This document shows, in pieces, positions 1 to 64,000 of a stretch of 64,000 nt of DNA. The DNA is taken from positions 1 through 64,000 of the IMG/VR virus record IMGVR_UViG_3300028864_000019; one strand, given 5' to 3'. The notes beneath the pieces are model-generated. The model did not search any database, had not been told where the DNA came from, and saw nothing but the letters and a program-made list of their open reading frames with translations. The stretch comes from a virus. Position numbers and translations under genes: made by a program. The number at the start of each line of letters is the position of its first letter. The stretch's first letter is position 1.

Positions 1-58
1 ATAAAAGACATCTTTTATGTGGTTATGTATAGGTTACAACCTAGTTATAGCCTTATTA

Positions 59-487
59 TTACTTTTCATTTTTAAGCTTTAGCAGATGTTCCAAACACTC
101 TTGTTCAGTAATTAATTTAATATCATCAACTTCTTCAGGTAAATAAGGTGAACATTGAAAATTTTCAATCTCGTACAATACATTATCTATTATCATAGGT
201 AATACCCACTTATTAATATATTCCTGTTCATCTGCATCATCTTCTAGTAATCCTTCAATATATTCTTTTGCAAACTCTTCAACTGGTTTATCAACTTCTG
301 TAATTTTGTATAATTCACAAGGAGACTCTAAGAACCAATCTCTACCCTCATAATCATGCCTAGAAAACCAAGTTGCTTCAGTTTTATCATTATAGGTTAC
401 TAAAGCATATGTACCAATTTCTAAATTACTATCTATCAAAAACGTTTCTACATTAATCACAATTTTTACCTCCATTAATAAAATCAT
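59..487 (-). CDS. hypothetical phage protein
   Basis: ORF track; co-oriented with neighbours; real start probably a few codons downstream of the GGAGG. Confidence 0.7.
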   Translation of the reverse strand: MILLMEVKIVINVETFLIDSNLEIGTYALVTYNDKTEATWFSRHDYEGRDWFLESPCELYKITEVDKPVEEFAKEYIEGLLEDDADEQEYINKWVLPMIIDNVLYEIENFQCSPYLPEEVDDIKLITEQECLEHLLKLKNEK

Positions 488-881
488 TTAACTTATTTTT
501 TAATTCATTGTACTTAGTACAATCGTTAGAATTATAAAACACATAAATATCTATTAGTTCAAGAAACAATTCATTATGTTTTTGTTTTACTTCTCTATCA
601 CGAACACCTTCTTCACATTTTGAACAGTCATCATTACATTCACTACAATCAGGAGCATCTTGCCAATAACCTAACCTTGGTAAATACCACAATAATAATT
701 CTCTAAATGAAATATTTTTACATTCATCTCTACTATAGAATTCAACCTTACCATTTTCTAAAGTATCTTCATCAAGAAAATTACACTGTTTCCAATACAC
801 ATCACAATCTAAATAACTAACAATTTCTTTTAATCTTTCTTTCATTAACTTTTCCTCCTTTAATATTTCAATAAAATACAT
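453..881 (-). CDS. hypothetical protein with Cys cluster (CSECNDDCSKC)
   Basis: ORF track; likely start MKERLK (845) after GGAGG. Confidence 0.75.
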   Translation of the reverse strand: MYFIEILKEEKLMKERLKEIVSYLDCDVYWKQCNFLDEDTLENGKVEFYSRDECKNISFRELLLWYLPRLGYWQDAPDCSECNDDCSKCEEGVRDREVKQKHNELFLELIDIYVFYNSNDCTKYNELKNKLNDFINGGKNCD

Positions 882-899
882 ATATTAAAAGTCAAACAT

Positions 900-1268
900 T
901 TATAATGTTACTTTGTCTAACATATTAATTTCAATGATTTCATAATCTCTGTAGCCATAATTATTTAATATATACTCTCTAATTGCATCATCATCATCTG
1001 CTCCGTTAGGTCTGTCTTTTTGTTCTACTTTAATTCTTATAGTATCTACATCTTCATTTTCATTAAATACTATACAATAATCACGATATACTTTATTTTC
1101 GTATGTATTATCACTCATAATTTCCTTAATCAATAAATCCAATTTTTCTTCATCGTCAGTGTTTAATTTATATTTTTGAGTTATATCGTCTAGACTCTTT
1201 TGACATTCTTGTTTTATATGTTCAAATAACTCATCTATATTATCAAATTCCATAACATTACACCTCAC
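900..1268 (-). CDS. hypothetical phage protein
   Basis: ORF track, acidic, GAGGTG RBS. Confidence 0.7.
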   Translation of the reverse strand: MRCNVMEFDNIDELFEHIKQECQKSLDDITQKYKLNTDDEEKLDLLIKEIMSDNTYENKVYRDYCIVFNENEDVDTIRIKVEQKDRPNGADDDDAIREYILNNYGYRDYEIIEINMLDKVTL

Positions 1269-1515
1269 AATTTAATAAATTAATAATTTCTAATACTTTA
1301 GTTCTTGCAGACTTTTCGGTTAGTTTAATATGAAAATCATATTCTCTATCTTCTAAAACACACAAAGCTTCAATCCAACCTAGTCCACCACGTTCTGTTA
1401 ACCTTTTTAATGTTTGACTATGATTTCTAATTGCTTGTTTTTCATGTAGTTTTATTATATCTAATGGTATATACTCTTTCGGTTTTGAACCGAGTATTGG
1501 AAATTTATTATCCAT
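1258..1515 (-). CDS. hypothetical protein, paralog of 17929..18177
   Basis: Both start MDNKFPILGS and share NHSQTLKRL.ERGGL.W.E. Confidence 0.8.
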   Translation of the reverse strand: MDNKFPILGSKPKEYIPLDIIKLHEKQAIRNHSQTLKRLTERGGLGWIEALCVLEDREYDFHIKLTEKSARTKVLEIINLLNCEV

Positions 1516-1609
1516 CTTACTTCACCCTTTCTAATATATCTCGTGTACAAGGTATTTAAAGCCACTTGTCATGGCAGTTTATACATAGACTACATATAAA
1601 CAATGTAGT

Positions 1610-2011
1610 CTATAACTTTTCATATAATTTCCCTCTAAGAACTTCTAATTGTTCTTTGAGCTTTCTATTTTCTTCTTGCAATTCTTTAATCTTTTTATCC
1701 TTAGCCATTATAATAATATTTTTCGATTTATCAGTTTTATCATATTTAAGTCTTTGCTTTATAACTTTTTCAGTTTGTTTATCTCTAAGTTCTTCAATTC
1801 TTTTCTTAATTTCAGCATTATTGTACATAAAAGTTTTAGATACACCACTTAGATTACAAACACTATTAAAGTTAATTTTCTGTTCGCCAAGCGACAGCTC
1901 TCGGATGGCTTTATCTACTTTTTCTAATGTTATTTTACTTTTATTTTTAGCATACTCATTTAAACCTTTTGTGCTTCCAACCATCTTAAGATTCCTCCCT
2001 TGACTTACCAT
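1610..2011 (-). CDS. tnpC: Tn554 TnpC-like (DUF6262) protein
   Basis: KVDKAIRELSLGEQKINFNSVCNLSGVSKTFMY HTH followed by coiled coil; position after recombinase. Confidence 0.8.
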   Translation of the reverse strand: MVSQGRNLKMVGSTKGLNEYAKNKSKITLEKVDKAIRELSLGEQKINFNSVCNLSGVSKTFMYNNAEIKKRIEELRDKQTEKVIKQRLKYDKTDKSKNIIIMAKDKKIKELQEENRKLKEQLEVLRGKLYEKL

Positions 2012-3644
2012 TCTTGTGAACTAATTTATATTGTCTAACTTTTTCTAATGTCTTTTCTAACATATCTAAATATTGTTGATTCTTTTCAGCCCAAAGTTCT
2101 CTACCAAACTTATTACTAGTTTCTATTTGGGTTTTAACCTTGTCTATTTCTTCTTCATATTCGGGAATATTTTCAGTTGTAGTACAGAAACTTGCACAAG
2201 TTAAGCAATGATTCATTTGTTGCTTACAAGGTAATTTGGAAGGCTTAAAACATACTCCAAAAGGAACTCTAACTGCATCTAAATTCTTTTTAACATATTC
2301 ATATCTAATCAAATTCTCGCCAGTATCAGAAGTTAAATCTATCTTTTCAAGGTCGTTAGTTTTGGTATCAACTTTGAAAAGTTCTAAGTCCTCAGTATCC
2401 TTCCATTTTTCGTAAAGAATATTTTCACTAACAGTCGCATAATGAACTGTCATTTGAAGGCTTCTATGACCTAAAATTTGTTGTATAATACTAATCCCAA
2501 TACCTTGTTCAACATATTCTTTAGCTCTTGTATGACGTAATGAATGAAGTTTAAAATGATATAACTCTCCATTAGCATTTCTAATATCTTTTTGTTCAAT
2601 TAGTCTTTTAATACAATCTACAAAAGTTCTTTTATTTATTGGAGTTCCTCTTAATTTTCCTTCATAAATATTAAATAAATACTTATTAGGATTATTTACT
2701 TCTGTACTTAATTCCTTAGCTTTATCAATAGACCTTTGAACCATTTCAGCAATTTTGTCTCTTATTGGAATTTTAAGTTGTGCTATTCCTGTCTTAGTTA
2801 TTTCACCACTTATTTTTATAAATACATGATTAGTTTCAACTTCTTCTGTATGATATTCAGCTATATATTCCATAAACATATCAGCCAAATTTTGATATAT
2901 ATCAATTCTTCTTGGACTTGATACTGTTTTTATTTCAGCATTATTCTCAAGCTCACCACGGTCTTTAAGGTCAATTATCATATTACTAATATCAAAGTCT
3001 TCAATCCATAATGACAAGGCTTCGCCGATGCGTATGCCAGTTTCATAAAGCAAGTTTAATAAAAATTTATCTCTAAAATTATTACAAGTGTTTATGAGTA
3101 TTGTTATTTCTTCCTTAGTTAATGTTTTAGGTTTAGACTTTGGAACTTTAAGCCTTAATATATTGCTTGTAACTTTCTTTTGTTCATGAGCAATTCCATA
3201 TAAGAATCCTTTAAAATTTCTACTTGGAGTAGATACAAACTTTTTAAGTCTCTCTGAAATATTATTGCTATATTCCTCATGTCTTAAAATATAATCATAG
3301 AAAGCTAAAACTGTATTTACCACGATATTTATGGTTCTTGGACTTCTTGCTGAATCTACTTTATTAGTTGGTATTACCTTTAAACTCTTATAAGGATTTT
3401 GTAACCAATTAACAAACAAAGCTAAATCATCAATAGTTACCTTTTGAAAGTCTAAATCTCTTTGTTCTAAATACTCAAAGTATAACTTCAAATGTTGACA
3501 ATACATTCTCAAAGTATTTCTTGCGAAATTAGTATTATCTTTAAATCTTATAAACTTCAATATTGATTCTATGGGTAGCCCATCATCGTCTGCTACAAAA
3601 TATCTCTCTTTATCATCTTCTGTTCTTACCTTTACTACTTCCAT
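1986..3644 (-). CDS. tyrosine recombinase, TnpA N-terminus fused to TnpB C-terminus
   Basis: ETGIRIGE (R), HSLRH, LGH, VHY; TnpA-like start, TnpB-like Cys-rich tail (GVC..PCKQQMNHCLTCASFCT). Confidence 0.8.
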   Translation of the reverse strand: MEVVKVRTEDDKERYFVADDDGLPIESILKFIRFKDNTNFARNTLRMYCQHLKLYFEYLEQRDLDFQKVTIDDLALFVNWLQNPYKSLKVIPTNKVDSARSPRTINIVVNTVLAFYDYILRHEEYSNNISERLKKFVSTPSRNFKGFLYGIAHEQKKVTSNILRLKVPKSKPKTLTKEEITILINTCNNFRDKFLLNLLYETGIRIGEALSLWIEDFDISNMIIDLKDRGELENNAEIKTVSSPRRIDIYQNLADMFMEYIAEYHTEEVETNHVFIKISGEITKTGIAQLKIPIRDKIAEMVQRSIDKAKELSTEVNNPNKYLFNIYEGKLRGTPINKRTFVDCIKRLIEQKDIRNANGELYHFKLHSLRHTRAKEYVEQGIGISIIQQILGHRSLQMTVHYATVSENILYEKWKDTEDLELFKVDTKTNDLEKIDLTSDTGENLIRYEYVKKNLDAVRVPFGVCFKPSKLPCKQQMNHCLTCASFCTTTENIPEYEEEIDKVKTQIETSNKFGRELWAEKNQQYLDMLEKTLEKVRQYKLVHKNGKSREES

Positions 3645-3811
3645 ATTTCCATATACACTCCTATACTTCGATTAATATCTACATATAGTTTGCTATAATT
3701 ACTATAAAATATACAACAATATATCAAGTTATTATAGTTTTATTCTTATAGTAAAGTGTTATATAAAATACTATAAATACTACTTAGTTATCTACACTAT
3801 ATTCTCTAATT

Positions 3812-4204
3812 TTAATTATTCCATAATTCATATGGAATAGAGTCATCAATATCTATAAAAGCTATTTCTTTTTCTTCTTCATCTATAAACACTGCATATT
3901 TATCTACAAGCTTAGTGGACATACCATGTTCTTTATTCCATTCTATTTCTGCTACTTGATTATATGGTTTAATAGTATCTTCATCAATAATAACTTTACT
4001 AAATCCTAAATCAGTTGCTCCTCCACAAATACCTCTACTACCATATGTATTTTTAATCAAATAGTAAGTCCATTGATCTTCCATTGTATACCAAGGTTTT
4101 TCAACTGCAACATATCCTATTTCTAATTCACCAGTTTCTATATTTCTAGCTATATATTGAAAATCTTGTTGTTTATTTTCTTTGTCAAATATTAATACAT
4201 TCAT
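3812..4204 (-). CDS. hypothetical phage protein
   Basis: ORF track with GAGGAG RBS. Confidence 0.75.
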
Positions 4205-4317
4205 TTTTATTTTTCTCCTCTATCATTTTATATAATTTATCAATTTCCAAATAAAATACATTTTTTAATTGGAAATTCAATTGCTACAACCCAGTCATAG
4301 ACTCATTCTTGTTTTTA

Positions 4318-5271
4318 CTAAAATTTATATTGTTTCAATATATCTACTATAGCATCAGCAGTCCAACCATTGCCAATAGCTTTTATTCTAGCTTTATCAC
4401 TTAATCCATATGTATATCCATCTGGTAATGTCTGAAGTCGTTCTAACTCGGTAATAGTAAACTTTCTGACTATGCCATCATAATAAACACATATATCACA
4501 ACTACAATCTAAGGTGTTTGATTTGTCTTTTATAACTCGTCCACGTCTTGTCTTACTTGTTGGGAACTGAAGATTAACTCCATCTCCATTCTCTGCCACA
4601 ATATACCCTTGCTTAGTAGCTTGCCTTATTCTTACCTCACCATTAACAACATCTATTAAATTATAGCATTTCTCACTTATGTTAGGATCTATTAATAATC
4701 CTTTATATTTTATGTAATTGCTTGTATCAACTTTTTCTAATATGTCTAATAATTTAATTCGTTTATCTTTTGGCGGTTCTATATATGTACTTGTCCAATA
4801 TAAACGTGGTCGGTTTTGTGCTGAAATAAGTTTACTATTAATCAATGTATATTCACATTTTAAATAATCACTTATAACGTCCCTCCATTCTTTTTTCATT
4901 TCAACATTTTCAAGTAGAAATTGCACATTAGGATTATTATATTTTCTAATTAAATCTAAAACTCTTACATAATCAAAAAATAATTTACTTCTAATATCTT
5001 CAAAATTTAAACATAACCCATTTTTTGAAAACCCCTGACAAGGTGAACCTCCAATAAGTAAATCAATCTTGGGTAAACTTTGTATTAATTCTTTATCTAT
5101 TTTAGTTATATCACCTAATCTAATTATATCGTCAAAGTTATTTTTACTAATATGTATTGCATTTTCATCAATCTCACTTGCATAATACTTATCCACATCA
5201 ATTCCTGCTCTTTGGCATACTAATCTTCCTGTACTGTGTCCATCGAATAAACTTACTATATTTATTTCCAT
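4318..5271 (-). CDS. DNA (cytosine-5)-methyltransferase
   Basis: Motif I SLFDG, IV GGSPCQGFS, VI ENV, VIII QNRPR, IX-X ERLQTLP..IGNGW. Confidence 0.92.
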   Translation of the reverse strand: MEINIVSLFDGHSTGRLVCQRAGIDVDKYYASEIDENAIHISKNNFDDIIRLGDITKIDKELIQSLPKIDLLIGGSPCQGFSKNGLCLNFEDIRSKLFFDYVRVLDLIRKYNNPNVQFLLENVEMKKEWRDVISDYLKCEYTLINSKLISAQNRPRLYWTSTYIEPPKDKRIKLLDILEKVDTSNYIKYKGLLIDPNISEKCYNLIDVVNGEVRIRQATKQGYIVAENGDGVNLQFPTSKTRRGRVIKDKSNTLDCSCDICVYYDGIVRKFTITELERLQTLPDGYTYGLSDKARIKAIGNGWTADAIVDILKQYKF

Positions 5272-5282
5272 ATATTTTCTCC

Positions 5283-6245
5283 TTAGTTGAAATTATTTTC
5301 TATGTATTCTTTTAATTTATCTGCAATTGCTTGTACTACGTTTAAACTCATAGCATTACCCATCATTCTATATGCTTGTGTGTCACTAATAACTATTCTA
5401 TATGTATCAGGTAATCCTTGAAGTTTTAAGCATTCTATAGGAGTTAACCTTCTAACATTAGTTTTGTTTACTGGTTTGTATTCTGTAGATATGTAATTAT
5501 CAGTATCAGCTCTATGCATCTTGTGCATTGTTGAAGTCAACGTTCTAGCTATAGGTAAATTAATCTCCATCTTGCCACTAATCCAACCTTTTGTTCCGGG
5601 ACTCATTATACAATCATACATTTTTTGAGTTAAATAATATTTATCATCAACACTAGGTTCTAATAAATCTTGCATTGTTAATTTTAGTTCTACTGGCTTT
5701 GGAAATTCAAAATTAAATTCACCTAAGTCTTTTCTTTGACCTATTATATACCATCTTCTTCTTGAATGTGGAATTCCAAATTCTGATGTATTTATTAATT
5801 GATATTTTATATTATAATTTTCTTGCATCATTTCTATAACTACCTTAAAATCTTCTCCATTATTACTACTAGATAAATTTCTAACATTTTCAAATATGAA
5901 CCAGCTAGGTAATTTTTCATTTAATATTCTCATGTAATCAAAGAACAAGCAACTTTCTTCACCTTTTAAACCCTTAACTTTGTTATCTTCCGACCATGTT
6001 TTAGACATCATAGAAACTTGAGTACAAGGTGATCCACCAATTAAAATATCAAAATTTGGCAATTCTTTTTCGTTAATTTTTGTAATATCTCCATAATTAA
6101 TTCTATTAGGGAAATTAGCTTTATAGTTTTTAATTGCAAACTTATCAAATTCAGAATATCCTATATTTTCACAACCTATATTATCTAACGCAATACCTCC
6201 AATTCCTGTTCCTGCAAATAATTCAAAATACTTTTTCTTTTCCAT
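5283..6245 (-). CDS. DNA (cytosine-5)-methyltransferase
   Basis: ELFAGTG, GGSPC, FENV, PHSRRR, RRLTPIECLKLQG, MGNAM. Confidence 0.92.
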   Translation of the reverse strand: MEKKKYFELFAGTGIGGIALDNIGCENIGYSEFDKFAIKNYKANFPNRINYGDITKINEKELPNFDILIGGSPCTQVSMMSKTWSEDNKVKGLKGEESCLFFDYMRILNEKLPSWFIFENVRNLSSSNNGEDFKVVIEMMQENYNIKYQLINTSEFGIPHSRRRWYIIGQRKDLGEFNFEFPKPVELKLTMQDLLEPSVDDKYYLTQKMYDCIMSPGTKGWISGKMEINLPIARTLTSTMHKMHRADTDNYISTEYKPVNKTNVRRLTPIECLKLQGLPDTYRIVISDTQAYRMMGNAMSLNVVQAIADKLKEYIENNFN

Positions 6246-6273
6246 TCTTTTAACTTCCTTTCTTTTTATGTAT

Positions 6274-7176
6274 TTAATTTATTTTTAATTCTTTAATAAT
6301 ATGTACAATTGTATCAATATTCCATCCGTTCCCTATGGCTTTATATCTATTACCACATGAAACCCCTTTTACATTTGTGTAATTGTCTGGTAATCCTTGT
6401 AGCCTTTCACACTCAATTTCTGTGAATCTTCTTAATCCGTAATCATCTTTAATTATATTTGGTGCTGATCTATCTCTTCTAAAGCAATGAGGAACTACAG
6501 TATTTGATTTACCATACTTTATACTCTTATTGTAGAAATCATATATAGGAGTTCCTTTTGACCATTTACATGAGACTTCTCTACAAACATCAGCATGTAA
6601 TAATTGATGCTCTTTGCAATAATGTCCTTCCTCAACCTTTTGCTTCTCTATAATATCATCTATGTATATTTCTTTATCATTTATATTTTGTATGTATTCT
6701 ATGTTTGTCCAATAATAACGCTCTCTATTTTGTGCTGAAAATAAATTTGAATTTATAAGCTTACCTTTAATTCCTATGTAGTCATTAATTACCTCAATCC
6801 ATTCTTGTTTCATTTTCACATTCTCTAATAAAAATTTAACATTGGGATTATTATTTTCTTTTATCCAATTCAAGATATTAATAAATTCAAAAAATAATTT
6901 ACTTTGTTTATGTTCAAAATTCAATCCATTCCCTATTCTTGAAAATCCTTGACATGGACTTCCTGCTAATATTAAATCAATTTTGGGCAAGTTCCAATTT
7001 TTCCACTCAGTAACGTCTCCTAATTTATTTTTAACATCTTGTGGATAATTTTTATCAGCTATTAACATTGCATCTTTATCAATCTCACTTGAATAATAAT
7101 TATCTACTTCAATCTGTGCTTTTTCTAATACTACTCTTCCACAACTTATTCCATTAAACAAACTTAATACATTCAC
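6274..7176 (-). CDS. DNA (cytosine-5)-methyltransferase
   Basis: SLFNG, GSPCQGFS, ENV, QNRER, ECERLQG, IGNGW. Confidence 0.92.
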   Translation of the reverse strand: MNVLSLFNGISCGRVVLEKAQIEVDNYYSSEIDKDAMLIADKNYPQDVKNKLGDVTEWKNWNLPKIDLILAGSPCQGFSRIGNGLNFEHKQSKLFFEFINILNWIKENNNPNVKFLLENVKMKQEWIEVINDYIGIKGKLINSNLFSAQNRERYYWTNIEYIQNINDKEIYIDDIIEKQKVEEGHYCKEHQLLHADVCREVSCKWSKGTPIYDFYNKSIKYGKSNTVVPHCFRRDRSAPNIIKDDYGLRRFTEIECERLQGLPDNYTNVKGVSCGNRYKAIGNGWNIDTIVHIIKELKIN

Positions 7177-7289
7177 TTTTTCACTTCCTTTACATTATTC
7201 GTTTAATATAATTTATTAATAACCAAATAAAACTAATATTTTACTTGCTTGTCCAAGTCTGTAAAGTGTCTTATAGCCTCATTCTTTAT

Positions 7290-7502
7290 TTATAATAAAT
7301 ATGATTCTTCGAAATATTTCTCTTTAAAATCTTCACTCATCCATCTTTTTAATTTTTCATCGTCAAAAGTATAGCCTATAAACCCTTTTATTTTAGTCCA
7401 TCTATTTTCTACGTAGTGCATTTTATAATGCCTATCCTTTGTGAAAATTATATCGTCAGTTGGTTCGGCTTCGATTGTTTCTTTACATATCAGCGTAGTC
7501 AT
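7290..7502 (-). CDS. hypothetical protein
   Basis: ORF track. Confidence 0.7.
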   Translation of the reverse strand: MTTLICKETIEAEPTDDIIFTKDRHYKMHYVENRWTKIKGFIGYTFDDEKLKRWMSEDFKEKYFEESYLL

Positions 7503-7503
7503 A

Positions 7504-8226
7504 TTATCTCTTAGCTCCTTTCACTAAATCATAAATATCTATACCATACTCCTCACAAGCATGTTTTAAAAAGTCATTTATATTATCTTTTACATTTTCT
7601 TTATAAATACTTCCTGTTCTTTCTAAATGTTCTTCACTTTGTTTTATTAGTTCATCTATGTTCATATAATACTCTTCATTACATTCACAAATAGGGTCAT
7701 TATATTCTTTTATTAAATCTAATCCTATTTCTACTCTATGTCTAGTTTCATGAGTCATATCCCACTTATAATAATTCTGTAGATAGTATTCTTGGGCAGT
7801 TCCACCAAATTTTCTAGACATAGCCTTTAAATCAACGACCATCTGTCTTATATATTTCATAGGCATGTTTAATAATTCCCACTGCTCAGGATGATGAGAG
7901 TTAGATTTATAATGATGTTCCCATGCTTTATTAAACTGTTCTTCTACATCTTCTTGTGAAATACACTTATCACTCATTCCAGTTAATTCTAATAATTTTC
8001 TTGAAGCTTGTTTTCCACCATAGAACTTCCAAGCATAAGGCTTAAATTCCTTAGAACTAAATTTACTTAAATCATGTGTAAAAGCATGGACAAATAGTTC
8101 CCTAGCTATTCTCCTATTATTACTTTTATCATATTTTTCATTCCAGTATCCTTTACTTACAATCATACATTCAATAAATACATTTTTCTTATGTTCTAGT
8201 ACATATTTTAAATATTCATAATACAT
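7504..8226 (-). CDS. HD-like metal-binding protein (DUF5662-like)
   Basis: HK, HDLSK, WEHHYKSNSHHPEQW, MVVD motifs. Confidence 0.7.
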   Translation of the reverse strand: MYYEYLKYVLEHKKNVFIECMIVSKGYWNEKYDKSNNRRIARELFVHAFTHDLSKFSSKEFKPYAWKFYGGKQASRKLLELTGMSDKCISQEDVEEQFNKAWEHHYKSNSHHPEQWELLNMPMKYIRQMVVDLKAMSRKFGGTAQEYYLQNYYKWDMTHETRHRVEIGLDLIKEYNDPICECNEEYYMNIDELIKQSEEHLERTGSIYKENVKDNINDFLKHACEEYGIDIYDLVKGAKR

Positions 8227-8459
8227 TATTTCTCCTCCTCAACTTCTTCTATAACTCTAATATCTTCATTTTCGATTTTAATTTCACTAGGCTTAATCCC
8301 CATCTTAAATGCTAAACCTTCAATTAGATCTTCTCTATCTTTATCAGTTACAAAAGGTTCTCTATTCTTAATTGCAGTTAACGCTTCTTCTGTTAAGTCG
8401 TTTTCATTAATATCTAATATTGCATCTATTATATAATCTAATTTGTATTTAATTTTCAT
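8226..8459 (-). CDS. hypothetical protein
   Basis: ORF track, GGAGG RBS. Confidence 0.7.
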   Translation of the reverse strand: MKIKYKLDYIIDAILDINENDLTEEALTAIKNREPFVTDKDREDLIEGLAFKMGIKPSEIKIENEDIRVIEEVEEEK

Positions 8460-8492
8460 TTCTTTATTCCTCCTAATTTTTCTCCCATTATA

Positions 8493-8687
8493 TTATTGTC
8501 TTATAGGTATATCTAACTTAGTTATAGTTGGCATTACTTCTGCTACTAAATTAACTTTATTAAATTCTTCATTAATAATCTTCTGTATCTTCTCTAGTAC
8601 ATTAAGTAAATTATCTTCATCTGTTTTAATATCAAATTCTAGTTTAAAATGTAACTTTGGGTTTGGTATTCTTTTATTCTCAAACAT
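8493..8687 (-). CDS. hypothetical protein
   Basis: ORF track. Confidence 0.65.
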   Translation of the reverse strand: MFENKRIPNPKLHFKLEFDIKTDEDNLLNVLEKIQKIINEEFNKVNLVAEVMPTITKLDIPIRQ

Positions 8688-8693
8688 TAATTA

Positions 8694-8795
8694 TCACTTC
8701 TCCTCTTTATTTTTTACTCTATAATATATTTCAAACCATACTATACCACCCATAACAAACCCTATGAACCAAGCTAAGAAATATTCCCACCACAT
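8694..8795 (-). CDS. 33-aa membrane peptide MWWEYFLAWFIGFVMGGIVWFEIYYRVKNKEEK (not in ORF track)
   Basis: Read by hand; AGGGAAGTG RBS; one hydrophobic helix then charged tail. Confidence 0.6.
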   Translation of the reverse strand: MWWEYFLAWFIGFVMGGIVWFEIYYRVKNKEEK

Positions 8796-8825
8796 TTAAT
8801 TCACTTCCCTTATTAATTTAAAATA

Positions 8826-9098
8826 TTATTTTAGATCCACTATTTTATTCTTAATTAATGTAAATAATTTAATACATTCTTCATTATCTGATAATTGTAA
8901 TGTTAAATTTCCACCATTCTCATAAGAGACTATTCCATCAAAATCATCTCTGAAAAAAGACATATTTACATTATAATCTTGGGTACTTTTTATCTCATTG
9001 ATTTCATAACCTTGATCTGAAATAGCTTTTGCTAATATAATAAGCTTGTTCATATTTGGCATATCAAGACTATTATCAAAATATAATTTATTCATCAT
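8826..9098 (-). CDS. hypothetical protein
   Basis: ORF track. Confidence 0.7.
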   Translation of the reverse strand: MMNKLYFDNSLDMPNMNKLIILAKAISDQGYEINEIKSTQDYNVNMSFFRDDFDGIVSYENGGNLTLQLSDNEECIKLFTLIKNKIVDLK

Positions 9099-9127
9099 TT
9101 TTTATTTCAACTCCCTTTAATTTGTCA

Positions 9128-9826
9128 TCATATTTCATTTATATTATTTTTGTCCCATTCAAGTTCAATATTCTCTAAATGATTTAATAAAATATCTACT
9201 CTTTCTTTACTATAAAAATCTTGTTTTGGATACCATTCTAAAAAGTCTCCGTCATGTTTCTTAGAATTACATCTTTTACATGCTGGAACTATATTATCTA
9301 AAGTGTATCCTCCACCTTTTATAACTGGAATGAAATGATCGTGTGTTATTGGTAAGTCTTCGCCACAATAACAACATTTATTATCAAATTTATTCTTTAT
9401 GTATTCCCATTGTTCCTCTGTTAAAGTATATGGCAGATTATCTACTCTATCTTTTCTTCTTTTTACTATCACATCCCATTTATCAGGATTTTCCATGCGA
9501 TAATTTTTATGATATTCTCTGAAATATTCTGTATGTTCTTCTCTCCATTTAATAGACTCTAATTTATATTCTTCTATATTTTTTTCGTAATATCTTCGCT
9601 TATTTTCTTTGAAAAATGGTTTAATTTTTTCTTTATTACTTTTATAATATTCTTTGGTTTGTGCTTTTATTTTATCCTTCTTTTCTTGATATCTTTTAGC
9701 ATTATATTCTTTTGTACATTTTTTACAGTTTGGGCTTAAACCATCTTTACAATTTTTATTTCTATCAAAATATTCTGCTGTAGCAGGTATCTTCTCGTTA
9801 CATGTGTAACATACTTTATAAATCAT
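9128..9826 (-). CDS. HNH endonuclease with N-terminal Zn finger
   Basis: CCYCG..THDHFIPVIKGG..NIVPACKRCNSKK. Confidence 0.88.
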   Translation of the reverse strand: MIYKVCYTCNEKIPATAEYFDRNKNCKDGLSPNCKKCTKEYNAKRYQEKKDKIKAQTKEYYKSNKEKIKPFFKENKRRYYEKNIEEYKLESIKWREEHTEYFREYHKNYRMENPDKWDVIVKRRKDRVDNLPYTLTEEQWEYIKNKFDNKCCYCGEDLPITHDHFIPVIKGGGYTLDNIVPACKRCNSKKHDGDFLEWYPKQDFYSKERVDILLNHLENIELEWDKNNINEI

Positions 9827-9887
9827 ATACTTTATATTTCTCCTTCGTATTTATTAATTTCCTTTTAAAAACATTATTTTAAGTTAA

Positions 9888-10217
9888 TCATTTATCTTCG
9901 CTTTCTTTAAATTCAACTATTCTTTTATCTCCGTTTTTATAATAAATAATGCAACTATTTCTAAACATTTCTTTTTCTACTTCATCTACGGGTGTACTAT
10001 AAATCATTGGTTCTTCTTTTCCTTCACTATCACTTCCATAAATAACATCCCATCTAGCACCACAACATTCACAAAATTCACTATAATCTTCAGTTATATC
10101 AAACATTTTACTATTTGCTTCATGAACGTTGTCTGCCTCAATAATTAAATATTCTCTTACATTCTCATTTTCTATAAAATATCCACCACTATTATTTTGG
10201 TCATATGTATAAAACAT
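9888..10217 (-). CDS. conserved phage hypothetical protein
   Basis: YDQNNSGG and CECCGARW motifs. Confidence 0.75.
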   Translation of the reverse strand: MFYTYDQNNSGGYFIENENVREYLIIEADNVHEANSKMFDITEDYSEFCECCGARWDVIYGSDSEGKEEPMIYSTPVDEVEKEMFRNSCIIYYKNGDKRIVEFKESEDK

Positions 10218-10639
10218 TAAAATTCACCTTCCTTTAATTGTCTTACAACATCAATTAATTCATTTTCAACATATTCTAAAGTTCTAATTATCCCACGCAT
10301 AGGATATATTGCTTCGATATCTAATATCATTTGTACATCATCATTTTTTCCCAAAAAAGATTTAATTAATTCGAAGTCTTTACCATCACCAGCATGAGCA
10401 CAATCAAATCCTATCCAATAAACAGGTTCTTCGCATTCTACTGGATAACTATTCTCTGAGTATTCAGCATAAGTTAAACCACCATGTACAGAAATATCAA
10501 TCTCATCATAATCTTTACCATATAATTTATGTCCTTTTGGAATTGCTATGTAACCACATCTATGCCCCATATAAATACCTAAAATAACGCATCTAAAACC
10601 ATCTACAATAAAATCTTTTTCTACTTTATAATTTTTCAT
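10217..10639 (-). CDS. conserved phage hypothetical protein
   Basis: HRCGYI..VHGGLTY..WIGFDCAH. Confidence 0.78.
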   Translation of the reverse strand: MKNYKVEKDFIVDGFRCVILGIYMGHRCGYIAIPKGHKLYGKDYDEIDISVHGGLTYAEYSENSYPVECEEPVYWIGFDCAHAGDGKDFELIKSFLGKNDDVQMILDIEAIYPMRGIIRTLEYVENELIDVVRQLKEGEF

Positions 10640-10641
10640 AA

Positions 10642-11025
10642 TTACATTTCTCCTTCTTCTAATAATTCAAAGTCTACACCTTCAGAATAATATCCATTTG
10701 ACTCACCATACCATTTAATATCAACATATCCTTTGACAGTAGCTAATTTATAAAATGTCCATGTAAAACTTTCATTCCATTCTTCATCTTTAGGATTATC
10801 TAAACTAGTTGATTCTTCAGCCATTTCTATAGGTGTTCCAATTAAATCGTCTAAATTCCCATTTATATCATCTATAGTTACACTTTCACAACAATCTTGC
10901 CAATGATACATTTTATATGTAATACCCTCATTAGTATAAAACATCATTTCATCTTTTTCTTTTGAAACTTCAATATTAGTTAATATCTTTCCTATTAAAT
11001 CTTTAAATTCTGCACATCTACTCAT
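10642..11025 (-). CDS. conserved phage hypothetical protein
   Basis: HWQDCCESV..TWTFY..SNGYYS. Confidence 0.78.
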   Translation of the reverse strand: MSRCAEFKDLIGKILTNIEVSKEKDEMMFYTNEGITYKMYHWQDCCESVTIDDINGNLDDLIGTPIEMAEESTSLDNPKDEEWNESFTWTFYKLATVKGYVDIKWYGESNGYYSEGVDFELLEEGEM

Positions 11026-11078
11026 TTTATATATCCCCTTTAAATTATATTATTTATTTTAATTTATTAATAATTTAT

Positions 11079-11399
11079 TTATTGTCTTTTCATCCATTCT
11101 ATAAATCTTTCAACTATTTCTTCTTCAAATGCATAAGGATTAACATCTTGACTCCAATTTGTAAATAGTTCATCTAATTGCATCTCAGGATATTTAGCTA
11201 TCATTTGTATATTAGTTGAATAAGCAATGGAAATATCTTTCTTTTGTTCTTCTATAAACTTTTCAACCAAAGGTAATTCTGATTTACTAACCCACTTAAT
11301 CCATTTACCACAGACATTACAATATAATCCTGTTTGACTTCCATTTGACTTTATAAACAAATCCATACTTCCACATTTTTCACACGCATAATTTTTCAT
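11079..11399 (-). CDS. zinc-ribbon protein
   Basis: CEKCGS..YCNVCGKWIKW. Confidence 0.75.
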   Translation of the reverse strand: MKNYACEKCGSMDLFIKSNGSQTGLYCNVCGKWIKWVSKSELPLVEKFIEEQKKDISIAYSTNIQMIAKYPEMQLDELFTNWSQDVNPYAFEEEIVERFIEWMKRQ

Positions 11400-11480
11400 A
11401 ATTATTTATTCTCCTTTATTTCATTGTTTTTTATATTAATTTATTAGCATTCTTTTAAAATCAAGATTTGAACAACTTTT

Positions 11481-12197
11481 TTATTCTTGATATTCAATAA
11501 ACACTTCATCGTTACTATATTCTTCATCTAGTTCTATTTTTGAATATGTTTGATTTATATTCATCATATACATATCAAACTTCTTTAAGTATCTTAATGA
11601 TTTTAGATCACTTGTCTTTTTCCATTCTAATCTAAATTCTTTATCATACTTCTTCCATCGAGTAATCATGAACTCTACATTTAGTTCTTCATCTTCTTCG
11701 CAGGTAAATGTAACAATATAGTTTTCATAGTCACTCCAATCACTATTTACAAGTTCTGCACCTAAGCTTGTATTTATATATCCACCTTCATAGTCATAAT
11801 TATCAATTTTATCTTTATCTATTTCTTTTTCACAATATTCCTGCCACTTTTTATAAATGTCTGTAACAGCTATTTTGTTCGGAATGTTTTCTGTTGTCAT
11901 TAACTCTTTAAAATTCTCTAACATATTTTTATTTTCTAATGCTGAGTTCTTTAATACATCTACTAAAACACTATCTAATTTTGATATGTATTTGCTATAA
12001 TCATAGTTTTCTAAATAAGGTATCATTACTGCTTTTACCTTTGATTCTATAACTTTTTTAACTTCCCCATTCCAGCCAAACATATCTTCAAGTGCCTTAG
12101 TTACACTCTCTTCTAATTTTTGAGCTATTACCTTTTCTATTACACCCTTTTCTAATTCTTTTGATATACAATCTTTTAAACTATTTTCTAAATTCAT
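11481..12197 (-). CDS. hypothetical phage protein
   Basis: ORF track, AGGAG RBS. Confidence 0.8.
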   Translation of the reverse strand: MNLENSLKDCISKELEKGVIEKVIAQKLEESVTKALEDMFGWNGEVKKVIESKVKAVMIPYLENYDYSKYISKLDSVLVDVLKNSALENKNMLENFKELMTTENIPNKIAVTDIYKKWQEYCEKEIDKDKIDNYDYEGGYINTSLGAELVNSDWSDYENYIVTFTCEEDEELNVEFMITRWKKYDKEFRLEWKKTSDLKSLRYLKKFDMYMMNINQTYSKIELDEEYSNDEVFIEYQE

Positions 12198-12253
12198 TTC
12201 ATTCTCTCCTTTATTTATTTATTTCCTTTTAAAATTTCCATTTACTTCCATTT

Positions 12254-12838
12254 TCACACCAAGTTTGTAGTTCTTTTAACTATATCTGTTAAATTATTGA
12301 TTATTTCTTTTAATTCTTCTATAGTATATTGCAGTGTATCATTGTTGCTTTTTGATTCTATAAGTTTTATTTCGATGTTAGAAATTTTATTATAGTTATC
12401 ATTTATTTGACAATTTAAAGCTTGATTATTTATGATATGTTTTTTTATCTCTTCTTTTAAAATTGTGACATTAGTAATTTCCTCATTTAAATTTTTTATA
12501 TCTGTTTTAAGTTTTTCAATTTCTCCATATTGTTCAAGTATTATACTATTGTTACTAAAATTATGTTGTTTGTCTACTTTTGAGACTAATTTAATATTTT
12601 CTAATTCATCTCTTAGTTGTCTACTTTCATTATAATATTTAATTGAATTATTTTGTAAATCTTCATTTTCTCTTTCTGATGCTTCATTGATTTTTCTTAG
12701 TTCCTCGGTTTCTTTTTTATAGTGTTTTAATTCTTCTTTTAGTTCATTTATTCTAACAGTTTTTCGATCTATTATTTCTAAGTCGTCAATATGTTGACTT
12801 GCATAATCTTTTAATTTTTCTTCTTGTTCAGTATTCAT
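12254..12838 (-). CDS. coiled-coil protein
   Basis: Heptad-like E/K/L/N-rich sequence. Confidence 0.7.
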   Translation of the reverse strand: MNTEQEEKLKDYASQHIDDLEIIDRKTVRINELKEELKHYKKETEELRKINEASERENEDLQNNSIKYYNESRQLRDELENIKLVSKVDKQHNFSNNSIILEQYGEIEKLKTDIKNLNEEITNVTILKEEIKKHIINNQALNCQINDNYNKISNIEIKLIESKSNNDTLQYTIEELKEIINNLTDIVKRTTNLV

Positions 12839-12877
12839 AAAATCCTATCCCCTCATAATTAATTTAATTTATTTGCT

Positions 12878-13156
12878 TTATTCAAATTCCCAACCATTCT
12901 CACAACAATTTTCTAAACCTTTTAATATGTATATAACATTATGTACCAATACCTCTTTAGCAAAAGCTTGACTCATTGGTATGTCGCCTAAGTTATTTTC
13001 CTGTTCTTCTTTTTGTTTCTCCCACATGATGTTTCTTCCATAATTTCTTGTATGTATTCTATTAATTACTTGCCATATGTATGCTTGATCTTGACTATAC
13101 TTATTACAGAACTCTTCAATTCTCTCTTGAAGAAATTCTCCACTACACATTGTCAT
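12878..13156 (-). CDS. hypothetical protein
   Basis: ORF track. Confidence 0.7.
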   Translation of the reverse strand: MTMCSGEFLQERIEEFCNKYSQDQAYIWQVINRIHTRNYGRNIMWEKQKEEQENNLGDIPMSQAFAKEVLVHNVIYILKGLENCCENGWEFE

Positions 13157-13254
13157 ATTTTCATTTCTCCTTATATATCTTTCTCATTTTCTTTTAATTT
13201 ATCTTTTGTTCCTCAATTTAATATTATATGTAATGCGATCTTCTTACTAACTAA

Positions 13255-13449
13255 TTACTTTTTGTTCTTAACTTCATAATAGCTTTTCCCGAATTTTTTA
13301 ACGATTCTTCCTGAGTATTCATACAAACCATCTACTATATTATTTTCTAACTCATGTAAGTTAACATCCAATAATAAAGTCTTTTTACTTTCCTTCACTC
13401 TCTTTGTAAAATCAATTACAACCTTTTTCTTATTCTTATTATTTGCCAT
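13255..13449 (-). CDS. small basic protein
   Basis: ORF track; directly downstream of a sigmaA promoter. Confidence 0.7.
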   Translation of the reverse strand: MANNKNKKKVVIDFTKRVKESKKTLLLDVNLHELENNIVDGLYEYSGRIVKKFGKSYYEVKNKK

Positions 13450-13506
13450 TTTAACATTCCTTCTTTCATTTATTATTTTATTAATTTGTTTCCTTGGTAC
13501 TACTTA

Positions 13507-13559
13507 AGTATATTCCCAATAATTTCATGTGTCAACATTTATTTATATATTAATTTGTT
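13507..13559 (-). promoter_or_regulatory. sigmaA promoter with upstream repeated operator
   Basis: TTGACA(13535-13530)-17-TATACT(13512-13507); AACAAATTAATATA at 13559-13546. Confidence 0.75.
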
Positions 13560-13598
13560 ATTTTAAATTATTGTCTTAAAATTAAATTTTTATTTAGA

Positions 13599-13952
13599 CT
13601 ATAATTCTCTTCCACACATAGGACAGTATTTTATTTGTTTCCCAAACAATGAATAATCAACAGAATTGCCGACAACGCTATCTTCAAGATAGTTACATGA
13701 GTTTATCACTACATAATAGTCACCTTTATCATTTATCATTAATGGTTTTTTATCCCATTCCTTAACTTCACAGTATTCACATTTTGATTTAATATTATTA
13801 TCTAAGTTATCATCAATTATTTCAATAGATATTGTCTTGTTGCTATCCTTTTGGTTTGCTCTTTTTTCTAAATCTAAATATTCCTCATATGATAATGTTA
13901 TTAATTTTTCCATATACTTTCCTCCAATAATATATAATTTTATTATTTTCAT
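13599..13952 (-). CDS. Zn-binding phage protein
   Basis: CEYC ... YCPMCGREL. Confidence 0.7.
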   Translation of the reverse strand: MKIIKLYIIGGKYMEKLITLSYEEYLDLEKRANQKDSNKTISIEIIDDNLDNNIKSKCEYCEVKEWDKKPLMINDKGDYYVVINSCNYLEDSVVGNSVDYSLFGKQIKYCPMCGREL

Positions 13953-14014
13953 ACAAAGCTAAAGGTTTAAATGCTTGTCTCCATTTTAAATATCAAGGGC
14001 AGTTTGCCCTAGTT

Positions 14015-14431
14015 TCAACTATTAAACCATTTCACTAATTCTTTTTGCCTATCGCATCCAAACAAAGGTTTTTGATACATATTTTCTATTCCATATACTG
14101 TGAATTTGTTTTTCTCAAACCCACTTTTTATATTGACTTCATATACAATTTCACCACTAGTAATATTTGATATTTTAAATGAATCATATAGTGGGTGAGA
14201 TATTGGACAGTGATTTCTAAATAGAATACATTGAGTATCTAATCCTATCTTTGGAGAATCTTTGATTTTTCTTATTATATTGCTCATATAATAAGTTTTA
14301 TTTCTTAATGATGTATCTCTGCAAAACCAATCATACCAACCTGCATAACATTGAGTCGCTTTATCTTTTTCGTTAAATTCTCCATTATTAAAATTTTCAA
14401 TCCATTGCCTTACATTCATTATATTTCCCAT
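14015..14431 (-). CDS. hypothetical protein, paralog of 61557..61946
   Basis: Shared QWIE.FNNG.FN, AGW.DW.C.D, L..KT.YM.NII. Confidence 0.8.
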   Translation of the reverse strand: MGNIMNVRQWIENFNNGEFNEKDKATQCYAGWYDWFCRDTSLRNKTYYMSNIIRKIKDSPKIGLDTQCILFRNHCPISHPLYDSFKISNITSGEIVYEVNIKSGFEKNKFTVYGIENMYQKPLFGCDRQKELVKWFNS

Positions 14432-14514
14432 ATAATACCTCCTAAATATATATCATTATTATGACCATATCTTTAGTAAGATATACTATTTGTAGAATTG
14501 ATAAAAGTAATAAT

Positions 14515-14880
14515 TTATTTAGTTCTCATTGATTTGCCAACTTCATCAAATTTCTTTAAAGTTTCTAAATCCATTTTATATATACTTAATCGGATTGAAT
14601 CTTTTAATTCATCTATTTCACACTTTAAATCTTGGTTATATAAAGAATCTTCTAACCATAGTTTTCCTTCATCTGAATCTAAAAATGCTTGTACTTTTTT
14701 AAATCCATCTCCTCTTTTAACGCCAGCTTTTTCTTTAATATCGTACATTCCAATATTATATGTATATCCTCTTTCATTTAAATCACTATCTTGAAACCAT
14801 ACATTTAATTCATAGTAACTGCAATAGTATTTGCAACTTGCACTAACTTTAGCTTTTATTATTTTATAATTGTCTCTCAT
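14515..14880 (-). CDS. hypothetical protein
   Basis: ORF track. Confidence 0.72.
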   Translation of the reverse strand: MRDNYKIIKAKVSASCKYYCSYYELNVWFQDSDLNERGYTYNIGMYDIKEKAGVKRGDGFKKVQAFLDSDEGKLWLEDSLYNQDLKCEIDELKDSIRLSIYKMDLETLKKFDEVGKSMRTK

Positions 14881-14944
14881 TTTTATATTTCCTTTCTTAT
14901 TTTAATTTATTAACTCCTATTAAAAGAAGTATTTTAACATAATT

Positions 14945-15634
14945 TTACAATTTGCTAACTTCATTAAACAATTTGTTATAGCTTTCTAAATATTTATCTT
15001 TAAATTCTGCTTTATAAAATTTATTAATTTCTTCATTCATTCCATCTTTATCACCTTTAAACAATAATTCAAATATACTTTTACGTTCTTCCCAGTTACT
15101 AAATAGTATATAGAATTCTCCATTTCTATTAAATGAACTATCAAATCCTATTTTATCAAACAAATATAAAATAGTGCCACTTGATAACCCCTCCTCATAA
15201 TTATTATTAAAATTATCCTTGATCCATTTTAAATCCGTATTTATTTTATGTAATTTATCAGAAGTTTCTTTGGCTTGTTTCAATAAATGTTCTCCACCTT
15301 CTTCTATAAACTCCAATTCACTTTCATGCTTCCAAGCCAATGAACCACCAGTATCTAAAAATATAATAGAATAATCCTTTCTATTATTCCCCCAGTATAA
15401 GTCTGCATAAGATCCTTCTATTATTGCCAATCTGCCAGCATTATTATCAATTTCAATTTCTTCATGCTCTCCATTCGTATTCATAGACCATATAGTGTGA
15501 CCTTTTAGTAACTTTACTAGATTACCTCTTTTAAATTTTTGTTTATTTATATTTTTAGGGATATCTATTGTTTCTAAATTACTAAGTATAATTTCTTCTT
15601 CTCCTGTAGTTTTATCAATCATTGTTAGTTTCAT
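14945..15634 (-). CDS. hypothetical protein
   Basis: ORF track; sole gene between dyad sites 14921 and 15676. Confidence 0.78.
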   Translation of the reverse strand: MKLTMIDKTTGEEEIILSNLETIDIPKNINKQKFKRGNLVKLLKGHTIWSMNTNGEHEEIEIDNNAGRLAIIEGSYADLYWGNNRKDYSIIFLDTGGSLAWKHESELEFIEEGGEHLLKQAKETSDKLHKINTDLKWIKDNFNNNYEEGLSSGTILYLFDKIGFDSSFNRNGEFYILFSNWEERKSIFELLFKGDKDGMNEEINKFYKAEFKDKYLESYNKLFNEVSKL

Positions 15635-15688
15635 AATAATTTCTCCTTTATATTTTTAATTTATTTAACTCCTATTAAAATGACAATC

Positions 15689-16249
15689 TTACTTACTTTC
15701 TAGTTCCATCCAATTAGTGTTTTCTAATATATTATATAATCTTTCTACTTGTGGACTTCTCCAAGCCGTCATTGCATATGTATGTGGTTTATTATAATGA
15801 TGTTTATTTCTTTCTATATGTTCTCTACATTCCCTAAGAGTTAGAAACATTGTATCTTGTGCTATTTCTTCTCTTTCTCTATAATTACAAATAGAATATC
15901 TTTTATAATCATATTTCTCTAGAAAGTCTTTAATTTTTGATATGTCTGTAATATAAAATTCATTATCATCTTCACAAACTATTTCTAAATCACCAAAATT
16001 ACATTCACATTTTGTTATCATTTCGAAGTTTTCTTTTAACCATACTGATAAATCTTCTAGTTCCCCTTCAAATACATTTTCACATGAATCAGTATCATAA
16101 ATACATACTCCATCTACACTATCGTCAACCCAGTAATCTCTTACAGTTTGCATTACTACCCAAAATCTTGGATTCGCTTGACAAACTGTATCTTGAGTTA
16201 GCATTTCATGTTGTAATTCTTTTAAAAACTCTATATCTTCTTTATTCAT
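15689..16249 (-). CDS. conserved phage hypothetical protein
   Basis: TQDTVCQANPRFW..FLT..HI..N.HHY..PHTYAMTAWRSP. Confidence 0.8.
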   Translation of the reverse strand: MNKEDIEFLKELQHEMLTQDTVCQANPRFWVVMQTVRDYWVDDSVDGVCIYDTDSCENVFEGELEDLSVWLKENFEMITKCECNFGDLEIVCEDDNEFYITDISKIKDFLEKYDYKRYSICNYREREEIAQDTMFLTLRECREHIERNKHHYNKPHTYAMTAWRSPQVERLYNILENTNWMELESK

Positions 16250-16435
16250 TTAATTTATTCCTCCTTAATATCTAATATAACCTACTACACCAGTTTGAAT
16301 ATTCTTAACCTTATAATCATAACAATCTTTACTTATGTATTCATATTTATTACTATCATATCCTTGTACCTGTAAGAATAATTTAAATTGTTCTGACATT
16401 ATTGATTTCTTCATAATTCCTCACCTTCTTTTAAT

Positions 16436-16753
16436 TTATTTATATACTTCACAACAACGATATATAAAGCTATTTCCACCAATTAATAAATTTAATATAT
16501 CAATTTTATAATTATCAAATTTATTTTTAATACAATTATCTTCATAATATAATGCATTCCCTATTACTTCTCCATTTATATAATTTACTGGATACTTTAT
16601 TATACCAATTTCATATTCTTTATCTTTATCAATTAATATTATTGGTACTCCTATAAAGGTATTCAATGAATTTAAAATAAATTCTTTAGTTATAACTAAT
16701 CCATCATCAGTTTGTATCCCTTCTTTCATTAAAACCATTTTTATTTCTCTCAT
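16436..16753 (-). CDS. hypothetical protein
   Basis: ORF track. Confidence 0.7.
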   Translation of the reverse strand: MREIKMVLMKEGIQTDDGLVITKEFILNSLNTFIGVPIILIDKDKEYEIGIIKYPVNYINGEVIGNALYYEDNCIKNKFDNYKIDILNLLIGGNSFIYRCCEVYK

Positions 16754-16796
16754 TTACTTATCTCCTATCTTTTTAGATTCTTCATTTTATTATAAT

Positions 16797-17186
16797 TTAA
16801 TTTATTTTTAAAAATTCTTTTATTTCATCGACAGTAAAGGTATATTCAAAACAATTATATGAGTTATTTAAATAAAACCCCAATAAAATGTGGTTGTTGC
16901 TGTGGATACCCTTTCCTCCATATTTTACTTTATTAAACAATTTAACTCTTAATGGTAATCTACTTTTAATTAAGTTTATACAAATGTTAATAGTTAGTTT
17001 TCCATAGATTTCGTGTGTTTCGGCTTCTATTTTTTCTATTCGTTCTTTTCTATTCAATATTTCCTGCTCTAATTCATTTCTTATAGCATAATACATTTTA
17101 TCAAAATCATTAGATATTAATTTTAAATTATTCTTAAAATCATTTTTCAATTCTTCACTTCTATCCATTATTATTCCTCCTTCCAA
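16797..17186 (-). CDS. hypothetical protein (likely start MDRSEEL at 17168)
   Basis: GGAGG RBS precedes the second Met. Confidence 0.7.
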   Translation of the reverse strand: MEGGIIMDRSEELKNDFKNNLKLISNDFDKMYYAIRNELEQEILNRKERIEKIEAETHEIYGKLTINICINLIKSRLPLRVKLFNKVKYGGKGIHSNNHILLGFYLNNSYNCFEYTFTVDEIKEFLKIN

Positions 17187-17241
17187 GCCTTTAAAATGGC
17201 TCTTTTAATTATTCTTCTAATATAAATATTGTTAATTATTT

Positions 17242-17490
17242 CTAATCTTCCATCTCTAACCTTTCTTCAATCTGAAATAAAATAGCATTTGCACTTGCTT
17301 CATAATTGTATGCTTCTTGCTGAAGGTCTTTTATATCGAAATCAGTTATTTTATCTGAATACTTTTCAATTACCTCTTGTAATTGTTCTTTACTTAAACT
17401 TTTAGTAATATTTTCAGAATCAGATAAAGCCATAGTTGAATTTGCTATAATTTCTAATGTTTTTAATAATTCTCTTTGATTTTTATTCAA
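17242..17490 (-). CDS. hypothetical protein
   Basis: ORF track. Confidence 0.7.
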   Translation of the reverse strand: MNKNQRELLKTLEIIANSTMALSDSENITKSLSKEQLQEVIEKYSDKITDFDIKDLQQEAYNYEASANAILFQIEERLEMED

Positions 17491-17541
17491 TTTATTATCA
17501 CCTCTTATTTTTAATGATATATATAATATTCTACAATAGTT

Positions 17542-17835
17542 TTATTTATTAATACAATAATTGCATATACACTCATTATTATCACGATTGTAATTAATAT
17601 TATTATCAAAACAATTATAACAAATCATTTTACCACATTTATCACATTTTGTTAATTCTTCTAAATAAAATGAATCATTACAAATTGAACAATGTTCTGT
17701 TCTTGGTAATTCGTCAATAATAATTTTTAGTTTTAAATTTGTATAATCATAAAGTACTGAATCTAATTTTTCACCATTCACTTTCCAACAATTATCAGAC
17801 TTACAATACTCTAAATTACCTTTTAATATTCTCAT
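17542..17835 (-). CDS. Cys-rich zinc-finger protein
   Basis: CSIC, CDKC, CYNC, CICNYC. Confidence 0.72.
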   Translation of the reverse strand: MRILKGNLEYCKSDNCWKVNGEKLDSVLYDYTNLKLKIIIDELPRTEHCSICNDSFYLEELTKCDKCGKMICYNCFDNNINYNRDNNECICNYCINK

Positions 17836-17928
17836 AAAATGATAACCTCCCTTATTTTTTATATTTTATTTTCTTCCTACAAAAGAACTATCCCATTCTT
17901 TACAAGTTGAACATGTCTCCTATTTATA

Positions 17929-18177
17929 TTACTTATATAAGTTGATAATTTCTAATACCTTAGTTCTTGCATCAGTTTCAGATAGTTGTATTCTATAATT
18001 AAAAGGTTCATCCCTTAAAATATATAACATTTCTGCCCAACTAAGTCCTCCACGTTCTGCTAACCTTTTTAATGTTTGACTATGATTTATAAGTGCTTGG
18101 TTTTCATGAGGTTTTATTAAATCCGATTTAATATATTCTTTTGGATTTGAACCTAGTATTGGAAATTTATTATCCAT
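17929..18177 (-). CDS. hypothetical protein, paralog of 1258..1515
   Basis: Direct sequence similarity. Confidence 0.8.
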   Translation of the reverse strand: MDNKFPILGSNPKEYIKSDLIKPHENQALINHSQTLKRLAERGGLSWAEMLYILRDEPFNYRIQLSETDARTKVLEIINLYK

Positions 18178-18196
18178 TTATTTCCCTTCTTTCTTC

Positions 18197-18430
18197 TTAA
18201 ATATCATATTCTGAAAAATTATCTAAAGTTCTTAATTCATAACCTTTTGTGAAGTCTTCAATTGTTGATTCTACTGCATTTAAATGTAACCCATATAAGT
18301 TTTGTGCTAATTTATGATATTCTTTAGGTATGATACAATATCTTTTTTCTTGATGGCTAACTAAATAAAAAGTTATATCTTTCATTCCATTACCATTCGT
18401 TAAATAATATATTTGTTGGTCATAATCCAT
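18197..18430 (-). CDS. hypothetical protein, paralog of 19236..19484
   Basis: Shared YLV.H.EKR.CIIPKEYH.LA.NLYGLHLN. Confidence 0.8.
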   Translation of the reverse strand: MDYDQQIYYLTNGNGMKDITFYLVSHQEKRYCIIPKEYHKLAQNLYGLHLNAVESTIEDFTKGYELRTLDNFSEYDI

Positions 18431-18919
18431 TTATTTTCCCCTCATTTCATTTAAAATATATTTCAAAACCTTTATATTATCCAAATCAATTTTACCAGTA
18501 ACTCCTTGCATATCGTCATCATCAAAAGTAAATCCTAATTTATCCAATTCCTTTTTATTAAATAATATTTCCCAATTTTCTTCTTGTGTTAATTGTTCTT
18601 TATTATCTCCAAAGTAGCCATCATTTATAATATCATGCCAAGCATAAAAATTAGATAATAGCACTTTATCCTCAGATAATTCTATTTCTAATAATACATA
18701 ATCTTCTTCAAGTGCATCTATAATGTTAATATTATCAAGAGTTAACCATAACCAAATAGGATATTCGCCATTATAATCTTTTAATCTCTTAGACATCTGA
18801 TTTATCATCCATTGATAGTATTTTTCATCATCCATTATAAAATTTTTATTACCTTCTAAATATCCTTTTTCTTTAGATTCATTCCATGCCTTTAATGTTT
18901 GTAATGTATAATACTTCAT
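18431..18919 (-). CDS. DUF3841-like protein
   Basis: YTLQ..AW..G.L..Y.WM..QM..R..YPIWLW..VLLSNF.AWH. Confidence 0.65.
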   Translation of the reverse strand: MKYYTLQTLKAWNESKEKGYLEGNKNFIMDDEKYYQWMINQMSKRLKDYNGEYPIWLWLTLDNINIIDALEEDYVLLEIELSEDKVLLSNFYAWHDIINDGYFGDNKEQLTQEENWEILFNKKELDKLGFTFDDDDMQGVTGKIDLDNIKVLKYILNEMRGK

Positions 18920-18943
18920 AATATTAATCCTTTCATCATTGTT

Positions 18944-19195
18944 TTAACTATTTTTAGATTTTCTCAAATATTCATTTACACTTCTTTGAAAATGCTCAAG
19001 ATCAACAAAGTCTGCATTTGTTATATTTCCCATAACATCCTCAAATTCTGTGTCAGTTACATCTATATTTCTTTCAATAAACCACTCTAATATACTATCT
19101 TCTATTCTTCTTTGTTGTTTTTGTAAATCTCTTATCTTTAGTGTCTTTACATATAAATGTTTAGGTATTTTCATTTCATAAGGCATTTTATTCAT
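18944..19195 (-). CDS. hypothetical protein
   Basis: ORF track. Confidence 0.7.
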   Translation of the reverse strand: MNKMPYEMKIPKHLYVKTLKIRDLQKQQRRIEDSILEWFIERNIDVTDTEFEDVMGNITNADFVDLEHFQRSVNEYLRKSKNS

Positions 19196-19235
19196 TAAAT
19201 ATCTTCTCCTTTCATCTTAAAATTATTGTTTTAAT

Positions 19236-19484
19236 TTAATCTCCTCCACCTACTCTGTCTAACTCGACTAATTCATAATCCTTAGTTTTGTCTTCAATTG
19301 TATAGTTTAATAAGGAACAATTTAAATGAAGTCCATATAAATTCTTTGCTAAACCATGATATTCTTTTGGTATAATACACCATCTCTTCTCTCTATGATT
19401 TACTAAATAATACCTTGTATTATCAAAATTATTATCATTAGTTGTAACATAGTACATTTCTTGAACACTGTCCATTTTTATCAC
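19236..19484 (-). CDS. hypothetical protein, paralog of 18197..18430
   Basis: Sequence similarity; sole gene between dyad sites 19218 and 19496. Confidence 0.8.
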   Translation of the reverse strand: MIKMDSVQEMYYVTTNDNNFDNTRYYLVNHREKRWCIIPKEYHGLAKNLYGLHLNCSLLNYTIEDKTKDYELVELDRVGGGD

Positions 19485-19532
19485 CTCACTCCAAATGAAA
19501 GATAGATTTCATTTAAACCTATAAGGAAGAAA

Positions 19533-19802
19533 TTAATCTTCCTCTTTATTGTCACACTCTTCACAAATACCATTGAAAGCTGAAGCCTCATCCAAACTAA
19601 TAACTTTTCCACAGTCAGTACAATTAACATCCTTAGTCATATCTATACTATCTATTGATTCAATTATTAAACAAGCATAAACTTCGTCCATAGTTTCGTT
19701 GTAATGATCTGCAACTTCTTCTACATCGGATTCACTCAGTTCATCATTTTCTTTTAATTCCATTAATCTTGTAATATCTTCATCCCATATACCTATTATC
19801 AT
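19533..19802 (-). CDS. acidic protein with C-terminal Zn finger
   Basis: CTDCG..CEEC. Confidence 0.7.
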   Translation of the reverse strand: MIIGIWDEDITRLMELKENDELSESDVEEVADHYNETMDEVYACLIIESIDSIDMTKDVNCTDCGKVISLDEASAFNGICEECDNKEED

Positions 19803-19813
19803 ATTAGTTCCTC

Positions 19814-20065
19814 CTATTCAAATATTATTTCTTTTATCTTCTCACTTCCGATATGTGTGATCATATCTACAGTATGCGTTTCATAAAATTCGTCTATTGT
19901 CATCATTTCTTTATCAAACTCTTTACAATATTCAGATACTACTTCTAATCCTGTTGTAGCATATATTAAACAATAGTCCTCGATATATCCATTTTTATAA
20001 ACAACCCATAAATTCTTTTTCATTATTACACTCCTTTTTTTCTTCAATTTCCAACACTCTTGCAC
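19814..20065 (-). CDS. hypothetical protein (likely start MKKNLW)
   Basis: ORF track; GGAG RBS before the internal Met. Confidence 0.65.
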   Translation of the reverse strand: MQECWKLKKKRSVIMKKNLWVVYKNGYIEDYCLIYATTGLEVVSEYCKEFDKEMMTIDEFYETHTVDMITHIGSEKIKEIIFE

Positions 20066-20219
20066 AACTCCAATTTCCGTGAACTTTTCCCCAATATTTT
20101 ATATAATTCTTCCAGTAATCCTTACAATCTTCTTGAGTTTTATCTTCAGTTTCTTGTGTTATTGTTTTACCATCATTTAATTGAATTGTTGTAATATGTT
20201 TCATTATTATTTCCCTCAC
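19995..20219 (-). CDS. hypothetical protein
   Basis: ORF track. Confidence 0.6.
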   Translation of the reverse strand: MREIIMKHITTIQLNDGKTITQETEDKTQEDCKDYWKNYIKYWGKVHGNWSCARVLEIEEKKECNNEKEFMGCL

Positions 20220-20253
20220 ATATTTTGGTAAAATATAGTTTTTACTTGCTTAT

Positions 20254-20997
20254 TTACATTCTCTCTACGTTAAACACATTTTCAGGGAATACTAGCACTT
20301 CAGATTCACTTCTGCCTTCTAAATAATCTAATATGTCTTTCACATTAACTTGACCTTTATATATTTTACCATTCTTACTAAATCTATTAGCAAACCATTT
20401 AGCAGTTTCTAAATTAGTAGTCCACGAATACGCTTTTTTATATGGAGTAGATTTACTATCTTCACCTCTATATATCGGGATAACGTCAGTATCAAATAGC
20501 TCTTTATCTGTTGTGTGATCTTTAAATATTTCTTCAACTAGCGTCCTATCTAAATTCCTAAATCCATATTCACTTGAAGAATAAATATCTATAAACACTT
20601 CATATTTTTGGTCATCTGGAATTTTATCAAATAATTTTTTATACCATTCAAATCTAAGGGGTTTATCTATAAGTATAAACAAATAGCTATAATCATTTTC
20701 TTCGAAACATTTTTTATGAGCTTGTGTTGTTTGTTCAATTCTTTTCTTAATTTGGAATGCCTCAAATGATTGTTTGCTTATTTCATAAATTTCAATATAT
20801 ACCGTACCACCTACATAGCAGTATGGGTGTAATTTACCTTCGACTTGGTAAAATTTATTAATATCCAAATTATAACTAGATATAACTTTTTCAAACTCTT
20901 TATTTTTCAAAACTTTTAAAGGTATTAATTGCAACATATTATTTGAGTGTGCCATTTCATAGATATTATTCTTAGTCATTGTATTCACTCCATTCAA
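20254..20997 (-). CDS. putative ADP-ribosyltransferase-fold protein
   Basis: IYRG, YSWTT, ESEVLV match R-S-E ART motif spacing. Confidence 0.55.
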   Translation of the reverse strand: MNGVNTMTKNNIYEMAHSNNMLQLIPLKVLKNKEFEKVISSYNLDINKFYQVEGKLHPYCYVGGTVYIEIYEISKQSFEAFQIKKRIEQTTQAHKKCFEENDYSYLFILIDKPLRFEWYKKLFDKIPDDQKYEVFIDIYSSSEYGFRNLDRTLVEEIFKDHTTDKELFDTDVIPIYRGEDSKSTPYKKAYSWTTNLETAKWFANRFSKNGKIYKGQVNVKDILDYLEGRSESEVLVFPENVFNVERM

Positions 20998-21051
20998 TTA
21001 TTAATATTATATCTAATTTCTATGTATCTGTCACTCTTAACCCTTAAATTA

Positions 21052-21101
21052 AGTATAAACTTTCCAATCTTGAAAGTCAATACTTCCTACATTAATTTGT
21101 T
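21052..21101 (-). promoter_or_regulatory. sigmaA promoter with repeated operator
   Basis: TTGACT(21080-21075)-17-TATACT(21057-21052); AACAAATTAATGTA 21101-21088. Confidence 0.72.
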
Positions 21102-21147
21102 AAATTATGTTTGGTTTATTAATTTTTAATCTTTAGTATTTTATTAA

Positions 21148-21669
21148 CTAATTTTCATCATTAGAATCTTTATTATCTTCAATTTTTTGTATTCTAAGTT
21201 CCAGCAAGTCTTCATGTAACCATTCGTCTGCTTTTAATGAAAAATCTTTATCATATTTTACTTTAACGCCTAATAATTTTAATGTTTTTTCAATTTCATG
21301 TGCTTTTAAGCTTATAATTTCTTTTAATTGAAGTGATCTTGTTGCTAATCTTTCATGTCTCATTCCTTCATTAACTTCTAAAGCTATTTTTATGTTTTCT
21401 TTGAAATCATTCGTAAATTTAATTGTACCTCTTATTCTCTCGTCAATATCTAATTCGAGTTGATAATTGATTTTCGTAAAAGTGCGATATTTAAGGAATA
21501 TTTCAGAACCTTGAGTACTTTCTTGGGTATAAATTTTAGTTTGCTCCCTATACTCTTTTACCAAATCTTCATAATCGTCTAATAATTTTATTTTTAGTTT
21601 TTGCTTATCTGTCTCCCAAAGCTCTATTACCTCGTCCATATCCATAGTTCTAAGTTCAATTGTTAACAT
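21148..21669 (-). CDS. hypothetical protein
   Basis: ORF track. Confidence 0.75.
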   Translation of the reverse strand: MLTIELRTMDMDEVIELWETDKQKLKIKLLDDYEDLVKEYREQTKIYTQESTQGSEIFLKYRTFTKINYQLELDIDERIRGTIKFTNDFKENIKIALEVNEGMRHERLATRSLQLKEIISLKAHEIEKTLKLLGVKVKYDKDFSLKADEWLHEDLLELRIQKIEDNKDSNDEN

Positions 21670-21782
21670 TATAAAAACTCCCTTACATTTAATCTTATAC
21701 TAAAGTATATGCAAAGGAGTTTCAAAAAGTACTATTTATTTTTTGTATATTAATTTATTTCTAGTTATAATTAGAATTTTAC

Positions 21783-22166
21783 TTAAACTAATAATCCTAG
21801 CAATTTATCTAATTCATTTTCAGTTATTCCTCCATCATACCATTGTTTATAAGCTTTTATATTTTTCAATGATTCAAATAAAATTTCTTCATAAGTCCAA
21901 GAATATTCATCTTTATAAGAAAGAATGTCTTCTTTTCTCTCACCACAATAACTCTTCTTGAACCCATTATGTAACATCCATTCCATTTTAATGTTATGTT
22001 GTTTTTCAGCTACTGTAGGTTCACAAAATTCTTGATAGAAAATCCCTGTCATTTCATCTTCATTTATATCAGTCTTAATTTGTTCTTTTACTATTTTAGT
22101 TGCACGTTCAGCTAAATCCCATAAATCTTTACTCATAATTATTCCTCCTTTCCTATCCAAGTACAT
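21783..22166 (-). CDS. hypothetical protein (likely start MSKDLW)
   Basis: GGAGG RBS before the internal Met. Confidence 0.7.
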   Translation of the reverse strand: MYLDRKGGIIMSKDLWDLAERATKIVKEQIKTDINEDEMTGIFYQEFCEPTVAEKQHNIKMEWMLHNGFKKSYCGERKEDILSYKDEYSWTYEEILFESLKNIKAYKQWYDGGITENELDKLLGLLV

Positions 22167-22624
22167 TCATATTCTTGTTTGAACTTATCCTTATTTATTT
22201 CTTTAGGATTTATCATATCATTCCATCTATCTAATTTTTCTTTATCACAATGAATTAATTCAGCATCTTCATCATATAAAAGTTCGCCTACATCTATGCT
22301 TTCAACAAATCTAATTTTTCTAATAGGTTCTTTCCTGACAGATAAAAATGTTATAGGTTCTATAATATCTTCTAGGATTTCTTTTCTGATTTCTACACCT
22401 TGAATCATATATACTATTTCAGGTTTATATCCTCTAGCGTTTTCATTCATGGTATGCTTTATGTAAATGTCATAGCCATTAATAGATATATAATAATAAT
22501 TGTTGAATTCCTTTCTATAATTGAATTTATAATTGTCTGGTATTTGTGAAATAATATATCCTAAAGCTTCATTAATATTACTTGTAAGAATAAATACTGT
22601 TCCTTTTCTAATCATTATTTTCAT
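22139..22624 (-). CDS. small protein resembling a degenerate terminase ATPase fragment
   Basis: ENARGYKPEIVYM (cf. NARGxRxxhhhhDE) and FKQEYECTWIG. Confidence 0.45.
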   Translation of the reverse strand: MKIMIRKGTVFILTSNINEALGYIISQIPDNYKFNYRKEFNNYYYISINGYDIYIKHTMNENARGYKPEIVYMIQGVEIRKEILEDIIEPITFLSVRKEPIRKIRFVESIDVGELLYDEDAELIHCDKEKLDRWNDMINPKEINKDKFKQEYECTWIGKEE

Positions 22625-22812
22625 CTCCTTTTATTCTGAAATTTCATCAGTAACATTTACACTATTCGTTATTCCTGCATCACTTATAATATCATGTATA
22701 TCTTTAGCAATGTCTCTTGCCTCATCCATATCATTTACAGTTACATTCACTTCTATTAATACTGAAAACATCATTATATCTCCTTTCGACTTCCAATAAA
22801 ACATTTATTTCA

Positions 22813-22990
22813 TTTACTCTTCATATCCTTTTATATAATTTTCCCATTTAATTGACCTACAATAGAGACTTAAACTTCCTTTAAGATGAAAATTATCTTT
22901 GCAATAATCACACCGACTTGTTCCATTATTTAATCAATCTTTATGTTCTGGACAAGAATTATATCTTTATCTTTTCTTTAATTCCACTTT
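22813..22990 (-). pseudogene. frameshifted small Cys-containing gene remnant
   Basis: AGGAG RBS then early stop; downstream frame reads SRCDYCKDNF..YIKGYEE; bounded by dyad sites 22797 and 23013. Confidence 0.35.
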
Positions 22991-23043
22991 ATAATCTCCT
23001 TTCTATTTTTCATAAAATAACATTTTTACTTGGTTTATATTAC

Positions 23044-23349
23044 TTAATACAATCTTACTTGATAATATTCTCTTAATTTCTTTATAGCCTTCTTTTCTAA
23101 TCTTGAAATTAATGCTTGTGATTTCCATAACATATTAGCAACTCCATACTGCGATTCACCTTCAAAGAATCTTAATCTTATAACTTCTTTTTGAATTGGT
23201 TCTAGTTGAGATAATGCTCTGCTTAAATCTAATTTTTTGATTAAACTATCTTCATAATTAATTTGTAATTTATCTATGTAATTTTCTATATTTACTTCTT
23301 CAAATACTTTGTTCATATATCCTCCTTTTAAACTTACAATTAAATCCAT
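23044..23349 (-). CDS. sigma-70 region 4 (SigF/SigG-like HTH) only protein
   Basis: ALSQLEPIQKEVIRLRFFEGESQYGVANMLWKSQALISRLEKKAIKKLR. Confidence 0.8.
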   Translation of the reverse strand: MDLIVSLKGGYMNKVFEEVNIENYIDKLQINYEDSLIKKLDLSRALSQLEPIQKEVIRLRFFEGESQYGVANMLWKSQALISRLEKKAIKKLREYYQVRLY

Positions 23350-23363
23350 ATTTGATTAACTTT

Positions 23364-23729
23364 TTATGACATCTGTTTTAATATTATATTTTTTGCTATT
23401 TCTGCCATGATAGTTATAGATACTGATTTTAAATTACTGGTTTCTTTCTTTACTAATTTCCATATCTTATCATCTTTAATATTTTCTAAATATTGATGTC
23501 CTCTAAAGGTAATTTCATGTATAAATTCAATTTCACTATCACTATATTCTCCAACAATTAATTCAACCTCTATCAGTTTGTCCATAGTATATCTTACTTC
23601 TTTTTCATTATATTTATTTATATTATTTTGTATATCATTTATATCTACAAAAACATCATAATCTAATGTATTTTCTAAATATAACAAAATATCTCTTACA
23701 CAATCATTATTTAATTTCATCACAATCAC
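23364..23729 (-). CDS. DUF2513/YjcQ-like winged-helix protein
   Basis: MKLNNDCVRDILLYLE..ITFRGHQYLENIKD. Confidence 0.8.
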   Translation of the reverse strand: MIVMKLNNDCVRDILLYLENTLDYDVFVDINDIQNNINKYNEKEVRYTMDKLIEVELIVGEYSDSEIEFIHEITFRGHQYLENIKDDKIWKLVKKETSNLKSVSITIMAEIAKNIILKQMS

Positions 23730-23785
23730 TTCTCCTTTTATAACTATTTATTACTTTCTTATAAAATCAACCTATTATTTCCTTT

Positions 23786-24319
23786 TTATACAAACATTTT
23801 GTCTAATCTTGACTGTTCATCTATCCATTTGCTTCCTTTATTTTTGTTTATATTGTCAATAGCATTTCTAAAAATAAATATATCATTACTAATTTGTTCT
23901 AATAGTTTTTTAGGTGAATTATGATTCCATCCACTTTTTACATTTTCAAATAATCCAGAATTACAATTTTCTTTAGCATTATGATATATTACAATATCTT
24001 CAACTTTTATATAAACAAATATATGTCTATCTGCTTCTTCTTCAACCCCATATGAAATATTACCCAAATTAATGTTAAATCTTTTTCTACTAATATTATA
24101 ATTTAATAAATTATAATGATACTCAAGTGTTTCATATGTTGCATATGGGAATTCTATAGTTAGTAGTTCTTTAAAATTTGACTTTTCTTTTATCATTTTC
24201 CCCAATGTTGTTAATTCGCTTATTATATTTTCTGGATTTTCTAGCCTTTCTGTTTTGTTGATTTTATTTTTTCTAAAAAACATTTCAATCTCTCCTTTTA
24301 TTAATTTATTAAAACCCAA
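23786..24319 (-). CDS. hypothetical protein
   Basis: ORF track. Confidence 0.7.
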   Translation of the reverse strand: MGFNKLIKGEIEMFFRKNKINKTERLENPENIISELTTLGKMIKEKSNFKELLTIEFPYATYETLEYHYNLLNYNISRKRFNINLGNISYGVEEEADRHIFVYIKVEDIVIYHNAKENCNSGLFENVKSGWNHNSPKKLLEQISNDIFIFRNAIDNINKNKGSKWIDEQSRLDKMFV

Positions 24320-24332
24320 TCAAATTAACTTT

Positions 24333-24728
24333 TTATCTGGACTTGTCTTCTATTCCTACAACTTCAACCTCATATTCACTACAAAATTCTTCTATTAAAG
24401 TATCAGAATACATACAATTATAATCAAACATATACCATTTGCTTAATTCTTGATTACTCCAATATTCACTCATCAGAATTAAAGTTTGTCGTTCTTTATA
24501 CCCTTCCACTATAACAGTTTCTATTAACTGTTCGTCTTCATCTTTAAAAGTTATTGTAGTCCCTACTGGGAGAACAGATTTCATTCCTTTTTCAAATCTA
24601 CTTATTATTAATTTCAATTCATCAATTTCATGCTTTATTTCTATTCCATTTTTAATATTTTGCTTATAGTCCTCTTTCTTTCGATCTAATGCTTTTTGAT
24701 ATTTTTCTAAATCGTTCATCTCTTTCAA
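24333..24728 (-). CDS. hypothetical protein
   Basis: ORF track. Confidence 0.72.
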   Translation of the reverse strand: MKEMNDLEKYQKALDRKKEDYKQNIKNGIEIKHEIDELKLIISRFEKGMKSVLPVGTTITFKDEDEQLIETVIVEGYKERQTLILMSEYWSNQELSKWYMFDYNCMYSDTLIEEFCSEYEVEVVGIEDKSR

Positions 24729-25120
24729 TTTCTCCTTTAATAATTAATCAATACCTTACCAGTTTATTTATAATCCAATTCCTATACTTCCTAAGATCAA
24801 CCTCAACACAGAACCTACAATCCCTAATGACAAGCCACACATTTCAATAATGAAAATTATAAGTAACATAAGGCATATCTTATCGAATATGATTTTAATA
24901 CCATCTATAACAAACTCAAAAATTGCTTTTATTATGTTCATAATTAAATTCTCCTTTGTTTTAATATAGTTCTATGTATGATGCAATCATCTTTTCTCCA
25001 TCGGCTTCACAAAGTCCAGTAACTTTAACTCCTGTTTGGTTCTGATATTGAAATGAATACCAATCCATATACTCTTGAATATCATTGAAGATTTTCTCTT
25101 GGACTTCTCTAATTGACATA

Positions 25121-25390
25121 CTACTTACCCTCCTCAGATTCATTTATTTGGTCAATTTGTCTTTTTACAAAATCAAAAGCACCAATATCTTCATCAGCAT
25201 CTTCTACATCTAACAATATAATATTTCCCCTGTATGTCGCTAAATTAAATCCCTCACCTTTAAATTTATATCTTTCATAATCAGCTCTCAGCACTTCATT
25301 TATTGACTTGAAACTTTGTAATCCTACTATAATTGAACTTTTTAATCCATCTTTTAATTCTTTATTCATCTTACATTTCTCCTTTATCAT
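25121..25390 (-). CDS. hypothetical protein
   Basis: ORF track. Confidence 0.68.
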   Translation of the reverse strand: MIKEKCKMNKELKDGLKSSIIVGLQSFKSINEVLRADYERYKFKGEGFNLATYRGNIILLDVEDADEDIGAFDFVKRQIDQINESEEGK

Positions 25391-25488
25391 TTTAATATTT
25401 TATACATTAATTTATCATTTAATTTTATTTTCTTCTAAATATATTACACCGAATATTAATACTGTCATTGTTAATGCAAATAGCCCAC

Positions 25489-25686
25489 CTAACACTCTTC
25501 TAATTCCTTAATTGTATCAAGTTCTTTTACTATTCTAGCGAGTAGAATATAGTCTTGTTTCAACCATTTATCGTTGTCTTCTTTTCTTTTACCTTCATCT
25601 AATACACAATCATATTGAATCCTTAAACCGATGTTAGAATTTATACAGTGCTTCAATTCTTTCAGTTCTTCTTTTGAAAATTCCAT
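25489..25686 (-). CDS. hypothetical protein
   Basis: ORF track. Confidence 0.65.
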   Translation of the reverse strand: MEFSKEELKELKHCINSNIGLRIQYDCVLDEGKRKEDNDKWLKQDYILLARIVKELDTIKELEEC

Positions 25687-25690
25687 TTGT

Positions 25691-26248
25691 TTATTCCTCC
25701 ATTAACATTAATTGTATAAATAATCCGACTTGTTTTTTTAAATCTTCTAATGTTCCATTGTTTTGAAAAATACAATCAAATTTGAAATTGTCTAAGTCTA
25801 TTTCTGACTGATGTTCCAATTGATCTTTATTAAGATCACTTCTTGAATCGTCACTTTCTACTCTCACAGATATAACATCGTCTGGAAACATAGCCTTCAT
25901 AAAATATATTTCTCTTCTAAATCTACAATCATCTATTATGAAATAATTAATTCCAAAATGGCTTAGTATTTGTATATCTTCAGAAATCCTATTTGGGTGA
26001 AATACCTTCATATTTAAATCATATTGGATTAATTCAGTTCCAATTTTTTGTAAGAAATTTCTCCAATATTCATTTTTAGTAACTCCGTCCCATCCTAATT
26101 CCATTGCATATTGTTTTATGTATTTTGCAAATAAAGTTTGTACTACTTTATTATCTAGTGACTTTAACTTTTGGTTAAGTATTTTTGAGAATTCACCTTT
26201 GCCACTTCTTGCTTTTCCTGATACTAAAATTACTTTAAACTTAGCCAT
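25691..26248 (-). CDS. P-loop deoxynucleoside monophosphate kinase-like
   Basis: SGKARSGK, FAKYIK, RNFLQKIGTE, IIDDCRF, HQSE. Confidence 0.82.
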   Translation of the reverse strand: MAKFKVILVSGKARSGKGEFSKILNQKLKSLDNKVVQTLFAKYIKQYAMELGWDGVTKNEYWRNFLQKIGTELIQYDLNMKVFHPNRISEDIQILSHFGINYFIIDDCRFRREIYFMKAMFPDDVISVRVESDDSRSDLNKDQLEHQSEIDLDNFKFDCIFQNNGTLEDLKKQVGLFIQLMLMEE

Positions 26249-26622
26249 TACATCTCACCTCCAACATAAATGCTATTATAAATTGCAGTCATTTTGTCTT
26301 TGACCTGAAACTTTATGCGTCCATTCCTATTTTGACTTGAATTATGTATATCTATTATTAGATTCCTTTTATTATCTTTTATTATTTTAAGGAATCCATA
26401 ATTTAATATGCTTCTATTTTCATTTACACTATCGGTACTTCCACAATAGTAACTTCTATTTAATTTGAAAGCAATTTCGTCATCTGTTAGGTTCTTATTA
26501 TCTCTTGTGGTATCCCTATATTTTTGAATTATATCTTTATGTACTGTTATAAATGGAAATCCATTTTCTTTTAACTTTTGTTTAAGTATGAATTTTTTAA
26601 ATACATTTGTCATTATTATCAC
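26248..26622 (-). CDS. hypothetical protein
   Basis: ORF track. Confidence 0.7.
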   Translation of the reverse strand: MIIMTNVFKKFILKQKLKENGFPFITVHKDIIQKYRDTTRDNKNLTDDEIAFKLNRSYYCGSTDSVNENRSILNYGFLKIIKDNKRNLIIDIHNSSQNRNGRIKFQVKDKMTAIYNSIYVGGEM

Positions 26623-26650
26623 TCCTTATATATTAATTTATTCTTATTTA

Positions 26651-26959
26651 TTAACATGGATATCCTTCATATAGATTACCTTGCTTATCAGTATAAAAAC
26701 TACCACTAACATTATGAGTTGAGCTATCGCAAACTATTTCTTCCCAATCCTCAAATCCATTATCTTTTAAATATTGTCCTAGTTCATCTTCCGTAATTTT
26801 TAAATAATTTAATGCTTCTTCGTTGGTTTCAAAACCTTCATGATTAGGACATCTATAAATATCGCCACTTTTACCATTGTTGTTACCATATATTATATAA
26901 TCTCTATTACCGTAACTATCTTCATATTCTAATTCAGCACCACAATATGTACATTCCAT
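26651..26959 (-). CDS. Cys-containing hypothetical protein
   Basis: MECTYCG..YRCPN..GYPC. Confidence 0.72.
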   Translation of the reverse strand: MECTYCGAELEYEDSYGNRDYIIYGNNNGKSGDIYRCPNHEGFETNEEALNYLKITEDELGQYLKDNGFEDWEEIVCDSSTHNVSGSFYTDKQGNLYEGYPC

Positions 26960-26976
26960 TTTATCAACTCCTCTCT

Positions 26977-27540
26977 TTATTCCTCTAATAAACTCATATC
27001 TACATATTTTCTACTAGCAATATAATCAGCTAAATGAACTAGTTTTTCCAATCTACTGTCAGGAACAGGTAAAACTTCATTACCTTCTTTATCCGTATTC
27101 CATTTACCCATATGAGTTTGTATACTAATTTGTATAAGACTAATTATTGATGAATAAAAACTCCATTCTTTAGATTTGTAAATATCAGTTATGAAATCAC
27201 AAGCTAATAAAGGATGTTCAGTTAATGTCTTACCGCTATCTTCAAAACCATTTTTAATTACATCATGTAATAAACAAGCTGAGACAATTATATCTTTAAT
27301 TTCTTCCTCATCTTTTACAAACTGTTCACATCTAATTAGATCTATTGCAACTTGTACAACTGCTTTTGTATGCCTAACAAGTCCCCCTTCACCTAAATCT
27401 TGTTTAGGATGATATTTACCACTAGAACTTGCAGGAATATGATAAAAATATTCTGGTGCTTTCTCTAAACATTCTATTATAAATTCTTTTAATTTTTCAT
27501 TTGATATATAATTTAATTCTTTCTCAAATACTTCATACAT
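26977..27540 (-). CDS. HD-domain phosphohydrolase
   Basis: ASSSGKYHP..GGLVRHT..LLHD..HP..HMG..VHLADY. Confidence 0.88.
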   Translation of the reverse strand: MYEVFEKELNYISNEKLKEFIIECLEKAPEYFYHIPASSSGKYHPKQDLGEGGLVRHTKAVVQVAIDLIRCEQFVKDEEEIKDIIVSACLLHDVIKNGFEDSGKTLTEHPLLACDFITDIYKSKEWSFYSSIISLIQISIQTHMGKWNTDKEGNEVLPVPDSRLEKLVHLADYIASRKYVDMSLLEE

Positions 27541-27689
27541 TATATTTTATATCTCCTCTTATAATTTATTGTTTAATCTTAGAAATTCAATTTTAAACTC
27601 TCTCATACTTCCATATACTCACTCATGCTCTGTTTTTCAAGCCTAACTTTCACAATAAAATCAGTATTTTATTTGATAATTATTATCAA

Positions 27690-28073
27690 CTACTCTTCTA
27701 AATACCATCTACCATCTTTTATAATCTCTCTTAGTGTTGAAGGTGGATATTTACTTGATAAAAAATGCAATAAACTATCTAAACATTGAAAACCTTCATT
27801 TGTTTGCGTATCACAGTTTTCATATTCAACTCTACATAATTTATTTGAATTAATAACGTCCATAAAACTTACTGGTTCTTGGACTTTTATAAACTTCATA
27901 TGTACATACATTTTTGTTAGTCTTACACTTTGTTTGTCATTTGGCTTAAACCAATTATACAAAACTCCATTTCTAACTTCAAAGTGTGCATCTGCATTTA
28001 TAAATTCTATTCCTTCAGGTAAATCGAATATTTCTTGTAATGTATATTCTTTCACTTGCTTGTCCTCCTTCAC
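27690..28073 (-). CDS. hypothetical protein
   Basis: ORF track. Confidence 0.68.
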   Translation of the reverse strand: MKEDKQVKEYTLQEIFDLPEGIEFINADAHFEVRNGVLYNWFKPNDKQSVRLTKMYVHMKFIKVQEPVSFMDVINSNKLCRVEYENCDTQTNEGFQCLDSLLHFLSSKYPPSTLREIIKDGRWYLEE

Positions 28074-28085
28074 TATTTATTTTAT

Positions 28086-28331
28086 TTAATTATACCAAAC
28101 AGTATTAATACAAAAATTCAATATATTTAATTCAGTTTGAAGCTTTTTATATACGTCACAATTATTTGTTTCACTAGCTTTTTTCATTAAGTCTTGTCTT
28201 TCTAAACTTCCTTTTTTAAGTTTCTTAGCTTCAGCTCTAAGTTCATTGATTACAAAATCATAGTTTTCTAATTGTTCTTCTATAGCTTGTCTTTTAGCTG
28301 AAAGTTTATAGAATGCTTTTATTTTTCCCAT
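28086..28331 (-). CDS. hypothetical protein
   Basis: ORF track. Confidence 0.7.
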   Translation of the reverse strand: MGKIKAFYKLSAKRQAIEEQLENYDFVINELRAEAKKLKKGSLERQDLMKKASETNNCDVYKKLQTELNILNFCINTVWYN

Positions 28332-28354
28332 ATTACCCCTCCTTGAATATTATT

Positions 28355-28612
28355 TTACAACTTTTCTCGTTGCTTGTCTATATTTATTTTAATTTGTTTT
28401 TCTATCCATCTATCTATTTCTTTCCAATGTTCATAGTTACACCATTGAAAATTTTCTATCCTCAAATTCTTGCTTAATTCATATTGTATAAAATATTTTT
28501 CTAACCATACTATAGTTGTTGAATTTATTTTGGTTGGTAATATAGCAAATCTCTTAGTTGTTTTCTTATCGCCAACTTTATGTTTTTCTTTTTCTTTGAT
28601 TTTAAATATCAT
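28355..28612 (-). CDS. hypothetical protein
   Basis: RFAILPTKI..VWLEKY. Confidence 0.7.
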   Translation of the reverse strand: MIFKIKEKEKHKVGDKKTTKRFAILPTKINSTTIVWLEKYFIQYELSKNLRIENFQWCNYEHWKEIDRWIEKQIKINIDKQREKL

Positions 28613-28626
28613 AATTCACCTTCCTA

Positions 28627-28902
28627 TTACTCGTTTATTAGATCTAATATAATTCTTTGACCACAATTCTTACAATATTTATCATCAGTCTCCACATGTT
28701 TCTTACATACAGGGCAAATATTTAAATCATTTTCATCAAATTGAATTGCTTTAGGTATTTGTTTTTCACAAGCTTTTTTAATTCCTTTTCTTTTAATTTC
28801 TGTAATATCTAAATTATCAATCTCATATAAATACATTCTTGTTAAATTCATAATTAATCCTATCCTTTCTAATTGATAACCATTCCCCTTAAAACACGTC
28901 AT
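28627..28902 (-). CDS. zinc-ribbon protein
   Basis: KQIPK..CPVC..YCKNCGQRI. Confidence 0.72.
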   Translation of the reverse strand: MTCFKGNGYQLERIGLIMNLTRMYLYEIDNLDITEIKRKGIKKACEKQIPKAIQFDENDLNICPVCKKHVETDDKYCKNCGQRIILDLINE

Positions 28903-29388
28903 TTATCTACATCTTAAATTAGGTACTGCCCCACCAGTTCTTTTTCCATCAGTTTTTATTTCGTCCCTTTTTGTATCTATAATTTCAATTCTTCCTTCAT
29001 CAAACCAAGTAGCATCATTATTCCTACTTTCTTTTGCAAATTCAGGTGATAATCCATAAGAAATATCTCCAGTTATACTAATTGATATTGTTATTATTTT
29101 CCCTTGGAAATTTGTTATCTTATCTTTTGCCAACATACCAAATTCATATAGTGCCTGATCAATATCATCATATTTATTACAAGAACTATTTTCTTCTAAT
29201 TCTTTATATACACCTTCATCTAAAAATTTAAGTGTTGGAGCATCTACCCATTCAGATTCTTTTCCACTTATCAACTCAACTCTATCACATCCAGTAATGA
29301 ATTTAGCTCTACCTTTTAAAATCCCCTCAAATCCTGTAACAATATCCTTACAATTATAACCAAATTCTAATTTTTTCATTTTAATCAT
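28903..29388 (-). CDS. protein with two tandem SH3-like repeats
   Basis: EFG..KD..T.F.G..ITG..W.D occurs twice. Confidence 0.7.
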   Translation of the reverse strand: MIKMKKLEFGYNCKDIVTGFEGILKGRAKFITGCDRVELISGKESEWVDAPTLKFLDEGVYKELEENSSCNKYDDIDQALYEFGMLAKDKITNFQGKIITISISITGDISYGLSPEFAKESRNNDATWFDEGRIEIIDTKRDEIKTDGKRTGGAVPNLRCR

Positions 29389-29456
29389 TCTCCTTTTAAT
29401 TATATATTTTAATCTTATTTAATCATTTAAACTATCACTTTTAAAATGACTTACAT

Positions 29457-29723
29457 TTAATCATGTTTTAAATAAATTTCATAATCTAATACTTTATAAG
29501 CCTCAGTTTCTCCACCATCCATATTCATTTTATTAACAATCTCTTCTATTGTATTACTTAAATAGAAATAACCTGTACCATCAAATCTAATCAAAGCAAA
29601 TTTTGACATATCCTCATTTATGATTCTTGGTAAACATCCTACTATGTAATATTTTTCTGTATAATTACTATAAACTATATTTCCTACTTGTAATTCATTA
29701 TTGTTGATTTTATTTAATTTCAT
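29457..29723 (-). CDS. hypothetical protein
   Basis: ORF track. Confidence 0.7.
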   Translation of the reverse strand: MKLNKINNNELQVGNIVYSNYTEKYYIVGCLPRIINEDMSKFALIRFDGTGYFYLSNTIEEIVNKMNMDGGETEAYKVLDYEIYLKHD

Positions 29724-29980
29724 AATTTTTTCTCCTTTTTTATTTGTTCTTTTAAATTATATTTAATTATTATTTGATTTATATTTAGTCCATTAGATAA
29801 TTCAGTATAAACTAAATTTAAAACCATAGCATAAGAGTTCGATGTTTTAATATTTATATCTTTACATAGTTTTTTTAAATATGTTTCTCCAACATTGAAC
29901 TCTTGTGATAATCTTTTAATAATATCATCATACATTATTAACTGTGTTTCAATCTGATATTTTAAATCTAAGAATCCCAT
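29720..29980 (-). CDS. hypothetical protein
   Basis: ORF track. Confidence 0.68.
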   Translation of the reverse strand: MGFLDLKYQIETQLIMYDDIIKRLSQEFNVGETYLKKLCKDINIKTSNSYAMVLNLVYTELSNGLNINQIIIKYNLKEQIKKEKKL

Positions 29981-30321
29981 TTTAATCTCTCCTTTTTATA
30001 TTAATTTGTTTGTCTAAACTAATATTAGCATAAACTTCCAATCAATGCAATAGTAATTCTATTAATTTATTTAATTATTTACATTTTGCTAATTGAAAAT
30101 AAATATCAACTTAAAATGCAAATTTTATTTGGATTTTAGCGAAAATTAAAAGGCTACAACCTAGTCATAGCCACATTCTTGATTTTTGTTAATTTACTAA
30201 AAACATTTCTGTCTTCATTAAATTAAGATACTTTATTTTCAACCTCATTTTTAATAGCTTCAATAATCTCTTCATTACTAAATGATACTATTATCACATT
30301 TTCATACCACCTTCTAATTAT

Positions 30322-30600
30322 TTATAAACTAATTGTATTCTCACATTCTATTTTAGTTACTCTAAAACCATAATTCCATTGTATTTCTTCTAAAAAATTA
30401 TCTTTTTCAATTTCATCACCTATTTTGCATTCTTTGATTACAATATCACAGATTTTATTAAATGCATCATTGGTTATGTATTGATCATTTAAAAGATATA
30501 TAATCTCACTTGTCTTTTCTTTTTGTAAAATTAATTTATATAAATACATATAACCACACCCTTTCAAATCCCATATTACTATTATACCATTAATTTGCAA
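30322..30600 (-). CDS. hypothetical protein (likely start MYLYKL)
   Basis: ORF track. Confidence 0.6.
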   Translation of the reverse strand: MQINGIIVIWDLKGCGYMYLYKLILQKEKTSEIIYLLNDQYITNDAFNKICDIVIKECKIGDEIEKDNFLEEIQWNYGFRVTKIECENTISL

Positions 30601-30714
30601 TTAATATACCTATTTATTAATACTGTTTATATTAATTTATTATCATTCTTATAGCATGTGAGTTTTATAAAACTCTTAATATAAGATCAGAGAAGGTATA
30701 TTGCCTTCTCACCT

Positions 30715-31425
30715 CTAAGCAGTTTTTACAACTTTAAAATTATTATCCATAAATTCAATAATGTTGTTTAATAACTCATAACCATCTTTAGTTTTACATC
30801 CATTAAAACTCTTATATAGACTATAGATATAATCTTCATCTTTCATGAAATCTACACTGATTGAATTTATACATTTGTTATGTTCTTTATTGCTATACAC
30901 CCCTATATTAAAGCAAAATGATGTAATATATTTCCCGTCATTGCCAGTGCTACCGTATGGCTTAATATAATTTTCTGTTTTACCATCATATTTACTATTT
31001 AAAAATTCTTTAAATCTATCATTAATTGAACCTTCGGCGTAGAAAAAATCATGAGTCATTATTCCTATATTATATGTCCTATTTATATTGCACGTATAAT
31101 CCCTGAATTCCATTTGTGGCTCACTATAATCAACCAAGCTAACTCCGTAACTTAATTCTTCTCCATGACTTCCTTCTTCATCTGGAACATCTAAAAACAA
31201 TGTCCATTGAACTCTTCCTTGTTTACCACCATTTATATTTTCTATGTTCCACATTCTTATAGTAAATTCACTATCTTCACATTTAAAAAATGTTCTTGAA
31301 TCATAACATTCTATAATAGTAACATCTTTATCTACTAACCCGTATTTCTTCTTCATTGGCGTTTTGTTTATTACCTTCTTTACTAGTTGTTCTAATTCCT
31401 TACTTTCAGTTTTTTTAATTATCAT
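30715..31425 (-). CDS. hypothetical protein
   Basis: ORF track; hairpin AGAAGG..CCTTCT follows the stop. Confidence 0.75.
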   Translation of the reverse strand: MIIKKTESKELEQLVKKVINKTPMKKKYGLVDKDVTIIECYDSRTFFKCEDSEFTIRMWNIENINGGKQGRVQWTLFLDVPDEEGSHGEELSYGVSLVDYSEPQMEFRDYTCNINRTYNIGIMTHDFFYAEGSINDRFKEFLNSKYDGKTENYIKPYGSTGNDGKYITSFCFNIGVYSNKEHNKCINSISVDFMKDEDYIYSLYKSFNGCKTKDGYELLNNIIEFMDNNFKVVKTA

Positions 31426-31556
31426 ATTCTCTATCTCCTTTTAATTGCATTTACTTTAATTTCGAATCTTATAATATTATTATACCATAATATTGAAATT
31501 ATATACCTTGTTTTATTATTATTTATTTTAATTTATTTTAATTTATTTATTATGTA

Positions 31557-32972
31557 TTAAATTGCTTGTCCTAAATTTTCATTATGTAATAATTCTTTTT
31601 GTTTTATGTATTCATCAGAATATTTCCATTTCAAAGGTGTTCCATCTTCTAATTTACCACAATAAATTCTTGTTCCATTACAACATGAGTTTATATGTCT
31701 ATAAGATATTATTTTGTAATATTCTCCTGCTTCTTTAATCGTATTAAATTTTTTATTTGTAGTAACGCAAACATATTTTTCTTTACAATATACAATTGTT
31801 TTTGAATCATATGTATAATCTTGATTATACAATTCTTTTAATTTGTTTTCTATATCATATTTTATGTATTCTTCAGGAGTTAAATCTTCTATGTATTTCC
31901 ATTGTAATTTTGTTCCATCAAATAGTTTTCCACTATATTTTTGTTTCCCTTGACAACAATTTCCTATATGAGCATTATCTATATGATAAAATTTCCCAGC
32001 TCCTGCGATAGAATTAAAAACAATATTAAATGTTGTACAAATCACTTTTTTCTTAACTTCTTTTTTAATATAATTTTCTATATTCATTTTTTTAATACTA
32101 TTTATTTTATTTTGAATATCTATATCTGTCATATGTATATAATCTTCATAATAAGCCCAAATCAATCTTGTTCCATCAGGAAATCTACCCGATGTTGATT
32201 GTAATCCCCTGCAACATTTTCCTATCGTTCCACTGTCTTTTCTAAAACCACAATAGGTATTGGCATCACCTATACTTAAAAATATTTTTCTATTGTTAAG
32301 ACAAACTACCTTTTTAAATTGTACATTTAGTTCTATATCTTCCATTCGTTCTTCCGCTTTATGTATTGTATAATCATTTAAGTACATCCATACCATTTTT
32401 TCACCTGTAATTGGATTTAATCCTGCATATCTATATTCTCCTTTACATGCTAAACTAATTGTTTTTCTGTCTATATTATATTTTTTACCAGCTTGTTTAA
32501 GTGATAAAAAGGTTTCATTTGTGTTAACACATATAACAGGTAAAGATACTTCCAATTTAGATATTCTATTTTTATTTTTAGATTCCTCAGTATGTTGAAA
32601 TCCACAACCACTTCCACCGCCAATATTTTTATTGTATCCATATTTCCTATTATCAGAATCATAATAAGAAATCCAACATTGCTCTTTGATATTTAATTCT
32701 TCTTGGGAAAAAGCAATATCAAATACTTCTACTATTTCAAAAGCTTTAAATCCATGTGTTTTTATAGAACTTAATAAATGTTTATTTGCGTCTAATTTTC
32801 TTTTTAATCTACCTTTATGGTAATTATATACTCTTTCAATTCCTGTACCTTTGTAATTATATCTTTTATAAAAACCACCTTCTTGTGCGGTTTGTCCAAT
32901 ATAAACTTTGCCATTAACAATATTTGTTATTCTGTATATAATCCCATACACTTCTAAATTCCCTATTTTCAT
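31557..32972 (-). CDS. GIY-YIG homing endonuclease with NUMOD1-type repeats
   Basis: GIIYRITN..VYIGQT; repeated VIC..T..F.S...A...Y.I....I..CC.G; ATG at 32972 after GAAGGTG. Confidence 0.88.
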   Translation of the reverse strand: MKIGNLEVYGIIYRITNIVNGKVYIGQTAQEGGFYKRYNYKGTGIERVYNYHKGRLKRKLDANKHLLSSIKTHGFKAFEIVEVFDIAFSQEELNIKEQCWISYYDSDNRKYGYNKNIGGGSGCGFQHTEESKNKNRISKLEVSLPVICVNTNETFLSLKQAGKKYNIDRKTISLACKGEYRYAGLNPITGEKMVWMYLNDYTIHKAEERMEDIELNVQFKKVVCLNNRKIFLSIGDANTYCGFRKDSGTIGKCCRGLQSTSGRFPDGTRLIWAYYEDYIHMTDIDIQNKINSIKKMNIENYIKKEVKKKVICTTFNIVFNSIAGAGKFYHIDNAHIGNCCQGKQKYSGKLFDGTKLQWKYIEDLTPEEYIKYDIENKLKELYNQDYTYDSKTIVYCKEKYVCVTTNKKFNTIKEAGEYYKIISYRHINSCCNGTRIYCGKLEDGTPLKWKYSDEYIKQKELLHNENLGQAI

Positions 32973-33081
32973 GTCTGCACCTTCTTCTATTAATTTATTG
33001 CCAAACCATATAAAGTTAATTATTTTCAAATTTAAGGGAAGCAATTATACTTCCCACATTACCTATAAATAACCCATTTAT

Positions 33082-33840
33082 TTATAATTTGTACCCTAAT
33101 TTACTTAAAGCATAAAATACTGCACATATTCTTGTACTTGTAACTTCCATTGATTTTCTTTTAAATCTAAGTCTTCCATCACATGTTACATCAATATCTG
33201 TATTATCCAGTTCTCTAGATGTTTTTATAAATTCAATCATATCATCACTTGAACAATTGTTTGGAATTAATTTAAATAATGTGTCTTTATCATTGATAAG
33301 TTTTGCATTGTTAACAGCTATATATCTCATATCATCTAAATCTAATTCAACAATATTAGCAAATCCTTTTTCTTGAAGATAATCTACAACTGCTTGACCT
33401 ATATTTATAGTTGGTATAATAATTTTACAATTATCAATTCCTTTTATTGATTCTATCAATTTATCAGCAATATCTTCTAACTTATTTCCAGTAATTTTAA
33501 TAAATCTAATTATTTTTAATTCTGAATTGTTGTTCTCTTCGAATAATACTCCATAATTTGTTCCTTCTCTAGATACATCAAAAGATAAATAATAATTCTT
33601 ACCACTTGGAATATCACTACTATAACTAATTCTTATATCATTATTAAATATAGTTTTAACTCTATTATTTGTAACATTGTCCATTGATGTAATTATTTCC
33701 ACTTCGATAGTTTCGTCTCCATATTGACTCTTTTTAATTTCTCCTATGTATAGATTATCAATGTCTTTCAACTTTAGCATTTTGCCAAAATCACCTTTTG
33801 TAAAAAATACTTTTGCTTTTCCTAATTGTGTACTGTTCAT
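33082..33840 (-). CDS. protein with terminase-like RNase H nuclease domain (stand-alone)
   Basis: YYLSFDVSREG, IIIPTINIGQAVVDYL, terminal STRICAVFYAL. Confidence 0.5.
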   Translation of the reverse strand: MNSTQLGKAKVFFTKGDFGKMLKLKDIDNLYIGEIKKSQYGDETIEVEIITSMDNVTNNRVKTIFNNDIRISYSSDIPSGKNYYLSFDVSREGTNYGVLFEENNNSELKIIRFIKITGNKLEDIADKLIESIKGIDNCKIIIPTINIGQAVVDYLQEKGFANIVELDLDDMRYIAVNNAKLINDKDTLFKLIPNNCSSDDMIEFIKTSRELDNTDIDVTCDGRLRFKRKSMEVTSTRICAVFYALSKLGYKL

Positions 33841-33993
33841 TTAATATCATCCTTTCTTTTACTGCCTTTGCAGTCATCCTTATATTTTTATAATTCACAT
33901 AGATTTTCACTTGTGAACTAATTCTAAAATACCAATATAGATATACTAGAATTACCTCAAAAGGAGGTTTTATCTTTTGTTTGATTATTTAAT

Positions 33994-34422
33994 TTATTTC
34001 TTTTCTTTAAAACTTTCAACTGAATCTTCCTTAATAATATCATCAATTATTTTAATTAATTCTTCTATCTCACTAACAGTTAATTCAATACTATCATCTG
34101 CATTAACTTCATCTTTTAACTTTACCAACTCTTCTTTTATTAATAATTTTCTATTTTCTTCATAATCGACATGTACTCTATTCATTACTCTTTTATAAAA
34201 ATCACTATATCTTTTACCTTCTGATTCATATTCAGACATTTTGCCAGCTTGTTTTAATTTTTCAACTAAATTAAAATCTTTAGGATATCCTATAGTTTGA
34301 TTTGGATTCGTTTTAAATTCATTAATTTCATCTCTTAGTTTATCAAGTTGATAAGTTCTTATATAATCATACATTGCATCAAATATTTTTATGTCCTCTT
34401 TACTTAATATTTTTTCACTCAT
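33994..34422 (-). CDS. hypothetical protein
   Basis: ORF track. Confidence 0.72.
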   Translation of the reverse strand: MSEKILSKEDIKIFDAMYDYIRTYQLDKLRDEINEFKTNPNQTIGYPKDFNLVEKLKQAGKMSEYESEGKRYSDFYKRVMNRVHVDYEENRKLLIKEELVKLKDEVNADDSIELTVSEIEELIKIIDDIIKEDSVESFKEKK

Positions 34423-35080
34423 TTATATATCTCCATTCTTTTTAATTTATTAATTATTCTTAGCTGTTTTTCAAACTTGTACATTAAATTTAGCTACTAT
34501 TGGCTTAGATTGTTTTGTATTACCTACCGTATAATAGATTTCAACAGTATTTTTATCTATGTATACTGGTTCTTCAAAACTAACGTTAATTGATAATTTA
34601 CTTGTATCCATATTTCTCACCTACTTATATTTAATATTAATACATTAATTTGTTGTTATCAATATTTTCTTTGGAATATTTTTCTAAATTTATTTATAAG
34701 AGAGTTTTGATTATTCAATTTTTAAACTTCCATTTACTCTCTCATACTCCAGTTTACTCCGTTTTTCAAACATAAAAACCCTTTAAAATTTCCCTTTTAC
34801 TTAAAAATTGTTATATTAATTTATTTATCTCGTATATGTTTTAAATATTTCATTTTCTCTAATCTCGCATTTAGTTTGTAGTCTACAAAGCGATACAACG
34901 AATAATACTGTAAAACTTATTATTATTCCTAAAATTATTAACATTATTATTTCCCCCTTATTTGATTATTTTTATCTCATATAGAGTTTCATTATCTATA
35001 TCATTAACTGTATGTAGCCCTAATAACTTATCTAATACTATTAACCCTATTACTATCAATATTCCTTCTAACATCTTATC

Positions 35081-35728
35081 TTACACGCTTCCTTTCTTCC
35101 TATTTATTAATTTTACAAATTTCTCTTGTTCATTTAATTCATATTCTGCATAAGATTTTGATACTGAATTTATTAAGTGTTGCTTTTGTTGTAATGATTT
35201 ATATTTAATTTTAACAGTGATTCCTTTTATCTTAGGCAATGTATCAGTTATTCCATAAATATGATCTTCATTAACTTCAATAATATTATCTTTATGTTCA
35301 TGTGAAGGGCTTCTCATATATTCTACTTTTAATATTTCGTCCACTTCATTCAATATATCACCGTTCATTTGTAATTGTCTTTTGTGATATCCGTTTTCAT
35401 AATTCAACTGGGTTAAATGATTATCTTGATTACTTATTTTCTTTTCTTGTACTTGAAATCCACCTAGTTGTCTAACTAGCATTTCCATTGTTTTTAGTTC
35501 ATTCTTTGCCTCTCTCCGAGCTTGTCTAAGTTTTTGTAATGACTTCGCTAGTTGCCACCCTGTATATAAATCGAATTTCCCTAATCCTTCTATCTTATGT
35601 AGTAAATCTTGTTGTACATCATTAAAGACTTTTTCTTTTATCTTAAGTTTATTATAATATTCTTTAGCTTCTATGATATTTGTATTAATTTGATTAGCGT
35701 AACTTGTAGCTTTACACAATTTAATCAT
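35081..35728 (-). CDS. coiled-coil phage protein
   Basis: QQDLLHKIE..L.KLRQARREAKNE. Confidence 0.75.
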   Translation of the reverse strand: MIKLCKATSYANQINTNIIEAKEYYNKLKIKEKVFNDVQQDLLHKIEGLGKFDLYTGWQLAKSLQKLRQARREAKNELKTMEMLVRQLGGFQVQEKKISNQDNHLTQLNYENGYHKRQLQMNGDILNEVDEILKVEYMRSPSHEHKDNIIEVNEDHIYGITDTLPKIKGITVKIKYKSLQQKQHLINSVSKSYAEYELNEQEKFVKLINRKKGSV

Positions 35729-35740
35729 TTCCTTTCTTTA

Positions 35741-35828
35741 TATATTAATTTGTTTTGTATTATATATTAAGTATAAGGTTAAATATGGAAGATGTCAATA
35801 GTATTTCTAGTATTTATATTAATTTATT
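35741..35828 (-). promoter_or_regulatory. sigmaA promoter flanked by two operator copies
   Basis: TTGACA(35798-35793)-17-TATACT(35775-35770); operators 35815-35828 and 35741-35754. Confidence 0.72.
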
Positions 35829-35835
35829 TTATGTA

Positions 35836-36792
35836 TTAGTCCGTTATTTCAACTTTATAGTTAATCATAGCTATGTATAGGTGTTCAGGAATCTGATCTT
35901 TATAATCATTTGCTACTTGCTTAATTCGATTTTCCTTAAATTCTTTATAAGATTGAAATGCTTCTATTTTAGTATCAAATGTCCCAAGATATATACTTTT
36001 ATTATTCTTATCTGTGCCTTTTGCTCTAATTTTCCCATCTTTCTTATTTAAACTAACACCAATAGGAAAATCCCCTCTATAATTCTTTCTATTAATAAAC
36101 AAATTATTTATCCTTTCTGGAACAAAACAACAAGTATCAGGTGAATATATTTTATTTCCCTTAATTAGAATATCTTTATCAAGACACATTTTCTCTCCTT
36201 CTATCTCATAATAATTTTCTTTATACCAGCGTACAAAATTCTCAAAATTGTACCATTCTTCTGCTACAATACAATCTTTATATGTAGGATATTTTTCTTT
36301 ATACTTTTTACTATAACATCTAGTCATCATACTATTCCACTTATAGTATTCTTTACTTGTACTATTGTTTTCGTTTAAAACACTTACCTTATGGGCAATT
36401 CTATTAGTACAATTACTAACTTTTCCTTTTTTAAAATTGTCATATTGCGTTTTAACTCTATATCCACCTTCAAATTCAACTATAATATTTTGTGTATTAA
36501 TGTACTCTACAATAGTCATTTTAATACCATGATTGTTATATTTTACTTCTCCAGTTCTATCAATAAGACATGCCCTTTTAGAATTTTGTTTTTCATAGTC
36601 TGAATTTTTTATTAATCCTCTTTTAAAATTATTATATGTTTTATTATAAGATATGTAACCATCTTCAAACTCAATATCTACATCGTTACATCCTCGATAT
36701 TCTTTAATCCACATCCTTAGCCCTTGAGTGTTAATATTTTCTTCACCTATTCTATTTAATAATTTTTCTTTCATTATTTTTCTCCTTTTCAA
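35836..36792 (-). CDS. HNH-type homing endonuclease with AP2-like C-terminus
   Basis: W.SM.TRCY..PTYKDC.V..EW.NF.NF..W..LDKDIL.KGNKIYSP.TCCFVP; YLGTFDT. Confidence 0.82.
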   Translation of the reverse strand: MKRRKIMKEKLLNRIGEENINTQGLRMWIKEYRGCNDVDIEFEDGYISYNKTYNNFKRGLIKNSDYEKQNSKRACLIDRTGEVKYNNHGIKMTIVEYINTQNIIVEFEGGYRVKTQYDNFKKGKVSNCTNRIAHKVSVLNENNSTSKEYYKWNSMMTRCYSKKYKEKYPTYKDCIVAEEWYNFENFVRWYKENYYEIEGEKMCLDKDILIKGNKIYSPDTCCFVPERINNLFINRKNYRGDFPIGVSLNKKDGKIRAKGTDKNNKSIYLGTFDTKIEAFQSYKEFKENRIKQVANDYKDQIPEHLYIAMINYKVEITD

Positions 36793-36877
36793 TTTACTTT
36801 TAAACTAACAAGAGAGTAATTCCAAGATTTCTCCCAGTCTTACTCTCTTATTGATACCGACTTCTAATTAATAATGA

Positions 36878-36997
36878 TTATCCACGGTCAGAAGGACCAG
36901 CCCATGCAACTAATGTAGTAACGATCATTGATGTAATTATTATAGCCATCATCATAAAGTATTTAACTCTAGCTTTTGTGTTTTTGCTTATCTTCAT
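36878..36997 (-). CDS. secreted signalling propeptide, AimP/Phr-like: MKISKNTKARVKYFMMMAIIITSMIVTTLVAWAGPSDRG (39 aa; not in ORF track)
   Basis: Strong RBS GGAGGAGAGGTGA (37016-37004); basic N-region, hydrophobic core, A-W-A signal peptidase site; predicted mature GPSDRG. Confidence 0.85.
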   Translation of the reverse strand: MKISKNTKARVKYFMMMAIIITSMIVTTLVAWAGPSDRG

Positions 36998-37090
36998 TTT
37001 TGTTCACCTCTCCTCCATATGTACTATTAGCATAAGATTTACTTATACTAAATTGTAAATATGGAAGAAATTATCTTTTGTTTATTTAAT

Positions 37091-37744
37091 TTAGCTTACT
37101 TTATTATTTCTTTTTTCTTCTTCTTTTAATAACAATACATTTTTATATAATGCAACATCTGTTTTTTTAATTTCTTTTTCAAAACATTCAAATTGATCTT
37201 GATATTGTTTATTATTGTTATGTAATAATATGTCCATTATTTGTAGGACAATATTATCATTACGCTCTAGCAAACTTATATTAAATTTTGCTGTTAATTT
37301 ATTAAAATAACCCATTGTATCATTTGGAGTGCATGTTTTAAACGCATCATAATATTCCTCATATGCTTTTATTTTCTCCTCATTGCTCAATTCATCTTTA
37401 TAACTATCTATATAATTATTAAGGGCTTTACTATACTTGTGTTTATTCTCTTTTTTATAATTAGGAATTGAATTCAATTCATCTAATAGTAATTTCGAAT
37501 GTAATTTTGCTGATTGTAAGTGTTCAGGCTTTTTGGTTAATAGTTCTGCCACAACTAATCCATTTAATAACAATCTCCTGTTTTCTATTTTTTTTAATTT
37601 GTCGTGCATTTGAAGAAATAATTTTTGTAATTCAATTATTGCTTTATCTATATCACCTTTTTTACCATTAACCCCGTCCCAAATATCATATGCCTCATCT
37701 AATTTCTTTTTAAATAGTCGTTCAATGGCATCTTCATTTATCAT
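37091..37744 (-). CDS. all-helical TPR-like protein, putative peptide receptor (RRNPP/AimR-like sensor domain, no HTH)
   Basis: Helical pairs with spaced Asn (LLLNG, ALNNY, AKFNI); directly upstream of the propeptide gene. Confidence 0.6.
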   Translation of the reverse strand: MINEDAIERLFKKKLDEAYDIWDGVNGKKGDIDKAIIELQKLFLQMHDKLKKIENRRLLLNGLVVAELLTKKPEHLQSAKLHSKLLLDELNSIPNYKKENKHKYSKALNNYIDSYKDELSNEEKIKAYEEYYDAFKTCTPNDTMGYFNKLTAKFNISLLERNDNIVLQIMDILLHNNNKQYQDQFECFEKEIKKTDVALYKNVLLLKEEEKRNNKVS

Positions 37745-37775
37745 CTTAATGCAACCCCTTTAATCCTCATATATT

Positions 37776-38546
37776 TTACATGACTACAGATTCATCTCCT
37801 GTTTTATATATTTTATAATAATCTCTATAGTCTAATCCATTTTCTTTACAAATGTCTTCTAGTTCCATTAAAAATATTTCTCTTTCTTCTAATAAATGTT
37901 TGACTAAACTTTCAGTCTTTCTTCTTGCTATGGCTTTTTCATAAGTGTGTATGTCTTCTAATTTTTCTTCTAATCTAATTCTTATTTCTTTATTTAATTT
38001 CTCCAATGGCGTTTTCTCTTTTAAATCTCCTAATTGAATGTTTCGGGCATTATCTATGCGTTTCATGGTCAATTCGTCCACAGTACCAACATAAGTAAGC
38101 AAATCATATCTAACGTCTATAGTTGTTATTTGTTCTGTAAGAACTAGAGATTTTTCTTTTAAACCAAAATTCTCAATCTCGACGTGAACAGGAATATTAG
38201 CTTTTGACGATACTTTGCTTGTGATTGGGAATCCATTTACGATAGTTGAATATTGATTACTTAAACTATTTGAGGTTATTAAAAATGGACGTATATTACA
38301 TTGGCAACTACCATTCCTTTTCCCTAAATTAACATACCAAATTTCACATCTTTTTGCTCTTTTAATCTCTCTATATTTTGTTTCGTTATTTAATTTATTA
38401 TTACTATAACTACTCATTAGTTGATCAATTCTTTTGGTGTCCACAACTCCTCCTTTATTTGGAACATCATTTATAGCTATTTCTTTTTCTGCCAATTTAT
38501 CTCTTAATTCTTTTAATCTATTATCATTTTCTAATAAAGTTAGCAT
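37776..38546 (-). CDS. mazF: MazF/PemK-family endoribonuclease with N- and C-terminal extensions
   Basis: KRCEIWYVNLG..GS.Q..IRPFLITSN..N..S.IV..FPITS..HVEI..S.VLTEQITTID aligns by eye to B. subtilis EndoA; ATG 38546 after GAAGGTGG. Confidence 0.85.
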   Translation of the reverse strand: MLTLLENDNRLKELRDKLAEKEIAINDVPNKGGVVDTKRIDQLMSSYSNNKLNNETKYREIKRAKRCEIWYVNLGKRNGSCQCNIRPFLITSNSLSNQYSTIVNGFPITSKVSSKANIPVHVEIENFGLKEKSLVLTEQITTIDVRYDLLTYVGTVDELTMKRIDNARNIQLGDLKEKTPLEKLNKEIRIRLEEKLEDIHTYEKAIARRKTESLVKHLLEEREIFLMELEDICKENGLDYRDYYKIYKTGDESVVM

Positions 38547-38636
38547 TACGACCACCTTCCGCTTAATTAATTCCTTCTTAATTTCCAATTAAAATTACTT
38601 TTTTATATACTTTAATTTGTTTCATCTCATGTTTAA

Positions 38637-38880
38637 ATTTTACTGCTAATTCCATTTCTTGTCAATACCTTTTTCCAATTATTTATAATTTATTTTTAAC
38701 TTCTTTATTAATTTGTTTTGTCAATTCCTATATTCTTATATTACTACTTATTTCCAAACCTGTCAATAACCTTTTTAAATATTTTTTGTTTATACAATAA
38801 TTTGTTTAATATCTTGTCCATGAGTTAATAATACACCTACCTGAATACAATGTCAACAACTATTTAATAAATTAATGTAA
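38637..38880 (-). promoter_or_regulatory. three tandem sigmaA promoters upstream of the mazF-TPR-peptide operon
   Basis: TTGACA-17-TATTAT (38856-38828), TTGACA-17-TAATAT (38766-38738), TTGACA-17-TAAAAT (38665-38637). Confidence 0.72.
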
Positions 38881-38902
38881 TAAGTTTTAGACTTTAAAAT
38901 AT

Positions 38903-38932
38903 AAAAGAAAGACTAGAAATTACTTCTAGTCT
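38903..38932 (-). terminator. intrinsic terminator after the integrase-fold repressor gene
   Basis: AGACTAGAA/TTCTAGTCT stem followed by TTCTTTT on the minus strand. Confidence 0.75.
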
Positions 38933-38933
38933 A

Positions 38934-40091
38934 CTACTCTATATCAACAGCGTCAAAGCCGATTGATGCACAAATATCTTTAACTGTTTGATATGAGTTT
39001 GGATCTATTACTTTAAACTCTGCTGTTTTAGCTTTAAAACTTCCTGTTTGTCGCTTGATAACATTATCTCCAGTCAAACTCTCATATCTCTTTCTCATCA
39101 TAGCGACTGATGTAGCATTAATTTTAGATTCATTGAAAATCTTAATTATAGCTTCAATATCATATGAACTAATCTTTCTCTCTTTTCTAATTTGTAATAA
39201 TAATTCAAACTCTCTAGTAAATAATAAATCGTTAAAAGAAATTCTATCTATTTTTTCTGCATCTATTACTTCTTCTTTTCGTTTTTTATTTAATAATTTA
39301 AACGCAGTAAACACTCTACTATTTACAGTATTATAATTAGCTATTTCTCTCGTATTAATTACATATGCGTCAGATTGGAATAATTGTTTTATTGATTCTT
39401 CTTCTACAATACTATCTACTTCTAATAAAAACTCTATAAATCTATCATCAATCGGCATCAATGTTATAAACTCTTCATTCTCATTATAAACACTGATAAA
39501 TTTGTTTACTACATCTATATCTTTATATCTCAATCGTCTCATATAAATCACTTCTCTACCTAAAACACCATATCGAGCTAATAATAGTGGCTTTATATTT
39601 TCTGAACCAACACACTCTTTCATTTCTCTCATTAAACTATAAAATTCATCCATATTGTATAATTTAGTTTGAAGTAGTTTTTTACTAGATTTTAGAGTCT
39701 TCATAGATTCTACTCCGGACAATGGGTTAACAGATATATCCCCTTTTTCAATATAGTATTCAAAATACTTATTAACAAACAGTTTTATAGTTCCCATTGT
39801 ACTCTCCATAGCATATATGAAGCTATTTAGCATAGATACTACTTCGTTACTCTTAAAGTCTTTTAAATCTTTATTTTTAGCAACTTCATAATCATGGATA
39901 TTGTTATTATAAACCGACCATAAAGGCTTTTTAGTTATTTCGTCCTCATAAGTATTATTTAACCACACAATCTTATCTATTTGAAATTGGTCATATTCAC
40001 CTAAGATTCTTTGCTTTTCCTTTTCTGTTGCTTCAGGTGTATCTCTTTCGTATTTTTGACCTATAAATTCTAAATTTTCTTTAAGCAACAC
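38934..40091 (-). CDS. integrase-fold protein lacking catalytic motifs, SPbeta YopR/MrpR(SroF)-like master repressor
   Basis: Core-binding domain (YE...KDL..F..; YFEYYIEKG..NP) and LLARYGV.G..LRYKDID without the catalytic R or HxxR; follows the DndB-like gene. Confidence 0.7.
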   Translation of the reverse strand: MLLKENLEFIGQKYERDTPEATEKEKQRILGEYDQFQIDKIVWLNNTYEDEITKKPLWSVYNNNIHDYEVAKNKDLKDFKSNEVVSMLNSFIYAMESTMGTIKLFVNKYFEYYIEKGDISVNPLSGVESMKTLKSSKKLLQTKLYNMDEFYSLMREMKECVGSENIKPLLLARYGVLGREVIYMRRLRYKDIDVVNKFISVYNENEEFITLMPIDDRFIEFLLEVDSIVEEESIKQLFQSDAYVINTREIANYNTVNSRVFTAFKLLNKKRKEEVIDAEKIDRISFNDLLFTREFELLLQIRKERKISSYDIEAIIKIFNESKINATSVAMMRKRYESLTGDNVIKRQTGSFKAKTAEFKVIDPNSYQTVKDICASIGFDAVDIE

Positions 40092-41517
40092 GTAGCACCT
40101 CCACTGTTAAATTTGCAAAATAATTATACACATCTTTATAATTACACGTATTTGGACTATTCTTTAATTTTAATTTTTTTAGTTCAGATTCTGGAATTGA
40201 ATATATATTATCAACAATCTCATCTATCCTATTATAATCTCCTAGTACTCTCATTGTATTTGCAATCGCAAGATAACCAACAAACATATTGCAGTCTAAA
40301 AGACTACTGTTATTTTTCATTTCTTCTATATCATCATTAAAATATTTAAATTTCAATGTATCAATTAATTCATCAATTGTTGAACCCAATTTTTTTGATA
40401 TATCTCTAACTAATCCTTTTTTCTCTACAGGAATTTCGGTTAATGTTAAAGCATCTAATAATATAGTTTTATAAGTTAACTTTCTTACCATTTTACGTTC
40501 TTCAAAATTTAATGCAATTTCGTCTTTTAATACTGTTGAATTCTCTTCAATTAATTTCAAGAAATCTACATCATCGCCTTGTTTAAATCCTTTAATAAAT
40601 TCAGGATTTGTATCTGATCTCTCGAATATTTGTCTGATTAATTCTTGAGCATCAGATAAACTTCTCAATACAACCCTAATATCTAGACCACCTTGTAATA
40701 TAGCACCGTTATTTTGTGCTTTATACTGTTCTACAGCTTGATATACTGCTAACATTCTATGAAAACCATCTAACATATCTATAACTGTGAAAGTCTCACT
40801 ATCTAAATCATAATTCGGACTTACATATAAAGTTCCTACATTTGGGTATTTTTCTTCATCTATTGATTCATAATGGCGATTAGGTTCAAAATTTTCCTCT
40901 CCTTCAGCAAGTCTAATATTCACAATTATTTGAGTATCTTCTAATTTTTTGGTTTTAGACAATAATAAATTTGTCATTGCGTCAACATTTTTCTGATTAA
41001 TATCAATAATTCTAACTGAATCGTCTTTAGTCCCTAACGATTTTGTCTTGTATGCTCTCTGAGATAATTTGTTATATCTGAATAGTACAAATTTAATATA
41101 ATTATAGATTTGTTCATATGTGATTCGCCCAACATAGTTATAATTATCTACTTTTTGCATAAAAGGCAATACTACTTGTGTTACCTTCTTCTCTACATTA
41201 GTAAAACTATTATAGTCTAAAATATCTGTATCGCTAAAATATTTTCTATAGTTTAATTTTTCTAATGCTAAAACCTCATAGCAAACCTTAGTAATAGCAA
41301 TTTTTTCTTCTTTAGATAATTTGTTTAATTTAACTGAACCGTCTAAAAACAATCCTGCTGTGATGTTTGTATTCAAATTCTTTTTAGCCAATTCTACATT
41401 AATTGATTTAATCAGCCCTTTATTTTTAAATTCTTTATTAACCACATTTTCTAATTCTTTATTTAAATTGTCCTGACTATAAATCATGACTTCTTGTTGT
41501 CCTTGTTTAAGTTCCAT
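40081..41517 (-). CDS. DndB/ParB-like (DGQHR family) protein, SPbeta YopQ/SroE-like
   Basis: YNKLSQR, IIVN, IDMLDGFHRMLA; overlaps the repressor gene. Confidence 0.72.
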   Translation of the reverse strand: MELKQGQQEVMIYSQDNLNKELENVVNKEFKNKGLIKSINVELAKKNLNTNITAGLFLDGSVKLNKLSKEEKIAITKVCYEVLALEKLNYRKYFSDTDILDYNSFTNVEKKVTQVVLPFMQKVDNYNYVGRITYEQIYNYIKFVLFRYNKLSQRAYKTKSLGTKDDSVRIIDINQKNVDAMTNLLLSKTKKLEDTQIIVNIRLAEGEENFEPNRHYESIDEEKYPNVGTLYVSPNYDLDSETFTVIDMLDGFHRMLAVYQAVEQYKAQNNGAILQGGLDIRVVLRSLSDAQELIRQIFERSDTNPEFIKGFKQGDDVDFLKLIEENSTVLKDEIALNFEERKMVRKLTYKTILLDALTLTEIPVEKKGLVRDISKKLGSTIDELIDTLKFKYFNDDIEEMKNNSSLLDCNMFVGYLAIANTMRVLGDYNRIDEIVDNIYSIPESELKKLKLKNSPNTCNYKDVYNYFANLTVEVLRVA

Positions 41518-41572
41518 AAAAATTCACTCCTTCATTAATATATTATTTATATTATTAACATCTATATTAATT

Positions 41573-41601
41573 ATTATACTCGTTCAACAAATTAAATGCA
41601 A
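41573..41601 (-). promoter_or_regulatory. sigmaA promoter of the DndB/repressor operon with an operator-like sequence in the spacer
   Basis: TTGCAT-17-TATAAT; spacer contains TTAATTTGTT. Confidence 0.65.
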
Positions 41602-41679
41602 CAAAAAAAGTAATAAAATAATTACTATTTTTATTATTTTATTACTTTTTATTATATAATATTAAATTGTTCTTGTCCA

Positions 41680-41970
41680 TCATTTGGTAATTTTAATTCT
41701 TATGACTCTCTTGCCATATTCCAATATTAATATTTCATCTATGTAGTCACATTTTTTAAAGCTATCATTCTCTATTTCTATATCCATTATACTAATTCCT
41801 ATAGTACCCCAGAAATCTTTAGCCTTACACAGTAGATTTTGTCTATTCTCTTCTATTAATAGATTTTTATTATTTTGTTGAGCCATGAAAATATAACCTA
41901 GTATATTATCTACATTTATTCCTCTTTCTTTATTTTGTATTTGTTTAATTTTTTCTACTCTCATTTCCAT
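41680..41970 (-). CDS. hypothetical protein
   Basis: ORF track. Confidence 0.6.
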   Translation of the reverse strand: MEMRVEKIKQIQNKERGINVDNILGYIFMAQQNNKNLLIEENRQNLLCKAKDFWGTIGISIMDIEIENDSFKKCDYIDEILILEYGKRVIRIKITK

Positions 41971-42248
41971 TCTCGCACCCCTTTAATTATTTTTTGATTT
42001 TATATATTAAAACAAATTAATGGTTTAAACTTATTTTCAATTTCATTTTATAACAAATTAATATAGTATGTCAAGTTGTTTTTGGAATTATTTACATTTT
42101 GTTCATTGTTATATGAATTAATGATATTTTTCCATTGTAATACTATTTTCGGATATTATTAACGAAAATCGGATTCACTTTTGTAAACATGTTGTAAATA
42201 TTATCCAACATGTTATAGAATAAGAGCAAAGGAGTTGTAAAAGTAAAT

Positions 42249-42458
42249 ATGGTTAGGATGAGGTTACATATTCTGATGGCTGAACGTGGCATCACTCAAA
42301 AACAACTATCTCTTATTGTTGGGATCAGGCAAGGAACATTAAGTGGTTATTGTTCAAATAATTATAAACATATTGTAAATACACATATAAATAAGTTATG
42401 TACTTACTTTAATTGCAGTATTTCAGATTTAATTGAATATAAACAAGATAATTCTTAA
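42249..42458 (+). CDS. XRE/Cro-type HTH regulator
   Basis: LHILMAERGITQKQLS..GIRQGTLS..LC.YFNC.I.DLIEY; AGGAG RBS; terminator follows. Confidence 0.85.
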   Translation: MVRMRLHILMAERGITQKQLSLIVGIRQGTLSGYCSNNYKHIVNTHINKLCTYFNCSISDLIEYKQDNS

Positions 42459-42511
42459 AGATTAGATATTAATATTTTTATCTAGTCTTTTTATTTTCCA
42501 TATTTTAGTAC

Positions 42512-42561
42512 GAATGTTTGTTCTCTATTGTTATTATATTACAGAACGTGCGTTTGGTCAA
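42512..42561 (-). promoter_or_regulatory. LexA (SOS)-boxed sigmaA promoter oriented antisense to the XRE gene
   Basis: TTGACC(42561-42556)-17-TATAAT(42538-42533); GAAC-N4-GTTT at 42544-42555 and GAAT-N4-GTTC at 42512-42523. Confidence 0.7.
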
Positions 42562-42772
42562 TGCAAATTTTAACTATTCCGTATTTTGATAAATATTTAA
42601 CAAATTTATATACATTAAGATAAATTTTTATCAAGGTATTGTCTAAGTATTATTATGTTCATTATGTTCATTGTCTATGTTCATTTTCTATTATACACTA
42701 ATTATCATGATAATAGTTTGACTCACAGGCAAACTTTAAGCTAAAGATATGTAAATTACCAATATTTATTCA

Positions 42773-42827
42773 TTGATTCGACAATAACTTTCATGATATA
42801 ATAATGAAAATAATAACTTTTGTCGAA
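42773..42827 (+). promoter_or_regulatory. promoter with two Spo0A boxes
   Basis: TTCGACA 42777-42783 and TGTCGAA 42821-42827; TGnTATAAT 42794-42802. Confidence 0.55.
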
Positions 42828-42839
42828 AGGGTCTAGTTA

Positions 42840-43133
42840 ATGTATTACTTACCGATAAAAAAGATAAGGCATCTCAAGGGTATGACATTGAAAGAACTAT
42901 CAGAAAAAACTGGATTATCTATTTCTTATTTGAGTAGATTAGAAGACGATAATAGCACTAGAAGTCGGACTCCAACTTTAATAACTTTAGAAAAAATTGC
43001 AATCGGGCTTTCGGTATGTCCAACAGATTTAATCTTTTACTTATGCACTAATTGTCAAATAAACAACTGTAAAAAGAGAGATAGTATAGATTTAAATAAG
43101 TTAATTGAAGAAAATTTAAACTTTTATATTTAA
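42840..43133 (+). CDS. XRE/SinR-like HTH regulator with Cys-rich tail
   Basis: IKKIR..KGMTLKELSEKTGLSISYLSRLE..PTLITLEKIA. Confidence 0.85.
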   Translation: MYYLPIKKIRHLKGMTLKELSEKTGLSISYLSRLEDDNSTRSRTPTLITLEKIAIGLSVCPTDLIFYLCTNCQINNCKKRDSIDLNKLIEENLNFYI

Positions 43134-43144
43134 TTATATTATAT

Positions 43145-43180
43145 AAGCTAGGATAAATTTAATAATCCTAGCTTATTTTT
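43145..43180. terminator. terminator between convergent genes
   Basis: AAGCTAGGAT..ATCCTAGCTT stem with T tract. Confidence 0.75.
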
Positions 43181-43185
43181 ATATA

Positions 43186-44145
43186 TTAATCATCAATATC
43201 TACTTCATATCTATACATTGAATCATAAAGTTTCTTCGGTATTTTATCTTTATAATAATCTGCTACTTCTTTAATGTGTTTTTCCTTATATACTTTATAT
43301 CTTTGAAATGCTTCATTTTGATCTGAATATGAACCAAGATAAACTTTATTATTTAATAAGGTATTCCTACATGTTGATATAAACTTACCATTATCATCAT
43401 CAAAATATACCCCTATGGGATATTTTCCTCTTGCTTTATCACATTTAGTAAATAAACTATTAATTTTTTGTGGTACAAATACACATGTTTCTGGAGAGTA
43501 TATTTTATTTCCTTTACATAGAATATCCTTATCCAATGCCATAATCTCATTATTTATTTCATAATAATTCTTTTCGTACCACGTTGCAAAGTTTTGGAAA
43601 TTATGCCACGATTTATCTGCTACGCAATATTTATAAGTTGGTGTTTTTAATTTTTGGTTCTCATTGTAGCATCGGGTCAGCATGCTTTTCCATGTCATAA
43701 ATTGCTTATTATATTTTAATTTAGAATAATCAACATGATATTTACCCTCTCCTAAGTAGCCTATATTAAATACAAATTTGTGATATGGGTTTATAATAGT
43801 CCCTAGTTTAAAACTATTATAAGTTTTATGCTTTACAATAATACCATCTTCGAATTTAACATTTATATCGTTTTGATTTATATAGTTGATTATTTCCATT
43901 TTTTCATTTACTTTATTATAATTTGTTTCACCCGTTCTATCTTTAAATTTATTTAGTAATGCACATTCTGGGCATCCATGACCACATAACAAGTTTAATG
44001 GAATAGATTTCCATTCATGATTACATGACTTGTCCTTTACTAAAATTTTAGTTGTGCTATTAATATACTCTTCGATCACCTCAATATTCGGATTAATAAC
44101 AAACATTTCTTCTTTAAATTGTTCTGTAGTTTTTCTTTTCCCCAT
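43186..44145 (-). CDS. HNH-type homing endonuclease, paralog of 35836..36792
   Basis: Same LDKDIL.KGNKIYSP.TC.FVP core; N-terminal HEW..GHGCPEC module. Confidence 0.82.
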   Translation of the reverse strand: MGKRKTTEQFKEEMFVINPNIEVIEEYINSTTKILVKDKSCNHEWKSIPLNLLCGHGCPECALLNKFKDRTGETNYNKVNEKMEIINYINQNDINVKFEDGIIVKHKTYNSFKLGTIINPYHKFVFNIGYLGEGKYHVDYSKLKYNKQFMTWKSMLTRCYNENQKLKTPTYKYCVADKSWHNFQNFATWYEKNYYEINNEIMALDKDILCKGNKIYSPETCVFVPQKINSLFTKCDKARGKYPIGVYFDDDNGKFISTCRNTLLNNKVYLGSYSDQNEAFQRYKVYKEKHIKEVADYYKDKIPKKLYDSMYRYEVDIDD

Positions 44146-44474
44146 ATATTATCTTCTCCTTCATATATATTGTTTTAATTTATTTATATATGTACTAATG
44201 TGATATATAATCTATCAAAAGATAAACATTGTATATCACATAAATATTCATAAATATTTATTTCAAAGTAATTTTAAATCATCAATATAGCATTCATGAA
44301 TATCTAATCTATCACCTTCATTAACCTTTACAATTGCTACAGGAAATACCTTACCTAATTGCTCTATTACGCCCTCAACTTCAACTCCATGCAGACTTAT
44401 TCCTTGCACATTATCACCAATTTTATAATCCATATAAACCACCTCATAATATTATTTTCTATATTATAGCTATT

Positions 44475-44729
44475 TTAGCATAATTTAAATGACATTTCTT
44501 TATTTTCTTTATTACTACTGCAAAACATTAAATTCCACATACAATCACATAAATCAGACAACGGGATCACTTCTTTACTTTTATATTTTTTCTTAACTCT
44601 AAACAATTCTTTAATTTGATCTTCAATCTCACAAGGTTTAATACCAATTATGCTCCCTCTATCTACTTTAACACTTATTCCACTATCCATTTTAAAACTC
44701 ACTATACTTTCATACATACTTAATCTCAC
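44475..44729 (-). CDS. hypothetical protein
   Basis: ORF track. Confidence 0.65.
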   Translation of the reverse strand: MRLSMYESIVSFKMDSGISVKVDRGSIIGIKPCEIEDQIKELFRVKKKYKSKEVIPLSDLCDCMWNLMFCSSNKENKEMSFKLC

Positions 44730-44785
44730 CTTTCTTTTATTTTTAATTTATTAAATTTCATTTAAAAGTAACATTTCATTCTAAT

Positions 44786-44992
44786 TTATCTATATAGTCT
44801 TAACTCTTTTATGCTTCCAATCAACTTAGATATTGAATCAATTCCAAACAATGATACCCATACATGCGAACAGGTTTGTGCAAGCAGTCCGGACACGGAA
44901 TATTTTATAGCTAATCCTATAGTGACAATCGTCAGCCCCGTAGTCACTATTGCTACTACTATAAATGCGTTGTATAGTTCTTTACTATTCAT
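44786..44992 (-). CDS. small membrane protein
   Basis: Hydrophobic segments; GAGGAG RBS. Confidence 0.6.
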   Translation of the reverse strand: MNSKELYNAFIVVAIVTTGLTIVTIGLAIKYSVSGLLAQTCSHVWVSLFGIDSISKLIGSIKELRLYR

Positions 44993-45179
44993 ATTTTCAA
45001 GCTCCTCATAATTATTAAGCTGATTTAATTTTTATAATCTTCTTGTAACCCTAACTTATATTTTAATTCATATAACTTTTCTTGCTTTAAAATTATTTCT
45101 GCTTCTAATTCTATTATATCTTCTTGAATATCATAAATCTCGTCTTTAGTCTCATTAATCATATCTTCTTTATTCATAT

Positions 45180-45470
45180 TTATCCCCTCACCTTATCTTC
45201 CTTTTTATTGATATGCAATAAAAATACTCTTTCGATATCTTTCACATCTTTTTCAAATTGTTCATCATCATAAATATCACCACTATTAACTATATTTATA
45301 AAAGGAACTATTGCTTCTTCTGTATCATTACAATTAATAAATAAGTCTGGATCTAATCCATATTCATTTTGAATCATATCAATAAATTCTTCACTTAATT
45401 CGCTTACTTTCCTAGCAGTATCATTAATTTGTATTAGTTTTCTCTTTAATTTTGATGGCAATTTATTCAA
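45180..45470 (-). CDS. hypothetical protein
   Basis: ORF track. Confidence 0.68.
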   Translation of the reverse strand: MNKLPSKLKRKLIQINDTARKVSELSEEFIDMIQNEYGLDPDLFINCNDTEEAIVPFINIVNSGDIYDDEQFEKDVKDIERVFLLHINKKEDKVRG

Positions 45471-45543
45471 TTCTCAACACCTCTTAGTATTAATAATATT
45501 ACCAATTTACCTAGACTCTAAACCTATAAAATCAGATTTTTAT

Positions 45544-46089
45544 TCATTTGTCATTTTCTATATATTTAATAATTTCTTCTTTAAATTTTCTTAATTTTTG
45601 CAACTCTTCATCATCAGTTAATCCTAATAAATAATCGATACTAACATTGAGTAATTCAGCCATTAAAATTAGTTTTTCCGTATCTGGATAATTGACTCCA
45701 GTAGTATATTTACTGACTGTAGATTTTGTTATATTTAGTTTTTTTGCTAGTTCAGATTGTGACATATCGTTTTTATATAATACACCAATTAATCTTTTTG
45801 CAAAAATTTCTTTATTATTAGGATTATTTAACGCTTCATTTAAATTATTTTCAACTGTAAAATCTTTATTACTTATTTCTGTTACATATAACAAATCATC
45901 AATACTAATTTTCAATACCTTTGCTATGTTTGAAAGAATTTCCATTCTTGGAGTCCTATTACCTGTTAGATATCTTGATATTGTGGCTTCCGTTACCCCT
46001 ACTTTCTCTGAGAACTCTTTTTGAGTTAAATTAACAATTTCTAATTCTGCCGCAAGTCTTTCAGCAAATGTTTTATTAATGTTTCTCAC
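45544..46089 (-). CDS. tandem double XRE-HTH regulator
   Basis: Two FA.RL..L..Q.E.A.K...T..T.S.Y..G...P..E.L...A..L..SID.LL units. Confidence 0.88.
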   Translation of the reverse strand: MRNINKTFAERLAAELEIVNLTQKEFSEKVGVTEATISRYLTGNRTPRMEILSNIAKVLKISIDDLLYVTEISNKDFTVENNLNEALNNPNNKEIFAKRLIGVLYKNDMSQSELAKKLNITKSTVSKYTTGVNYPDTEKLILMAELLNVSIDYLLGLTDDEELQKLRKFKEEIIKYIENDK

Positions 46090-46114
46090 TCCTTAACTTT
46101 ATAAAATTCCTATC

Positions 46115-46255
46115 TTATTTAGATTCATCGTCTTTCCATATACAAGCATAAATATCATCCTTACAAACATAAGTTAGTTTATTAGTATTGTTTAATTGTA
46201 TTTGATATGGACAACAATTATCAGGTTTATGACATTCATATATATTTTTACTCAT
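46115..46255 (-). CDS. 46-aa Cys-rich peptide (not in ORF track)
   Basis: MSKNIYECHKPDNCCPYQ..; AGGAAGTG RBS; stop codon is the TTA of dyad arm 46113-46117. Confidence 0.5.
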   Translation of the reverse strand: MSKNIYECHKPDNCCPYQIQLNNTNKLTYVCKDDIYACIWKDDESK

Positions 46256-46339
46256 TACTTCACTTCCTTTATATTTATAATATTATACCATTTTACTAAA
46301 TTTTAGTCACTTTTGATAAAAGATTTAATTTATAGGGTT

Positions 46340-47263
46340 TTATAAATCCTCCATAACGTTTTTCATACGCTCTTCGTCCATTGTTATATATACTCTCGAA
46401 GTGTTGATATTTTCATGCCCTAAAACTTCTGCTACCATTAAAATATCTTTAGTTTTTCTGTATACATTAGTTCCTACGGTATGCCTTGTAGTATGTGTTA
46501 CATATTTCTTATCTGTAAGACGTGCTATTTTGTATAATTTTTTCATCATAACTTGCACTGAACTTTTATCAATACCCCTTCTAAAATTTGATATGAATAG
46601 AACATTCTTATATTCCTCATCAACACCTTCTACTATTCTATTTTCCATATATTCTTTTATTGCTTCTAAACATTTTTTATTTAAATAAACAGAATCTTCT
46701 TTATTTCCTTTTCTTAATATTAGTAATTTATTTTCTTGAATATCATTTAGTTTTATATGAGCAAGTTCTGAAACACGAATACCAGTATTTAATAGTATAG
46801 TCACAATACATTTATTTCTATAATAAAACATATCTTCACGATTCAAAGCATCATATATTTTTTCAACTTGTTCATCTGTAAATGCTATTGGAATTTTCTT
46901 ACCTATTTTGGGGCTATCTAAATCTTCTGCTATATTTGTAGCTACAATATTTTCTTTACGCAAATATTTCCAATAAGATCTTAAACAAGCAACCTTTCTA
47001 GCTCTTGCATATTCTGAATTTTCTAGTTTATTTTTTGAATAGTTTATAAATTTATTTAAATCGTATGTTTGTAATGATTTTAATGTTTTATTGGAAATTT
47101 CTTTTTTATTTTTGTAATCTTTCAAGAATGTAAAAAATACTCTTAAATCTGATTCATACCCTGATATTGTTGTTTTAGCTTTATTATCTGTATTTAATTG
47201 TTCTAAAAAATCCATTGCTGATAATGGTAATTTTATATTATTTTTCTTTTCCATGATTGTCAC
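46340..47263 (-). CDS. XerC/XerD-like tyrosine recombinase, catalytically intact
   Basis: TISGYESDL, RARKVACLRSY, TGIRVSE, RKGNKE, THTTRH, LGHE..RVY. Confidence 0.92.
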   Translation of the reverse strand: MTIMEKKNNIKLPLSAMDFLEQLNTDNKAKTTISGYESDLRVFFTFLKDYKNKKEISNKTLKSLQTYDLNKFINYSKNKLENSEYARARKVACLRSYWKYLRKENIVATNIAEDLDSPKIGKKIPIAFTDEQVEKIYDALNREDMFYYRNKCIVTILLNTGIRVSELAHIKLNDIQENKLLILRKGNKEDSVYLNKKCLEAIKEYMENRIVEGVDEEYKNVLFISNFRRGIDKSSVQVMMKKLYKIARLTDKKYVTHTTRHTVGTNVYRKTKDILMVAEVLGHENINTSRVYITMDEERMKNVMEDL

Positions 47264-47416
47264 TCCTTATTTTTTTGTTTACATATGTAATATTACAATT
47301 TGTTTTAGTAATTATATTTTTTATATTAATTTTATGCAAGTTATAAGAAAAATATTCCTTATAACCTCTGAAAACTAACACTAATAACTTGGTAAATTGA
47401 TAGTTTTAGCATCTTA

Positions 47417-47821
47417 TTACATACCCATTTTAACATCTATACCTTGCCATATTATACTCCAAATACAAGCAAATCCACATAAGATTATATCGCCCCACCA
47501 AAATATATCATTATGAGTTATAAAATTTAATATCAAACTAAGTATTCCTAACATTACACTTATCCAAAATACCATATTTATAAATTTACTATCTTCTTTA
47601 TAAACTTTATTACTATGACACATATCATGCCTATAATTTTTATTTTCACAACATGGACAAATAACATAGTCTGATGATGATTTATTATTTCTATCATTCA
47701 TATAAAAATCATTTTCATGAAAAATGTGACTACATACTTTTTCTTTCCCTTTCTTATTTTTATAGAAACCTCCACAAAAATAAGAACTCTTTGTATAATA
47801 ATTTTCTTCAATACTTTTCAT
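47417..47821 (-). CDS. Zn-binding membrane protein
   Basis: CPCC motif and two C-terminal TM helices. Confidence 0.72.
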   Translation of the reverse strand: MKSIEENYYTKSSYFCGGFYKNKKGKEKVCSHIFHENDFYMNDRNNKSSSDYVICPCCENKNYRHDMCHSNKVYKEDSKFINMVFWISVMLGILSLILNFITHNDIFWWGDIILCGFACIWSIIWQGIDVKMGM

Positions 47822-47879
47822 AACACTATATCCTTCCTTAATTTATTATATTCTATTAAATCAATGTATTTATCAACTT

Positions 47880-48071
47880 TTATAAAATATGTCCACCTAA
47901 TTCAATGCTCCACTCATTTAATCTAAATATTCCATATGCACCATTGTATTTAACCTCATATCCAATTAAATCATGGTTTGAATTATATAACTCATTACTT
48001 ATTATTCCTTTATAAGTAATTGTTGTACCACCTATTTTCTTAACACATTTGATAGACCTCAATTCTCCCAC
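47880..48071 (-). CDS. hypothetical protein
   Basis: Sole gene between dyad sites 47857 and 48083. Confidence 0.68.
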   Translation of the reverse strand: MGELRSIKCVKKIGGTTITYKGIISNELYNSNHDLIGYEVKYNGAYGIFRLNEWSIELGGHIL

Positions 48072-48310
48072 CTCACTTCCAATGAAATTATGATATTATT
48101 GCCTTATCTATCAACTTCAACTTCCATTCCTAAATCTTCTAATAAATCTTTAATATTACACGCCAACTCTCTTACACCACATTGCGAATCAAATGACCAT
48201 CCATTTACCCAAATCATAGTATCTCCTATTTCAATTATAACCTTTTTCTTTTCATCTTCCATTTTCTCTTTCCTCCTAAACTCAATATTTTAATGACTCT
48301 TCAATTAGCA

Positions 48311-48634
48311 TCAAAACACAAGCAACCCATATTTTTCAATATATCCTTTTAAATCCATAGGCATGTTATCAAATAATCTAAACAAAAAGTATTGATAACT
48401 ATTAACTTTCATTAATTCATCTTTGTGTATACCTACTGTCAGGTTACTAAATTGATATTGAAGATTTTTATCTATAAAAGATATTCCTAAAACTAAATAA
48501 TCTGCATCATTGAATCCTTTAATGTTCATTCCAGAAATTTTTGTATGATTGTAATAGTTCATCCAATCCATAATATTATATTCAATTGTTTGACCAATTT
48601 TTATAACTTTAGCATTCTCTTTAAAATTTTTCAT
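48311..48634 (-). CDS. hypothetical protein
   Basis: ORF track. Confidence 0.7.
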   Translation of the reverse strand: MKNFKENAKVIKIGQTIEYNIMDWMNYYNHTKISGMNIKGFNDADYLVLGISFIDKNLQYQFSNLTVGIHKDELMKVNSYQYFLFRLFDNMPMDLKGYIEKYGLLVF

Positions 48635-48960
48635 ATAAATAATCCTCTCTTATATTTTATTTTATTTGCACTAATTCAACTTCATCAGTTTTCAATCTTC
48701 TAATTCCTCCATATGTAAATAATTCAATGGTATCACCTTTAACAAATCCTATAAATACTTTATCCTTTAGTTTATCATCATTTAATATTTTAAAAGCTCC
48801 CAATGTTATCTTACCTCCTGAATCCCACTATATTTTTTCTTTGTTTATTCTTAGTAACATCTTTATAGCTAATTCATATTCTCCAGCTTCTAATAACCCT
48901 TTTATAATACCTTTCATTTCAACTACCTCCTATTTGTTATTTTCTTAATCTCTTTTCTAT

Positions 48961-49010
48961 ATTATAGCATTTATATTTCAATATTGCAATACTTTATATA
49001 TTAATTTATT
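48961..49010 (-). promoter_or_regulatory. sigmaA promoter with repeated operator
   Basis: TTGCAA-17-TATAAT; AATAAATTAATATA 7 bp upstream of -35. Confidence 0.68.
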
Positions 49011-49301
49011 TTAATAATTATACAATCCCAGATCTTTATGAATTGCCTTGTAAAATAACGCCATAACTTCAGCTTCTTTGAGGTAATGACACCTTACATT
49101 TCTTTCACCATCTTGATTACTCATTACAAAATCATACGTTAAGAATCCATCTACTGTTATGCTAATTTTGTAATACTCGTAGCTATCTTCATCTATAATA
49201 TACTCTAAGCAACCGTTTATATACATATTATCTTTTCTATAAGTAACACACCATTCATCTCCTAAGATTGCATTTAACTTTAACATTAAATTATATAACA
49301 T
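49011..49301 (-). CDS. hypothetical protein
   Basis: ORF track. Confidence 0.7.
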   Translation of the reverse strand: MLYNLMLKLNAILGDEWCVTYRKDNMYINGCLEYIIDEDSYEYYKISITVDGFLTYDFVMSNQDGERNVRCHYLKEAEVMALFYKAIHKDLGLYNY

Positions 49302-49596
49302 TTCAACTTGCTCCTTATTTAATTTGCTTCTTTGATATATTATATTCAGCTATACTTAAAATAGTACCACAAAAATAATAAATTAATATAATAACTTAAA
49401 AACTATATATAGATAAACTATCCCAACCAATATGCAAATGCTCCTATACTTAAAATTAATAATATAATCAATATCCTAACTATTATTCCCATATAATTAT
49501 AACTCAATTTAACATCAAATATTTTATTGTCTATGTGAAATTTTCTACTTTGGTATAGATACTCACTTATTTCTTTTTTAGATTTCATTATATCGC

Positions 49597-49908
49597 CTAC
49601 TTTCTATTCATTTCCATTTCTAAAATAATATTTACTGTATGCTTACCCATATCATCAAGACTATTATATTTATCTAACAGTTTCTTTTCACTTTCAGTTA
49701 AATAATTATTATTCCAACCCATTAACCAATCAGGAGCGACTTCTAATATATCAGCTAATCTTTCTATCTTATCAAAAGGTATATTTGATATTACACCACT
49801 TTCATATCTTTGTAATGTTGGCTTACTTACTCCTAGTTTTCTAGATACTTCGTCTAATGTCATATTTAATTCTAATCTTCTATTTTTAATATTCTCTTTA
49901 AAACTCAT
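49597..49908 (-). CDS. XRE-family HTH repressor
   Basis: IKNRRLELNMTLDEVS..GVSKPTLQRYESG..P.WLMGW. Confidence 0.9.
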   Translation of the reverse strand: MSFKENIKNRRLELNMTLDEVSRKLGVSKPTLQRYESGVISNIPFDKIERLADILEVAPDWLMGWNNNYLTESEKKLLDKYNSLDDMGKHTVNIILEMEMNRK

Positions 49909-50095
49909 AATTTTCTTCCTTTATAACTCTTCTTTGCTCTCTTTGAAGAACTAAATTAGCCATATTCATATAAAAATCCTGTTCTTCCTTTGTTTTTGCC
50001 TCATTAAATAATTCCTTTAACTCTGAATATGAATACTTTAAAAACTGATTATACAAATTAAAATTCGATTTGTTATCCATAATATAATTCTCCAT
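49898..50095 (-). CDS. small protein coupled to the XRE gene
   Basis: ORF track; overlaps the XRE start. Confidence 0.7.
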   Translation of the reverse strand: MENYIMDNKSNFNLYNQFLKYSYSELKELFNEAKTKEEQDFYMNMANLVLQREQRRVIKEENYEF

Positions 50096-50338
50096 TCATT
50101 TTATATACATATAATTATATCATATATTTATTTTAATATTATACTATATAATTCTCAAAATATTCCAGTTATTTTTAACGTAAAATACCGAATTTAATTG
50201 CTTATTTTTCTACAGGTCTTATTATATTACCTACCTTATTACAACCTCGTGGTGAGCCTTGTGACGTTACTATATAAGTAATTTCTCTGCAACAAAAAAG
50301 AGTACAAAGATTTTTCTTTATACTCTCAATAATTTAAT

Positions 50339-50863
50339 TTAGAATCCAGTTACTTCTGCTAATTTATACGTTGCAACTGCATCATCTGTATCTATTCCCA
50401 TTGCTTTAAATTTCCATGTACCGTCTTTGGCTAAATTATTTACATTTGCAATAGCTGTTCCTAATTGATTACCATCTTTGTCAAATAAATTATATGTTAC
50501 TTGAACATAATTTAATTCTTTTCCTGAGTTGTTTTTAATTATCCCTTCTATATGAATAGCAAATGAATCTTTTGAACTTGTAACTTCTCCAACAAATTCA
50601 TATTTTTCTTTTGGTTTCTCTTCAACTTTTAGAGTTTCTGTTTTTGTTTCTTGTTTGTCTACACTTGCATTTGTTTGAGTTAAATCTGTTTTAGTCTTAC
50701 TTCCTCCCGATCCTATTGCTCCCAATAAGAAGAATACTACAATAGTAATAAACCACCATCTTAAATAAATAGGCTTTTTATTTTTAGCACCACAACTAGG
50801 ACAAGACTTAGCACTTTTTGCAATTTCAATTCCACAAGTTTTACATTTAATCATTTTAGGCAT
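50339..50863 (-). CDS. zinc ribbon, TM helix and FxLYD-type extracellular domain protein (possible superinfection exclusion)
   Basis: CKTCG..CPSCG, KKPIYLRWWF TM, YNLFDKDGNQLG..WKFKA. Confidence 0.8.
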   Translation of the reverse strand: MPKMIKCKTCGIEIAKSAKSCPSCGAKNKKPIYLRWWFITIVVFFLLGAIGSGGSKTKTDLTQTNASVDKQETKTETLKVEEKPKEKYEFVGEVTSSKDSFAIHIEGIIKNNSGKELNYVQVTYNLFDKDGNQLGTAIANVNNLAKDGTWKFKAMGIDTDDAVATYKLAEVTGF

Positions 50864-50990
50864 TTTCAGCTCTCCTCATTATTTATTATTATAATTTTAA
50901 TTTATTTATATAAGCACAACATACAGTTATGTATCTATTTAAAATACCGTATGTTGTGTTAAAGGTCTTGTTTTTAATGAAATAACGCTT

Positions 50991-51224
50991 TTAAAAGAAT
51001 TTAAATTTATTGTCATGTAAATCAAACCTAATTTCATAATTAATGCTCTTTGGTTCTACATGATTTTCTTCAGATAGCTCTATTATTGATTTTAAATTTT
51101 CAAACACTTCATTAACTACTTCTTTGTCAGTTTTATTATGTTCTTCTATTATTGTTTCTACTATATCTGATATACATATAACTTTAGAAAAATCATTGTT
51201 GTTTATAATCTTGTATTGCTTCAT
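50991..51224 (-). CDS. hypothetical protein
   Basis: Stop codon coincides with dyad arm 50989-50993. Confidence 0.7.
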   Translation of the reverse strand: MKQYKIINNNDFSKVICISDIVETIIEEHNKTDKEVVNEVFENLKSIIELSEENHVEPKSINYEIRFDLHDNKFKFF

Positions 51225-51288
51225 TTTTAATCACTCCTTAATTATTAATTGATAATTATTTTCAATAAAACTCTTGATTTATTGTCTT

Positions 51289-51840
51289 TTATTTTTTTAA
51301 ATCTTCTAAAGCTTTTAATTCTTTTTCATATGCTGACATTTTAGATTCTATATAATCTTTTCTTCTATTAATTGCTTCAACTAATTCATTTTCATACTCT
51401 TCTTTCGTTGCCAACTCATATTCTTTACTATCTTCTAATACATATTCCACTTTTAAACTGCAATTATTCTTAATTTCATATTTCCCATCAAAGTCATAAT
51501 CTAGCCACAATCCACCATAAAATTCTTTTGTTCTATTTAGTTTTAATATTTCTTTCTTGTCTTTAATATACTCAGGTAAATCATCTACAAACTCATATTC
51601 CCAGTCCTTAAGCCATAATTCTTCATCATTATACTGTATACAAATCATTTCTTCATAGTCATAACTATACAAGACATCAAATGTTTTTCCTACTGAATCC
51701 TTATATTCACTATTTAATATAGATTCACATTCTAAAACTTTTGCTTTTCTAAATTTAAATGATTCTTTCTCTAAAATATATTCACCATCTTTTATTAATT
51801 GTTCTACAAAGCCATTTTCATATTTCTTCATGAATATCAA
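51289..51840 (-). CDS. hypothetical protein
   Basis: ORF track. Confidence 0.72.
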   Translation of the reverse strand: MIFMKKYENGFVEQLIKDGEYILEKESFKFRKAKVLECESILNSEYKDSVGKTFDVLYSYDYEEMICIQYNDEELWLKDWEYEFVDDLPEYIKDKKEILKLNRTKEFYGGLWLDYDFDGKYEIKNNCSLKVEYVLEDSKEYELATKEEYENELVEAINRRKDYIESKMSAYEKELKALEDLKK

Positions 51841-51886
51841 CTCCTCAATATTTAATTATATTATAACTCCGATTAAAAGAACTATT

Positions 51887-52666
51887 TTAAGCCAACATAT
51901 TATTTTTATTGTATAAATATCTTAAACCATCAGCTAAGTTCTTTAAAGCTTCTGGTGATGGTTTATTGCATCTTACGGTTATAGTCACTTCTCTACCACC
52001 AATAATTCTCTTATCAACCGTTGTAGTCCACTCGCTTTTATTAACAGATTCAACTTCCTCTAAATCAACTGCCTTTATTTCCTTTTCATTTAATGATTGA
52101 CATACAACATTTATTTCTAATGGAATATTTCTTTTTCTATCTCTATAATTTTTAGAAATGAATCTAGCTATATATTCTATTTTAATATCAACATCTCTAT
52201 ATTCATTGTTATCTTTTACGAAATCATCATATAAGTATTTTATCATAGAATATTCTTTTTGTATTTTTGCTAAATTTAATGACATAAATTTATGTTTATA
52301 ATCATCATATTGTTTAGATGATTTTTTATTGCTCTTTATTAATACAGGAATTAATTTATCTATTATTGTATTTATATAATCACTAATATTTTTATAATTT
52401 TTTGTAACAGCTTTTAATAAACTTGTATTGAAGTCTTTCTCCCAATTATTACATAACTTAATTAACTTGAAAATCTCAAACATTTCATATCCTTCGGTTG
52501 GAATATGAACAAATTTCAAAGGTTCGTATTTTTCAAATTCTGATTTTATAAAGTTAGCATTAATATTATATTTTTCTAGTTCTAATTTTAATCCTTCTAT
52601 AGTTGCGTTTCTGTTCCCGTACATATATTTTTTAACTATAGTCTCATATCTTTTTATTTGTGGCAT
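51887..52666 (-). CDS. hypothetical protein
   Basis: ORF track; stop coincides with dyad arm 51885-51889. Confidence 0.72.
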   Translation of the reverse strand: MPQIKRYETIVKKYMYGNRNATIEGLKLELEKYNINANFIKSEFEKYEPLKFVHIPTEGYEMFEIFKLIKLCNNWEKDFNTSLLKAVTKNYKNISDYINTIIDKLIPVLIKSNKKSSKQYDDYKHKFMSLNLAKIQKEYSMIKYLYDDFVKDNNEYRDVDIKIEYIARFISKNYRDRKRNIPLEINVVCQSLNEKEIKAVDLEEVESVNKSEWTTTVDKRIIGGREVTITVRCNKPSPEALKNLADGLRYLYNKNNMLA

Positions 52667-52743
52667 ATCAATATCCTCCTAATTTCATTCTTAATTCTCT
52701 TATGATAGTACACGATTTAACATGTACTAAGCTAAAAGAACTC

Positions 52744-53220
52744 TTATTTATTCATTAATACATTTATTAACATTCTATACTCATTAGGTATTAAACTCAA
52801 TACTAAGCTATTGTCTGTGTACTTTAAAGCCTTATCAAAATTATTTTCTATACTAAAAGTTATGAATGATTTTATATATCTTTCTTGATTATTTCTAGTA
52901 ACACCTTCAAAATTATTTAAATAGCTTTCTAACTCGTTAGTATTAATCTCTAAAATATCTTTATCAATTGCATCTATAAATCTTTTAACTGCACTCTTAT
53001 ATTGAGGTAGGCTTGATTTAGTTTTACCACTGTTACTCTCAAAGTTATTCCAGTATTCTTGATTAATCCCTTTGATTGAATAAAGTTCTTTTCTAACTTC
53101 TAACCCCTTATAAAATTGCTCCCCTTTATGATAATTTCCTTTAGTTGTACTATTTGATGCTATCAAATTATTTGATCTAGATTTATAACTTTCAAAATTT
53201 ACAAGTTCCATATAAAACAC
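52744..53220 (-). CDS. stand-alone integrase core-binding (SAM-like) domain protein
   Basis: KSSLPQYKSAVKRF..KDILEI....LESYL..TRNNQERYIKSFI.F; no catalytic domain. Confidence 0.55.
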   Translation of the reverse strand: MFYMELVNFESYKSRSNNLIASNSTTKGNYHKGEQFYKGLEVRKELYSIKGINQEYWNNFESNSGKTKSSLPQYKSAVKRFIDAIDKDILEINTNELESYLNNFEGVTRNNQERYIKSFITFSIENNFDKALKYTDNSLVLSLIPNEYRMLINVLMNK

Positions 53221-53279
53221 TCCTCATTAATATTTAATTACTTTTTATGTAGCATTTCCGTAACTCTTATCTTATATTC

Positions 53280-53329
53280 ATTATAAATCTTTTCTTTATA
53301 AATTGCAATACTTCTTACATTAATTTATT
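53280..53329 (-). promoter_or_regulatory. sigmaA promoter with repeated operator
   Basis: TTGCAA-17-TATAAT; AATAAATTAATGTA 53329-53316. Confidence 0.68.
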
Positions 53330-53503
53330 GAATTATTTTTTATACTAAGCAACTTATATTATTCAAAATCCATTCTAATGAAGTACCACGTTCTAATAAT
53401 TCCTGTACTTTTCCCACAAAGCTTAAATTTATATTGATATTTTCCTTTGTACAACTTTCTACAATCTTACTGTATATATTTATACTCATATGTATTACCT
53501 CCT

Positions 53504-53698
53504 TTACCAAACTTGTATATATGGTGTTTTTATAATTTTCTTAGTTGGATTACCTAAAGTACCACCCCACTCAACTTTTACATCAACACATTCTTTTACA
53601 TTACTTAATCTGCAATTACCATTCATCATATCATAAACTTTTATTTCAATATCATCTGGATAATCTTTTATTTTTTCTAAAAATTCACCTTTGGTCAT
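53504..53698 (-). CDS. hypothetical protein
   Basis: MT..E....I..YPDD.EI. Confidence 0.68.
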   Translation of the reverse strand: MTKGEFLEKIKDYPDDIEIKVYDMMNGNCRLSNVKECVDVKVEWGGTLGNPTKKIIKTPYIQVW

Positions 53699-53752
53699 TT
53701 TATTTCCCTCCTATATTTTACAATTAAAATTTGATTTTTATCAGCTTATTTT

Positions 53753-54241
53753 TTATTTATTACATAAATCTTTTCTAATTTTATCCCTTCTTTCTTCTCT
53801 ACGCTCCTTTAAAGGATGTATAAAGTCATTATTTAAGGAATCTACACAACCATTATTTATACTCCACACATATCCTATTGGAATAATATAATCATTATTA
53901 ATATCATAAAATAAGCCATCATATGTATATTCTAAAACATTATATAAATCATTGGTATTCCACATATCAACTAATAATCCATTATAATTAATTTTATATC
54001 CTCCAAAAGAATTCTTTATAAATTCTAATTTGTGATATTCAGTGAATAATTCAATACAATCTGAATCATTCAGGACTACTATATCTAAATCTTTTGGCTT
54101 TCTATCATTTAAAATATCTTTAACTGCTCCACCTATTAAAAATGTAGGACATTTAAATTCCTGTTCTAATATTATAGGAAATTTTTTTTGTAAATAATTT
54201 TTAATCTTTTCTTTATTTCTATTTAAATCATTATAATTCAT
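53753..54241 (-). CDS. nucleotidyltransferase (CCA-adding/poly(A) polymerase head domain only)
   Basis: FLIGGAVKDIL..KPKDLDIVV, NSFGG, VDMW. Confidence 0.78.
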   Translation of the reverse strand: MNYNDLNRNKEKIKNYLQKKFPIILEQEFKCPTFLIGGAVKDILNDRKPKDLDIVVLNDSDCIELFTEYHKLEFIKNSFGGYKINYNGLLVDMWNTNDLYNVLEYTYDGLFYDINNDYIIPIGYVWSINNGCVDSLNNDFIHPLKERREERRDKIRKDLCNK

Positions 54242-54254
54242 TTTTACTACTCCT

Positions 54255-54737
54255 TTATATTAAAAAATTATCTTTATCCCAATACTTAGCTATATAACCA
54301 TTCTTATATCTATTGTCATTTGTAACTTCTCTACCAAACCAATTTGGAATAATAAAACTATTACTTTTTTCTTCAGACTCAAACTCTACTTCAATTACCT
54401 TTAATGAATTAGTATCATCAACATATACATTCTCATAAAAATCAACTTCTGCTTTTAGATTATTTTTCAAAGGCACTATAAATCTAAATTTACTAATTAA
54501 ACTGTTAGGTTGTCTATTTTTATATAAATCTTCATATGTATTTTGGGATATTTCAAGTTCATATTCTTCTCTAACTTTATCACCTTTACTTTTAACAGTT
54601 AAATAATATTTATCTTGTTTTTCTCTGATCCTTACTTCTGGTGTATATGACAAATAACTTTGTTTTATTGCTTTTACTGGATATGTCCACATTTTTTCTA
54701 TATTACCTTTAAATAAAAATTTCCTTTCTATTTCCAC
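54255..54737 (-). CDS. CYTH-domain (triphosphate tunnel) protein
   Basis: MEIERKF, IKQSYL, VRIR, REEYE, IEVEF, WFGREVT.D.RYKN. Confidence 0.9.
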   Translation of the reverse strand: MEIERKFLFKGNIEKMWTYPVKAIKQSYLSYTPEVRIREKQDKYYLTVKSKGDKVREEYELEISQNTYEDLYKNRQPNSLISKFRFIVPLKNNLKAEVDFYENVYVDDTNSLKVIEVEFESEEKSNSFIIPNWFGREVTNDNRYKNGYIAKYWDKDNFLI

Positions 54738-54808
54738 ATTAGTCTCTCCTTTAATTTATTATTATATAGTATTTTAAACCATTTAAAAGTGGAATTTGAT
54801 TAAAAACA

Positions 54809-55096
54809 TTAATATGCATCCCAAAGCATATATTCACCATTCATAAGTTCACTTAGTATTAAAGTTCCTTCAATTGAAGCACTCCTTAAATAATTTTCTT
54901 TTCCATATTCTTCACGCATAAATTCTTCTTCGTATAGATCTGATATAAGTAAATTTTTATCTTTTTTATATTTTTCAATAACATAGTTTATTGCTTCATC
55001 TTCATCATCAAATATATAAAACATATCATATACATCTTCACCTCGTAATTCTATTGGAATTTCAAAATTATCTTTACATGTTTTCATTAAAATCAT
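54809..55096 (-). CDS. acidic hypothetical protein
   Basis: Sole gene between dyad sites 54784 and 55128. Confidence 0.7.
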   Translation of the reverse strand: MILMKTCKDNFEIPIELRGEDVYDMFYIFDDEDEAINYVIEKYKKDKNLLISDLYEEEFMREEYGKENYLRSASIEGTLILSELMNGEYMLWDAY

Positions 55097-55151
55097 CTCC
55101 TTAAAATTATTTTTATCTGCTTTGCTTTAAAATGCAAGTTTGATTGGAACT

Positions 55152-55391
55152 CTAAACAACAAAATACTTACTATCCCATCTCTTGAAAATTTTATTTTTA
55201 TCTCTTTTCTTTACATGAAATAATATATTCTGTCTTCTAAATTGCATATATCCTTTTGTATTTTTATCTTTATATATTAGTAGTTCTCTATTATATATAA
55301 GATGCTTCAAATCATATGTATAATAGCTTATAAATAATATTAAACGCTGATACCAGTATAAATTCTTTATATCAATTAAATTTTTCCACAT
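55152..55391 (-). CDS. hypothetical protein
   Basis: ORF track. Confidence 0.55.
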   Translation of the reverse strand: MWKNLIDIKNLYWYQRLILFISYYTYDLKHLIYNRELLIYKDKNTKGYMQFRRQNILFHVKKRDKNKIFKRWDSKYFVV

Positions 55392-55500
55392 ATCGTTAAC
55401 TTCCTGAAGTTATTTTTTTTTCTCAAAAGAGACTATAAACAACCCTGCAAATAATCCCTCCTTACACCTTAATTCTTTATGTAGTACTTTATATAATATA

Positions 55501-56340
55501 TTAAATTGCTGGTGCTAAATCTTCTATTACTTTTTCTAAAGGTTTTTCTATAACCTTGCCGTCCTTTAATAATTTATTATATATGTATGTAATTCCTATA
55601 GGTTTCAAAAGTGTTTTATAGTTAGTTTGTCCTGTCCATTGATTAATTACTGGAATAACTTTAAAATACTTTGTATAAGCTTGATAAGGTACATTATTAG
55701 ACATTAATATCTTTTTATCTTTTAACCAAGCAAATAGTCTTGTTCTCCCTAATTCTTTAGATTCTAATATTTTAGCATATGTACCAATATCATAACAATT
55801 ATTTGTATTTACAAACTTGTCTACCAAACTTACAATAGGTTTCATTTCAGCATTCTCATCTTTTAATAATAAATTTTCTTCTTTCAGTCTAGTTACTTTG
55901 TTTTGTAAAATAGTCATAGCTTGGAGAATAAATTCATCATCTGACATTTCACCACCAGATACTTTTTCTTCTCCATTTATGTACGCTCCATCTTTTCTAA
56001 TTGCAGGGATAACTACTCCTGTGATCCATTTTTTAAAATCTTTAGCTATCTTAAATCTTTCAGGATTTCTTTTAGTTATAGATAATACTGAATTATATAA
56101 TCCACTTTCATTAATTACTAAACATTCTTGCTCCCCTCCAAGGGTAAGCAAAGTTTGCGTATCCTTCTCATCATCATCTAAATTCCTTGTCATATCAGTA
56201 GCTTTGTTATATTGTAATACTTTTGCAACATCTGAACCCATAAACCAAATTACATTGTCAATTTCAATTGCTCTTACCTCACCAAACCTTTCATTTAAAA
56301 ATTCTTGTACTTTATTACCCATAATTCTCTCTTCCTTCAT
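55501..56340 (-). CDS. Bro-N / KilAC phage antirepressor
   Basis: FGEVRAI..WF.GSDVAKVL.Y..INESGLY..FKKWI..VIPAIRK.GAY; LGRTRLFAWL..N.PYQ. Confidence 0.9.
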   Translation of the reverse strand: MKEERIMGNKVQEFLNERFGEVRAIEIDNVIWFMGSDVAKVLQYNKATDMTRNLDDDEKDTQTLLTLGGEQECLVINESGLYNSVLSITKRNPERFKIAKDFKKWITGVVIPAIRKDGAYINGEEKVSGGEMSDDEFILQAMTILQNKVTRLKEENLLLKDENAEMKPIVSLVDKFVNTNNCYDIGTYAKILESKELGRTRLFAWLKDKKILMSNNVPYQAYTKYFKVIPVINQWTGQTNYKTLLKPIGITYIYNKLLKDGKVIEKPLEKVIEDLAPAI

Positions 56341-56415
56341 ATTTATTAAACATATTTTTTATTTAATATGCCTGTATAAGGATACCCCCGTATAAGATAT
56401 CCTTAAGCCTACATA

Positions 56416-57021
56416 CTATTCTGCATCAATTACCACATCTTCAACTATTGCCCTAGTAATATCAATACTTAACAACTTACAAATTAAATATGTCACATAT
56501 CCGTCCAATAATATATTTTCTTTATTAATTGTAATATCTTTATCAAATTTTTTATTAACTTTATAATAATTTAATCTTTCAGAAATTTTATCTATTGATG
56601 GCGGAGTTAATTTGAATGAATCTTGAATATTAATATTTTTTACATTAATATAAATTTTTTCTTTATTAAATTCATTGCATTTAGACTGTGCTTCTTCTTT
56701 GCTATAGAATAAATTTTCCTCAGCTCTATTTAAATTACTATGTCCACAATATCCTTTATATTTTACAGATGCTTTAAGATTACTATCTAAACTGACTTTA
56801 TAAGATGTTATTTGGAATGGTTCATCACAAACTACATGAATTTGCTTGTTAGATACAAACTTACCTTGTCCCATACATTCAGGACATCTCATAACTTTAT
56901 CATTGTATGTAATTGTCTTTTTACCCTCGCATACATGACAAACTTTTTCTTCTTTGATTTGCTTTATTGTATAGAATATCTCACCTTTTTCAAATTTAAC
57001 TGGTATTATTAATTCTTTCAT
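56416..57021 (-). CDS. DnaJ-type Zn finger fused to a ParB/Srx-like domain
   Basis: CHVCEG..CPECMGQG; ILLDGYVTYL. Confidence 0.6.
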   Translation of the reverse strand: MKELIIPVKFEKGEIFYTIKQIKEEKVCHVCEGKKTITYNDKVMRCPECMGQGKFVSNKQIHVVCDEPFQITSYKVSLDSNLKASVKYKGYCGHSNLNRAEENLFYSKEEAQSKCNEFNKEKIYINVKNINIQDSFKLTPPSIDKISERLNYYKVNKKFDKDITINKENILLDGYVTYLICKLLSIDITRAIVEDVVIDAE

Positions 57022-57064
57022 TTTACATTTCTTCTTCTTACTTTAATTTATTTTTATTAATATT

Positions 57065-57115
57065 AGTATAAACTTTCCATTTTTAATTGTCAATTGCTTT
57101 TTATATTAATTTATC
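57065..57115 (-). promoter_or_regulatory. sigmaA promoter with repeated operator
   Basis: TTGACA(57093-57088)-17-TATACT; operator 57102-57115. Confidence 0.72.
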
Positions 57116-57137
57116 ATAACCTATTCAAATGAGTAAT

Positions 57138-57662
57138 TTAATTACTCCATAAACAAGTTAAATTACCCATTGAATTATCAAAACAACCATATAAAAAGTT
57201 TAAATCTAAGTAATTATTTTCATTATTTAATCTTTCTTTTAAGAATCCATTATCTTCATTCTCTATATCATCTATAAAGTTATTCCAGCTACTTGATATA
57301 AAGTTAATAAATCCTTCATCGTTTCCACGCTCTTTAAATCTTCTTATCCATTCTACTTTTAAATCTTTATTAGGATATACCATAATAACTTTAATATTAT
57401 TCTCTTTTAGAGCTTTCCTAACATTATCATGGCTTGATACAAATATTACATCAACTTTTCCTATATTCTCTTTGATATGCTTAATATAATTCGTAGGAAA
57501 CTCAGGATTCCTCTCTTTAGTATTATTACTATTCTCGTCTTTAACCCAACTAAATTCACTACTGTCGCTATCTAACATAGCATATATATCTTGATGATTC
57601 CTAAAACAATAACTCTTTCCACATGCAGGAAATGCACTAATTACAAATGTTTGTTTTCTCAT
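57138..57662 (-). CDS. P-loop NTPase / kinase-like phage protein
   Basis: ISAFPACGKS, LDSDSS.F, FPTNYI, R..ERG. Confidence 0.75.
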   Translation of the reverse strand: MRKQTFVISAFPACGKSYCFRNHQDIYAMLDSDSSEFSWVKDENSNNTKERNPEFPTNYIKHIKENIGKVDVIFVSSHDNVRKALKENNIKVIMVYPNKDLKVEWIRRFKERGNDEGFINFISSSWNNFIDDIENEDNGFLKERLNNENNYLDLNFLYGCFDNSMGNLTCLWSN

Positions 57663-57697
57663 ATTTTTATACCTCTTTCTTTTTTATTTTTTTTAAT

Positions 57698-57967
57698 TTA
57701 GTCTATTTCAATATTAATATTATAATCGTTTTTGATATCCATAAATTCATGATCTTGAATATCAAATATTCTATATAAAATATCCCCAATTATTTCATCT
57801 TTATTAATTAATTCAAGTCTAATTTGACAATCTTCTTTTCTGTAACAACCACCCATATTATTTATAGATTTTCTAATATTCATCCTTTCTTGTAATAATG
57901 TTTCCATTGCTCTTTCTACATCTCTTTTACTTTGTGTAATTTTTAAAATTCCATTTTCAATTTTCAT
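57698..57967 (-). CDS. hypothetical protein
   Basis: ORF track. Confidence 0.7.
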   Translation of the reverse strand: MKIENGILKITQSKRDVERAMETLLQERMNIRKSINNMGGCYRKEDCQIRLELINKDEIIGDILYRIFDIQDHEFMDIKNDYNINIEID

Positions 57968-58097
57968 TTTCTTCCTCCTAATTTTAATTGATAATTATTA
58001 TTGATAAAATTCATGTTTTATTTACTATTGATTATTATTTTCAATTAGTTCTATGTAAAAGAAAAGGAACTTATTAAAAGCTCCTGAATTATAATTA

Positions 58098-58343
58098 TTA
58101 CTTATCTACTGCATTTGCTAAAGCTTCAGCAAAATCAAAACTCTCTCTATATTCCTTACAATTAAATTGAATCTTTTCGTCTGTTATGCCGTCTTCAATA
58201 CATCTGCAACAATCACCAGTTAACCAATCACCACATGCAGTTGCTCCATGTTTATGAATATATTTTTTAAATACTTCTTCATTTACAGAAATTTTATCTT
58301 CACCTAGACTAATTGTTTTCTTAAATTCAAATAGTTTATCCAT
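58098..58343 (-). CDS. Cys-containing hypothetical protein
   Basis: ORF track. Confidence 0.68.
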   Translation of the reverse strand: MDKLFEFKKTISLGEDKISVNEEVFKKYIHKHGATACGDWLTGDCCRCIEDGITDEKIQFNCKEYRESFDFAEALANAVDK

Positions 58344-58537
58344 TTTTATATTCCTTTCTTTTTTATATACTTTTTATTACGGTTTATTTTACTAATTTTA
58401 ACATACTATTTCATATTCTTCTAATATTATTTTATACGCTCTAGACCTTCTTTTGTTAACTATATAAAATCTTTATTAGTTTTTATTAGATTTTAAAAAG
58501 GAACTACAAAAAAATAGTAGTTATCTCTTTATTACTA

Positions 58538-58981
58538 TTACCAATCTAACCCAACTAATTTATCGCCCTTTACTTCCCAACATAGATTTTTTAATTGTTC
58601 TAACAAACTCATATTATACCATTGGATACTTCTATTTCTAAAACTTGATGCAGAATGAGCATATATTTTTTGTTCCTTTAACCATTTTTCTAACTCTGAC
58701 ATGTTATTATTGAAATCTTTTAAATTTATATTACCTTTATAATTTGCTTTTATATCAAATGTTATATAAACATCTCTATCAACATTTTCTAGACTTAAAA
58801 CATTTTTTGTAAATTTTTTTTCTATAATGTCTCTATCACTTTCTTTTTGTTTCTTCAATTCTTCTCTCTTTTTATCTAAAATTATTTTTAATAAAGTTTC
58901 TCTCTTTTCTATTTCTCTTAACTCTTTTTCCATTTCTTCAACTTCATTATTTAATTTATTACTTAGCATATTAACAACCAC
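58538..58981 (-). CDS. hypothetical protein
   Basis: ORF track. Confidence 0.7.
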   Translation of the reverse strand: MVVNMLSNKLNNEVEEMEKELREIEKRETLLKIILDKKREELKKQKESDRDIIEKKFTKNVLSLENVDRDVYITFDIKANYKGNINLKDFNNNMSELEKWLKEQKIYAHSASSFRNRSIQWYNMSLLEQLKNLCWEVKGDKLVGLDW

Positions 58982-59130
58982 CTTTATATTTAATTTATTT
59001 CTTTTATGTATCTCTTATCTATGTACTTAGTATATCATGGTTTAATCTAATTGTACATAGATTTTAAACAAATTAATAGAAAACTAATCTACATATTCCC
59101 TTAAAATAATCAGTTTATCATAATATTCCT

Positions 59131-59331
59131 TTACACTATAACTAATATATTATCATTATTATTAAAAATTATATCTTTTACAGTTGCGAAAATTATTGTC
59201 TTATTATATTCTTTTGCTAACTGTTTTAACATCTCTTTATCTGCCTTGTTAAGTTGTGCACTTCCTACCATTAAAATATCTTTTTCATTTTCTTGTAGTT
59301 CTTTTAATACTTTAGATACATATATATTCAT
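59131..59331 (-). CDS. hypothetical protein
   Basis: ORF track. Confidence 0.65.
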   Translation of the reverse strand: MNIYVSKVLKELQENEKDILMVGSAQLNKADKEMLKQLAKEYNKTIIFATVKDIIFNNNDNILVIV

Positions 59332-59384
59332 CGTTAATAACTTCCTTTTCTTTTGATTTAATTATTTCACAGTTTTAATTTATT

Positions 59385-59576
59385 TTAATCCTCCAACTTA
59401 CCTACTAATCTTTCAAGCTCATCAATTGATAAGTTAAATGTTTCGGGTTTGCCTTTATATCCTATGTATTGATGCACTCTTACTGCTACTTTGCCTAGTA
59501 CTATTATTTTTATAGCTCCTAATTTTTTAGTTTCATATATATTGCCTTGTTTCATATTCAACAACCCCTTAATCAC
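59385..59576 (-). CDS. hypothetical protein
   Basis: ORF track. Confidence 0.62.
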   Translation of the reverse strand: MIKGLLNMKQGNIYETKKLGAIKIIVLGKVAVRVHQYIGYKGKPETFNLSIDELERLVGKLED

Positions 59577-59845
59577 ATTAATTTATTTCCGTGGTATCTC
59601 TTATCTATGTATTAATTATAATGCTATATTAAATCAAAGTCAATAACAAATTAATATATAAACAAAAATTATTTTCTGGTGGTTTTGTAGTCAATATAGA
59701 AGTTTTAAGCGTGTTTTGTTTTTAATGGTAACTTATACTATATTTTGATTTGTGAGCGTTCTGTGGCTTATATGAGCTTAATTTTATCTATATATAAGGT
59801 TGTTAGTATTAACTAGTATTTATATTAACAACCTTATTTTTTATT

Positions 59846-61066
59846 TTACATTTCATCAATGAACTTTTTAGTTCTTTCAATTCCTGCATTGTAATCTGCT
59901 TCTGAATTGTAAACTTCTGCTATGAAATCACCCTCGCAATAAGTCAATATTGTTTTTAATTCATTGTTATATATATTCATTTGGTAATATTCAATATATA
60001 AATCCCTATAGCCCTTGTTTTGATAAAGTTCATACAATATACCTTTATCTATTGATCCTCTGTAAATCGTTCTAGTAGCTTCTATTGTTTCATTATCTGC
60101 ATAGATATTAATTACCTTTTTAAGTTCCTCATTATCTGTATTTATTTTAAATGGTAATATTTCATAGTTATCTAACATCTCATCATATTTGTTATGAGTA
60201 ACTTTGTTTTTGTTTTCTTGTTTGTCTGCTGATACTTCTAAATTATTTAATGTATAGCCTTTATATAAATTCCATTGGAATAGTTCGCCTGCTCCAATAC
60301 TATTAATTTCTATATCGTGTTTATGATGTCCACTTATTCCAATTGTTACAACTATTTTATTATCTTTATATATTAATACTTCTTGTAGGTTGATCCAATA
60401 TTTATCACAACTTAAAACATACTCTTGAATTTCTTGAGGTAGTTCGTTCCAGTTTGTAATATATACAGTTTTTAAAGTTTCAATATTATTAAAATCGTTA
60501 GCATTTGGACAAATTTGTTTTTCTATCATTTCATCTAATAAACTATAGTAATATTTTAAATGATTTGCAATTCCTTTTAATTCTATTTCGTTTTGTTCAT
60601 TTTCAAAATTATATTCTTCAATAGTCTTATATATTTTATCTATAAAAGTGCTAACAACTTCAAATGATTCTTTTTGAGTTTCTAAAGATTCAGTATTGAT
60701 TGATAAAATTACCTTTGAAGATTCTTTTTTTAATTCTTCTAATACTGAAGGTTCAACTTCTACAATTTCTTGAACTACTTCAACTGGATTAAGTTCTTTT
60801 ACTGCTATTATAGTGTCGTTTCTTATAGTTCTTGTATCTTCTTGCATTTCAGAAATCCATTTACCATCTTCAAGTCTTGCATGTTCATTGATATATTCAC
60901 AAGTAACTATTACACTTTTACCAGTTTTATTAGATTCAATTCTTATTATTTTTTCAGTTGATCCAAAATTAAAAACTCTTTCATCTCCAACCTTTAAGTT
61001 AATAGCTTTGATTCCTTCAACTATTCCAATTCCTTGTAGTCTTAAAATTCCTTCAAATTCTCTCAT
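59846..61066 (-). CDS. large acidic multidomain hypothetical protein
   Basis: ORF track; own promoter TTGACA(61218-61213)-17-TATAAT. Confidence 0.78.
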   Translation of the reverse strand: MREFEGILRLQGIGIVEGIKAINLKVGDERVFNFGSTEKIIRIESNKTGKSVIVTCEYINEHARLEDGKWISEMQEDTRTIRNDTIIAVKELNPVEVVQEIVEVEPSVLEELKKESSKVILSINTESLETQKESFEVVSTFIDKIYKTIEEYNFENEQNEIELKGIANHLKYYYSLLDEMIEKQICPNANDFNNIETLKTVYITNWNELPQEIQEYVLSCDKYWINLQEVLIYKDNKIVVTIGISGHHKHDIEINSIGAGELFQWNLYKGYTLNNLEVSADKQENKNKVTHNKYDEMLDNYEILPFKINTDNEELKKVINIYADNETIEATRTIYRGSIDKGILYELYQNKGYRDLYIEYYQMNIYNNELKTILTYCEGDFIAEVYNSEADYNAGIERTKKFIDEM

Positions 61067-61556
61067 TTTGATCTCCTTATATGCTTTTCAGGATTAAGCA
61101 TAACCATATATTTTTTACTTTTAATATTAATTTGTTTTATTCCTATGTAAGTTACAAGTTGTAACTTGTTTCTGTTCTCTATATATACTATTATACGCTC
61201 GTGTTTAGATAATGTCAACAAATTAATGTAGAAACAACTGATATTTTTTAATTATTTTTAGGCAATAAAAAGAAGCTTTTTCAAGCTCCAGTTATTTATA
61301 TTATAGTCAGATAATATTTTAATAAATTTTATCTCTTAAATACTCTCTTATGCTTCCAAATGCTCTAGTTTTCAAGGGTATAATTAGAATAAAATGGATA
61401 TTTTAAAGATATATGTAAAGCTCATATGGACGTTTTAAGATTATATATTTTTATATGTGTTATTCGTTGCTGAATTGATTTAATGTTGATCTGGTGGTTT
61501 GTATGATGTTTAGTTTATTAATTTTAGACATTAAAAAAGAAGGTCTTTTAACCTCC

Positions 61557-61946
61557 TTAATTATTAAACCATTCTATTAATTCATTTTCGTTATTACACT
61601 CGAACAATAATTCATCAAAATTATTGTCCCACCCATAAACCACAAATTTAAAATTATCTGCATCATCTATATTAATTGAATATATAAGTTGACCATCTGC
61701 ACCTGAAATATTGAGTTCATCGTAAGCTCTGTGATTTTTAAACCAAATATGCATATCTTGTGAGTCAAATTTTGAATCTTTAATATTTTTAATTATATTC
61801 CCCATGTAAATTGTTTTATCCCTTAATTGTCCATCTTTACAGTTCCAATCAAACCAGCCTGCATCAATTTGTGTATCTATTTTCTTTTTATTAAAATCTC
61901 CATTGTTAAATTTTTCAATCCATTGATTCATGTTTATTTTTATCAT
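61557..61946 (-). CDS. hypothetical protein, paralog of 14015..14431
   Basis: Sequence similarity. Confidence 0.8.
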   Translation of the reverse strand: MIKINMNQWIEKFNNGDFNKKKIDTQIDAGWFDWNCKDGQLRDKTIYMGNIIKNIKDSKFDSQDMHIWFKNHRAYDELNISGADGQLIYSINIDDADNFKFVVYGWDNNFDELLFECNNENELIEWFNN

Positions 61947-62114
61947 TATTAATTTACTCCTTTATATCTTAGTTGTTTTGCTTCTTTAATATATTATATG
62001 ATTTATGCACCTAAAAGATTCCTATTTAAATTAAATATATTAATTTATTTCTGACTACTTAAAAGTTGAAATTTATTAGCTGACAAACTAAAAAGAAGCC
62101 TTTCAGCTTCTTAA

Positions 62115-62330
62115 TTAATTTATACATATTGTTTTTAATGGTCTTGGTGCTACCATATCATCACTCATAAGTGATAAACTAAAATGTTTTGAAAAACGTT
62201 GGCTATTTTTGAAATTGTTATACATCTTTTTAGCTTCTGCAATAGTTGAACATTCAATATTGAATGATTGTACTTGATCAAAATTTCTTCCCCTTCTGCA
62301 AGATATTGAGAATGTTGATATTTTATTCAT
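62115..62330 (-). CDS. hypothetical protein downstream of the hammerhead
   Basis: ORF track; AGGAG RBS; terminator at 62090-62112. Confidence 0.68.
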   Translation of the reverse strand: MNKISTFSISCRRGRNFDQVQSFNIECSTIAEAKKMYNNFKNSQRFSKHFSLSLMSDDMVAPRPLKTICIN

Positions 62331-62386
62331 TTTAAAAACTCCTTTGATATATACCTTAACCGCCTTGTAGGTCGGTGGTGTTTTTT

Positions 62387-62445
62387 GTAAGTGACCACTT
62401 TTTCAAGTGGTTTCGTATCAATTTTCAGATACTCTTCAGACTTAC
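62387..62445 (-). ncRNA. type I hammerhead ribozyme
   Basis: Minus strand reads GUAAGU CUGAAGA GUAUC UGAAAAUU GAUAC GAAA CCACUU GAAA AAGUGG UC ACUUAC: core CUGANGA and GAAA, GUC cleavage triplet, three fully paired stems. Confidence 0.9.
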
Positions 62446-62577
62446 TTATTTTACTCTGTTTATATATTCCATTCGTTTGATACTATTTAAACTGCTCCAA
62501 CTTGGATAAATTCCTAAACTTTCACATTCTGCATAATATAAATCAATTGCTTTTTCTCTTATTTCTAAAGTTATCAT
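62446..62577 (-). CDS. 43-aa protein MITLEIREKAIDLYYAECESLGIYPSWSSLNSIKRMEYINRVK (not in ORF track)
   Basis: AAGGAG RBS; stop abuts hammerhead stem I. Confidence 0.65.
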   Translation of the reverse strand: MITLEIREKAIDLYYAECESLGIYPSWSSLNSIKRMEYINRVK

Positions 62578-62822
62578 TTTAAAATCTCCTTAATATTTGC
62601 CTTAACCACTATTTCTAGTTGGTGGTTTTTAATTTGCTTTATCTTTATAATTTATTATATGCTTATTAGATTATAATTACCACAACTTTTTAATAGATTA
62701 ATGTATAAACCATTCGACAAATTGCGATAAAACTGAGTTTTTATTTGGATATTGATTATTTATTTCAATTAAAATAGGAATAAAAAGAAAAGGATATATA
62801 AAAATATACCCTCAATACCTTT

Positions 62823-63035
62823 TTAACTAACTTGATTTTTAAATGCAAAATATAATGATTTACTTTTAAAATATTTGTGACAATCAAACTTAGTATATAC
62901 TTTCCAATTCCCCTTAATACATGCTATTTGTTTGTCTGTTGGCTTGTCTTTCTTCCATTTAGCATTCTTATCTATAAAACTACTTCCATATGTATAAGCC
63001 ATATTATCAACATTATCTACTAACAATATTCCCAT
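62823..63035 (-). pseudogene. probable C-terminal remnant of a larger gene (SF2 helicase-like tail)
   Basis: SFIDKNAKWKKDKPTDKQ; no clear RBS; overlaps the endonuclease stop. Confidence 0.4.
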
Positions 63036-64000
63036 ACTAAAAGAGTTCCATCTTCTAAACTACCACATGATTTTTGATGACTTAAACAACATTGACTTAT
63101 ACCACTTCTATCACAATTATAAAACTCTGAGGCTTCTCCTATACTGTTAAATTCTTTATTAGTTGTAATACATTTTACTTTCTTTTTTCTTTTTATACTT
63201 TGTAATTCAAGTGCCTTTTCTTTTGAATTCGCTTCATATATTTTTAAGTTTATATCAGCTTGTGTCATTTTTATAAAATCACTATATCTCACCCAAATAC
63301 AAGGTTTATTATTCAGCATTCCTGCATATCTTTGTTTATTATCACAACATTTTAATATTGTACCTATACTTATATTTTTTATATCTTTTTCATTATTAAT
63401 TATATCTGATGGTCTATCATATATAATTTTTGTTTCAATATTTACAATTCTTTTATCATTAATTGAACATTCCAATTCATATATTTTATCTTTTATCTTT
63501 TCAATATCTTCATTAGTTAATTTAGAATATTCTGATTCGTATATAAAATACATTTTTATACCTTTACCTTGTACTATATAAGCATTATTCATTGCCTTAT
63601 ATATACTCTTATAACTAGTATTGTAATATATTTTTGCAGTCTCTATAAGTTCAAAATGCTTATTATCTATCACATTAACTATTTGTTTTGCATTGGGATT
63701 TTTATTTCCATCAAATACTCCTTGTTTCAATTCTGACATTCTTTTTCTAGTTTCTTCATTTTGTACACCGTTATGTCCACCATCATCATTATTATAACCA
63801 TATAATCTATTATTGCTCTTATATAATACTATGTAGGATTTTTCTTTAATATCTAATTCATCTTTACTAAAAGCATAATCAATAATATCTAATTTAAAAT
63901 TATCTACTCCATATTTTTTAGCAGAATCCTTTAAATGCTTATTCTTTGAATATATCCACCATTCTCCTGCTGGATATCTCCTATTAAACTTATTTTTAGT
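63020..64000 (-). CDS. GIY-YIG/NUMOD homing endonuclease, 5' end outside the window
   Basis: Frame open to the window edge (NKHL..KKYG..F..AFSKDELDIKE..YGYN..GG), paralogous to 31557..32972. Confidence 0.82.
   Translation of the reverse strand, partial: TKNKFNRRYPAGEWWIYSKNKHLKDSAKKYGVDNFKLDIIDYAFSKDELDIKEKSYIVLYKSNNRLYGYNNDDGGHNGVQNEETRKRMSELKQGVFDGNKNPNAKQIVNVIDNKHFELIETAKIYYNTSYKSIYKAMNNAYIVQGKGIKMYFIYESEYSKLTNEDIEKIKDKIYELECSINDKRIVNIETKIIYDRPSDIINNEKDIKNISIGTILKCCDNKQRYAGMLNNKPCIWVRYSDFIKMTQADINLKIYEANSKEKALELQSIKRKKKVKCITTNKEFNSIGEASEFYNCDRSGISQCCLSHQKSCGSLEDGTLLVWEYC

Follow-up and report, generated by a model that had tools for sequence, protein, structure and literature searches.

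The window, a stretch of 64,000 nucleotides at the start of the viral record IMGVR_UViG_3300028864_000019, comes from an SPbeta-like phage, judging from its predicted products: a YonO-type single-chain RNA polymerase homolog (33-35% identity to SPbeta-group phages), a YopQ homolog and an MrpR-family protein are all encoded. The gene of the MrpR/SroF-family protein occupies the yopR position, immediately after the yopQ homolog, and 52 homologs of its product were found, most of them with PF22822 with or without PF22823. Two tyrosine recombinases were also identified, and the smaller one possesses the RVSEL, HTTRH, LGH and Y motifs and a weak likeness to YomM or YopP. Between the early genes lies the inverted repeat TAAAA-N6-TTTTA, referred to below as the dyad, whose copies are listed with the other features in Table 1.

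Table 1. Dyads and genes in the window. G004 and G005 are two peat phages, and shared spacers are given with their positions in those genomes.
Feature	Position	Strand	Remarks
Dyad TAAAAgacatcTTTTA	2..17	.	Perfect; spacer also at collinear G005:108346
Degenerate dyad TAAAAtacataTATTA	872..887	.	Aligns with perfect dyad G005:108346; G005 homology begins exactly here
552-aa tyrosine recombinase	1986..3644	-	PF00589, E = 6e-30
Three-gene block: two C5 DNA methylases and 300-aa ORF	4243..7225	-	Pfam PF00145 matches; bounded by dyads 4252 and 7228
Dyad, spacer tacatt	4252..4267	.	Perfect; shared with G004:178366 and G005:109787
Dyad, spacer ctaata	7228..7243	.	Perfect; shared with G004:174970
Dyad, spacer acatta	9866..9881	.	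Perfect; shared with G004:173529
Dyad, spacer ttaaat	13577..13592	.	Perfect; shared with G004:169484 and G005:116203
Dyad, spacer gaagta	14921..14936	.	Perfect; shared with G004:166357
Dyad, spacer tggctc	17192..17207	.	Perfect; shared with G004:164174
Dyad, spacer ttattg	19218..19233	.	Perfect; shared with G004:163684
Dyad, spacer tatagt	20229..20244	.	Perfect; shared with G005:122354
Dyad	23013..23028	.	Perfect
Dyad	27656..27671	.	Perfect
Dyad, spacer tgcaaa	30112..30127	.	Perfect; shared with G005:131706
Dyad	34784..34799	.	Perfect
Dyad	38590..38605	.	Perfect; preceded by three TTGACA promoters in tandem and followed after 43 nt by MazF-like gene
MrpR/SroF-family protein (recombinase-fold repressor family)	38934..40091	-	Pfam MrpR_N_CB match
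YopQ homolog	40081..41517	-	tblastn E = 2e-11 to SPBc2 yopQ
Dyad, spacer tcagat	45527..45542	.	Perfect; shared with G004:133511 and G005:149290
307-aa canonical tyrosine recombinase	46340..47263	-	PF00589, E = 6e-33
Dyad	51874..51889	.	Perfect; arm is TAA stop of gene 51887-52666
Dyad, spacer tttgat	53725..53740	.	Perfect; shared with G005:156968
Dyad, spacer ttcatg	58005..58020	.	Perfect; shared with G005:159368
Dyad	61390..61405	.	Perfect
Dyad, spacer ctgagt	62728..62743	.	Perfect; shared with G004:126605

The number of perfect copies in the window was 20 (19 had been reported in the preliminary description), compared with 0-4 at each of the other spacers between k = 0 and k = 15. In the 111,869-bp record, 27 perfect copies were found at k = 6 and 0-6 at other spacers, and 26 of these 27 were intergenic, although intergenic DNA accounts for 20% of the record; the sharp intergenic peak at k = 6 that had been predicted was obtained. 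When all 5-mer dyads with k = 0-12 were scanned de novo, TAAAA-N6-TTTTA alone was over-represented. The intergenic motif of the early region is real, in this SPbeta-like phage as in its relatives, and the layout of inverted arms around a 6-bp spacer was borne out. One-mismatch variants showed no clear enrichment in the record (29 intergenic at k = 6, 10-34 at other k), which leaves the 21 variant copies listed earlier without statistical support, and compensated double changes such as TGAAA/TTTCA were no commoner than chance predicts (5 at k = 6, 4-10 elsewhere), so the co-varying arms described at 19496 and 47857 found no statistical support. The impression that consecutive sites often enclose exactly one gene depended on variant sites; perfect copies in the window are separated by about 1-5 kb, with several genes and also promoters between them, and the copy at 38590 lies within the 35-44.7 kb control region that had been thought free of sites.

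Placement just after stop codons was confirmed over 100 sites in three genomes, with a median distance from stop codon to dyad of 24.5 nt. The TAA of the arm was itself the stop codon at 10 of these 100 sites; of five such stops named previously, 51887 belongs to a perfect copy and the other four do not. The dyads were concentrated in the small-gene early arm, many of them inside operons in gaps of 40-60 nt without a nearby promoter. Every spacer within one genome was unique, with zero duplicates.

The logo of the 100 sites was symmetric, with outer preferences at -4/-5/-6/-9 and a footprint of about 34 bp. The half-site preferences were complementary in type without co-occurring within one site, and the CC/GG flanks likewise represented independent half-site preferences. 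Arm extensions showed no base-pairing beyond the expectation from column composition, and none past the 5-bp arms. No promoter element was present at a fixed distance from the dyad in the logo, and no helical phasing of dyads to promoters was detected. In long intergenic regions, the dyad was closer to the stop codon (35 vs 13), and strong sigma-A-like promoters followed it, with their -35 element at +40 to +65 from the dyad; at dyad 13577 such a promoter begins 57 nt from the dyad start. The dyad is a symmetric dsDNA site of about 34 bp; it is neither promoter nor terminator, nor does it act as an RNA hairpin. Its symmetric logo, the non-co-occurring half-site preferences and the lack of a fixed-distance promoter point to a putative dimer bound on dsDNA.

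The same motif was enriched at k = 6 in G004 (45 vs 7), G005 (43 vs 6), SPbeta (34 vs 0-3) and Perkons (17 vs 2), as well as in phi3T (30 dyads) and Goe14 (31 dyads). Among the present record (G000), G004 and G005, identical 6/6 spacers were found in 10, 9 and 9 site pairs; all 28 pairs were in syntenic orientation and perfect collinear order, the control orientation yielded 0, 0 and 0, and 5/6 matches were in little excess. Identity at the shared-spacer pairs was 1.0 within the dyad and already at background level at positions -1 and +16. The flanks and enclosed genes of these pairs were unrelated between distant relatives, and across seven consecutive shared sites only 2 of about 40 genes were shared. 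Each copy keeps its own "address" spacer in very distant phages while the neighbouring genes are swapped. The earlier proposal that the sites delimit accessory genes is supported insofar as they bound exchangeable ones: relatives have the same 16-mers in unchanged order but other genes in the intervals. The gene next after the degenerate dyad at 872 in the window stands, in G005, directly after dyad 108346, so that genes 59-845 resemble an insertion between two dyads relative to G005, and blastn homology of the window to G005 stops at 19234, by the dyad at 19218.

In SPbeta, phi3T and Goe14, 53 of 404 homology ends (13%) were located ≤10 nt from a dyad, a zone (dyad +/-10 nt) covering 0.9% of the genome, and about 87% of the breakpoints were not at dyads. 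Intergenic regions of 30-199 nt were broken in 42% of cases with a dyad and 20% without (OR 1.5-5.9), intergenic length being the only control applied, and this association could partly mirror operon boundaries. When the dyad was common to both genomes, homology began 1-10 nt before it or ended 0-9 nt after it, and nearly all junctions at shared dyads had the same spacer in both genomes. At 11 junctions the dyad was present in one genome only and the break was just outside it; cases in which the dyad moved with the downstream module outnumbered those with the upstream module about two to one. In blastn comparisons of G000 with G004/G005, HSP ends showed no enrichment at dyads (3/400, null 8), these genomes being so highly diverged that the test is blunt. 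Within the SPbeta group, breakpoints thus cluster at the dyads.

Laboratory evolution of SPbeta x phi3Ts has yielded a junction 7 ("30 bp") and a single "non-homologous" junction N1 (bioRxiv 10.1101/2020.05.06.055103, Suppl. Table 1). Junction 7 maps to the shared dyad TAAAAtgcataTTTTA, whose flanks are unrelated; the 30-bp patch is centred on this dyad. N1 maps to about 3-15 nt from the shared dyad TAAAAtattccTTTTA, seemingly a few bases outside it at an AATAA microhomology. The two least-homologous junctions of this cross both adjoin shared dyads. In peat-metagenome contigs, gene blocks were present or absent beside dyads: 20244 was joined to 20986 in all four runs, at the dyad 20229..20244, and 16418 to 20222 in two runs. 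A single contig of run X11 (depth 5.6) read 4242 + TTTCCG + 7226 with the methylase block gone, which indicates a co-occurring relative without the three-gene block and with one dyad carrying the 7228 spacer.

YomM homologs were detected in 7 of 7 dyad-rich genomes tested and were absent from G001 and a C. perfringens plasmid, both complete and dyad-poor; none was found in the present record, which is about 54% complete. The catalytic R, K, H and Y residues were invariant in YomM-type proteins, clostridial-type members keep HxLRH, and in Bacillus YomM the second catalytic Arg is replaced by Lys. The co-occurrence of YomM and dyads is confounded by phylogeny. The 46340 recombinase had been put forward as the enzyme acting on the sites; nothing links the dyads to this enzyme or to that at 1986..3644, and the enzyme co-occurring with dyads elsewhere is of YomM type.

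Based on these results, the dyads may be dsDNA sites for a putative dimeric phage protein and constitute fixed, position-specific joints for in-register module exchange in SPbeta-like phages, a reading that we favour tentatively and give slightly less than an even chance. Each site combines invariant arms of 5 bp with a 6-bp spacer of its own, and weaker half-site preferences further out extend the footprint to about 34 bp. Break-and-join at the dyad would allow only equivalent positions of two co-resident phages to recombine, because the spacer differs between sites of one genome and is kept at the matching site elsewhere; one side would be swapped and gene order preserved. What the genomes show directly is a symmetric motif that recurs in related phages, carries conserved address spacers and is associated with mosaic junctions. 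The geometry is that of a tyrosine-recombinase core site (dif/pdif, loxP-type), in which two inverted arms enclose a 6-8-bp spacer; like such sites, the dyads have a footprint of about 34 bp, lie at boundaries of exchangeable modules and co-occur with an XerD-like recombinase, and their outer preferences are symmetric. They differ in that the arms are symmetric, with only 5 invariant bases, and are not XerC/XerD half-sites; moreover, every genome has dozens of sites, whose spacers are individually conserved and whose order is fixed across genomes. We infer that the reaction is site-specific recombination, and a YomM-type XerD-like recombinase is the best candidate enzyme. Selection for evolvability is a weak force and leaves the retention of intact spacers unaccounted for, which counts against the exchange-site reading. 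A dedicated "addressed" system is conceivable but rather unlikely; in it, dozens of 16-bp sites would be substrates of a YomM-type recombinase, and the spacer unique to each site would make it compatible only with the equivalent position of another genome. If it existed, phages with almost no homology could exchange modules at matching positions, as a counterpart in DNA phages of segment reassortment.

Mosaicism of phages is usually credited to homologous exchange together with random illegitimate recombination that selection filters. In the present large phage group, to which a 50-year-old model phage belongs, unique 16-bp sites form a conserved framework while the genes around them are replaced, and the low-homology junctions seen in the laboratory fall at those sites. 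No description of the TAAAA dyad element was found in the literature searched. If an enzyme acts at the dyads, this would be a new, programmable viral module exchange, it would provide a function for the orphan tyrosine recombinases of serine-integrase phages, and it would suggest an orthogonal set of recombination sites for engineering.

In the main rival reading, the dyad could be an architectural or regulatory binding site, a "punctuation" mark, of a putative phage or host dimeric DNA-binding protein. Such a protein would stand after gene ends, 70-90 bp upstream of early promoters, as an insulator, roadblock or early-arm nucleoid organiser, and mosaic junctions would gather beside the dyad only because it must be kept and sits at unit boundaries. 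We regard this as possible, with the chances against it, and even then the dyad would be a genome-wide element of SPbeta undescribed in the literature searched. The symmetric dsDNA logo, the position after stops and upstream of strong promoters, the early-arm concentration, the junctions just outside the dyad and its preferred movement with the downstream module all agree with such a role, and 7-8 of the 34 SPbeta dyads adjoin annotated terminator stem-loops. However, an unread spacer should drift, yet 6/6 identity was retained in 28 collinear pairs with randomised flanks; moreover, the promoters are not phased to the dyads, many intra-operon sites have no promoter near, and the minimal-homology laboratory junctions fall at shared dyads. 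Short conserved intergenic elements flanking variable genes at mosaic junctions are also known as PeSL cassettes in T4-type phages and as lambdoid linker or boundary sequences. PeSL are promoter and stem-loop cassettes and lambdoid linkers are longer homology patches for homologous recombination, whereas the dyad is an abrupt 16-bp island with a site-specific spacer and no promoter or hairpin.

An integron- or pdif-like array is improbable; in such an array, the 46340 recombinase would cut out individual genes as circles and insert them at different dyads of the genome they came from. The core-site-like layout, the X11 contig with its joint in or at the left arm, and the insert-like genes 59-845 speak for it. 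A pdif module was rejected since it needs asymmetric XerC/XerD half-sites in alternating orientation, whereas the dyads have perfectly palindromic arms and an orientation, read from the spacer, that is conserved and collinear. Integron attC sites resemble the dyads in lying close behind gene ends, sometimes overlapping the stop, and in delimiting accessory genes, but attC sites are folded single strands with long imperfect palindromes; an attC fold was excluded for the dyads by the lack of pairing beyond the 5-bp arms and of hairpin potential. No IntI integrase, attI and Pc platform was seen at the array end (the IntI-specific domain lay outside the search), and sigma-A-like promoters occur between sites. 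Unique spacers would further disfavour recombination between different sites of one genome, and site order is conserved rather than shuffled. Perfect sites also have several genes between them, most breakpoints lie away from dyads and nothing ties the 46340 enzyme to the sites; the integron-like capture and shuffling first envisaged is not supported.

The dyad as operator of the 38934-40091 repressor, that is, an SPBRE analogue, is largely refuted and very improbable. MrpR, a protein with a recombinase fold, binds boxes that recur in intergenic DNA (PMC10516654), its relative is encoded beside the YopQ homolog in the window, and SPBRE/MrpR (YopR, SroF) operators are likewise repeated intergenic early-arm elements of this phage group (PMC10516654; bioRxiv 10.1101/2025.11.27.690993). 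However, SPbeta holds both elements in different places, SPBRE (ATACA-N7-TGTAT) at yonP, yonX, aimR, yopV and yosX, apart from the 34 dyads. MrpR ChAP-seq gave only 10 peaks, with SPBRE as the derived motif, and SroF binds an asymmetric 26-bp box as a monomer (bioRxiv 10.1101/2025.11.27.690993). G001 has an MrpR-family gene without dyads, and the motif is identical across phages whose MrpR-like proteins share only 29% identity.

An RNA hairpin acting as terminator, processing site (considered in the preliminary description) or mRNA stabiliser at 3' ends is hardly credible despite the position after stop codons and a significant fold at 4252 (z = -3.2), since the other 8 of 9 sites folded no better than shuffles (z +0.2 to -1.8), several without a dyad hairpin, flank pairing and compensatory changes were at chance, and an Rfam search gave zero matches. 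An intrinsic terminator was ruled out by the lack of a stable GC-rich hairpin (MFE -0.5 to -6 kcal/mol); canonical GC-rich terminators are present elsewhere in the window.

The TAAAA-N6-TTTTA array was confirmed, with 20 perfect copies in the window and 27 in the whole record, a single virus record of 111,869 bp whose first 64 kb are the window (CheckV completeness ~54%, GC 25.5%). The predicted peak at a 6-nt spacer was found, other spacers (k = 0-15) yielding 0-6 copies each, and in a blind scan of every 5-mer dyad at all spacings TAAAA-N6-TTTTA alone was over-represented. Intergenic DNA made up 20% of the sequence and held 26 of the 27 dyads. The observation made in the preliminary description is real and wider in reach than was known there; the motif was not described in the literature searched. 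The variant sites added to the array fared worse. One-mismatch sites (29 intergenic at k = 6) fell inside the 10-34 range of other spacings, and the supposedly compensated arm changes were at chance level (5 at k = 6 vs 4-10 elsewhere). The proposed one-gene cassettes hinge on such variants, and the region said to be free of dyads contains a perfect copy at 38590. Some degenerate copies are true relics all the same, such as that at 872, which aligned with a dyad that is perfect in a relative.

Judged from its genes, the element is SPbeta-like. Minus-strand genes extend to ~75 kb and plus-strand genes follow, and a YonO-type single-chain RNA polymerase homolog of 942 aa is encoded outside the window. 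DNA of the window was found in many peat-metagenome runs, and megablast of the window against phages gave 0 matches. The nearest known proteins to the MrpR-like one shared 76-89% identity with it; as a single query against viral and genome contigs, this protein found nothing.

Genes and sequence elements near the dyads (window positions unless a genome is named)
Feature	Position	Remark
Tyrosine recombinase, 552-aa	1986-3644	PF00589 family, ordinary type
Tyrosine recombinase, 307-aa	46340-47263	PF00589 family, ordinary type
YopQ homolog	40081-41517	By homology
MrpR/SroF-family recombinase-fold repressor homolog	38934-40091	ORF directly after the YopQ homolog
Paralogous HNH and homing-endonuclease genes	31557-32972, 35836-36774, 43186-44145, 63020-64081	Spread over the early arm; homologs for each in peat relatives
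890-bp region	42296-43185	Lies upstream of the YopQ/MrpR-like genes; dominant strand lacks a long ORF; both strands have terminator-like palindromes and promoter-like boxes
Three tandem TTGACA promoters, then dyad 38590	38547-38933	Ahead of an operon encoding a MazF-like protein and a 217-aa helical protein
GGCTATRACTRGGTTGTAGCC repeat	31-51, 4281-4305, 30151-30175; also near 111,800-111,830 of the whole record	5-bp GGCTA/TAGCC stem, 11-nt loop
cTTGAAAAACnGAGCA...GAGAGAGT element, ~60 nt	~27560-27640, 34700-34770, 61300-61375	Minus strand; each closely downstream of one dyad (27656, 34784, 61390)
AATAAATTAATATA motif, intergenic examples	20980-21147, 35729-35835, 48804-49010, 53212-53339, 57022-57137	Coding orientation
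Two perfect dyads, 22 nt apart	26709-26746 of peat phage G004	~150 nt downstream of a YomM-like gene (26760-27836)

Dyads were also abundant in the distantly related peat phages G004 (45, control 7) and G005 (43, control 6), in SPbeta (34, control 0-3), phi3T (30, control 1-4) and Goe14 (31, control 0-2), and in Psychrobacillus phage Perkons (17, control 2). The C. botulinum plasmid p1BKT015925 showed a weak excess (31, control 14), and no enrichment was detected in the complete relative G001 (5, control 5) or in a 38-kb C. perfringens plasmid (2, control 3).

The spacers differed among the sites of one genome, with 0 duplicated and 0 palindromic across six genomes. Between genomes, pairs with all six spacer bases identical numbered 10 for our phage (G000, the whole record) and G004, 9 for G000 and G005, and 9 for G004 and G005, compared to 0 in the control orientation each time, and every pair had the orientation expected from synteny and perfect collinear order. 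Matches at five of six bases were not in excess in two of the three comparisons, and therefore spacers were either intact or unrecognisable. Identity around the shared pairs was 1.0 over the 16-mer and at background (0.3-0.55) from -1 and +16, and the genes between them were unrelated. Seven consecutive sites matched between 4-20 kb of G000 and 163-178 kb of G004, where only 2 of ~40 genes did; G000 and G005 encode MrpR-like proteins of just 29% identity.

When G000 was compared with G004 and G005, blastn HSP ends fell at dyads in 3 of 400 cases (null 8), at a divergence too great for a sharp test, and SPbeta, phi3T and Goe14 were therefore used for the breakpoint analysis. In six ordered comparisons, 53 of 404 homology ends lay ≤10 nt from a dyad, while the dyads ±10 nt occupied 0.9% of these genomes and ~4% of their intergenic DNA. 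Among intergenic regions 30-199 nt long, 42% of those with a dyad were broken and 20% of those without, the odds ratio (1.5-5.9) being above 1 in all comparisons. At shared dyads, homology started 1-10 nt before the dyad in 17 cases and stopped 0-9 nt past it in 9; the spacer was the same in both genomes at nearly all of these breaks, the other flank was unrelated, and at some of them two unrelated upstream genes each terminated on the TAA of the arm. In 11 further breaks the dyad was present in one genome only, with the break just outside it.

Joints in the window were read from assembled contigs of four peat runs, for part of the joint list only. Joint 20244|20986 was present in all four runs, and 16418|20222 in two runs among the joints listed. 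A single low-depth contig joined 4242, TTTCCG and 7226, so that the two-methylase block was gone and one dyad, with the 7228 spacer, was left. Peat-contig joints at or inside dyads are supportive, not quantitative; those in single low-depth contigs are weak evidence, as are stretches that no contig covered.

Laboratory recombinants were also considered. Dragos et al. reported 16 SPbeta x phi3Ts junctions from experimental evolution, 14 of them within 1.4-6.9 kb of homology (bioRxiv 10.1101/2020.05.06.055103). Chromosomal coordinates were converted to SPBc2 positions x (chromosome = 2,286,445 - x, ±5 nt) with the 2.5-kb junction 8 as ruler. The two least-homologous published junctions both mapped at or beside dyads common to both phages. 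Junction 7, listed with 30 bp of homology, lay at x ~69,413, the position of the dyad TAAAAtgcataTTTTA that both phages carry (SPbeta 69424, phi3T 62423); outside it, the flanks of SPbeta and phi3T show no relation. The sole non-homologous junction, N1 (x ~116,412), adjoins the shared dyad TAAAAtattccTTTTA (SPBc2, AF020713, 116415; phi3Ts 107397; phi3T 107932), seemingly a few bases outside it, at a calibration of ±5 nt and with a phi3Ts coordinate that is a CDS end. This break is possibly at an AATAA microhomology, and N1 suggests breakage near the dyad rather than a clean exchange inside it.

We tentatively favour, with somewhat less than even confidence, the reading that the dyads are fixed joints, each with an address of its own, at which genomes exchange modules in register. 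In this form the core of the earlier proposal, recombinase-type sites bounding exchangeable genes, survives; its integron-style mechanism was not supported, and shuffling of cassettes within one genome is improbable beside the collinear, unduplicated spacers.

The main competing explanation, which we consider less likely, is a binding site of architectural or regulatory function, associated with junctions only secondarily. A logo built from 100 co-directional intergenic sites, pooled from G000 and two relatives, was symmetric across ~34 bp with no information further out: A at -9, W at -6 and C-rich positions at -4/-5 before the left arm, and, after the right one, G-rich positions at +4/+5 followed by W (+6) and T (+9). 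The median distance from the upstream stop codon was 24.5 nt, the TAA of the arm was itself the stop at ten sites, and in long intergenic regions the dyad was closer to the stop than to the next start (35 vs 13). Conservation of the spacer, on the other hand, would not be the behaviour expected of a binding site with an unread spacer. No asymmetric promoter-like block was seen in the 100-site logo, and a promoter read by a phage sigma factor or by the YonO polymerase was rejected since no asymmetric element stood at a fixed distance. Where strong sigma-A-type promoters were present, the -35 element lay 40-65 nt from the dyad start without helical phasing, which led to rejection of a class-I-type activator site.

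An MrpR-like operator, the early lead hypothesis, now has a low probability. The window does encode a protein of this family, which in SPbeta binds SPBRE boxes; ten ChAP-seq peaks were reported and the motif derived from them is SPBRE (PMC10516654). The SPBc2 sequence was checked for both elements, and its 34 dyads (0-3 copies at other spacings) proved to be separate sites from SPBRE, ATACA-N7-TGTAT, found upstream of yonP, yonX, aimR, yopV and yosX. SroF, the phi3T homolog of MrpR, acts as a monomer on an asymmetric 26-bp box (bioRxiv 10.1101/2025.11.27.690993). The hypothesis was dropped because SPbeta carries the dyad alongside SPBRE and the SroF box is asymmetric and monomer-bound. G001 lacks the enrichment, although it carries both YonO and a gene of the MrpR family.

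An RNA hairpin or terminator has as little in its favour: folds at nine sites were no better than shuffles save at 4252, Rfam and tRNA scans gave no matches, and chance-level compensation and unpaired flanks also stood against it. The flank preferences were complementary in type, with within-site co-occurrence no more than column composition predicts; because they do not co-occur within a site, the pattern is that of a pair of half-sites acting independently on double-stranded DNA rather than of a stem.

SPbeta-group phages integrate by a serine recombinase, yet keep two tyrosine recombinase genes, yopP and yomM. Homologs of YomM, a candidate for the enzyme acting at the dyads, were detected in every dyad-rich genome tested, namely phi3T, Goe14, Perkons (62% identity), G004 (E = 6e-24), G005 (E = 3e-7) and p1BKT015925 (E = 2e-24), and none was found in the complete, dyad-poor G001 or the C. 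perfringens plasmid. None was found in G000 either, whose record is missing the greater part of the late region, the location of yomM in SPbeta. In the alignment, no variation was seen at the catalytic Arg, Lys, His or Tyr; clostridial-type members kept HxLRH plus Trp, and in Bacillus members Lys replaced the second Arg. Phylogeny confounds this co-occurrence of YomM and dyads, which is a lead, not a result. The recombinase at 46340, proposed earlier as the dyad enzyme, is tied to the sites by nothing found here; it and the 552-aa protein were rejected as YomM/YopP equivalents, their similarity to both being generic only, and PF00589 genes occurred in all genomes, dyad-less G001 included. A search for a binder by gene sharing (BLAST among G000, G004, G005 and SPbeta) gave too sparse an overlap, and the shared small proteins had no Pfam family. 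In SPbeta and phi3T, one dyad lies ~415 nt downstream of yomM.

Other repeats were noticed near the dyads. The GGCTATRACTRGGTTGTAGCC repeat lies 15-25 nt from several of them and has opposite orientations at the two contig ends. The conserved cTTGAAAAACnGAGCA...GAGAGAGT element, in three copies, could be a leader or small RNA. Copies of the motif AATAAATTAATATA stand directly upstream of promoters close to the sigma-A consensus (TTGCAA/TTGACA-N17-TATAAT), and likewise before many ribosome-binding sites.

Follow-up and report, generated by a model that had tools for sequence, protein, structure and literature searches.

Arbitrium is, to our knowledge, the only well-characterised phage-to-phage peptide language. 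Nearly all of its known cases come from Bacillus phages and it operates through a DNA/RNA-level regulator. Its receptor AimR (386 aa, nine repeats plus an HTH) is coded directly upstream of the peptide gene on the same strand, and the SPbeta module lies before yopM (yopM-yopR forming the sro operon). Rap-Phr systems have HTH-less TPR receptors that regulate by binding a target protein, such as a response regulator or a protease, and that begin with a three-helix domain for target binding. Their cognate secreted penta- or hexapeptide is encoded just 3' of the receptor gene and such pairs are carried by mobile elements (phi3T and phi105 Rap; RapI-PhrI of ICEBs1). Extracellular death factor peptides (NNWNN of E. 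coli and others) are reported to modulate MazF, a claim that is disputed in the field; they are not encoded beside mazF, have no signal-peptide precursor and are proposed to bind MazF directly. MazF also takes part in the arbitrium decision, given that host MazF activity favours lysogeny of phi3T and that AimX holds MazF off under arbitrium control (PMC10769878).

No paper describing a MazF-TPR-hexapeptide cassette was found in the literature, and the locus presented here appears to be a hitherto undescribed switch for viral communication, coupled to a toxin that the phage itself encodes. Our best reading is that of a Rap/Phr-like, arbitrium-like peptide sensor acting post-translationally on a phage MazF. 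The virus record IMGVR_UViG_3300028864_000019 has 111,869 bp and is about 54% complete; the window is the whole stretch of 64,000 nucleotides that was analysed. A clostridial host is suggested by a single feature, the GC content of 25.5%. The cassette consists of the genes coding a long MazF/PemK protein (256 aa, 37776-38546), a TPR-like protein (217 aa, 37091-37744) and a secreted-peptide precursor (39 aa, 36878-36997), all on the (-) strand. An earlier note made from the letters of this DNA had placed the three co-oriented genes behind their own triple promoter, set apart by a terminator from YopQ/YopR-like genes upstream and with no mazE nearby. This layout stands: the ORFs are found at these positions and the other elements are borne out as described below.

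The operon upstream of the cassette, also on the (-) strand, codes for a yopQ-like protein (478 aa, 40081-41517) and a yopR/MrpR-like protein (385 aa, 38934-40091), the latter being an integrase-fold repressor candidate. The tblastn matches of the 478-aa protein are confined to SPbeta-family phages and fall at SPBc2 yopQ (26% identity, E 2e-11); it matches phrog_5732 (E 3.7e-29) and the DGxHR motif is invariant in the yopQ-like proteins (alignment A8). The 385-aa protein matches the Pfam family MrpR_N_CB with E 6e-5 and 24 bits, below the cut-off of 27, and the same family is matched by the yopR-like proteins of all six loci described below (best E 6e-6). Its similarity to SPbeta YopR is weak (hhalign E 0.0025) and it matches the integrase family phrog_5830 (E 6e-10). 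Sequence and profile searches of the PDB gave no significant match for either protein. The two homologues are adjacent and co-oriented, as is characteristic of the SPbeta-type repressor module (YopQ/SroE-YopR/SroF). The cassette thus shares with arbitrium a location beside yopQ and yopR homologues, differing in that it lies 3' of yopR and not before yopM.

An intrinsic terminator with a 10-bp stem followed by a T-run (38932-38910, (-) strand) closes the yopQ/yopR operon after the yopR-like gene and is the sole terminator-like site called by the scan in 36500-39100. Downstream of it are three tandem sigma-A-like promoters on the (-) strand (38856-38828, 38766-38738 and 38665-38637, scoring 11, 10 and 11 of 12, respectively), which are the three top promoter matches of the region. 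Each is followed by a AAACAAATTA box, with ends at 38798, 38709 and 38613; this box occurs in 10 copies in the window against 1.0 expected. Two to three promoter units spaced by 88-110 bp are present in 6/6 loci, and these units of roughly 90-100 bp have nothing in common beyond the promoter hexamers and the AAACAAATTA box. At the other end of the cassette a terminator-like hairpin 3' of the peptide gene (36810-36849, (-) strand; 10-bp arms, 20-nt loop, weak T tail) was read by eye from the sequence, the scan having missed it because its loop exceeds 8 nt. The peptide gene is likewise followed by a hairpin with a T-run in three related loci (L002, L003 and L004).

The mazF gene has an ATG start and a GGAAGGTGG RBS. 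Its product carries a PemK_toxin domain (PF02452) at residues 65-167 (E 9.6e-20, 71.3 bits against a cut-off of 23.1; 72.8 bits in the search of its own genome) and matches phrog_1936, 'MazF-like growth inhibitor' (E 1.5e-21). The AF2 model delimits a variable, low-confidence N-extension (residues 1-64), the RNase core (residues 65-171) and a C-terminal extension of three helices (residues 186-254). The core aligns with solved MazF/EndoA/PemK structures and retains the GSxQ..RP and ITS motifs. R86 and T109, the catalytic Arg of the GSEQxGxRP loop and the catalytic Thr of the ITS/T motif, are invariant among 11 homologues; in the alignment they fall on the RP and IT(A/S) motifs seen in the MazF structures of B. 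anthracis, S. aureus and B. subtilis. Judged from these conserved catalytic motifs, the RNase is probably active, and the protein has the bona fide MazF/PemK core of MazEF/PemIK toxins. The MazF cores seem to be shuffled: in one homologue (P0012) a tail with 74% identity is joined to a different MazF core. A search with the tail alone as query found MazF fusions as its only partners, which is weak evidence because the search was word-index-based.

The 217-aa protein coded next was modelled by AF2 with a pLDDT of 91.7 as an all-helical solenoid of 11 TPR-like helices spanning residues 4-216. Its top structural matches are TPR proteins (Z 11-13.5). They include the peptide receptors PlcR-PapR (VIA Z 12.9, 175 residues aligned, rmsd 4.9) and the phage phi105 Rap with its peptide (VIA Z 11.4, 187 aligned, rmsd 4.4), a further likeness to Rap-Phr systems. 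Generic TPRs match equally well (Z 12-13.5), so that the TPR fold is established and a specific receptor family is not. No family match was found in Pfam, NCBIfam or PHROG, no significant PDB relative by sequence or profile search, and no membership by sequence (Pfam, NCBIfam, PHROG, PDB profile) in Rap, NprR, PlcR, PrgX, Rgg or AimR. The matches from Foldseek were weak TPR entries without exception (E > 0.01), and the ESM Atlas returned only generic TPR and hypothetical clusters. The TPR-like and HTH-less nature proposed for the protein is consistent with these data: no HTH match is present in Pfam or NCBIfam, and its family of 63 clusters (62-229 aa) is made up of stand-alone proteins without a DNA-binding domain, 63/63 being of at most 229 aa. 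Members of these clusters have metagenome sources only and are named 'hypothetical protein'.

The protein has about five repeats as opposed to the nine of AimR, and the characterised RRNPP receptors known to us are all larger than 217 aa. A profile of 46 sequences of the family compared with SPbeta AimR (yopK) reached an hhalign probability of 0.3%. Raps are longer by some 160 aa and possess an N-terminal three-helix domain for target binding, which is missing here, and the protein has no sequence family match. It shares with them the absence of an HTH and the predicted mode of regulation by binding to a target protein.

The gene for the 39-aa precursor has a strong RBS (GGAGGAGAGGTG). The precursor has a Sec-type signal in which a basic n-region is followed by a hydrophobic core of 18 residues and by an A-X-A cleavage site, A-W-A, that directly precedes GPSDRG. 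This predicted mature hexapeptide is encoded at 36881-36898. The secreted-peptide ORF postulated earlier has positional equivalents in 5/5 related loci. In all six loci the precursors (29-40 aa) are co-oriented with the TPR gene and encoded 35-95 nt 3' of it. Each has a hydrophobic signal and its gene a strong RBS, and a cleavage site placed by the -3/-1 rule leaves a mature part of exactly six residues. The predicted mature peptides GPSDRG, GTSTRG, GSIGRG, TTGSKG, SGNGWG and SGGGWG vary between phages and form two classes, xxxx[R/K]G and SGxGWG.

This organization resembles that of arbitrium, in which a receptor gene is found directly upstream of a same-strand gene for a phage-encoded, Sec-exported precursor, with the last six residues as presumed signal and a C-terminus of the R/K-G type; processing of the precursor is, in the present case, a prediction from its sequence. 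The hexapeptide of the cassette would directly follow the signal-peptidase site, unlike in arbitrium, where a pro-region intervenes. The position just 3' of the receptor gene is also that of Phr peptides. The label 'arbitrium-like' given in the earlier note consequently stands in part: the co-oriented propeptide gene with its six-residue end supports it, while the receptor shows no kinship to AimR and has no HTH, and therefore the term describes the logic of the system and not membership in the arbitrium family.

The gene order yopQ-like, yopR-like, long mazF, TPR, signal-peptide mini-ORF is conserved in 6/6 loci, namely in this phage and in five other large viral contigs, and is more than chance. 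These six syntenic loci were reached from both the MazF and the TPR queries. Genomic context was retrieved for 6 of about 63 TPR clusters, and in it every TPR homologue is flanked by a long mazF on one side and a propeptide gene on the other (6/6), as the suggested synteny implied. The TPR gene is seen only alongside long MazF, 167 other MazF loci having no TPR homologue; scans of genomes and metagenomes with the MazF alignment found 160 ordinary short MazF loci, 0 of them with a TPR homologue. Clostridium phage c-st has a MazF match and no TPR homologue was found in it, nor was one present in two clostridial genomes and 164 genomes of one family. Neither the DNA of the region nor the TPR protein found relatives in the phage collection, and the TPR protein found none among plasmids. 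A scan of viral, genome and metagenome collections with the close TPR alignment (A1) yielded no related loci, and the locus scan with a TPR sub-alignment (A10) found nothing.

No canonical antitoxin accompanies the toxin. There is no ORF of at least 30 aa between the terminator and mazF, and the MazE/AbrB domain (PF04014) is absent from the 111,869-bp record, while control genomes gave matches; searches of the same record for a second MazF and for an AimR homologue found none. The record being about 54% complete, a MazE or AimR gene could sit in the missing part. A type III antitoxin RNA was also considered and ruled out: the upstream units contain no ToxI-like tandem array beyond low-complexity AT repeats, and an Rfam search of these units for a ToxIN-like RNA gave no match. 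The cassette differs from MazEF/PemIK in that MazE/AbrB is lacking, in that a TPR protein, encoded 3' of the toxin, takes the partner's place and in that the operon includes a secreted peptide gene. It could nevertheless be an unconventional type II toxin-antitoxin pair serving addiction, superinfection exclusion or defence, with TPR as non-canonical antitoxin of MazF and the mini-ORF product as a secreted or membrane bystander without signalling role. A toxin gene placed first, a partner gene only 31 nt away and the lack of MazE are typical of reversed toxin-antitoxin operons; phage MazF-like growth inhibitor morons such as those of phrog_1936 are common, 47 phage records being on hand for them; and TPR-MazF binding is predicted (see below). 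A bystander is, however, not expected to occupy one and the same position in 6/6 loci, to be preceded by a strong RBS and to carry a signal that leaves exactly six residues after cleavage, nor to diverge in its mature peptide in step with the TPR subfamily, as is expected of receptor-pheromone pairs. PADLOC, moreover, has no defence model matching the TPR protein. We consider this alternative unlikely.

The proposal that the TPR protein binds MazF gains support from a controlled complex prediction. The three runs gave ipSAE values of 0.77, 0.77 and 0.74, while the best of three controls reached 0.00. They have at least 87% of contacts in common and the partner pLDDT is 88. The ipSAE mark is met by 58/80 solved complexes and by 2/110 mismatched pairs, counts that are only a rough guide here because custom alignments were used. 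The TPR protein has no PDB relative by sequence, which makes it improbable that the predictor simply reproduced a known structure of such a complex. The predicted interface puts MazF residues 205-234 (codons at 37845-37934, (-) strand) against the alternate helices H1, H3, H5 and H7 of the TPR protein, whose side is the concave ligand face of TPR domains. In the model the MazF C-terminal tail helix is thereby lodged inside the concave groove. The TPR protein is thus predicted to bind the MazF C-terminal tail, a co-transcribed partner of the toxin as in MazEF/PemIK, with contact predicted on the added three-helix tail and not on the RNA groove. As compared with Raps, the predicted target, a MazF toxin tail, sits inside the TPR groove itself.

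Sequence identities across the loci follow the same line. TPR identity goes with that of the MazF C-extension (Pearson 0.76 over 15 locus pairs, which come from six related phages and are non-independent) and of MazF residues 205-234 (r 0.70, six loci); over the 15 pairs it is weakly related to YopR identity (r 0.29) and not to that of the RNase core (r -0.07). These values bear on the possibility that the cassette is a Rap-Phr-like module with another target, for example a host regulator, the yopR-like repressor or the yopQ-like protein that accompanies it. In that case MazF would be no more than a co-transcribed effector or moron and its predicted contact an artefact. It is well established that Rap-Phr receptors, phage Raps included, which are TPR proteins without an HTH and have a secreted peptide encoded next to them, regulate a variety of proteins; the phi105 Rap in complex with its peptide figures among the structural matches, and the cassette adjoins repressor genes in all loci. 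We give this possibility a slim chance. The TPR gene always comes with the long MazF in the retrieved loci, its identity follows the MazF tail better than YopR, the predicted complex stands out from controls at 0.00, and the protein, being 217 aa long and TPR-like throughout, lacks the N-terminal three-helix domain with which Raps bind their targets.

A post-translational sensor acting on MazF could work as follows. The operon would be transcribed from its three tandem promoters just 3' of the SPbeta-type yopQ/yopR-like repressor genes. The 39-aa precursor would be exported and cleaved by signal peptidase after A-W-A, releasing GPSDRG, which would build up as infected or lysogenic cells become more numerous and be re-imported by the host oligopeptide permease. 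Inside the cell the TPR protein is predicted to grip the MazF tail helix in its groove, and binding of the cognate hexapeptide would alter this complex, most likely displacing the tail and freeing MazF. High peptide would then mean active MazF and a bias to growth arrest or lysogeny, the same outcome as that of the AimR-AimX-host-MazF axis in phi3T. That the operon is a phage peptide-communication cassette acting on protein and not on DNA, whose peptide displaces the tail and frees MazF, has in our judgement about an even chance of being right.

The switch may also run in the opposite direction. The predicted contact lies on the tail, away from the RNase active site, hence neutralisation of MazF is not implied. 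The tail might instead autoinhibit or mislocalise MazF, with TPR as its activator or chaperone and the peptide turning MazF off at high density. An interface this remote from the groove in which the core binds RNA leaves room for this, as does the disordered and variable N-extension, which could itself mask the active site. Against it, constitutively expressed active MazF would need an inhibitor, and TPR is the only candidate because there is no other antitoxin in the record; the analogy to phi3T likewise leads one to expect that high peptide gives more MazF activity and more lysogeny (PMC10769878). This reversed polarity has a rather small chance.

With tail displacement as the preferred reading, the cassette and arbitrium would have in common that MazF is a downstream effector of the decision, as in phi3T (PMC10769878). 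They would differ in that the cassette MazF is phage-encoded with a dedicated tail for predicted docking, as opposed to host MazEF, in that control is predicted to be by protein-protein contact instead of antitermination/transcription, and in that no aimX-like element or regulated transcript was identified in the cassette. The extracellular death factors offer a parallel in tying a short extracellular peptide to MazF activity as a density signal; the cassette is distinguished from them by a dedicated candidate sensor, the TPR protein, and by a genetically encoded precursor. A more tentative extension, which we hold to be possible and somewhat doubtful, is that MazF tail, TPR protein and hexapeptide form a portable post-translational quorum-sensing unit mounted on interchangeable MazF cores, by which a virus counting its kin through a phage-specific peptide sets the activity of its own toxin, and thereby lysis or lysogeny, with no transcription factor, and which would be a second phage communication system of distinct mechanism, outside Bacillus.

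If the proposed mechanism is true, peptide communication extends to another group of phages, which are very large, AT-rich and uncultured and have a repressor of the SPbeta type, and the cassette would give the first example of a toxin gated by a secreted peptide via a dedicated sensor protein. Toxin, sensor and hexapeptide make up a compact three-part system with natural specificity variants, useful for understanding lysis-lysogeny decisions and toxin-antitoxin regulation and for orthogonal synthetic switches. The dependence of phi3T on host MazF would then suggest a wider link between phages and MazF.

The reading that best fits the cassette formed by the mazF, TPR-like and propeptide genes is that of a peptide sensor, Rap/Phr-like and arbitrium-like, acting on a protein. 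The IMG/VR virus record whose first 64 kb are the window has 111,869 bp (~54% complete, 25.5% GC). The features of the locus lie on the minus strand, and the gene order read from the sequence begins with a 96-aa ORF (41680–41970) that precedes the yopQ-like (478 aa, 40081–41517) and yopR-like (385 aa, 38934–40091) genes. An intrinsic terminator (38932–38910), the only one called in the region, follows the latter. Three tandem promoters (38856–38828, 38766–38738 and 38665–38637), which are the top three sigma-A-like matches of the region, then precede mazF (37776–38546), the TPR gene (37091–37744) and the 39-aa ORF (36878–36997). A terminator-like hairpin is found 3' of this ORF, ahead of an HNH homing-endonuclease-like gene (35836–36792; phrog_953, E 1.7e-64) located directly after the cassette. 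Coordinates and the promoter/terminator scan agree with the earlier note, which had described three co-oriented genes behind their own triple promoter and set off by a terminator.

The 478-aa protein matches in the phage collection only SPbeta-family phages, at yopQ (26% identity, E 2e-11), and the DGxHR motif is invariant in its family. The 385-aa protein and all five orthologues match the MrpR N-terminal core-binding domain. The SPbeta order is aimR, aimP, (aimX), yopM–yopR, whereas in the window the signalling cassette comes after yopR. With 1.0 copy expected, the window contains 10 copies of the box AAACAAATTAA, the listed sites being 38612–38622, 38708–38718, 38797–38807, 13481, 30001, 35745 and 61127 (minus strand) and 42010 and 59066 (plus strand). 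At several sites, including all three cassette promoters, it lies on the transcribed strand 15–20 nt past a TTGACA-17-TAxxxT promoter. A phage-wide role as leader or operator box is possible, perhaps as a site for the yopR-like repressor by analogy with SPBRE of SPbeta.

The synteny of mazF, TPR and peptide genes, whose conservation the earlier note had proposed to check, was found in five further large viral contigs. Four (116–196 kb) have a full-length match in a viral-contig scan with the long-MazF alignment, and the fifth, of 229 kb (L182), was reached with a TPR sub-alignment. All five have the same order: an 85–104-aa ORF, yopQ-like, yopR-like, 2–3 tandem promoters, long mazF, TPR (207–220 aa), mini-ORF and hairpin. 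The TPR-family HMM found no homologue in seven viral and 160 genome or metagenome loci with ordinary short MazF genes.

Residues 65–167 of MazF match PemK_toxin (E 9.6e-20), and the protein also matches phrog_1936. Alignment to solved MazF/EndoA/PemK chains shows that the GSxQ..RP loop and the ITS motif are kept, R86 and T109 being invariant in 11 long homologues. No MazE/AbrB domain and no second MazF were found in the 111,869-bp record (~54% complete), in line with the proposed MazF/PemK RNase lacking a nearby mazE. Its AF2 model features a low-confidence N-extension (residues 1–60), a beta-barrel core and three C-terminal helices (186–208, 212–235 and 240–254). The C-terminal extension is conserved in about a dozen long homologues of 248–279 aa.

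The 217-aa protein has no match in Pfam, PHROG, NCBIfam or PADLOC families. Its AF2 model (pLDDT 91.7) has 11 helices and its best structural matches are TPR proteins (Z 11–13.5); in this set, generic TPRs score as well as phage phi105 Rap with its peptide (Z 11.4) and PlcR-PapR (Z 12.9). The family comprises 63 clusters in a profile search across 1.84 billion representatives, all of 62–229 aa and none fused to a DNA-binding domain, in agreement with the HTH-less TPR-like helical protein noted earlier. The members whose records were consulted are all metagenomic "hypothetical proteins". Comparison of the family profile with SPbeta AimR reveals no similarity (probability 0.3%), and no AimR homologue was found in the 111,869-bp record (~54% complete).

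Prediction of the TPR–MazF complex, a check proposed earlier, used the full-length MazF alignment, the TPR alignment and three controls. It gave ipSAE values of 0.77, 0.77 and 0.74 against 0.00 for the best control. Of 80 solved complexes 58 attain this mark, as do 2 of 110 mismatched pairs, a rough guide here since custom alignments were used. The runs share at least 87% of contacts with a partner pLDDT of 88, and the model supports MazF–TPR binding at the level of prediction. Since no PDB relative of the TPR protein was found by sequence, the score probably does not stem from a solved complex already known to the predictor. The predicted interface joins MazF residues 205–234 (tail helix 2 and the last part of helix 1) to TPR residues 19, 22–25, 32, 58–69, 102–106 and 142–148 on helices H1, H3, H5 and H7. 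Alternate helices of TPR solenoids line the concave ligand-binding face, where RRNPP receptors bind their peptides.

Covariation offers evidence independent of the complex model. In the 15 pairs of the six loci, a small and phylogenetically non-independent sample, sequence identity between TPR proteins rises with that between MazF C-extensions (Pearson 0.76, Spearman 0.63) and between docking segments (0.70); the trend is weak for YopR (0.29) and absent for the RNase core (-0.07). A Rap-like module whose target is other than MazF is the least probable of the alternatives considered. The two MazF tail types match two peptide classes while RNase cores are shuffled; in one long homologue, P0012, a tail sharing 74% identity with that of the window MazF is joined to a different core. 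This pattern in the sequences points to tail, TPR and peptide being one co-inherited unit.

A very strong RBS precedes the 39-aa ORF, whose product has a basic n-region, a hydrophobic core of 18 residues and A-W-A right ahead of the final GPSDRG, as expected of the candidate signal-peptide ORF noticed at first. All five related mini-ORFs likewise have a strong RBS, and their N-termini are signal-like. With the mature peptide predicted by the -3/-1 rule (small residue at -1), six residues remain in all six loci: GPSDRG (window), GTSTRG (L002), GSIGRG (L003), TTGSKG (L182), SGNGWG (L004) and SGGGWG (L005). That mazF and TPR form a plain toxin–antitoxin or addiction pair, with the mini-ORF a bystander, is unlikely, if the likeliest of the alternatives.

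Other features were observed around these loci. All six have, ahead of the yopQ-like gene, an ORF of 84–104 aa starting MEM.. and without family match (in the relatives L002 2615–2875, L003 2573–2830, L004 2670–2924, L005 2502–2816 and L182 892–1152); next to this ORF on its upstream side, L182 has a divergent 68-aa XRE-type HTH gene. A conserved ORF of ~39 aa, hydrophobic at the N-terminus and ending in ..E(L/I)KIIK (window 34958–35074, minus; L002 7646–7774; L003 7740–7859; L005 8233–8352), is directly 3' of the peptide gene in L002 and L003, and is separated from it in the window by the HNH gene and a 215-aa ORF. The HNH gene is not at this position in L002, L003 or L005, and in L182 a different gene, of 524 aa, takes its place; the site after the cassette appears to be an insertion hotspot. 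In L182 (4111–4969) a one-base frame shift in an A8 run, just ahead of the catalytic loop, interrupts the long mazF; candidate explanations are an assembly error, a pseudogene and phase variation. The adjacent TPR and peptide genes are intact. A 167-kb viral contig (L009, 5992–7978) codes a short 128-aa MazF followed by multi-pass membrane proteins and may be an agr-type plus MazF arrangement.

No description of a MazF–TPR–peptide cassette was found in full-text literature searches on arbitrium, RRNPP and MazF/toxin–antitoxin systems, and MazF and PemK go unmentioned in the RRNPP_detector paper. Peptide-gated, HTH-less TPR receptors are a known kind; the putative receptor family, the predicted target class and the predicted docking device are new.

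For the peptide-sensor reading we infer peptide processing, import and binding, as well as any effect on lysogeny. The peptide would be exported, freed by signal peptidase and taken back into the cell. The MazF tail would sit in the groove of the TPR protein, and the cognate peptide would change this contact, probably by displacement. Polarity is not fixed by the model because the predicted contact is on the MazF tail, not the active site; the same parts working with reversed polarity are improbable, slightly more so than the addiction pair. MazF activity would thus be a readout of phage density. Lysogeny of phi3T is promoted by host MazF activity, which AimX holds off at low peptide (PMC10769878). 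By analogy, high peptide would release the phage MazF, favouring lysogeny or growth arrest.

Follow-up and report, generated by a model that had tools for sequence, protein, structure and literature searches.

A candidate hexapeptide signalling cassette with a short TPR protein and a MazF-like gene in SPbeta-related phages

Directly downstream of a gene for a TPR-fold protein, the phage genome analysed here contains an open reading frame (ORF) of 39 codons, which raises the question of whether this ORF encodes a secreted peptide signal and, if so, which protein senses the peptide and what it controls. To our knowledge, phage peptide communication is known almost only from arbitrium and from phage-borne Rap-Phr systems in Bacillus phages. 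A preliminary description of the locus had proposed a missed, AimP-like propeptide that releases the hexapeptide GPSDRG. Based on comparisons with related loci, we consider it fairly probable that the locus is a MazF-linked operon with a secreted hexapeptide signal and a minimal TPR receptor that perceives it, and the cassette appears to be a new kind of system for communication between phages.

The window, i.e., the whole 64,000-nt stretch that was analysed, represents the first 64 kb of a 111,869-bp IMG/VR virus record (about 25% GC; 54% complete according to CheckV). Its relevant features are listed below.

36807..36852, minus strand: terminator-like hairpin closing the three-gene unit (-21.5 kcal/mol, z -3.4)
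36878..36997, minus strand: pre-peptide gene, 39 aa (ORF reading; counterparts at the same position in six other loci)
36881..36898, minus strand: codons of the predicted mature hexapeptide GPSDRG (-3/-1 rule applied to A-W-A, leaving exactly six residues)
37004..37016, minus strand: Shine-Dalgarno (SD) site GGAGGAGAGGTGA, with 6 nt between its end and the ATG
37009..37070, minus strand: predicted long RNA hairpin in the spacer between the TPR and peptide genes (-26.3 kcal/mol, z -6.5)
37091..37744, minus strand: 217-aa TPR-fold protein without a DNA-binding domain, presumed cytoplasmic peptide receptor (AlphaFold2 and structure searches)
37776..38546, minus strand: MazF/PemK-like endoribonuclease, core residues 64-174 (PF02452, E 9e-20)
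38637..38856, minus strand: three near-consensus sigma-70-type promoter-like sites (TTGACA, 17 nt, TAxxAT) upstream of the MazF-like gene (11, 10 and 11 of 12 positions; consensus matches only)
38910..38932, minus strand: terminator-like hairpin between the YopR-like gene and the three-gene unit (hairpin prediction)
38934..40091, minus strand: YopR/MrpR-like protein, 385 aa, candidate repressor of the inactive-integrase type (weak matches)
40081..41517, minus strand: YopQ homologue, 478 aa (tblastn matches in SPbeta-group phages only; yopQ 26% identity, E 2e-11; phrog_5732)

The small gene and its genomic neighbourhood

The start of the pre-peptide gene is unambiguous, because an in-frame TGA lies two codons 5' of its ATG. 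The SD site bears out the very strong ribosome-binding site reported in the preliminary description, whose proposed span (36878-37016) comprises the ORF together with this site. Likewise, the Sec-type layout claimed there, with exactly six residues behind an A-X-A motif, can be read directly in the ORF: a basic N-region (five Lys or Arg among the first 12 residues) is followed by a hydrophobic core within about 20 uncharged residues, A-W-A, GPSDRG and the stop codon. The ORF is thus present as described. Gene callers already predict the peptide, with the identical sequence on 23 contigs and a variant with a single Met-to-Ile change in the hydrophobic core on one further contig. A search with the 39-aa pre-peptide plus the two in-frame codons upstream retrieved only this near-identical variant (P0001), and the best tblastn match of the 39-aa sequence among phage records was at chance level (E 2).

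In AT-rich DNA, short ORFs that look hydrophobic because of their many Ile, Leu, Phe and Lys codons are common, and the small ORF could, in principle, represent a chance open frame in AT-rich intergenic DNA. This explanation is effectively refuted by the recurrence of its position, strand, SD site, signal anatomy and six-residue tail in seven loci whose flanking proteins are 22-60% identical. Moreover, we applied a crude filter for signal-like ORFs (an SD site, a basic N-region, an uncharged hydrophobic run of at least 13 residues and a tail of at most nine residues) to all start codons of either strand. This filter returned three matches in the entire 111,869-bp genome, the pre-peptide ORF among them, and selected one ORF, directly 3' of the TPR gene, in each of six related 12.6-kb loci (in L011, two neighbouring start codons of this same ORF both passed). 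Chance is excluded by this selectivity, and the 39-codon ORF is, as judged by sequence conservation, a real gene that is maintained among related phages.

The six further loci (L005, L006, L007, L008, L010 and L011) were recovered in alignment-based scans of IMG/VR; L004, a near-identical copy of L005 from another record, was not counted separately. They sit on contigs of 115-229 kb, one of which is rated 100% complete and one of which has direct terminal repeats. Together with the window, they make up the seven loci, out of about 25 members of the TPR family, that are covered by the gene-order comparison. In all seven, a single strand carries, in this order, genes for a YopQ-like protein (461-488 aa), a YopR/MrpR-like protein (369-415 aa), a MazF-like protein, a TPR protein (about 210 aa) and a signal-peptide-bearing product of 29-39 aa, followed by a terminator-like hairpin 10-35 nt after the peptide stop codon. 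The YopR-like and MazF-like genes are invariably separated by a spacer. The start of the TPR gene lies 12-31 nt behind the MazF-like stop codon (31 nt in the window), and another 37-95 nt separate the TPR gene from the small ORF. Conservation in related phages, which the preliminary description had named as a check, is therefore seen in seven distinct loci, in all of which a TPR gene is immediately followed by a small ORF that has a strong ribosome-binding site and specifies a signal peptide, with receptors 22-60% identical.

These arrangements indicate that the MazF-like RNase, the TPR protein, which is devoid of a helix-turn-helix (HTH) domain, and the pre-peptide are encoded in a single predicted transcription unit, with the pre-peptide gene as its last member; the peptide gene has no predicted promoter of its own in the spacer that follows the TPR gene. 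Several other searches found nothing: megablast and tblastn comparisons of the region and the 217-aa protein with 50,697 phage records gave no match, single-protein scans of IMG/VR (with TPR, MazF-like, YopQ-like and P0002 queries) and a search with alignment A8 returned no locus, and two scans each of metagenome contigs and genome contigs were negative, with no prophage copy found in a sequenced host. Past the terminator-like hairpin, the gene content varies; three loci encode an HNH endonuclease there, and the others carry different genes. Other small hydrophobic ORFs are found near the pre-peptide gene of the window, for example at 34825..34944 and 34958..35074.

Six-residue tails behind predicted signal peptides

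With their starts set behind the SD sites, the small ORFs of all seven loci encode 29-39 aa and share a strong SD site (the equivalents of GGAGGAGAGGTGA include GGAGGTGA, AGAGGTGA and GGTAGGTGA), two to five Lys or Arg residues and 16-21 uncharged residues. Each of them contains a von Heijne -3/-1 site, with Ala, Cys, Val or Ile at -3 and Ala or Ser at -1, exactly six codons before the stop. The predicted sites and the ensuing tails, as given by the -3/-1 rule alone, are as follows.

Window: AWA|GPSDRG
L005: CYA|ISSGRG
L006: ASA|GSIGRG
L007: VLA|TTGSKG
L008: AMA|GTSTRG
L010: ILS|SGGGWG
L011: VFS|SGNGWG

In L010 and L011, the site is less well defined than A-x-A, and cleavage might occur one residue further on. 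In all seven cases, the -3/-1 residues as well as the n-, h- and c-regions agree with Sec signal peptides of Gram-positive bacteria. Because the predicted signal peptidase site abuts the hexapeptide, one cut should suffice, and the earlier suggestion that signal peptidase by itself could yield the mature hexapeptide is consistent with the predicted sites in each locus. A lipoprotein signal was considered and rejected, as there is no lipobox and a Cys occurs only in L005, where Gln occupies its -3 position. Similarly, the products do not resemble leaderless hydrophobic pheromones of the SHP or PrgQ type, since their tails are hydrophilic and preceded by a Sec-type signal.

While the hydrophobic core shows little conservation, all seven loci retain the -3/-1 residues, a tail of six residues and the terminal Gly. 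Between L006 and L008, the two most similar loci, identity amounts to 90% for the spacer and terminator and to 74% for the TPR gene and signal-peptide codons, as opposed to 50% for the hexapeptide codons, a comparison that spans only 18 nt and in which all of residues 2-4 are replaced. This concentrated divergence of the tail would be the pattern expected of a diversifying pheromone code, albeit on 18 nt.

With its 16-21 residues, the uncharged run could also cross a membrane, and other small hydrophobic ORFs are located nearby (34825..34944, 34958..35074). The main rival explanation is thus an uncleaved single-pass membrane micro-protein with its N-terminus inside and the six-residue tail outside the cell. 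Instead of diffusing as a signal, it would act within the membrane, for instance by providing an anchor, modulating a host transporter or mediating exclusion. We regard this alternative as unlikely, given that such a protein would hardly account for a variable core joined to conserved -3/-1 residues, a tail of constant length and a fixed terminal Gly. Moreover, three loci have a Pro 4-9 residues ahead of the predicted cut, or a polar c-region, as do real signal peptides, the conserved neighbour is a soluble TPR protein, and the faster divergence of the tail relative to its flanks in one close pair is typical of pheromone codes.

The TPR protein and the MazF-like RNase

If the hexapeptide is a signal, the product of the preceding gene is its presumed receptor. 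This 217-aa protein matched no Pfam or PHROG family and no TPR HMM, and no meaningful hit was obtained when PDB sequences were searched with a profile. Among 1.8 billion representative proteins, an exhaustive HMMER search identified 25 relatives, which, apart from a few short fragments, comprise about 200 aa (169-229 aa for near-full-length members and 205-220 aa in the seven loci); the ten that were looked up are all metagenomic. Among the seven loci, the window included, the receptors are 22-60% identical.

An AlphaFold2 model built with the alignment of these relatives (pLDDT 93.4, pTM 0.84) consists of ten or eleven paired helices that extend over residues 4 to 216, and it aligns over its whole length with TPR domains. 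The modelled fold is thus that of a TPR protein. An HTH domain is neither indicated by a match to an HTH family nor could it be accommodated in the model. In structure searches, the top match was to kinesin-light-chain-type repeats (Z 14.0), followed by PlcR bound to PapR (Z 12.9; aligned on PlcR residues 103-286, the PapR-binding domain), the Rap protein of phage phi105 with its peptide (Z 11.2; Rap residues 88-287), RapI (Z 10.9) and RapH (Z 10.6; RapH residues 89-284). Foldseek searches of the PDB returned generic helical repeats only (E about 0.01), and a search of the ESM Atlas yielded TPR folds by structure and no named family. Helical repeats often reach Z 13 through their arrangement alone. 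Since RRNPP receptors score no higher than generic TPR proteins, the TPR matches do not discriminate between the two groups. Residue N155, which is nearly invariant among the relatives of the receptor, recalls, by analogy, the conserved Asn that contacts the peptide backbone in all RRNPP receptors (PMC6458997).

The receptors fall into two subfamilies, which differ in the tails of the adjacent small proteins. Subfamily A (window, L005, L006, L007 and L008) combines 'IWD' receptors with tails of the form x4-[RK]-G, and subfamily B (L010 and L011) combines 'CFG' receptors with the tails SG[GN]GWG. The distinguishing receptor positions are W22/D23, E/D55, K/R106, N110 and K149 in subfamily A, as against F/G, T, mixed uncharged or acidic residues, Y/F and M in subfamily B. 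D23 and E/D55 are acidic where the peptide has Arg or Lys, and N110 and position 134 change to Tyr or Phe where the peptide has Trp. In TPR proteins, the odd-numbered helices line the groove, and the subfamily-specific positions mostly map to helices 1, 3, 5 and 7 of the model. The receptor changes may therefore track the tail class in the direction expected of a receptor-ligand pair. This pattern is suggestive only, because two subfamilies are compared and co-evolution is inseparable from shared descent. Of the co-variation between hexapeptide and TPR pocket that had previously been proposed as a check, we thus see an association of tail class with subfamily across seven loci, for which common ancestry is a confounding explanation.

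The first gene of the unit encodes a genuine MazF/PemK core, which matches PemK and EndoA in the PDB with E-values of 3e-14 to 5e-12 and in which the Arg of the IRP motif and the Thr/Ser of the ITS motif, corresponding to the catalytic Arg and Thr, are invariant in an alignment of four loci (A5). The core is flanked by a weakly conserved N-terminal extension and a well-conserved, helical C-terminal extension; the structural model of the protein was poor (pLDDT 61, four sequences), and its secondary structure alone was used. No MazE-like gene was detected, in that the region between the YopR-like and MazF-like genes of the window and the related loci contains no same-strand ORF of at least 22-30 aa (the cut-off was varied). 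In L007, the MazF-like gene is frameshifted, which may reflect a sequencing error or decay, whereas the TPR and peptide genes are intact, a situation that weakens the notion of an obligate link to MazF.

The co-transcription of the peptide gene with a MazF homologue that keeps its catalytic Arg and Thr raises the possibility that the hexapeptide acts straight on the RNase, in the manner of 'extracellular death factor' (EDF) peptides, with the TPR protein serving as an antitoxin or chaperone. In line with this idea, quorum peptides of five or six residues are reported to enhance MazF activity (PMC3668371), and the place of a MazE gene is vacant, with the TPR gene starting 12-31 nt behind the MazF-like gene. 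However, in all cytoplasmic pheromone receptors of Gram-positive bacteria, the TPR groove is the standard site of peptide binding, the residues that set the two receptor subfamilies apart vary with the type of tail, and the TPR and peptide genes of L007 are intact beside a frameshifted MazF-like gene. Direct action on the RNase therefore appears improbable to us.

Relation to known systems and possible mode of action

Sequence relationships place the phage as a distant relative of the Bacillus phage SPbeta. Besides the YopQ homologue, its genome encodes a 942-aa homologue of the YonO RNA polymerase (genome positions 86699-89527), which shares 35% identity with its counterpart in Clostridium phage D-1873 and 34% with that of SPbeta over 96-98% of its length. 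The matches of the YopR/MrpR-like protein are weak: PF22822 (MrpR_N_CB) was hit with an E-value of 6e-5, below the curated cut-off, phrog_5830 (integrase) with 6e-10 and the N-terminal region of SPbeta YopR, by BLASTP, with 1e-4. A temperate lifestyle is plausible, given that two tyrosine integrases, a CI-type double-HTH protein and an XRE-type protein are also encoded in the window. Judging from its GC content, its strong SD sites and its closest cultured relatives, the phage probably has a host among the low-GC Bacillota, perhaps the clostridia. In SPbeta, a few genes lie between aimR-aimP and the downstream genes yopQ and yopR, which have the same orientation. The AimR model PF22871, which scored above its cut-off in a B. 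subtilis control, gave no match at E<=1 in the genome of the window and four related phage records, including one rated 100% complete and one with terminal repeats, and a BLASTP comparison of the 217-aa protein with SPbeta AimR yielded a best E-value of 0.15.

The cassette shares several characteristics with arbitrium. A phage-encoded small ORF lies directly 3' of the gene for a TPR-fold protein, its product has a predicted N-terminal signal peptide, and the active part would be the C-terminal hexapeptide (predicted here by the -3/-1 rule), whose N-terminal half varies while its C-terminal end is conserved. The carrier phage is likewise SPbeta-related (YonO, YopQ, YopR-like), the cassette adjoins yop lysogeny-control genes and includes a MazF-like gene, and for arbitrium, a link to MazF activity is known from phi3T. 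On the other hand, the receptor has only 205-220 aa, compared to 386 aa for AimR, and lacks an HTH domain and a match to PF22871. The genes are followed by a terminator rather than an aimX-type target, they are situated after yopQ/yopR, whereas arbitrium precedes yopM, and the MazF homologue is encoded by the phage and not, as in arbitrium, by the host. The pre-peptide, moreover, has no pro-region, whereas in the 41-aa AimP of SPbeta roughly 15 residues separate the likely end of the signal peptide (a boundary read by eye) from GMPRGA. The tails end in RG, KG or WG instead of RGA; the arbitrium-like RG noted earlier in GPSDRG is present but amounts to a resemblance, the known motif being RGA or xxxxGG/A (PMC6458997). 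The label 'AimP-like' thus fits the architecture and likely role of the small gene, but not family membership, given the properties of the adjacent receptor.

Similarities also exist to Rap-Phr systems, including the phage-borne Rap proteins of phi3T and phi105. The receptor has no DNA-binding domain and would have to work by protein-protein contact, its gene precedes the peptide gene in the same orientation, the pre-peptide is of the Sec-exported type with a C-terminal active peptide (predicted here), and the model superposes on Rap TPR domains (Z 10.6-11.2). Unlike Rap, however, which comprises about 375 aa and has an N-terminal three-helix effector bundle, the 217-aa protein lacks such a bundle and shows no detectable sequence relationship to the Rap family, and Phr peptides need a second, extracellular protease cut. 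Rap has been described as the sole RRNPPA member without an HTH domain (PMC9765709). With PlcR-PapR and the RRNPP systems in general, the cassette shares a small, putatively Sec-secreted propeptide (29-39 aa, within the 10-100 aa signature) next to a TPR gene on the same strand, a spacer of 37-95 nt that falls into the known range of -50 to 191 bp (PMC10075063) and the alignment of the model with PlcR residues 103-286 (Z 12.9). It differs in that the receptor, unlike PlcR, has no HTH domain, matches no TPR HMM and, with 205-220 aa, is smaller than both the validated receptors (285-473 aa) and the 250-aa lower bound of RRNPP_detector, which considers proteins of 250-500 aa (PMC10075063). Screens of this type would miss the family because its members fail the length and TPR-HMM criteria, which explains why the cassette has hitherto gone unreported; we found no description of it in the literature searched. 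With respect to MazEF and EDF, the parallel consists in a genuine MazF/PemK core with the catalytic Arg and Thr/Ser beside the gene for a short peptide whose secretion is predicted. There is, by contrast, no MazE gene, the toxin has N- and C-terminal extensions and is followed by a TPR gene, and the peptide has a dedicated signal-peptide gene, whereas EDF is a fragment of a housekeeping protein. Judged by these sequence features, the cassette resembles arbitrium and Rap-Phr in its putative way of working but is a member of neither.

The best reading of these observations is that the cassette constitutes a new RRNPP-like phage signalling system with one-step peptide maturation. According to this model, whose steps of cleavage, export, re-import and peptide-TPR binding are all inferred, the pre-peptide would be exported via the Sec pathway and cut by type I signal peptidase after A-W-A, so that free GPSDRG would be released with neither a pro-region nor a second protease being involved. 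The hexapeptide would then build up outside infected or lysogenic cells, be re-imported by an oligopeptide permease (Opp, assumed to be present in the host) and dock in the concave groove of the 217-aa TPR protein. Since this protein has no DNA-binding domain, it would most likely act in a Rap-like manner, holding or releasing a partner protein. The output of the cassette is probably the co-transcribed MazF-like RNase, which has no MazE gene and is the best candidate for this partner, and peptide density may tune its activity and thereby the lysis-lysogeny decision. The coupling of the TPR protein to the RNase, taken alone, is the most speculative step, and we put it forward only tentatively. 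It gains some appeal from phi3T, in which arbitrium works through AimX, an antitoxin of the host MazF, and lysogenisation needs MazF activity (10.1101/2023.04.27.537455); by analogy, a phage-borne MazF with a peptide/TPR pair beside the YopQ/YopR genes fits this logic. In its most specific form, which we consider rather doubtful, the model states that the TPR protein of about 210 aa is a peptide-gated antitoxin that keeps the phage's own MazF-like RNase inactive and that the hexapeptide, once accumulated, frees this RNase, so that a quorum signal would switch a phage-encoded toxin driving the choice between lysis and lysogeny. If true, large (about 200 kb or more), AimR-free SPbeta-related phages with probably clostridial hosts would have arrived at an independent solution to the problem that arbitrium solves by means of AimR, AimX and the host MazF.

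MazF-type toxins also act in abortive infection and phage defence (10.1101/2023.04.27.537455), and the unit, like moron genes, has its own putative promoters and terminator, with its MazF-like gene falling into the PHROGs category 'moron, auxiliary metabolic gene and host takeover'. It could accordingly be a prophage defence or superinfection-exclusion cassette, consisting of a toxin and a TPR sensor, in which the peptide marks kin lysogens instead of informing the phage's own lysis-lysogeny choice. This interpretation strikes us as very improbable in view of the fixed place of the cassette directly after the YopQ/YopR-like lysogeny-control genes in all seven loci and the proximity of yopQ and yopR to the upstream aimR-aimP genes in SPbeta.

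Should the proposed signalling system be confirmed, SPbeta-related phages of about 25% GC, probably with clostridial hosts, would also communicate by hexapeptides. A pheromone could then mature through signal peptidase alone, with no need for host exoproteases, a useful property for a mobile element, and a minimal, effector-less TPR module could serve as its receptor. In addition, the signal would be wired genetically to a phage-encoded MazF, providing a direct handle on the recently proposed arbitrium-MazF link. As the cassette falls outside the length and TPR-HMM filters, the whole receptor family has probably been overlooked. With three genes and a six-residue ligand, the system is small and open to direct testing by synthetic peptides.

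A further regulatory element may reside in the spacer ahead of the peptide gene. The 3' arm of the hairpin predicted in the window pairs with the 5' half of the SD site of the peptide gene. Hairpins in spacers of about 90 nt (-26 to -33 kcal/mol, z -5.8 to -8.8) are found in all five subfamily-A loci and are absent from both loci of subfamily B; no Rfam family matched within 36600-39100. For the five subfamily-A loci, RNAalifold identified 27 base pairs, 12 of them with compensatory changes. We read this structure as a means of separate control of peptide-gene translation, or of mRNA processing; alternatively, it may represent a palindromic protein-binding site on the DNA.

A conserved hairpin ahead of the peptide gene

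The spacer between the TPR gene, encoding the presumed receptor, and the peptide gene contains a long conserved hairpin, with counterparts in four related phage loci of the same receptor subfamily (A; each locus in its own coordinates).

37009-37070, minus strand: long spacer hairpin
L005 6633-6699, L006 6646-6715, L007 6661-6725, L008 6638-6707: counterpart hairpins

Half of the Shine-Dalgarno site of the peptide gene lies within the 3' arm of the hairpin, and 12 of the 27 pairs carry compensatory changes among the five loci compared. The hairpin matched no Rfam family and is absent from both subfamily-B loci (L010 and L011).

The MazF-like gene and its upstream region

A terminator-like hairpin is immediately followed by three tandem promoter-like sites, which could represent a control region acted on by the YopR-like repressor candidate encoded ahead of the cassette.

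38910-38932: terminator-like hairpin
38637-38856, minus strand: three promoter-like sites, near-consensus TTGACA-17-TAxxAT, in a 220-nt stretch ahead of the MazF-like gene
L007 4862-5978: frameshifted MazF-like gene

The frameshift in L007, whose source record (229 kb) is rated 100% complete, splits the N-terminal extension from the PemK core; its TPR and peptide genes are intact.

Genes downstream of the cassette

Related phages have two further genes in common 3' of the cassette, coding for a micro-protein and a ~210-aa protein. The micro-protein is hydrophobic (~39 aa) and ends in LKIIK, and the larger product contains an EAKEYYNKLK stretch close to its N-terminus. The HNH-type homing endonuclease gene that directly follows the cassette terminator in the window, L005 and L007 is missing from this position in L006, L008, L010 and L011 and looks like a mobile insertion.

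34958-35074 and 35081-35728, minus strand: shared genes
L006 6992-7111, L008 6917-7045, L007 8612-9250, L010 6935-7558: their counterparts
35836-36792, minus strand: HNH-type endonuclease gene
L005 6920-8515, L007 6926-8500: HNH-type endonuclease genes
31557-33044: GIY-YIG-type endonuclease

Relationships and lifestyle of the phage

The full record also encodes a YonO-type single-subunit RNA polymerase homologue (35% identity to that of Clostridium phage D-1873, 34% to that of SPbeta), by which the uncultured phage can be assigned to the broader group of SPbeta relatives. Two tyrosine recombinases, together with CI-type and XRE-type HTH proteins, are consistent with a temperate phage.

Genome 86699-89527 (L013, a stretch with its own coordinates, 2699-5524): RNA polymerase homologue
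46340-47263 and 1986-3644, minus strand: tyrosine recombinases
45544-46089, minus strand: CI-type protein with two HTH domains
42840-43133, plus strand: XRE-type HTH gene, the sole plus-strand gene of the region

Follow-up and report, generated by a model that had tools for sequence, protein, structure and literature searches.

The MazF toxins encoded on Firmicute chromosomes (EndoA/NdoA, S. aureus MazF and MoxT; PDB 4MDX, 4MZM and 4HKE) are among the described relatives of the phage protein analysed here. The hexanucleotide UACAUA is the strict site of the B. subtilis and Listeria enzymes and is preferred by that of S. aureus, cleavage in the Firmicute site taking place at U^ACAUA (bioRxiv 10.64898/2026.08.06.743204). 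MazF is also part of the arbitrium system of SPbeta and phi3T (AimR-AimP-AimX, YosL, phi3T_93, host MazEF and sroA-F): lysogeny of phi3T is promoted by host MazF (PMC10769878), and this enzyme reportedly leaves the sro operon untouched (bioRxiv 10.1101/2025.11.27.690993). SPbeta-like phages manipulate host MazEF through mimicry proteins, and a helix motif is common to AimX, YosL and MazE (PMC10769878). Transcripts of phi3T and SPbeta are enriched in MazF sites. In the Rap-Phr cassettes, including those of phage phi105 and the Rap of phi3T, a TPR gene without HTH is followed by a small gene for a secreted propeptide. Finally, PHROG 1936 and 35650, both labelled "MazF-like growth inhibitor", contain uncharacterised phage MazF proteins with a C-terminal domain. 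The literature searched contains no description of a MazF that is encoded by a phage and linked to both a TPR protein and a peptide.

The window considered here covers the initial 64 kb of an IMG/VR viral contig of 111,869 bp, which has about 25% G+C and an estimated completeness of about 54%; nearly all genes of the window are carried by the minus strand. The phage is a large, SPbeta-like one. A long mazF gene is the first cistron of an operon in which it precedes a 217-aa TPR-like gene and a 39-aa signal-peptide propeptide gene, and, instead of being a stray toxin, it probably provides the output of a new switch for communication between phages. The mazF frame is open from 37776 to 38588 on the minus strand and would give 270 aa with TTG as start codon. 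As a ribosome-binding site, GGAAGGTGG, lies 7 nt upstream of the ATG at 38546, the best gene model is 37776..38546 (256 aa plus stop, protein P0001), supported also by Pfam and PHROG matches. In the whole contig (G000), neither of the palindromes GGCC and GCGC occurs, nor does the pair GCAGC/GCTGC (0 observed against 12-25 expected), and the GATC count is halved, which suggests restriction-site avoidance. The sense strand of the contig also contains far fewer TAAG than expected (681 against 1030).

Residues 65-171 of P0001 (38034..38354, minus strand) form a MazF/PemK core, as delimited by PDB profile and Foldseek matches and by invariant residues. Its score against Pfam PemK_toxin (PF02452) is 71.3 bits (E 9e-20), where the cut-off is 23.1, and 72.8 bits were obtained when the genome was searched. 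With a profile of the close family, B. anthracis MoxT, B. subtilis EndoA and S. aureus MazF are matched at E values between 1e-38 and 1e-32. Foldseek superposes the core of the AlphaFold model on structures of these same proteins at E 3e-10, with a target TM of 0.82-0.88 and an rmsd of 1.7-2.0; its matches 4HKE, 4MZP, 1NE8 and 4MDX have E values of about 1e-10 to 1e-9. R86 (in IRP, codon 38289-38291) and T109 (in PIT, codon 38220-38222) align with R25 and T48 of B. subtilis MazF, respectively; neither residue varies within the close family, and across 60 diverse members each shows a conservation of at least 90%. The best reading of P0001 is that of a catalytically competent MazF-fold endoribonuclease, whose activity and cut site are predicted from the sequence. 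Like the Firmicute chromosomal MazF named above, with which it has in common the fold and about 33-37% identity in the core, it keeps both residues of the catalytic Arg/Thr pair as well as a conserved EQ motif, and the UACAUA site of that family fits the cut-site statistics of the phage given below. Unlike them, it is phage-encoded, has no MazE partner in the contig, is followed by TPR-like and propeptide genes, and has 64 extra residues at the N-terminus and 85 at the C-terminus. A sequence-only reading of this DNA had recognized a MazF core of about 110 aa with the catalytic Arg and Thr, which is confirmed, flanked by helical extensions of about 60 and 80 aa; the lengths are correct and the C-terminal extension is helical, but the N-terminal one is predicted to be mostly disordered.

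The N-extension (residues 1-64; 38355..38546, minus strand) consists of a helix at residues 2-25 and an N/K-rich low-complexity stretch predicted to be disordered (AF2 pLDDT 31-54, mostly below 50), and it is weakly conserved and of variable length among the homologues. The C-extension (residues 172-256; 37779..38033, minus strand) is predicted to be a three-helix domain, with helices at residues 186-208, 212-235 and 240-254 modelled by AF2 at a pLDDT of about 80-90. Its delimitation is also supported by conservation, by a homologous domain in relatives and by a co-variation of types described below, and its conserved features include C233, Y240, Y244 and an acidic-then-hydrophobic C-terminal tail. 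No Pfam match was obtained for either extension. Searches with the C-extension found nothing among phage records, and in the ESM Atlas only generic helical look-alikes and one 204-aa viral PemK cluster. Its profile gave two marginal matches in 399 sampled Clostridia genomes, both of which contain stop codons, so that the domain was not found in the genomes searched. It is absent from 160 bacterial and metagenomic loci picked by core similarity, which encode ordinary MazF of 100-140 aa, often with an upstream MazE.

The long MazF has 13 close homologues, of which the full-length ones (248-279 aa) have the whole architecture in common, and an exhaustive search identified 3,210 relatives. When the 150 best cluster representatives of these relatives are considered, a homologous C-extension is present in about 85, and this wider family spans roughly 190-280 aa; many of its members have about 190-210 aa and therefore lack the N-extension. 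The matches to PHROG 1936 and 35650 likewise extend from the core into the C-extension (in the 270-aa form, residues 78-237 and 78-259), and the clade of P0001 adds to this the variable N-extension and an SPbeta-type context. The protein is thus not the orphan it was first taken for, since it belongs to such a family and, as shown below, to a conserved operon context. Some homologues have duplicated parts: P0048 (305 aa, metagenomic) has one MazF core followed by two tandem copies of the C-extension, and the MazF core is tandemly duplicated in P0045 (368 aa). A scan with a further family profile gave no new C-extension locus, and L246 proved unrelated.

The canonical type II mazEF layout, with a small MazE gene directly upstream, is not found at the long mazF. 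The 345-nt spacer 5' of this gene contains promoters only and no ORF longer than 25 aa, and no match of the MazE, AbrB or RHH kind (PF04014, PF01402 and a Firmicute MazE profile) is present in the 112-kb contig (about 54% complete). The MazE profile was built from 18 ORFs upstream of chromosomal mazF genes and includes the helix motif common to MazE, AimX and YosL (PMC10769878); no AimX/YosL/MazE-like inhibitor was identified in the contig at its completeness of about 54%. The initial statement that an antitoxin gene is lacking holds for canonical antitoxins only, as a co-transcribed 217-aa gene lies 31 nt downstream of mazF. Toxins can also be fused to their antitoxins, for example in CapRel-SJ46 and EzeT, and the C-extension could be such a cis-acting antitoxin or autoinhibitory domain, which would block the RNA groove until it is displaced by a trigger, the TPR protein and the peptide being a separate system. 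This explanation, also put forward in the sequence-only reading, agrees with the lack of a canonical antitoxin in the upstream spacer and in the contig, and with a C-extension that is confidently folded, conserved, present in many homologues (many of them without N-extension) and repeated in tandem in P0048. However, it appears rather improbable, because the C-extension has no similarity to MazE: its origin as a MazE derivative was rejected in view of the lack of any HMM signal and of an hhalign probability of 0.2 against Firmicute MazE. Moreover, family members differ in the net charge of this extension, with values between -7 and +7 that are not consistently acidic, so that RNA is not consistently mimicked, and no stand-alone short homologue that might resemble an ancestral antitoxin was found among the short proteins searched. 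A fused antitoxin would also not predict that the type of C-extension tracks the TPR protein and the peptide, as is observed across the five phages compared below.

The second gene of the operon (37091..37744, minus strand) codes for an all-helical TPR-like protein of 217 aa without HTH. Its AF2 model (pLDDT 91.4, pTM 0.82) is a TPR-like solenoid with structural matches to PlcR-PapR (Z 13.0), to the Rap of phage phi105 with its peptide (Z 11.5) and to RapH (Z 10.5); unrelated TPR proteins score as well as the RRNPP receptors PlcR and Rap, and AimR is not among the 50 structural matches listed. No sequence match to the RRNPP receptors (Rap, NprR, PlcR, PrgX and AimR) was obtained. Judging from its modelled fold, this protein is a candidate peptide receptor and a candidate regulator of MazF. 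The third gene (36878..36997, minus strand) has a strong ribosome-binding site and encodes a propeptide of 39 aa with a basic N-region, a hydrophobic core and a predicted Sec-type signal that ends in AWA followed by GPSDRG, which points to probable secretion and processing. The succession of an HTH-less TPR gene and a small secreted-propeptide gene is the same as in the Rap-Phr cassettes, and the logic that we propose, a protein-protein binding relieved by a peptide, is similar to theirs. In contrast to Rap, the TPR protein has 217 aa instead of about 380 aa, lacks homology at the sequence level, and has as its proposed target an RNase encoded upstream.

The operon is preceded by three tandem sigma-A-like promoters (38637..38856, minus strand; TTGACA-17-TATTAT, TTGACA-17-TAATAT and TTGACA-17-TAAAAT), each of which is followed by the motif AAACAAATTA. 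The motif WAAACAAATTAWW occurs in 9 copies where 1.0 is expected by chance; two copies and a near-copy (around 38611) lie just after the tandem promoters upstream of mazF (38600-38870), and it is also found at 35744, 42009, 28388, 31837, 59065 and 61126; copies away from the mazF promoters lie in promoter-like spacers. It may represent an operator of the SroF-like repressor described below. At the other end, a stable hairpin 3' of the propeptide gene (36807..36852, minus strand; MFE -21.5 kcal/mol, z -3.1) is likely the operon end or an attenuator. Directly after the operon lies an HNH endonuclease gene (35836-36792, minus strand; PHROG 953, E 2e-64) and, further on, a 495-aa ORF with repeated segments (31557-33044, minus strand); both are rich in UACAUA (3 and 7 sites, respectively) and likely represent homing-endonuclease insertions.

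Immediately upstream of the mazF operon, the window harbors homologs of both members of the SroE/SroF (YopQ/YopR-MrpR) pair, in adjacent order and closed by an intrinsic terminator (38910..38932, minus strand). This position of mazF after SPbeta-type repressor genes, as first cistron of its operon, had escaped the sequence-only reading. The nearer of the two genes encodes a 385-aa integrase-fold repressor homologue of the SroF/MrpR/YopR type (38934..40091, minus strand; Pfam MrpR_N_CB at 6e-5); over its residues 40-327, the family profile matches PDB 9RD5 (E 8e-11) and 8BJV/8A0A (E about 3e-10). The other encodes a 478-aa homologue of SroE/YopQ (40081..41517, minus strand; PHROG 5732), which matches SPBc2 yopQ by tblastn at 2e-11 and by full-length local tblastn at 8.6e-16. 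The five-gene order sroE-like, sroF-like, long mazF, TPR and propeptide is also present in four phage contigs of 115-196 kb (L002 to L005), with protein identities of 27-67% to the window. In all five phages the TPR gene comes immediately after the long mazF and precedes an ORF that encodes a signal peptide and a short C-terminal peptide; this ORF ends in GPSDRG in the window, GTSTRG in L002, GSIGRG in L003, SGNGWG in L004 and SGGGWG in L005. Two XRE-type HTH genes (42249-42458 and 42840-43133, plus strand) lie on the other strand from the sroE/sroF-like operon and upstream of it, at the place that yopS occupies on the other side in SPbeta; L002 and L003 have this layout as well, and L004 and L005 have it in part. 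Another 167-kb phage contig (L009:5992-12187) has a different arrangement with the same repressor pair: genes for a 128-aa MazF, polytopic membrane proteins and a signal-like peptide ORF of 38 aa, as well as a protein of 279 aa whose residues 127-232 form a MazF domain, all of them directly upstream of YopQ-like and YopR-like genes.

The locus therefore has a propeptide gene beside a receptor-type gene and an association with SroE/SroF, as in arbitrium, but no AimR receptor with HTH and TPR: a tblastn search with SPbeta AimR found nothing in the contig (about 54% complete). The features in common with arbitrium are a presumably secreted propeptide whose C-terminus holds a short peptide, a protein of the TPR type, adjoining SroE/SroF-type repressors and, as we propose here, a MazF RNase acting in favour of lysogeny. 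It differs from arbitrium in that MazF is encoded by the phage, that the TPR protein has 217 aa, no HTH and no detectable homology to AimR, that an AimX/YosL/MazE-like inhibitor was not found in the contig (about 54% complete), and that the module is located downstream of sroF and not upstream of sroA. The same gene order could also be that of a prophage toxin-antitoxin, abortive-infection or superinfection-exclusion module, in which the long MazF would be the toxin and the downstream TPR protein an antitoxin in reverse order, and in which the lysogen would express the pair, thereby stabilising the prophage or killing cells infected by other phages, with a peptide that is either unrelated or modulating. 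The tight gene order with a conserved downstream partner, the strong and constitutive-looking promoters beside the immunity region, and the fact that solitary phage MazF genes labelled "MazF-like growth inhibitor" are common are consistent with such a function. Nevertheless, it seems unlikely, as the sole PADLOC match is a marginal AbiEi (E 0.0056), and as it would leave unexplained the conserved propeptide, the placement after sroE/sroF in all five phages and the site-free repressor genes described below.

The comparison of the five phages indicates that the mazF-TPR-peptide unit moves as a cassette, because L005 and the window are 61-67% identical in sroE/sroF, whereas their MazF and TPR proteins are only 34% and 29% identical, respectively. 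The C-extensions fall into two types, one found in the window, L002 and L003 (48-61% mutual identity) and the other in L004 and L005, and this grouping coincides in the five loci with the types of TPR protein and with the peptide types GxSxRG and xGxGWG, whereas the identities of the RNase core cut across it. The core and the C-extension are also visibly shuffled among the metagenomic homologues: for example, P0008 is 38.6% identical to P0001 in the core and 69.4% in the C-extension, and P0007 shows the reverse (74.7% and 29.9%). On the best available evidence, which comes from these sequence comparisons, the C-extension would be a partner-specific module, most simply a docking surface for the TPR protein. 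A docking role had also been suggested initially, and the fact that the type of C-extension, and not that of the core, tracks the TPR and peptide types lends it indirect support. This co-variation over five loci could be due to physical linkage alone, because the codons of the C-extension adjoin the TPR gene. The C-extension may also have a partner-independent role, since it is far more widespread than the cassette (about 85 of the 150 best representatives).

On the phage sense strand UACAUA is enriched (147 observed against 108.9 expected, z +6.5), and UACAU is also enriched and not depleted, so that site avoidance as the mark of a host-shutoff RNase was rejected. Conversely, when 636 hexamers were compared in an unbiased scan of the segment from sroE to mazF in the five phages, TACATA showed the strongest depletion of all (6 against 25.5, p 1.2e-5), and this depletion is strand-specific, as the reverse complement is not depleted in the segment (13 against 12.2). 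The ten sroE/sroF-like genes of the five phages contain no UACAUA, compared with 6.1 in codon shuffles (P 0.0015), whereas the long mazF genes (5 against 1.8 in shuffles) and the TPR genes (5 against 2.0) are not depleted. In three of the five phages, a UACAUA is retained immediately before the ribosome-binding site of the propeptide, so that the message of the operon itself may be cut and the response may be self-limiting. In SPbeta, taken as a positive control for site depletion, sroA-F has 3 UACAUA in 4.3 kb, a weak trend that makes it only mildly site-poor. The RNase that selected this pattern could be the phage MazF, the host MazF or both, and it could be wholly the host MazF.

These counts also bear on the possibility that the protein is a device against the host, which would either form heterodimers with host MazF or sequester host MazE, thus disarming or hijacking MazEF, or act as a lytic host-shutoff RNase; a poisoning or retargeting of host MazEF by heterodimers was also among the ideas of the sequence-only reading. 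The known manipulation of host MazEF by mimicry proteins of SPbeta-like phages (PMC10769878) offers a precedent, the core is 36-46% identical to Firmicute chromosomal MazF, and the strong promoters have an early-promoter look. However, the catalytic and RNA-contact positions are strongly conserved, which a pure decoy would not need, and the enrichment of the family cut site on the phage sense strand, which is thus not protected, argues against a host-shutoff weapon. We consider a function of this kind very improbable.

The fold and the catalytic residues, the anatomy of the operon, the synteny, the mosaicism and co-variation of the domains and the motif statistics form the basis of our preferred reading, to which we give about an even chance: the long MazF would be the effector of a peptide-gated lysis-lysogeny switch that pushes the phage to lysogeny, with the TPR protein as a peptide-releasable inhibitor bound to the C-extension. 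The RNase activity and its site, the binding of MazF to the TPR protein and the direction of the peptide effect are the elements of this switch that we infer. The strong promoters would express the mazF-TPR-propeptide operon, and the TPR-like protein would bind the C-terminal three-helix domain of MazF and keep the RNase inactive, thereby serving as a non-canonical antitoxin. Upon accumulation, the imported hexapeptide (GPSDRG in the window) would fill the groove of the TPR protein and free MazF, which would then cut U^ACAUA in most phage transcripts. The site-free sroE/sroF message would stay uncut, and the phage would be tipped to lysogeny, in parallel with phi3T arbitrium, which acts through the MazF of its host.

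Such a switch could be of a new type, an idea that we advance tentatively and with somewhat less than even confidence. Its sensor would have no transcription control, the HTH-less TPR protein being a peptide-releasable antitoxin of a phage MazF, and the exchangeable C-terminal domain would set the "pherotype" of TPR protein and peptide to which this MazF responds, while the site-free mRNA of the repressors would survive an RNase pulse and lead to lysogeny. An RNase, a candidate peptide sensor and a signal would thus all be gathered in one small phage operon beside repressor genes. With only three genes, the cassette is directly testable by toxicity assays, binding, peptide titration and cleavage mapping, and the mosaic C-terminal domain provides a concrete handle on specificity. 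The proposed switch would give a testable function to the large uncharacterised family of long MazF in phages and metagenomes, and it bears on how MazF favours lysogeny in arbitrium phages and on how widespread that logic may be.
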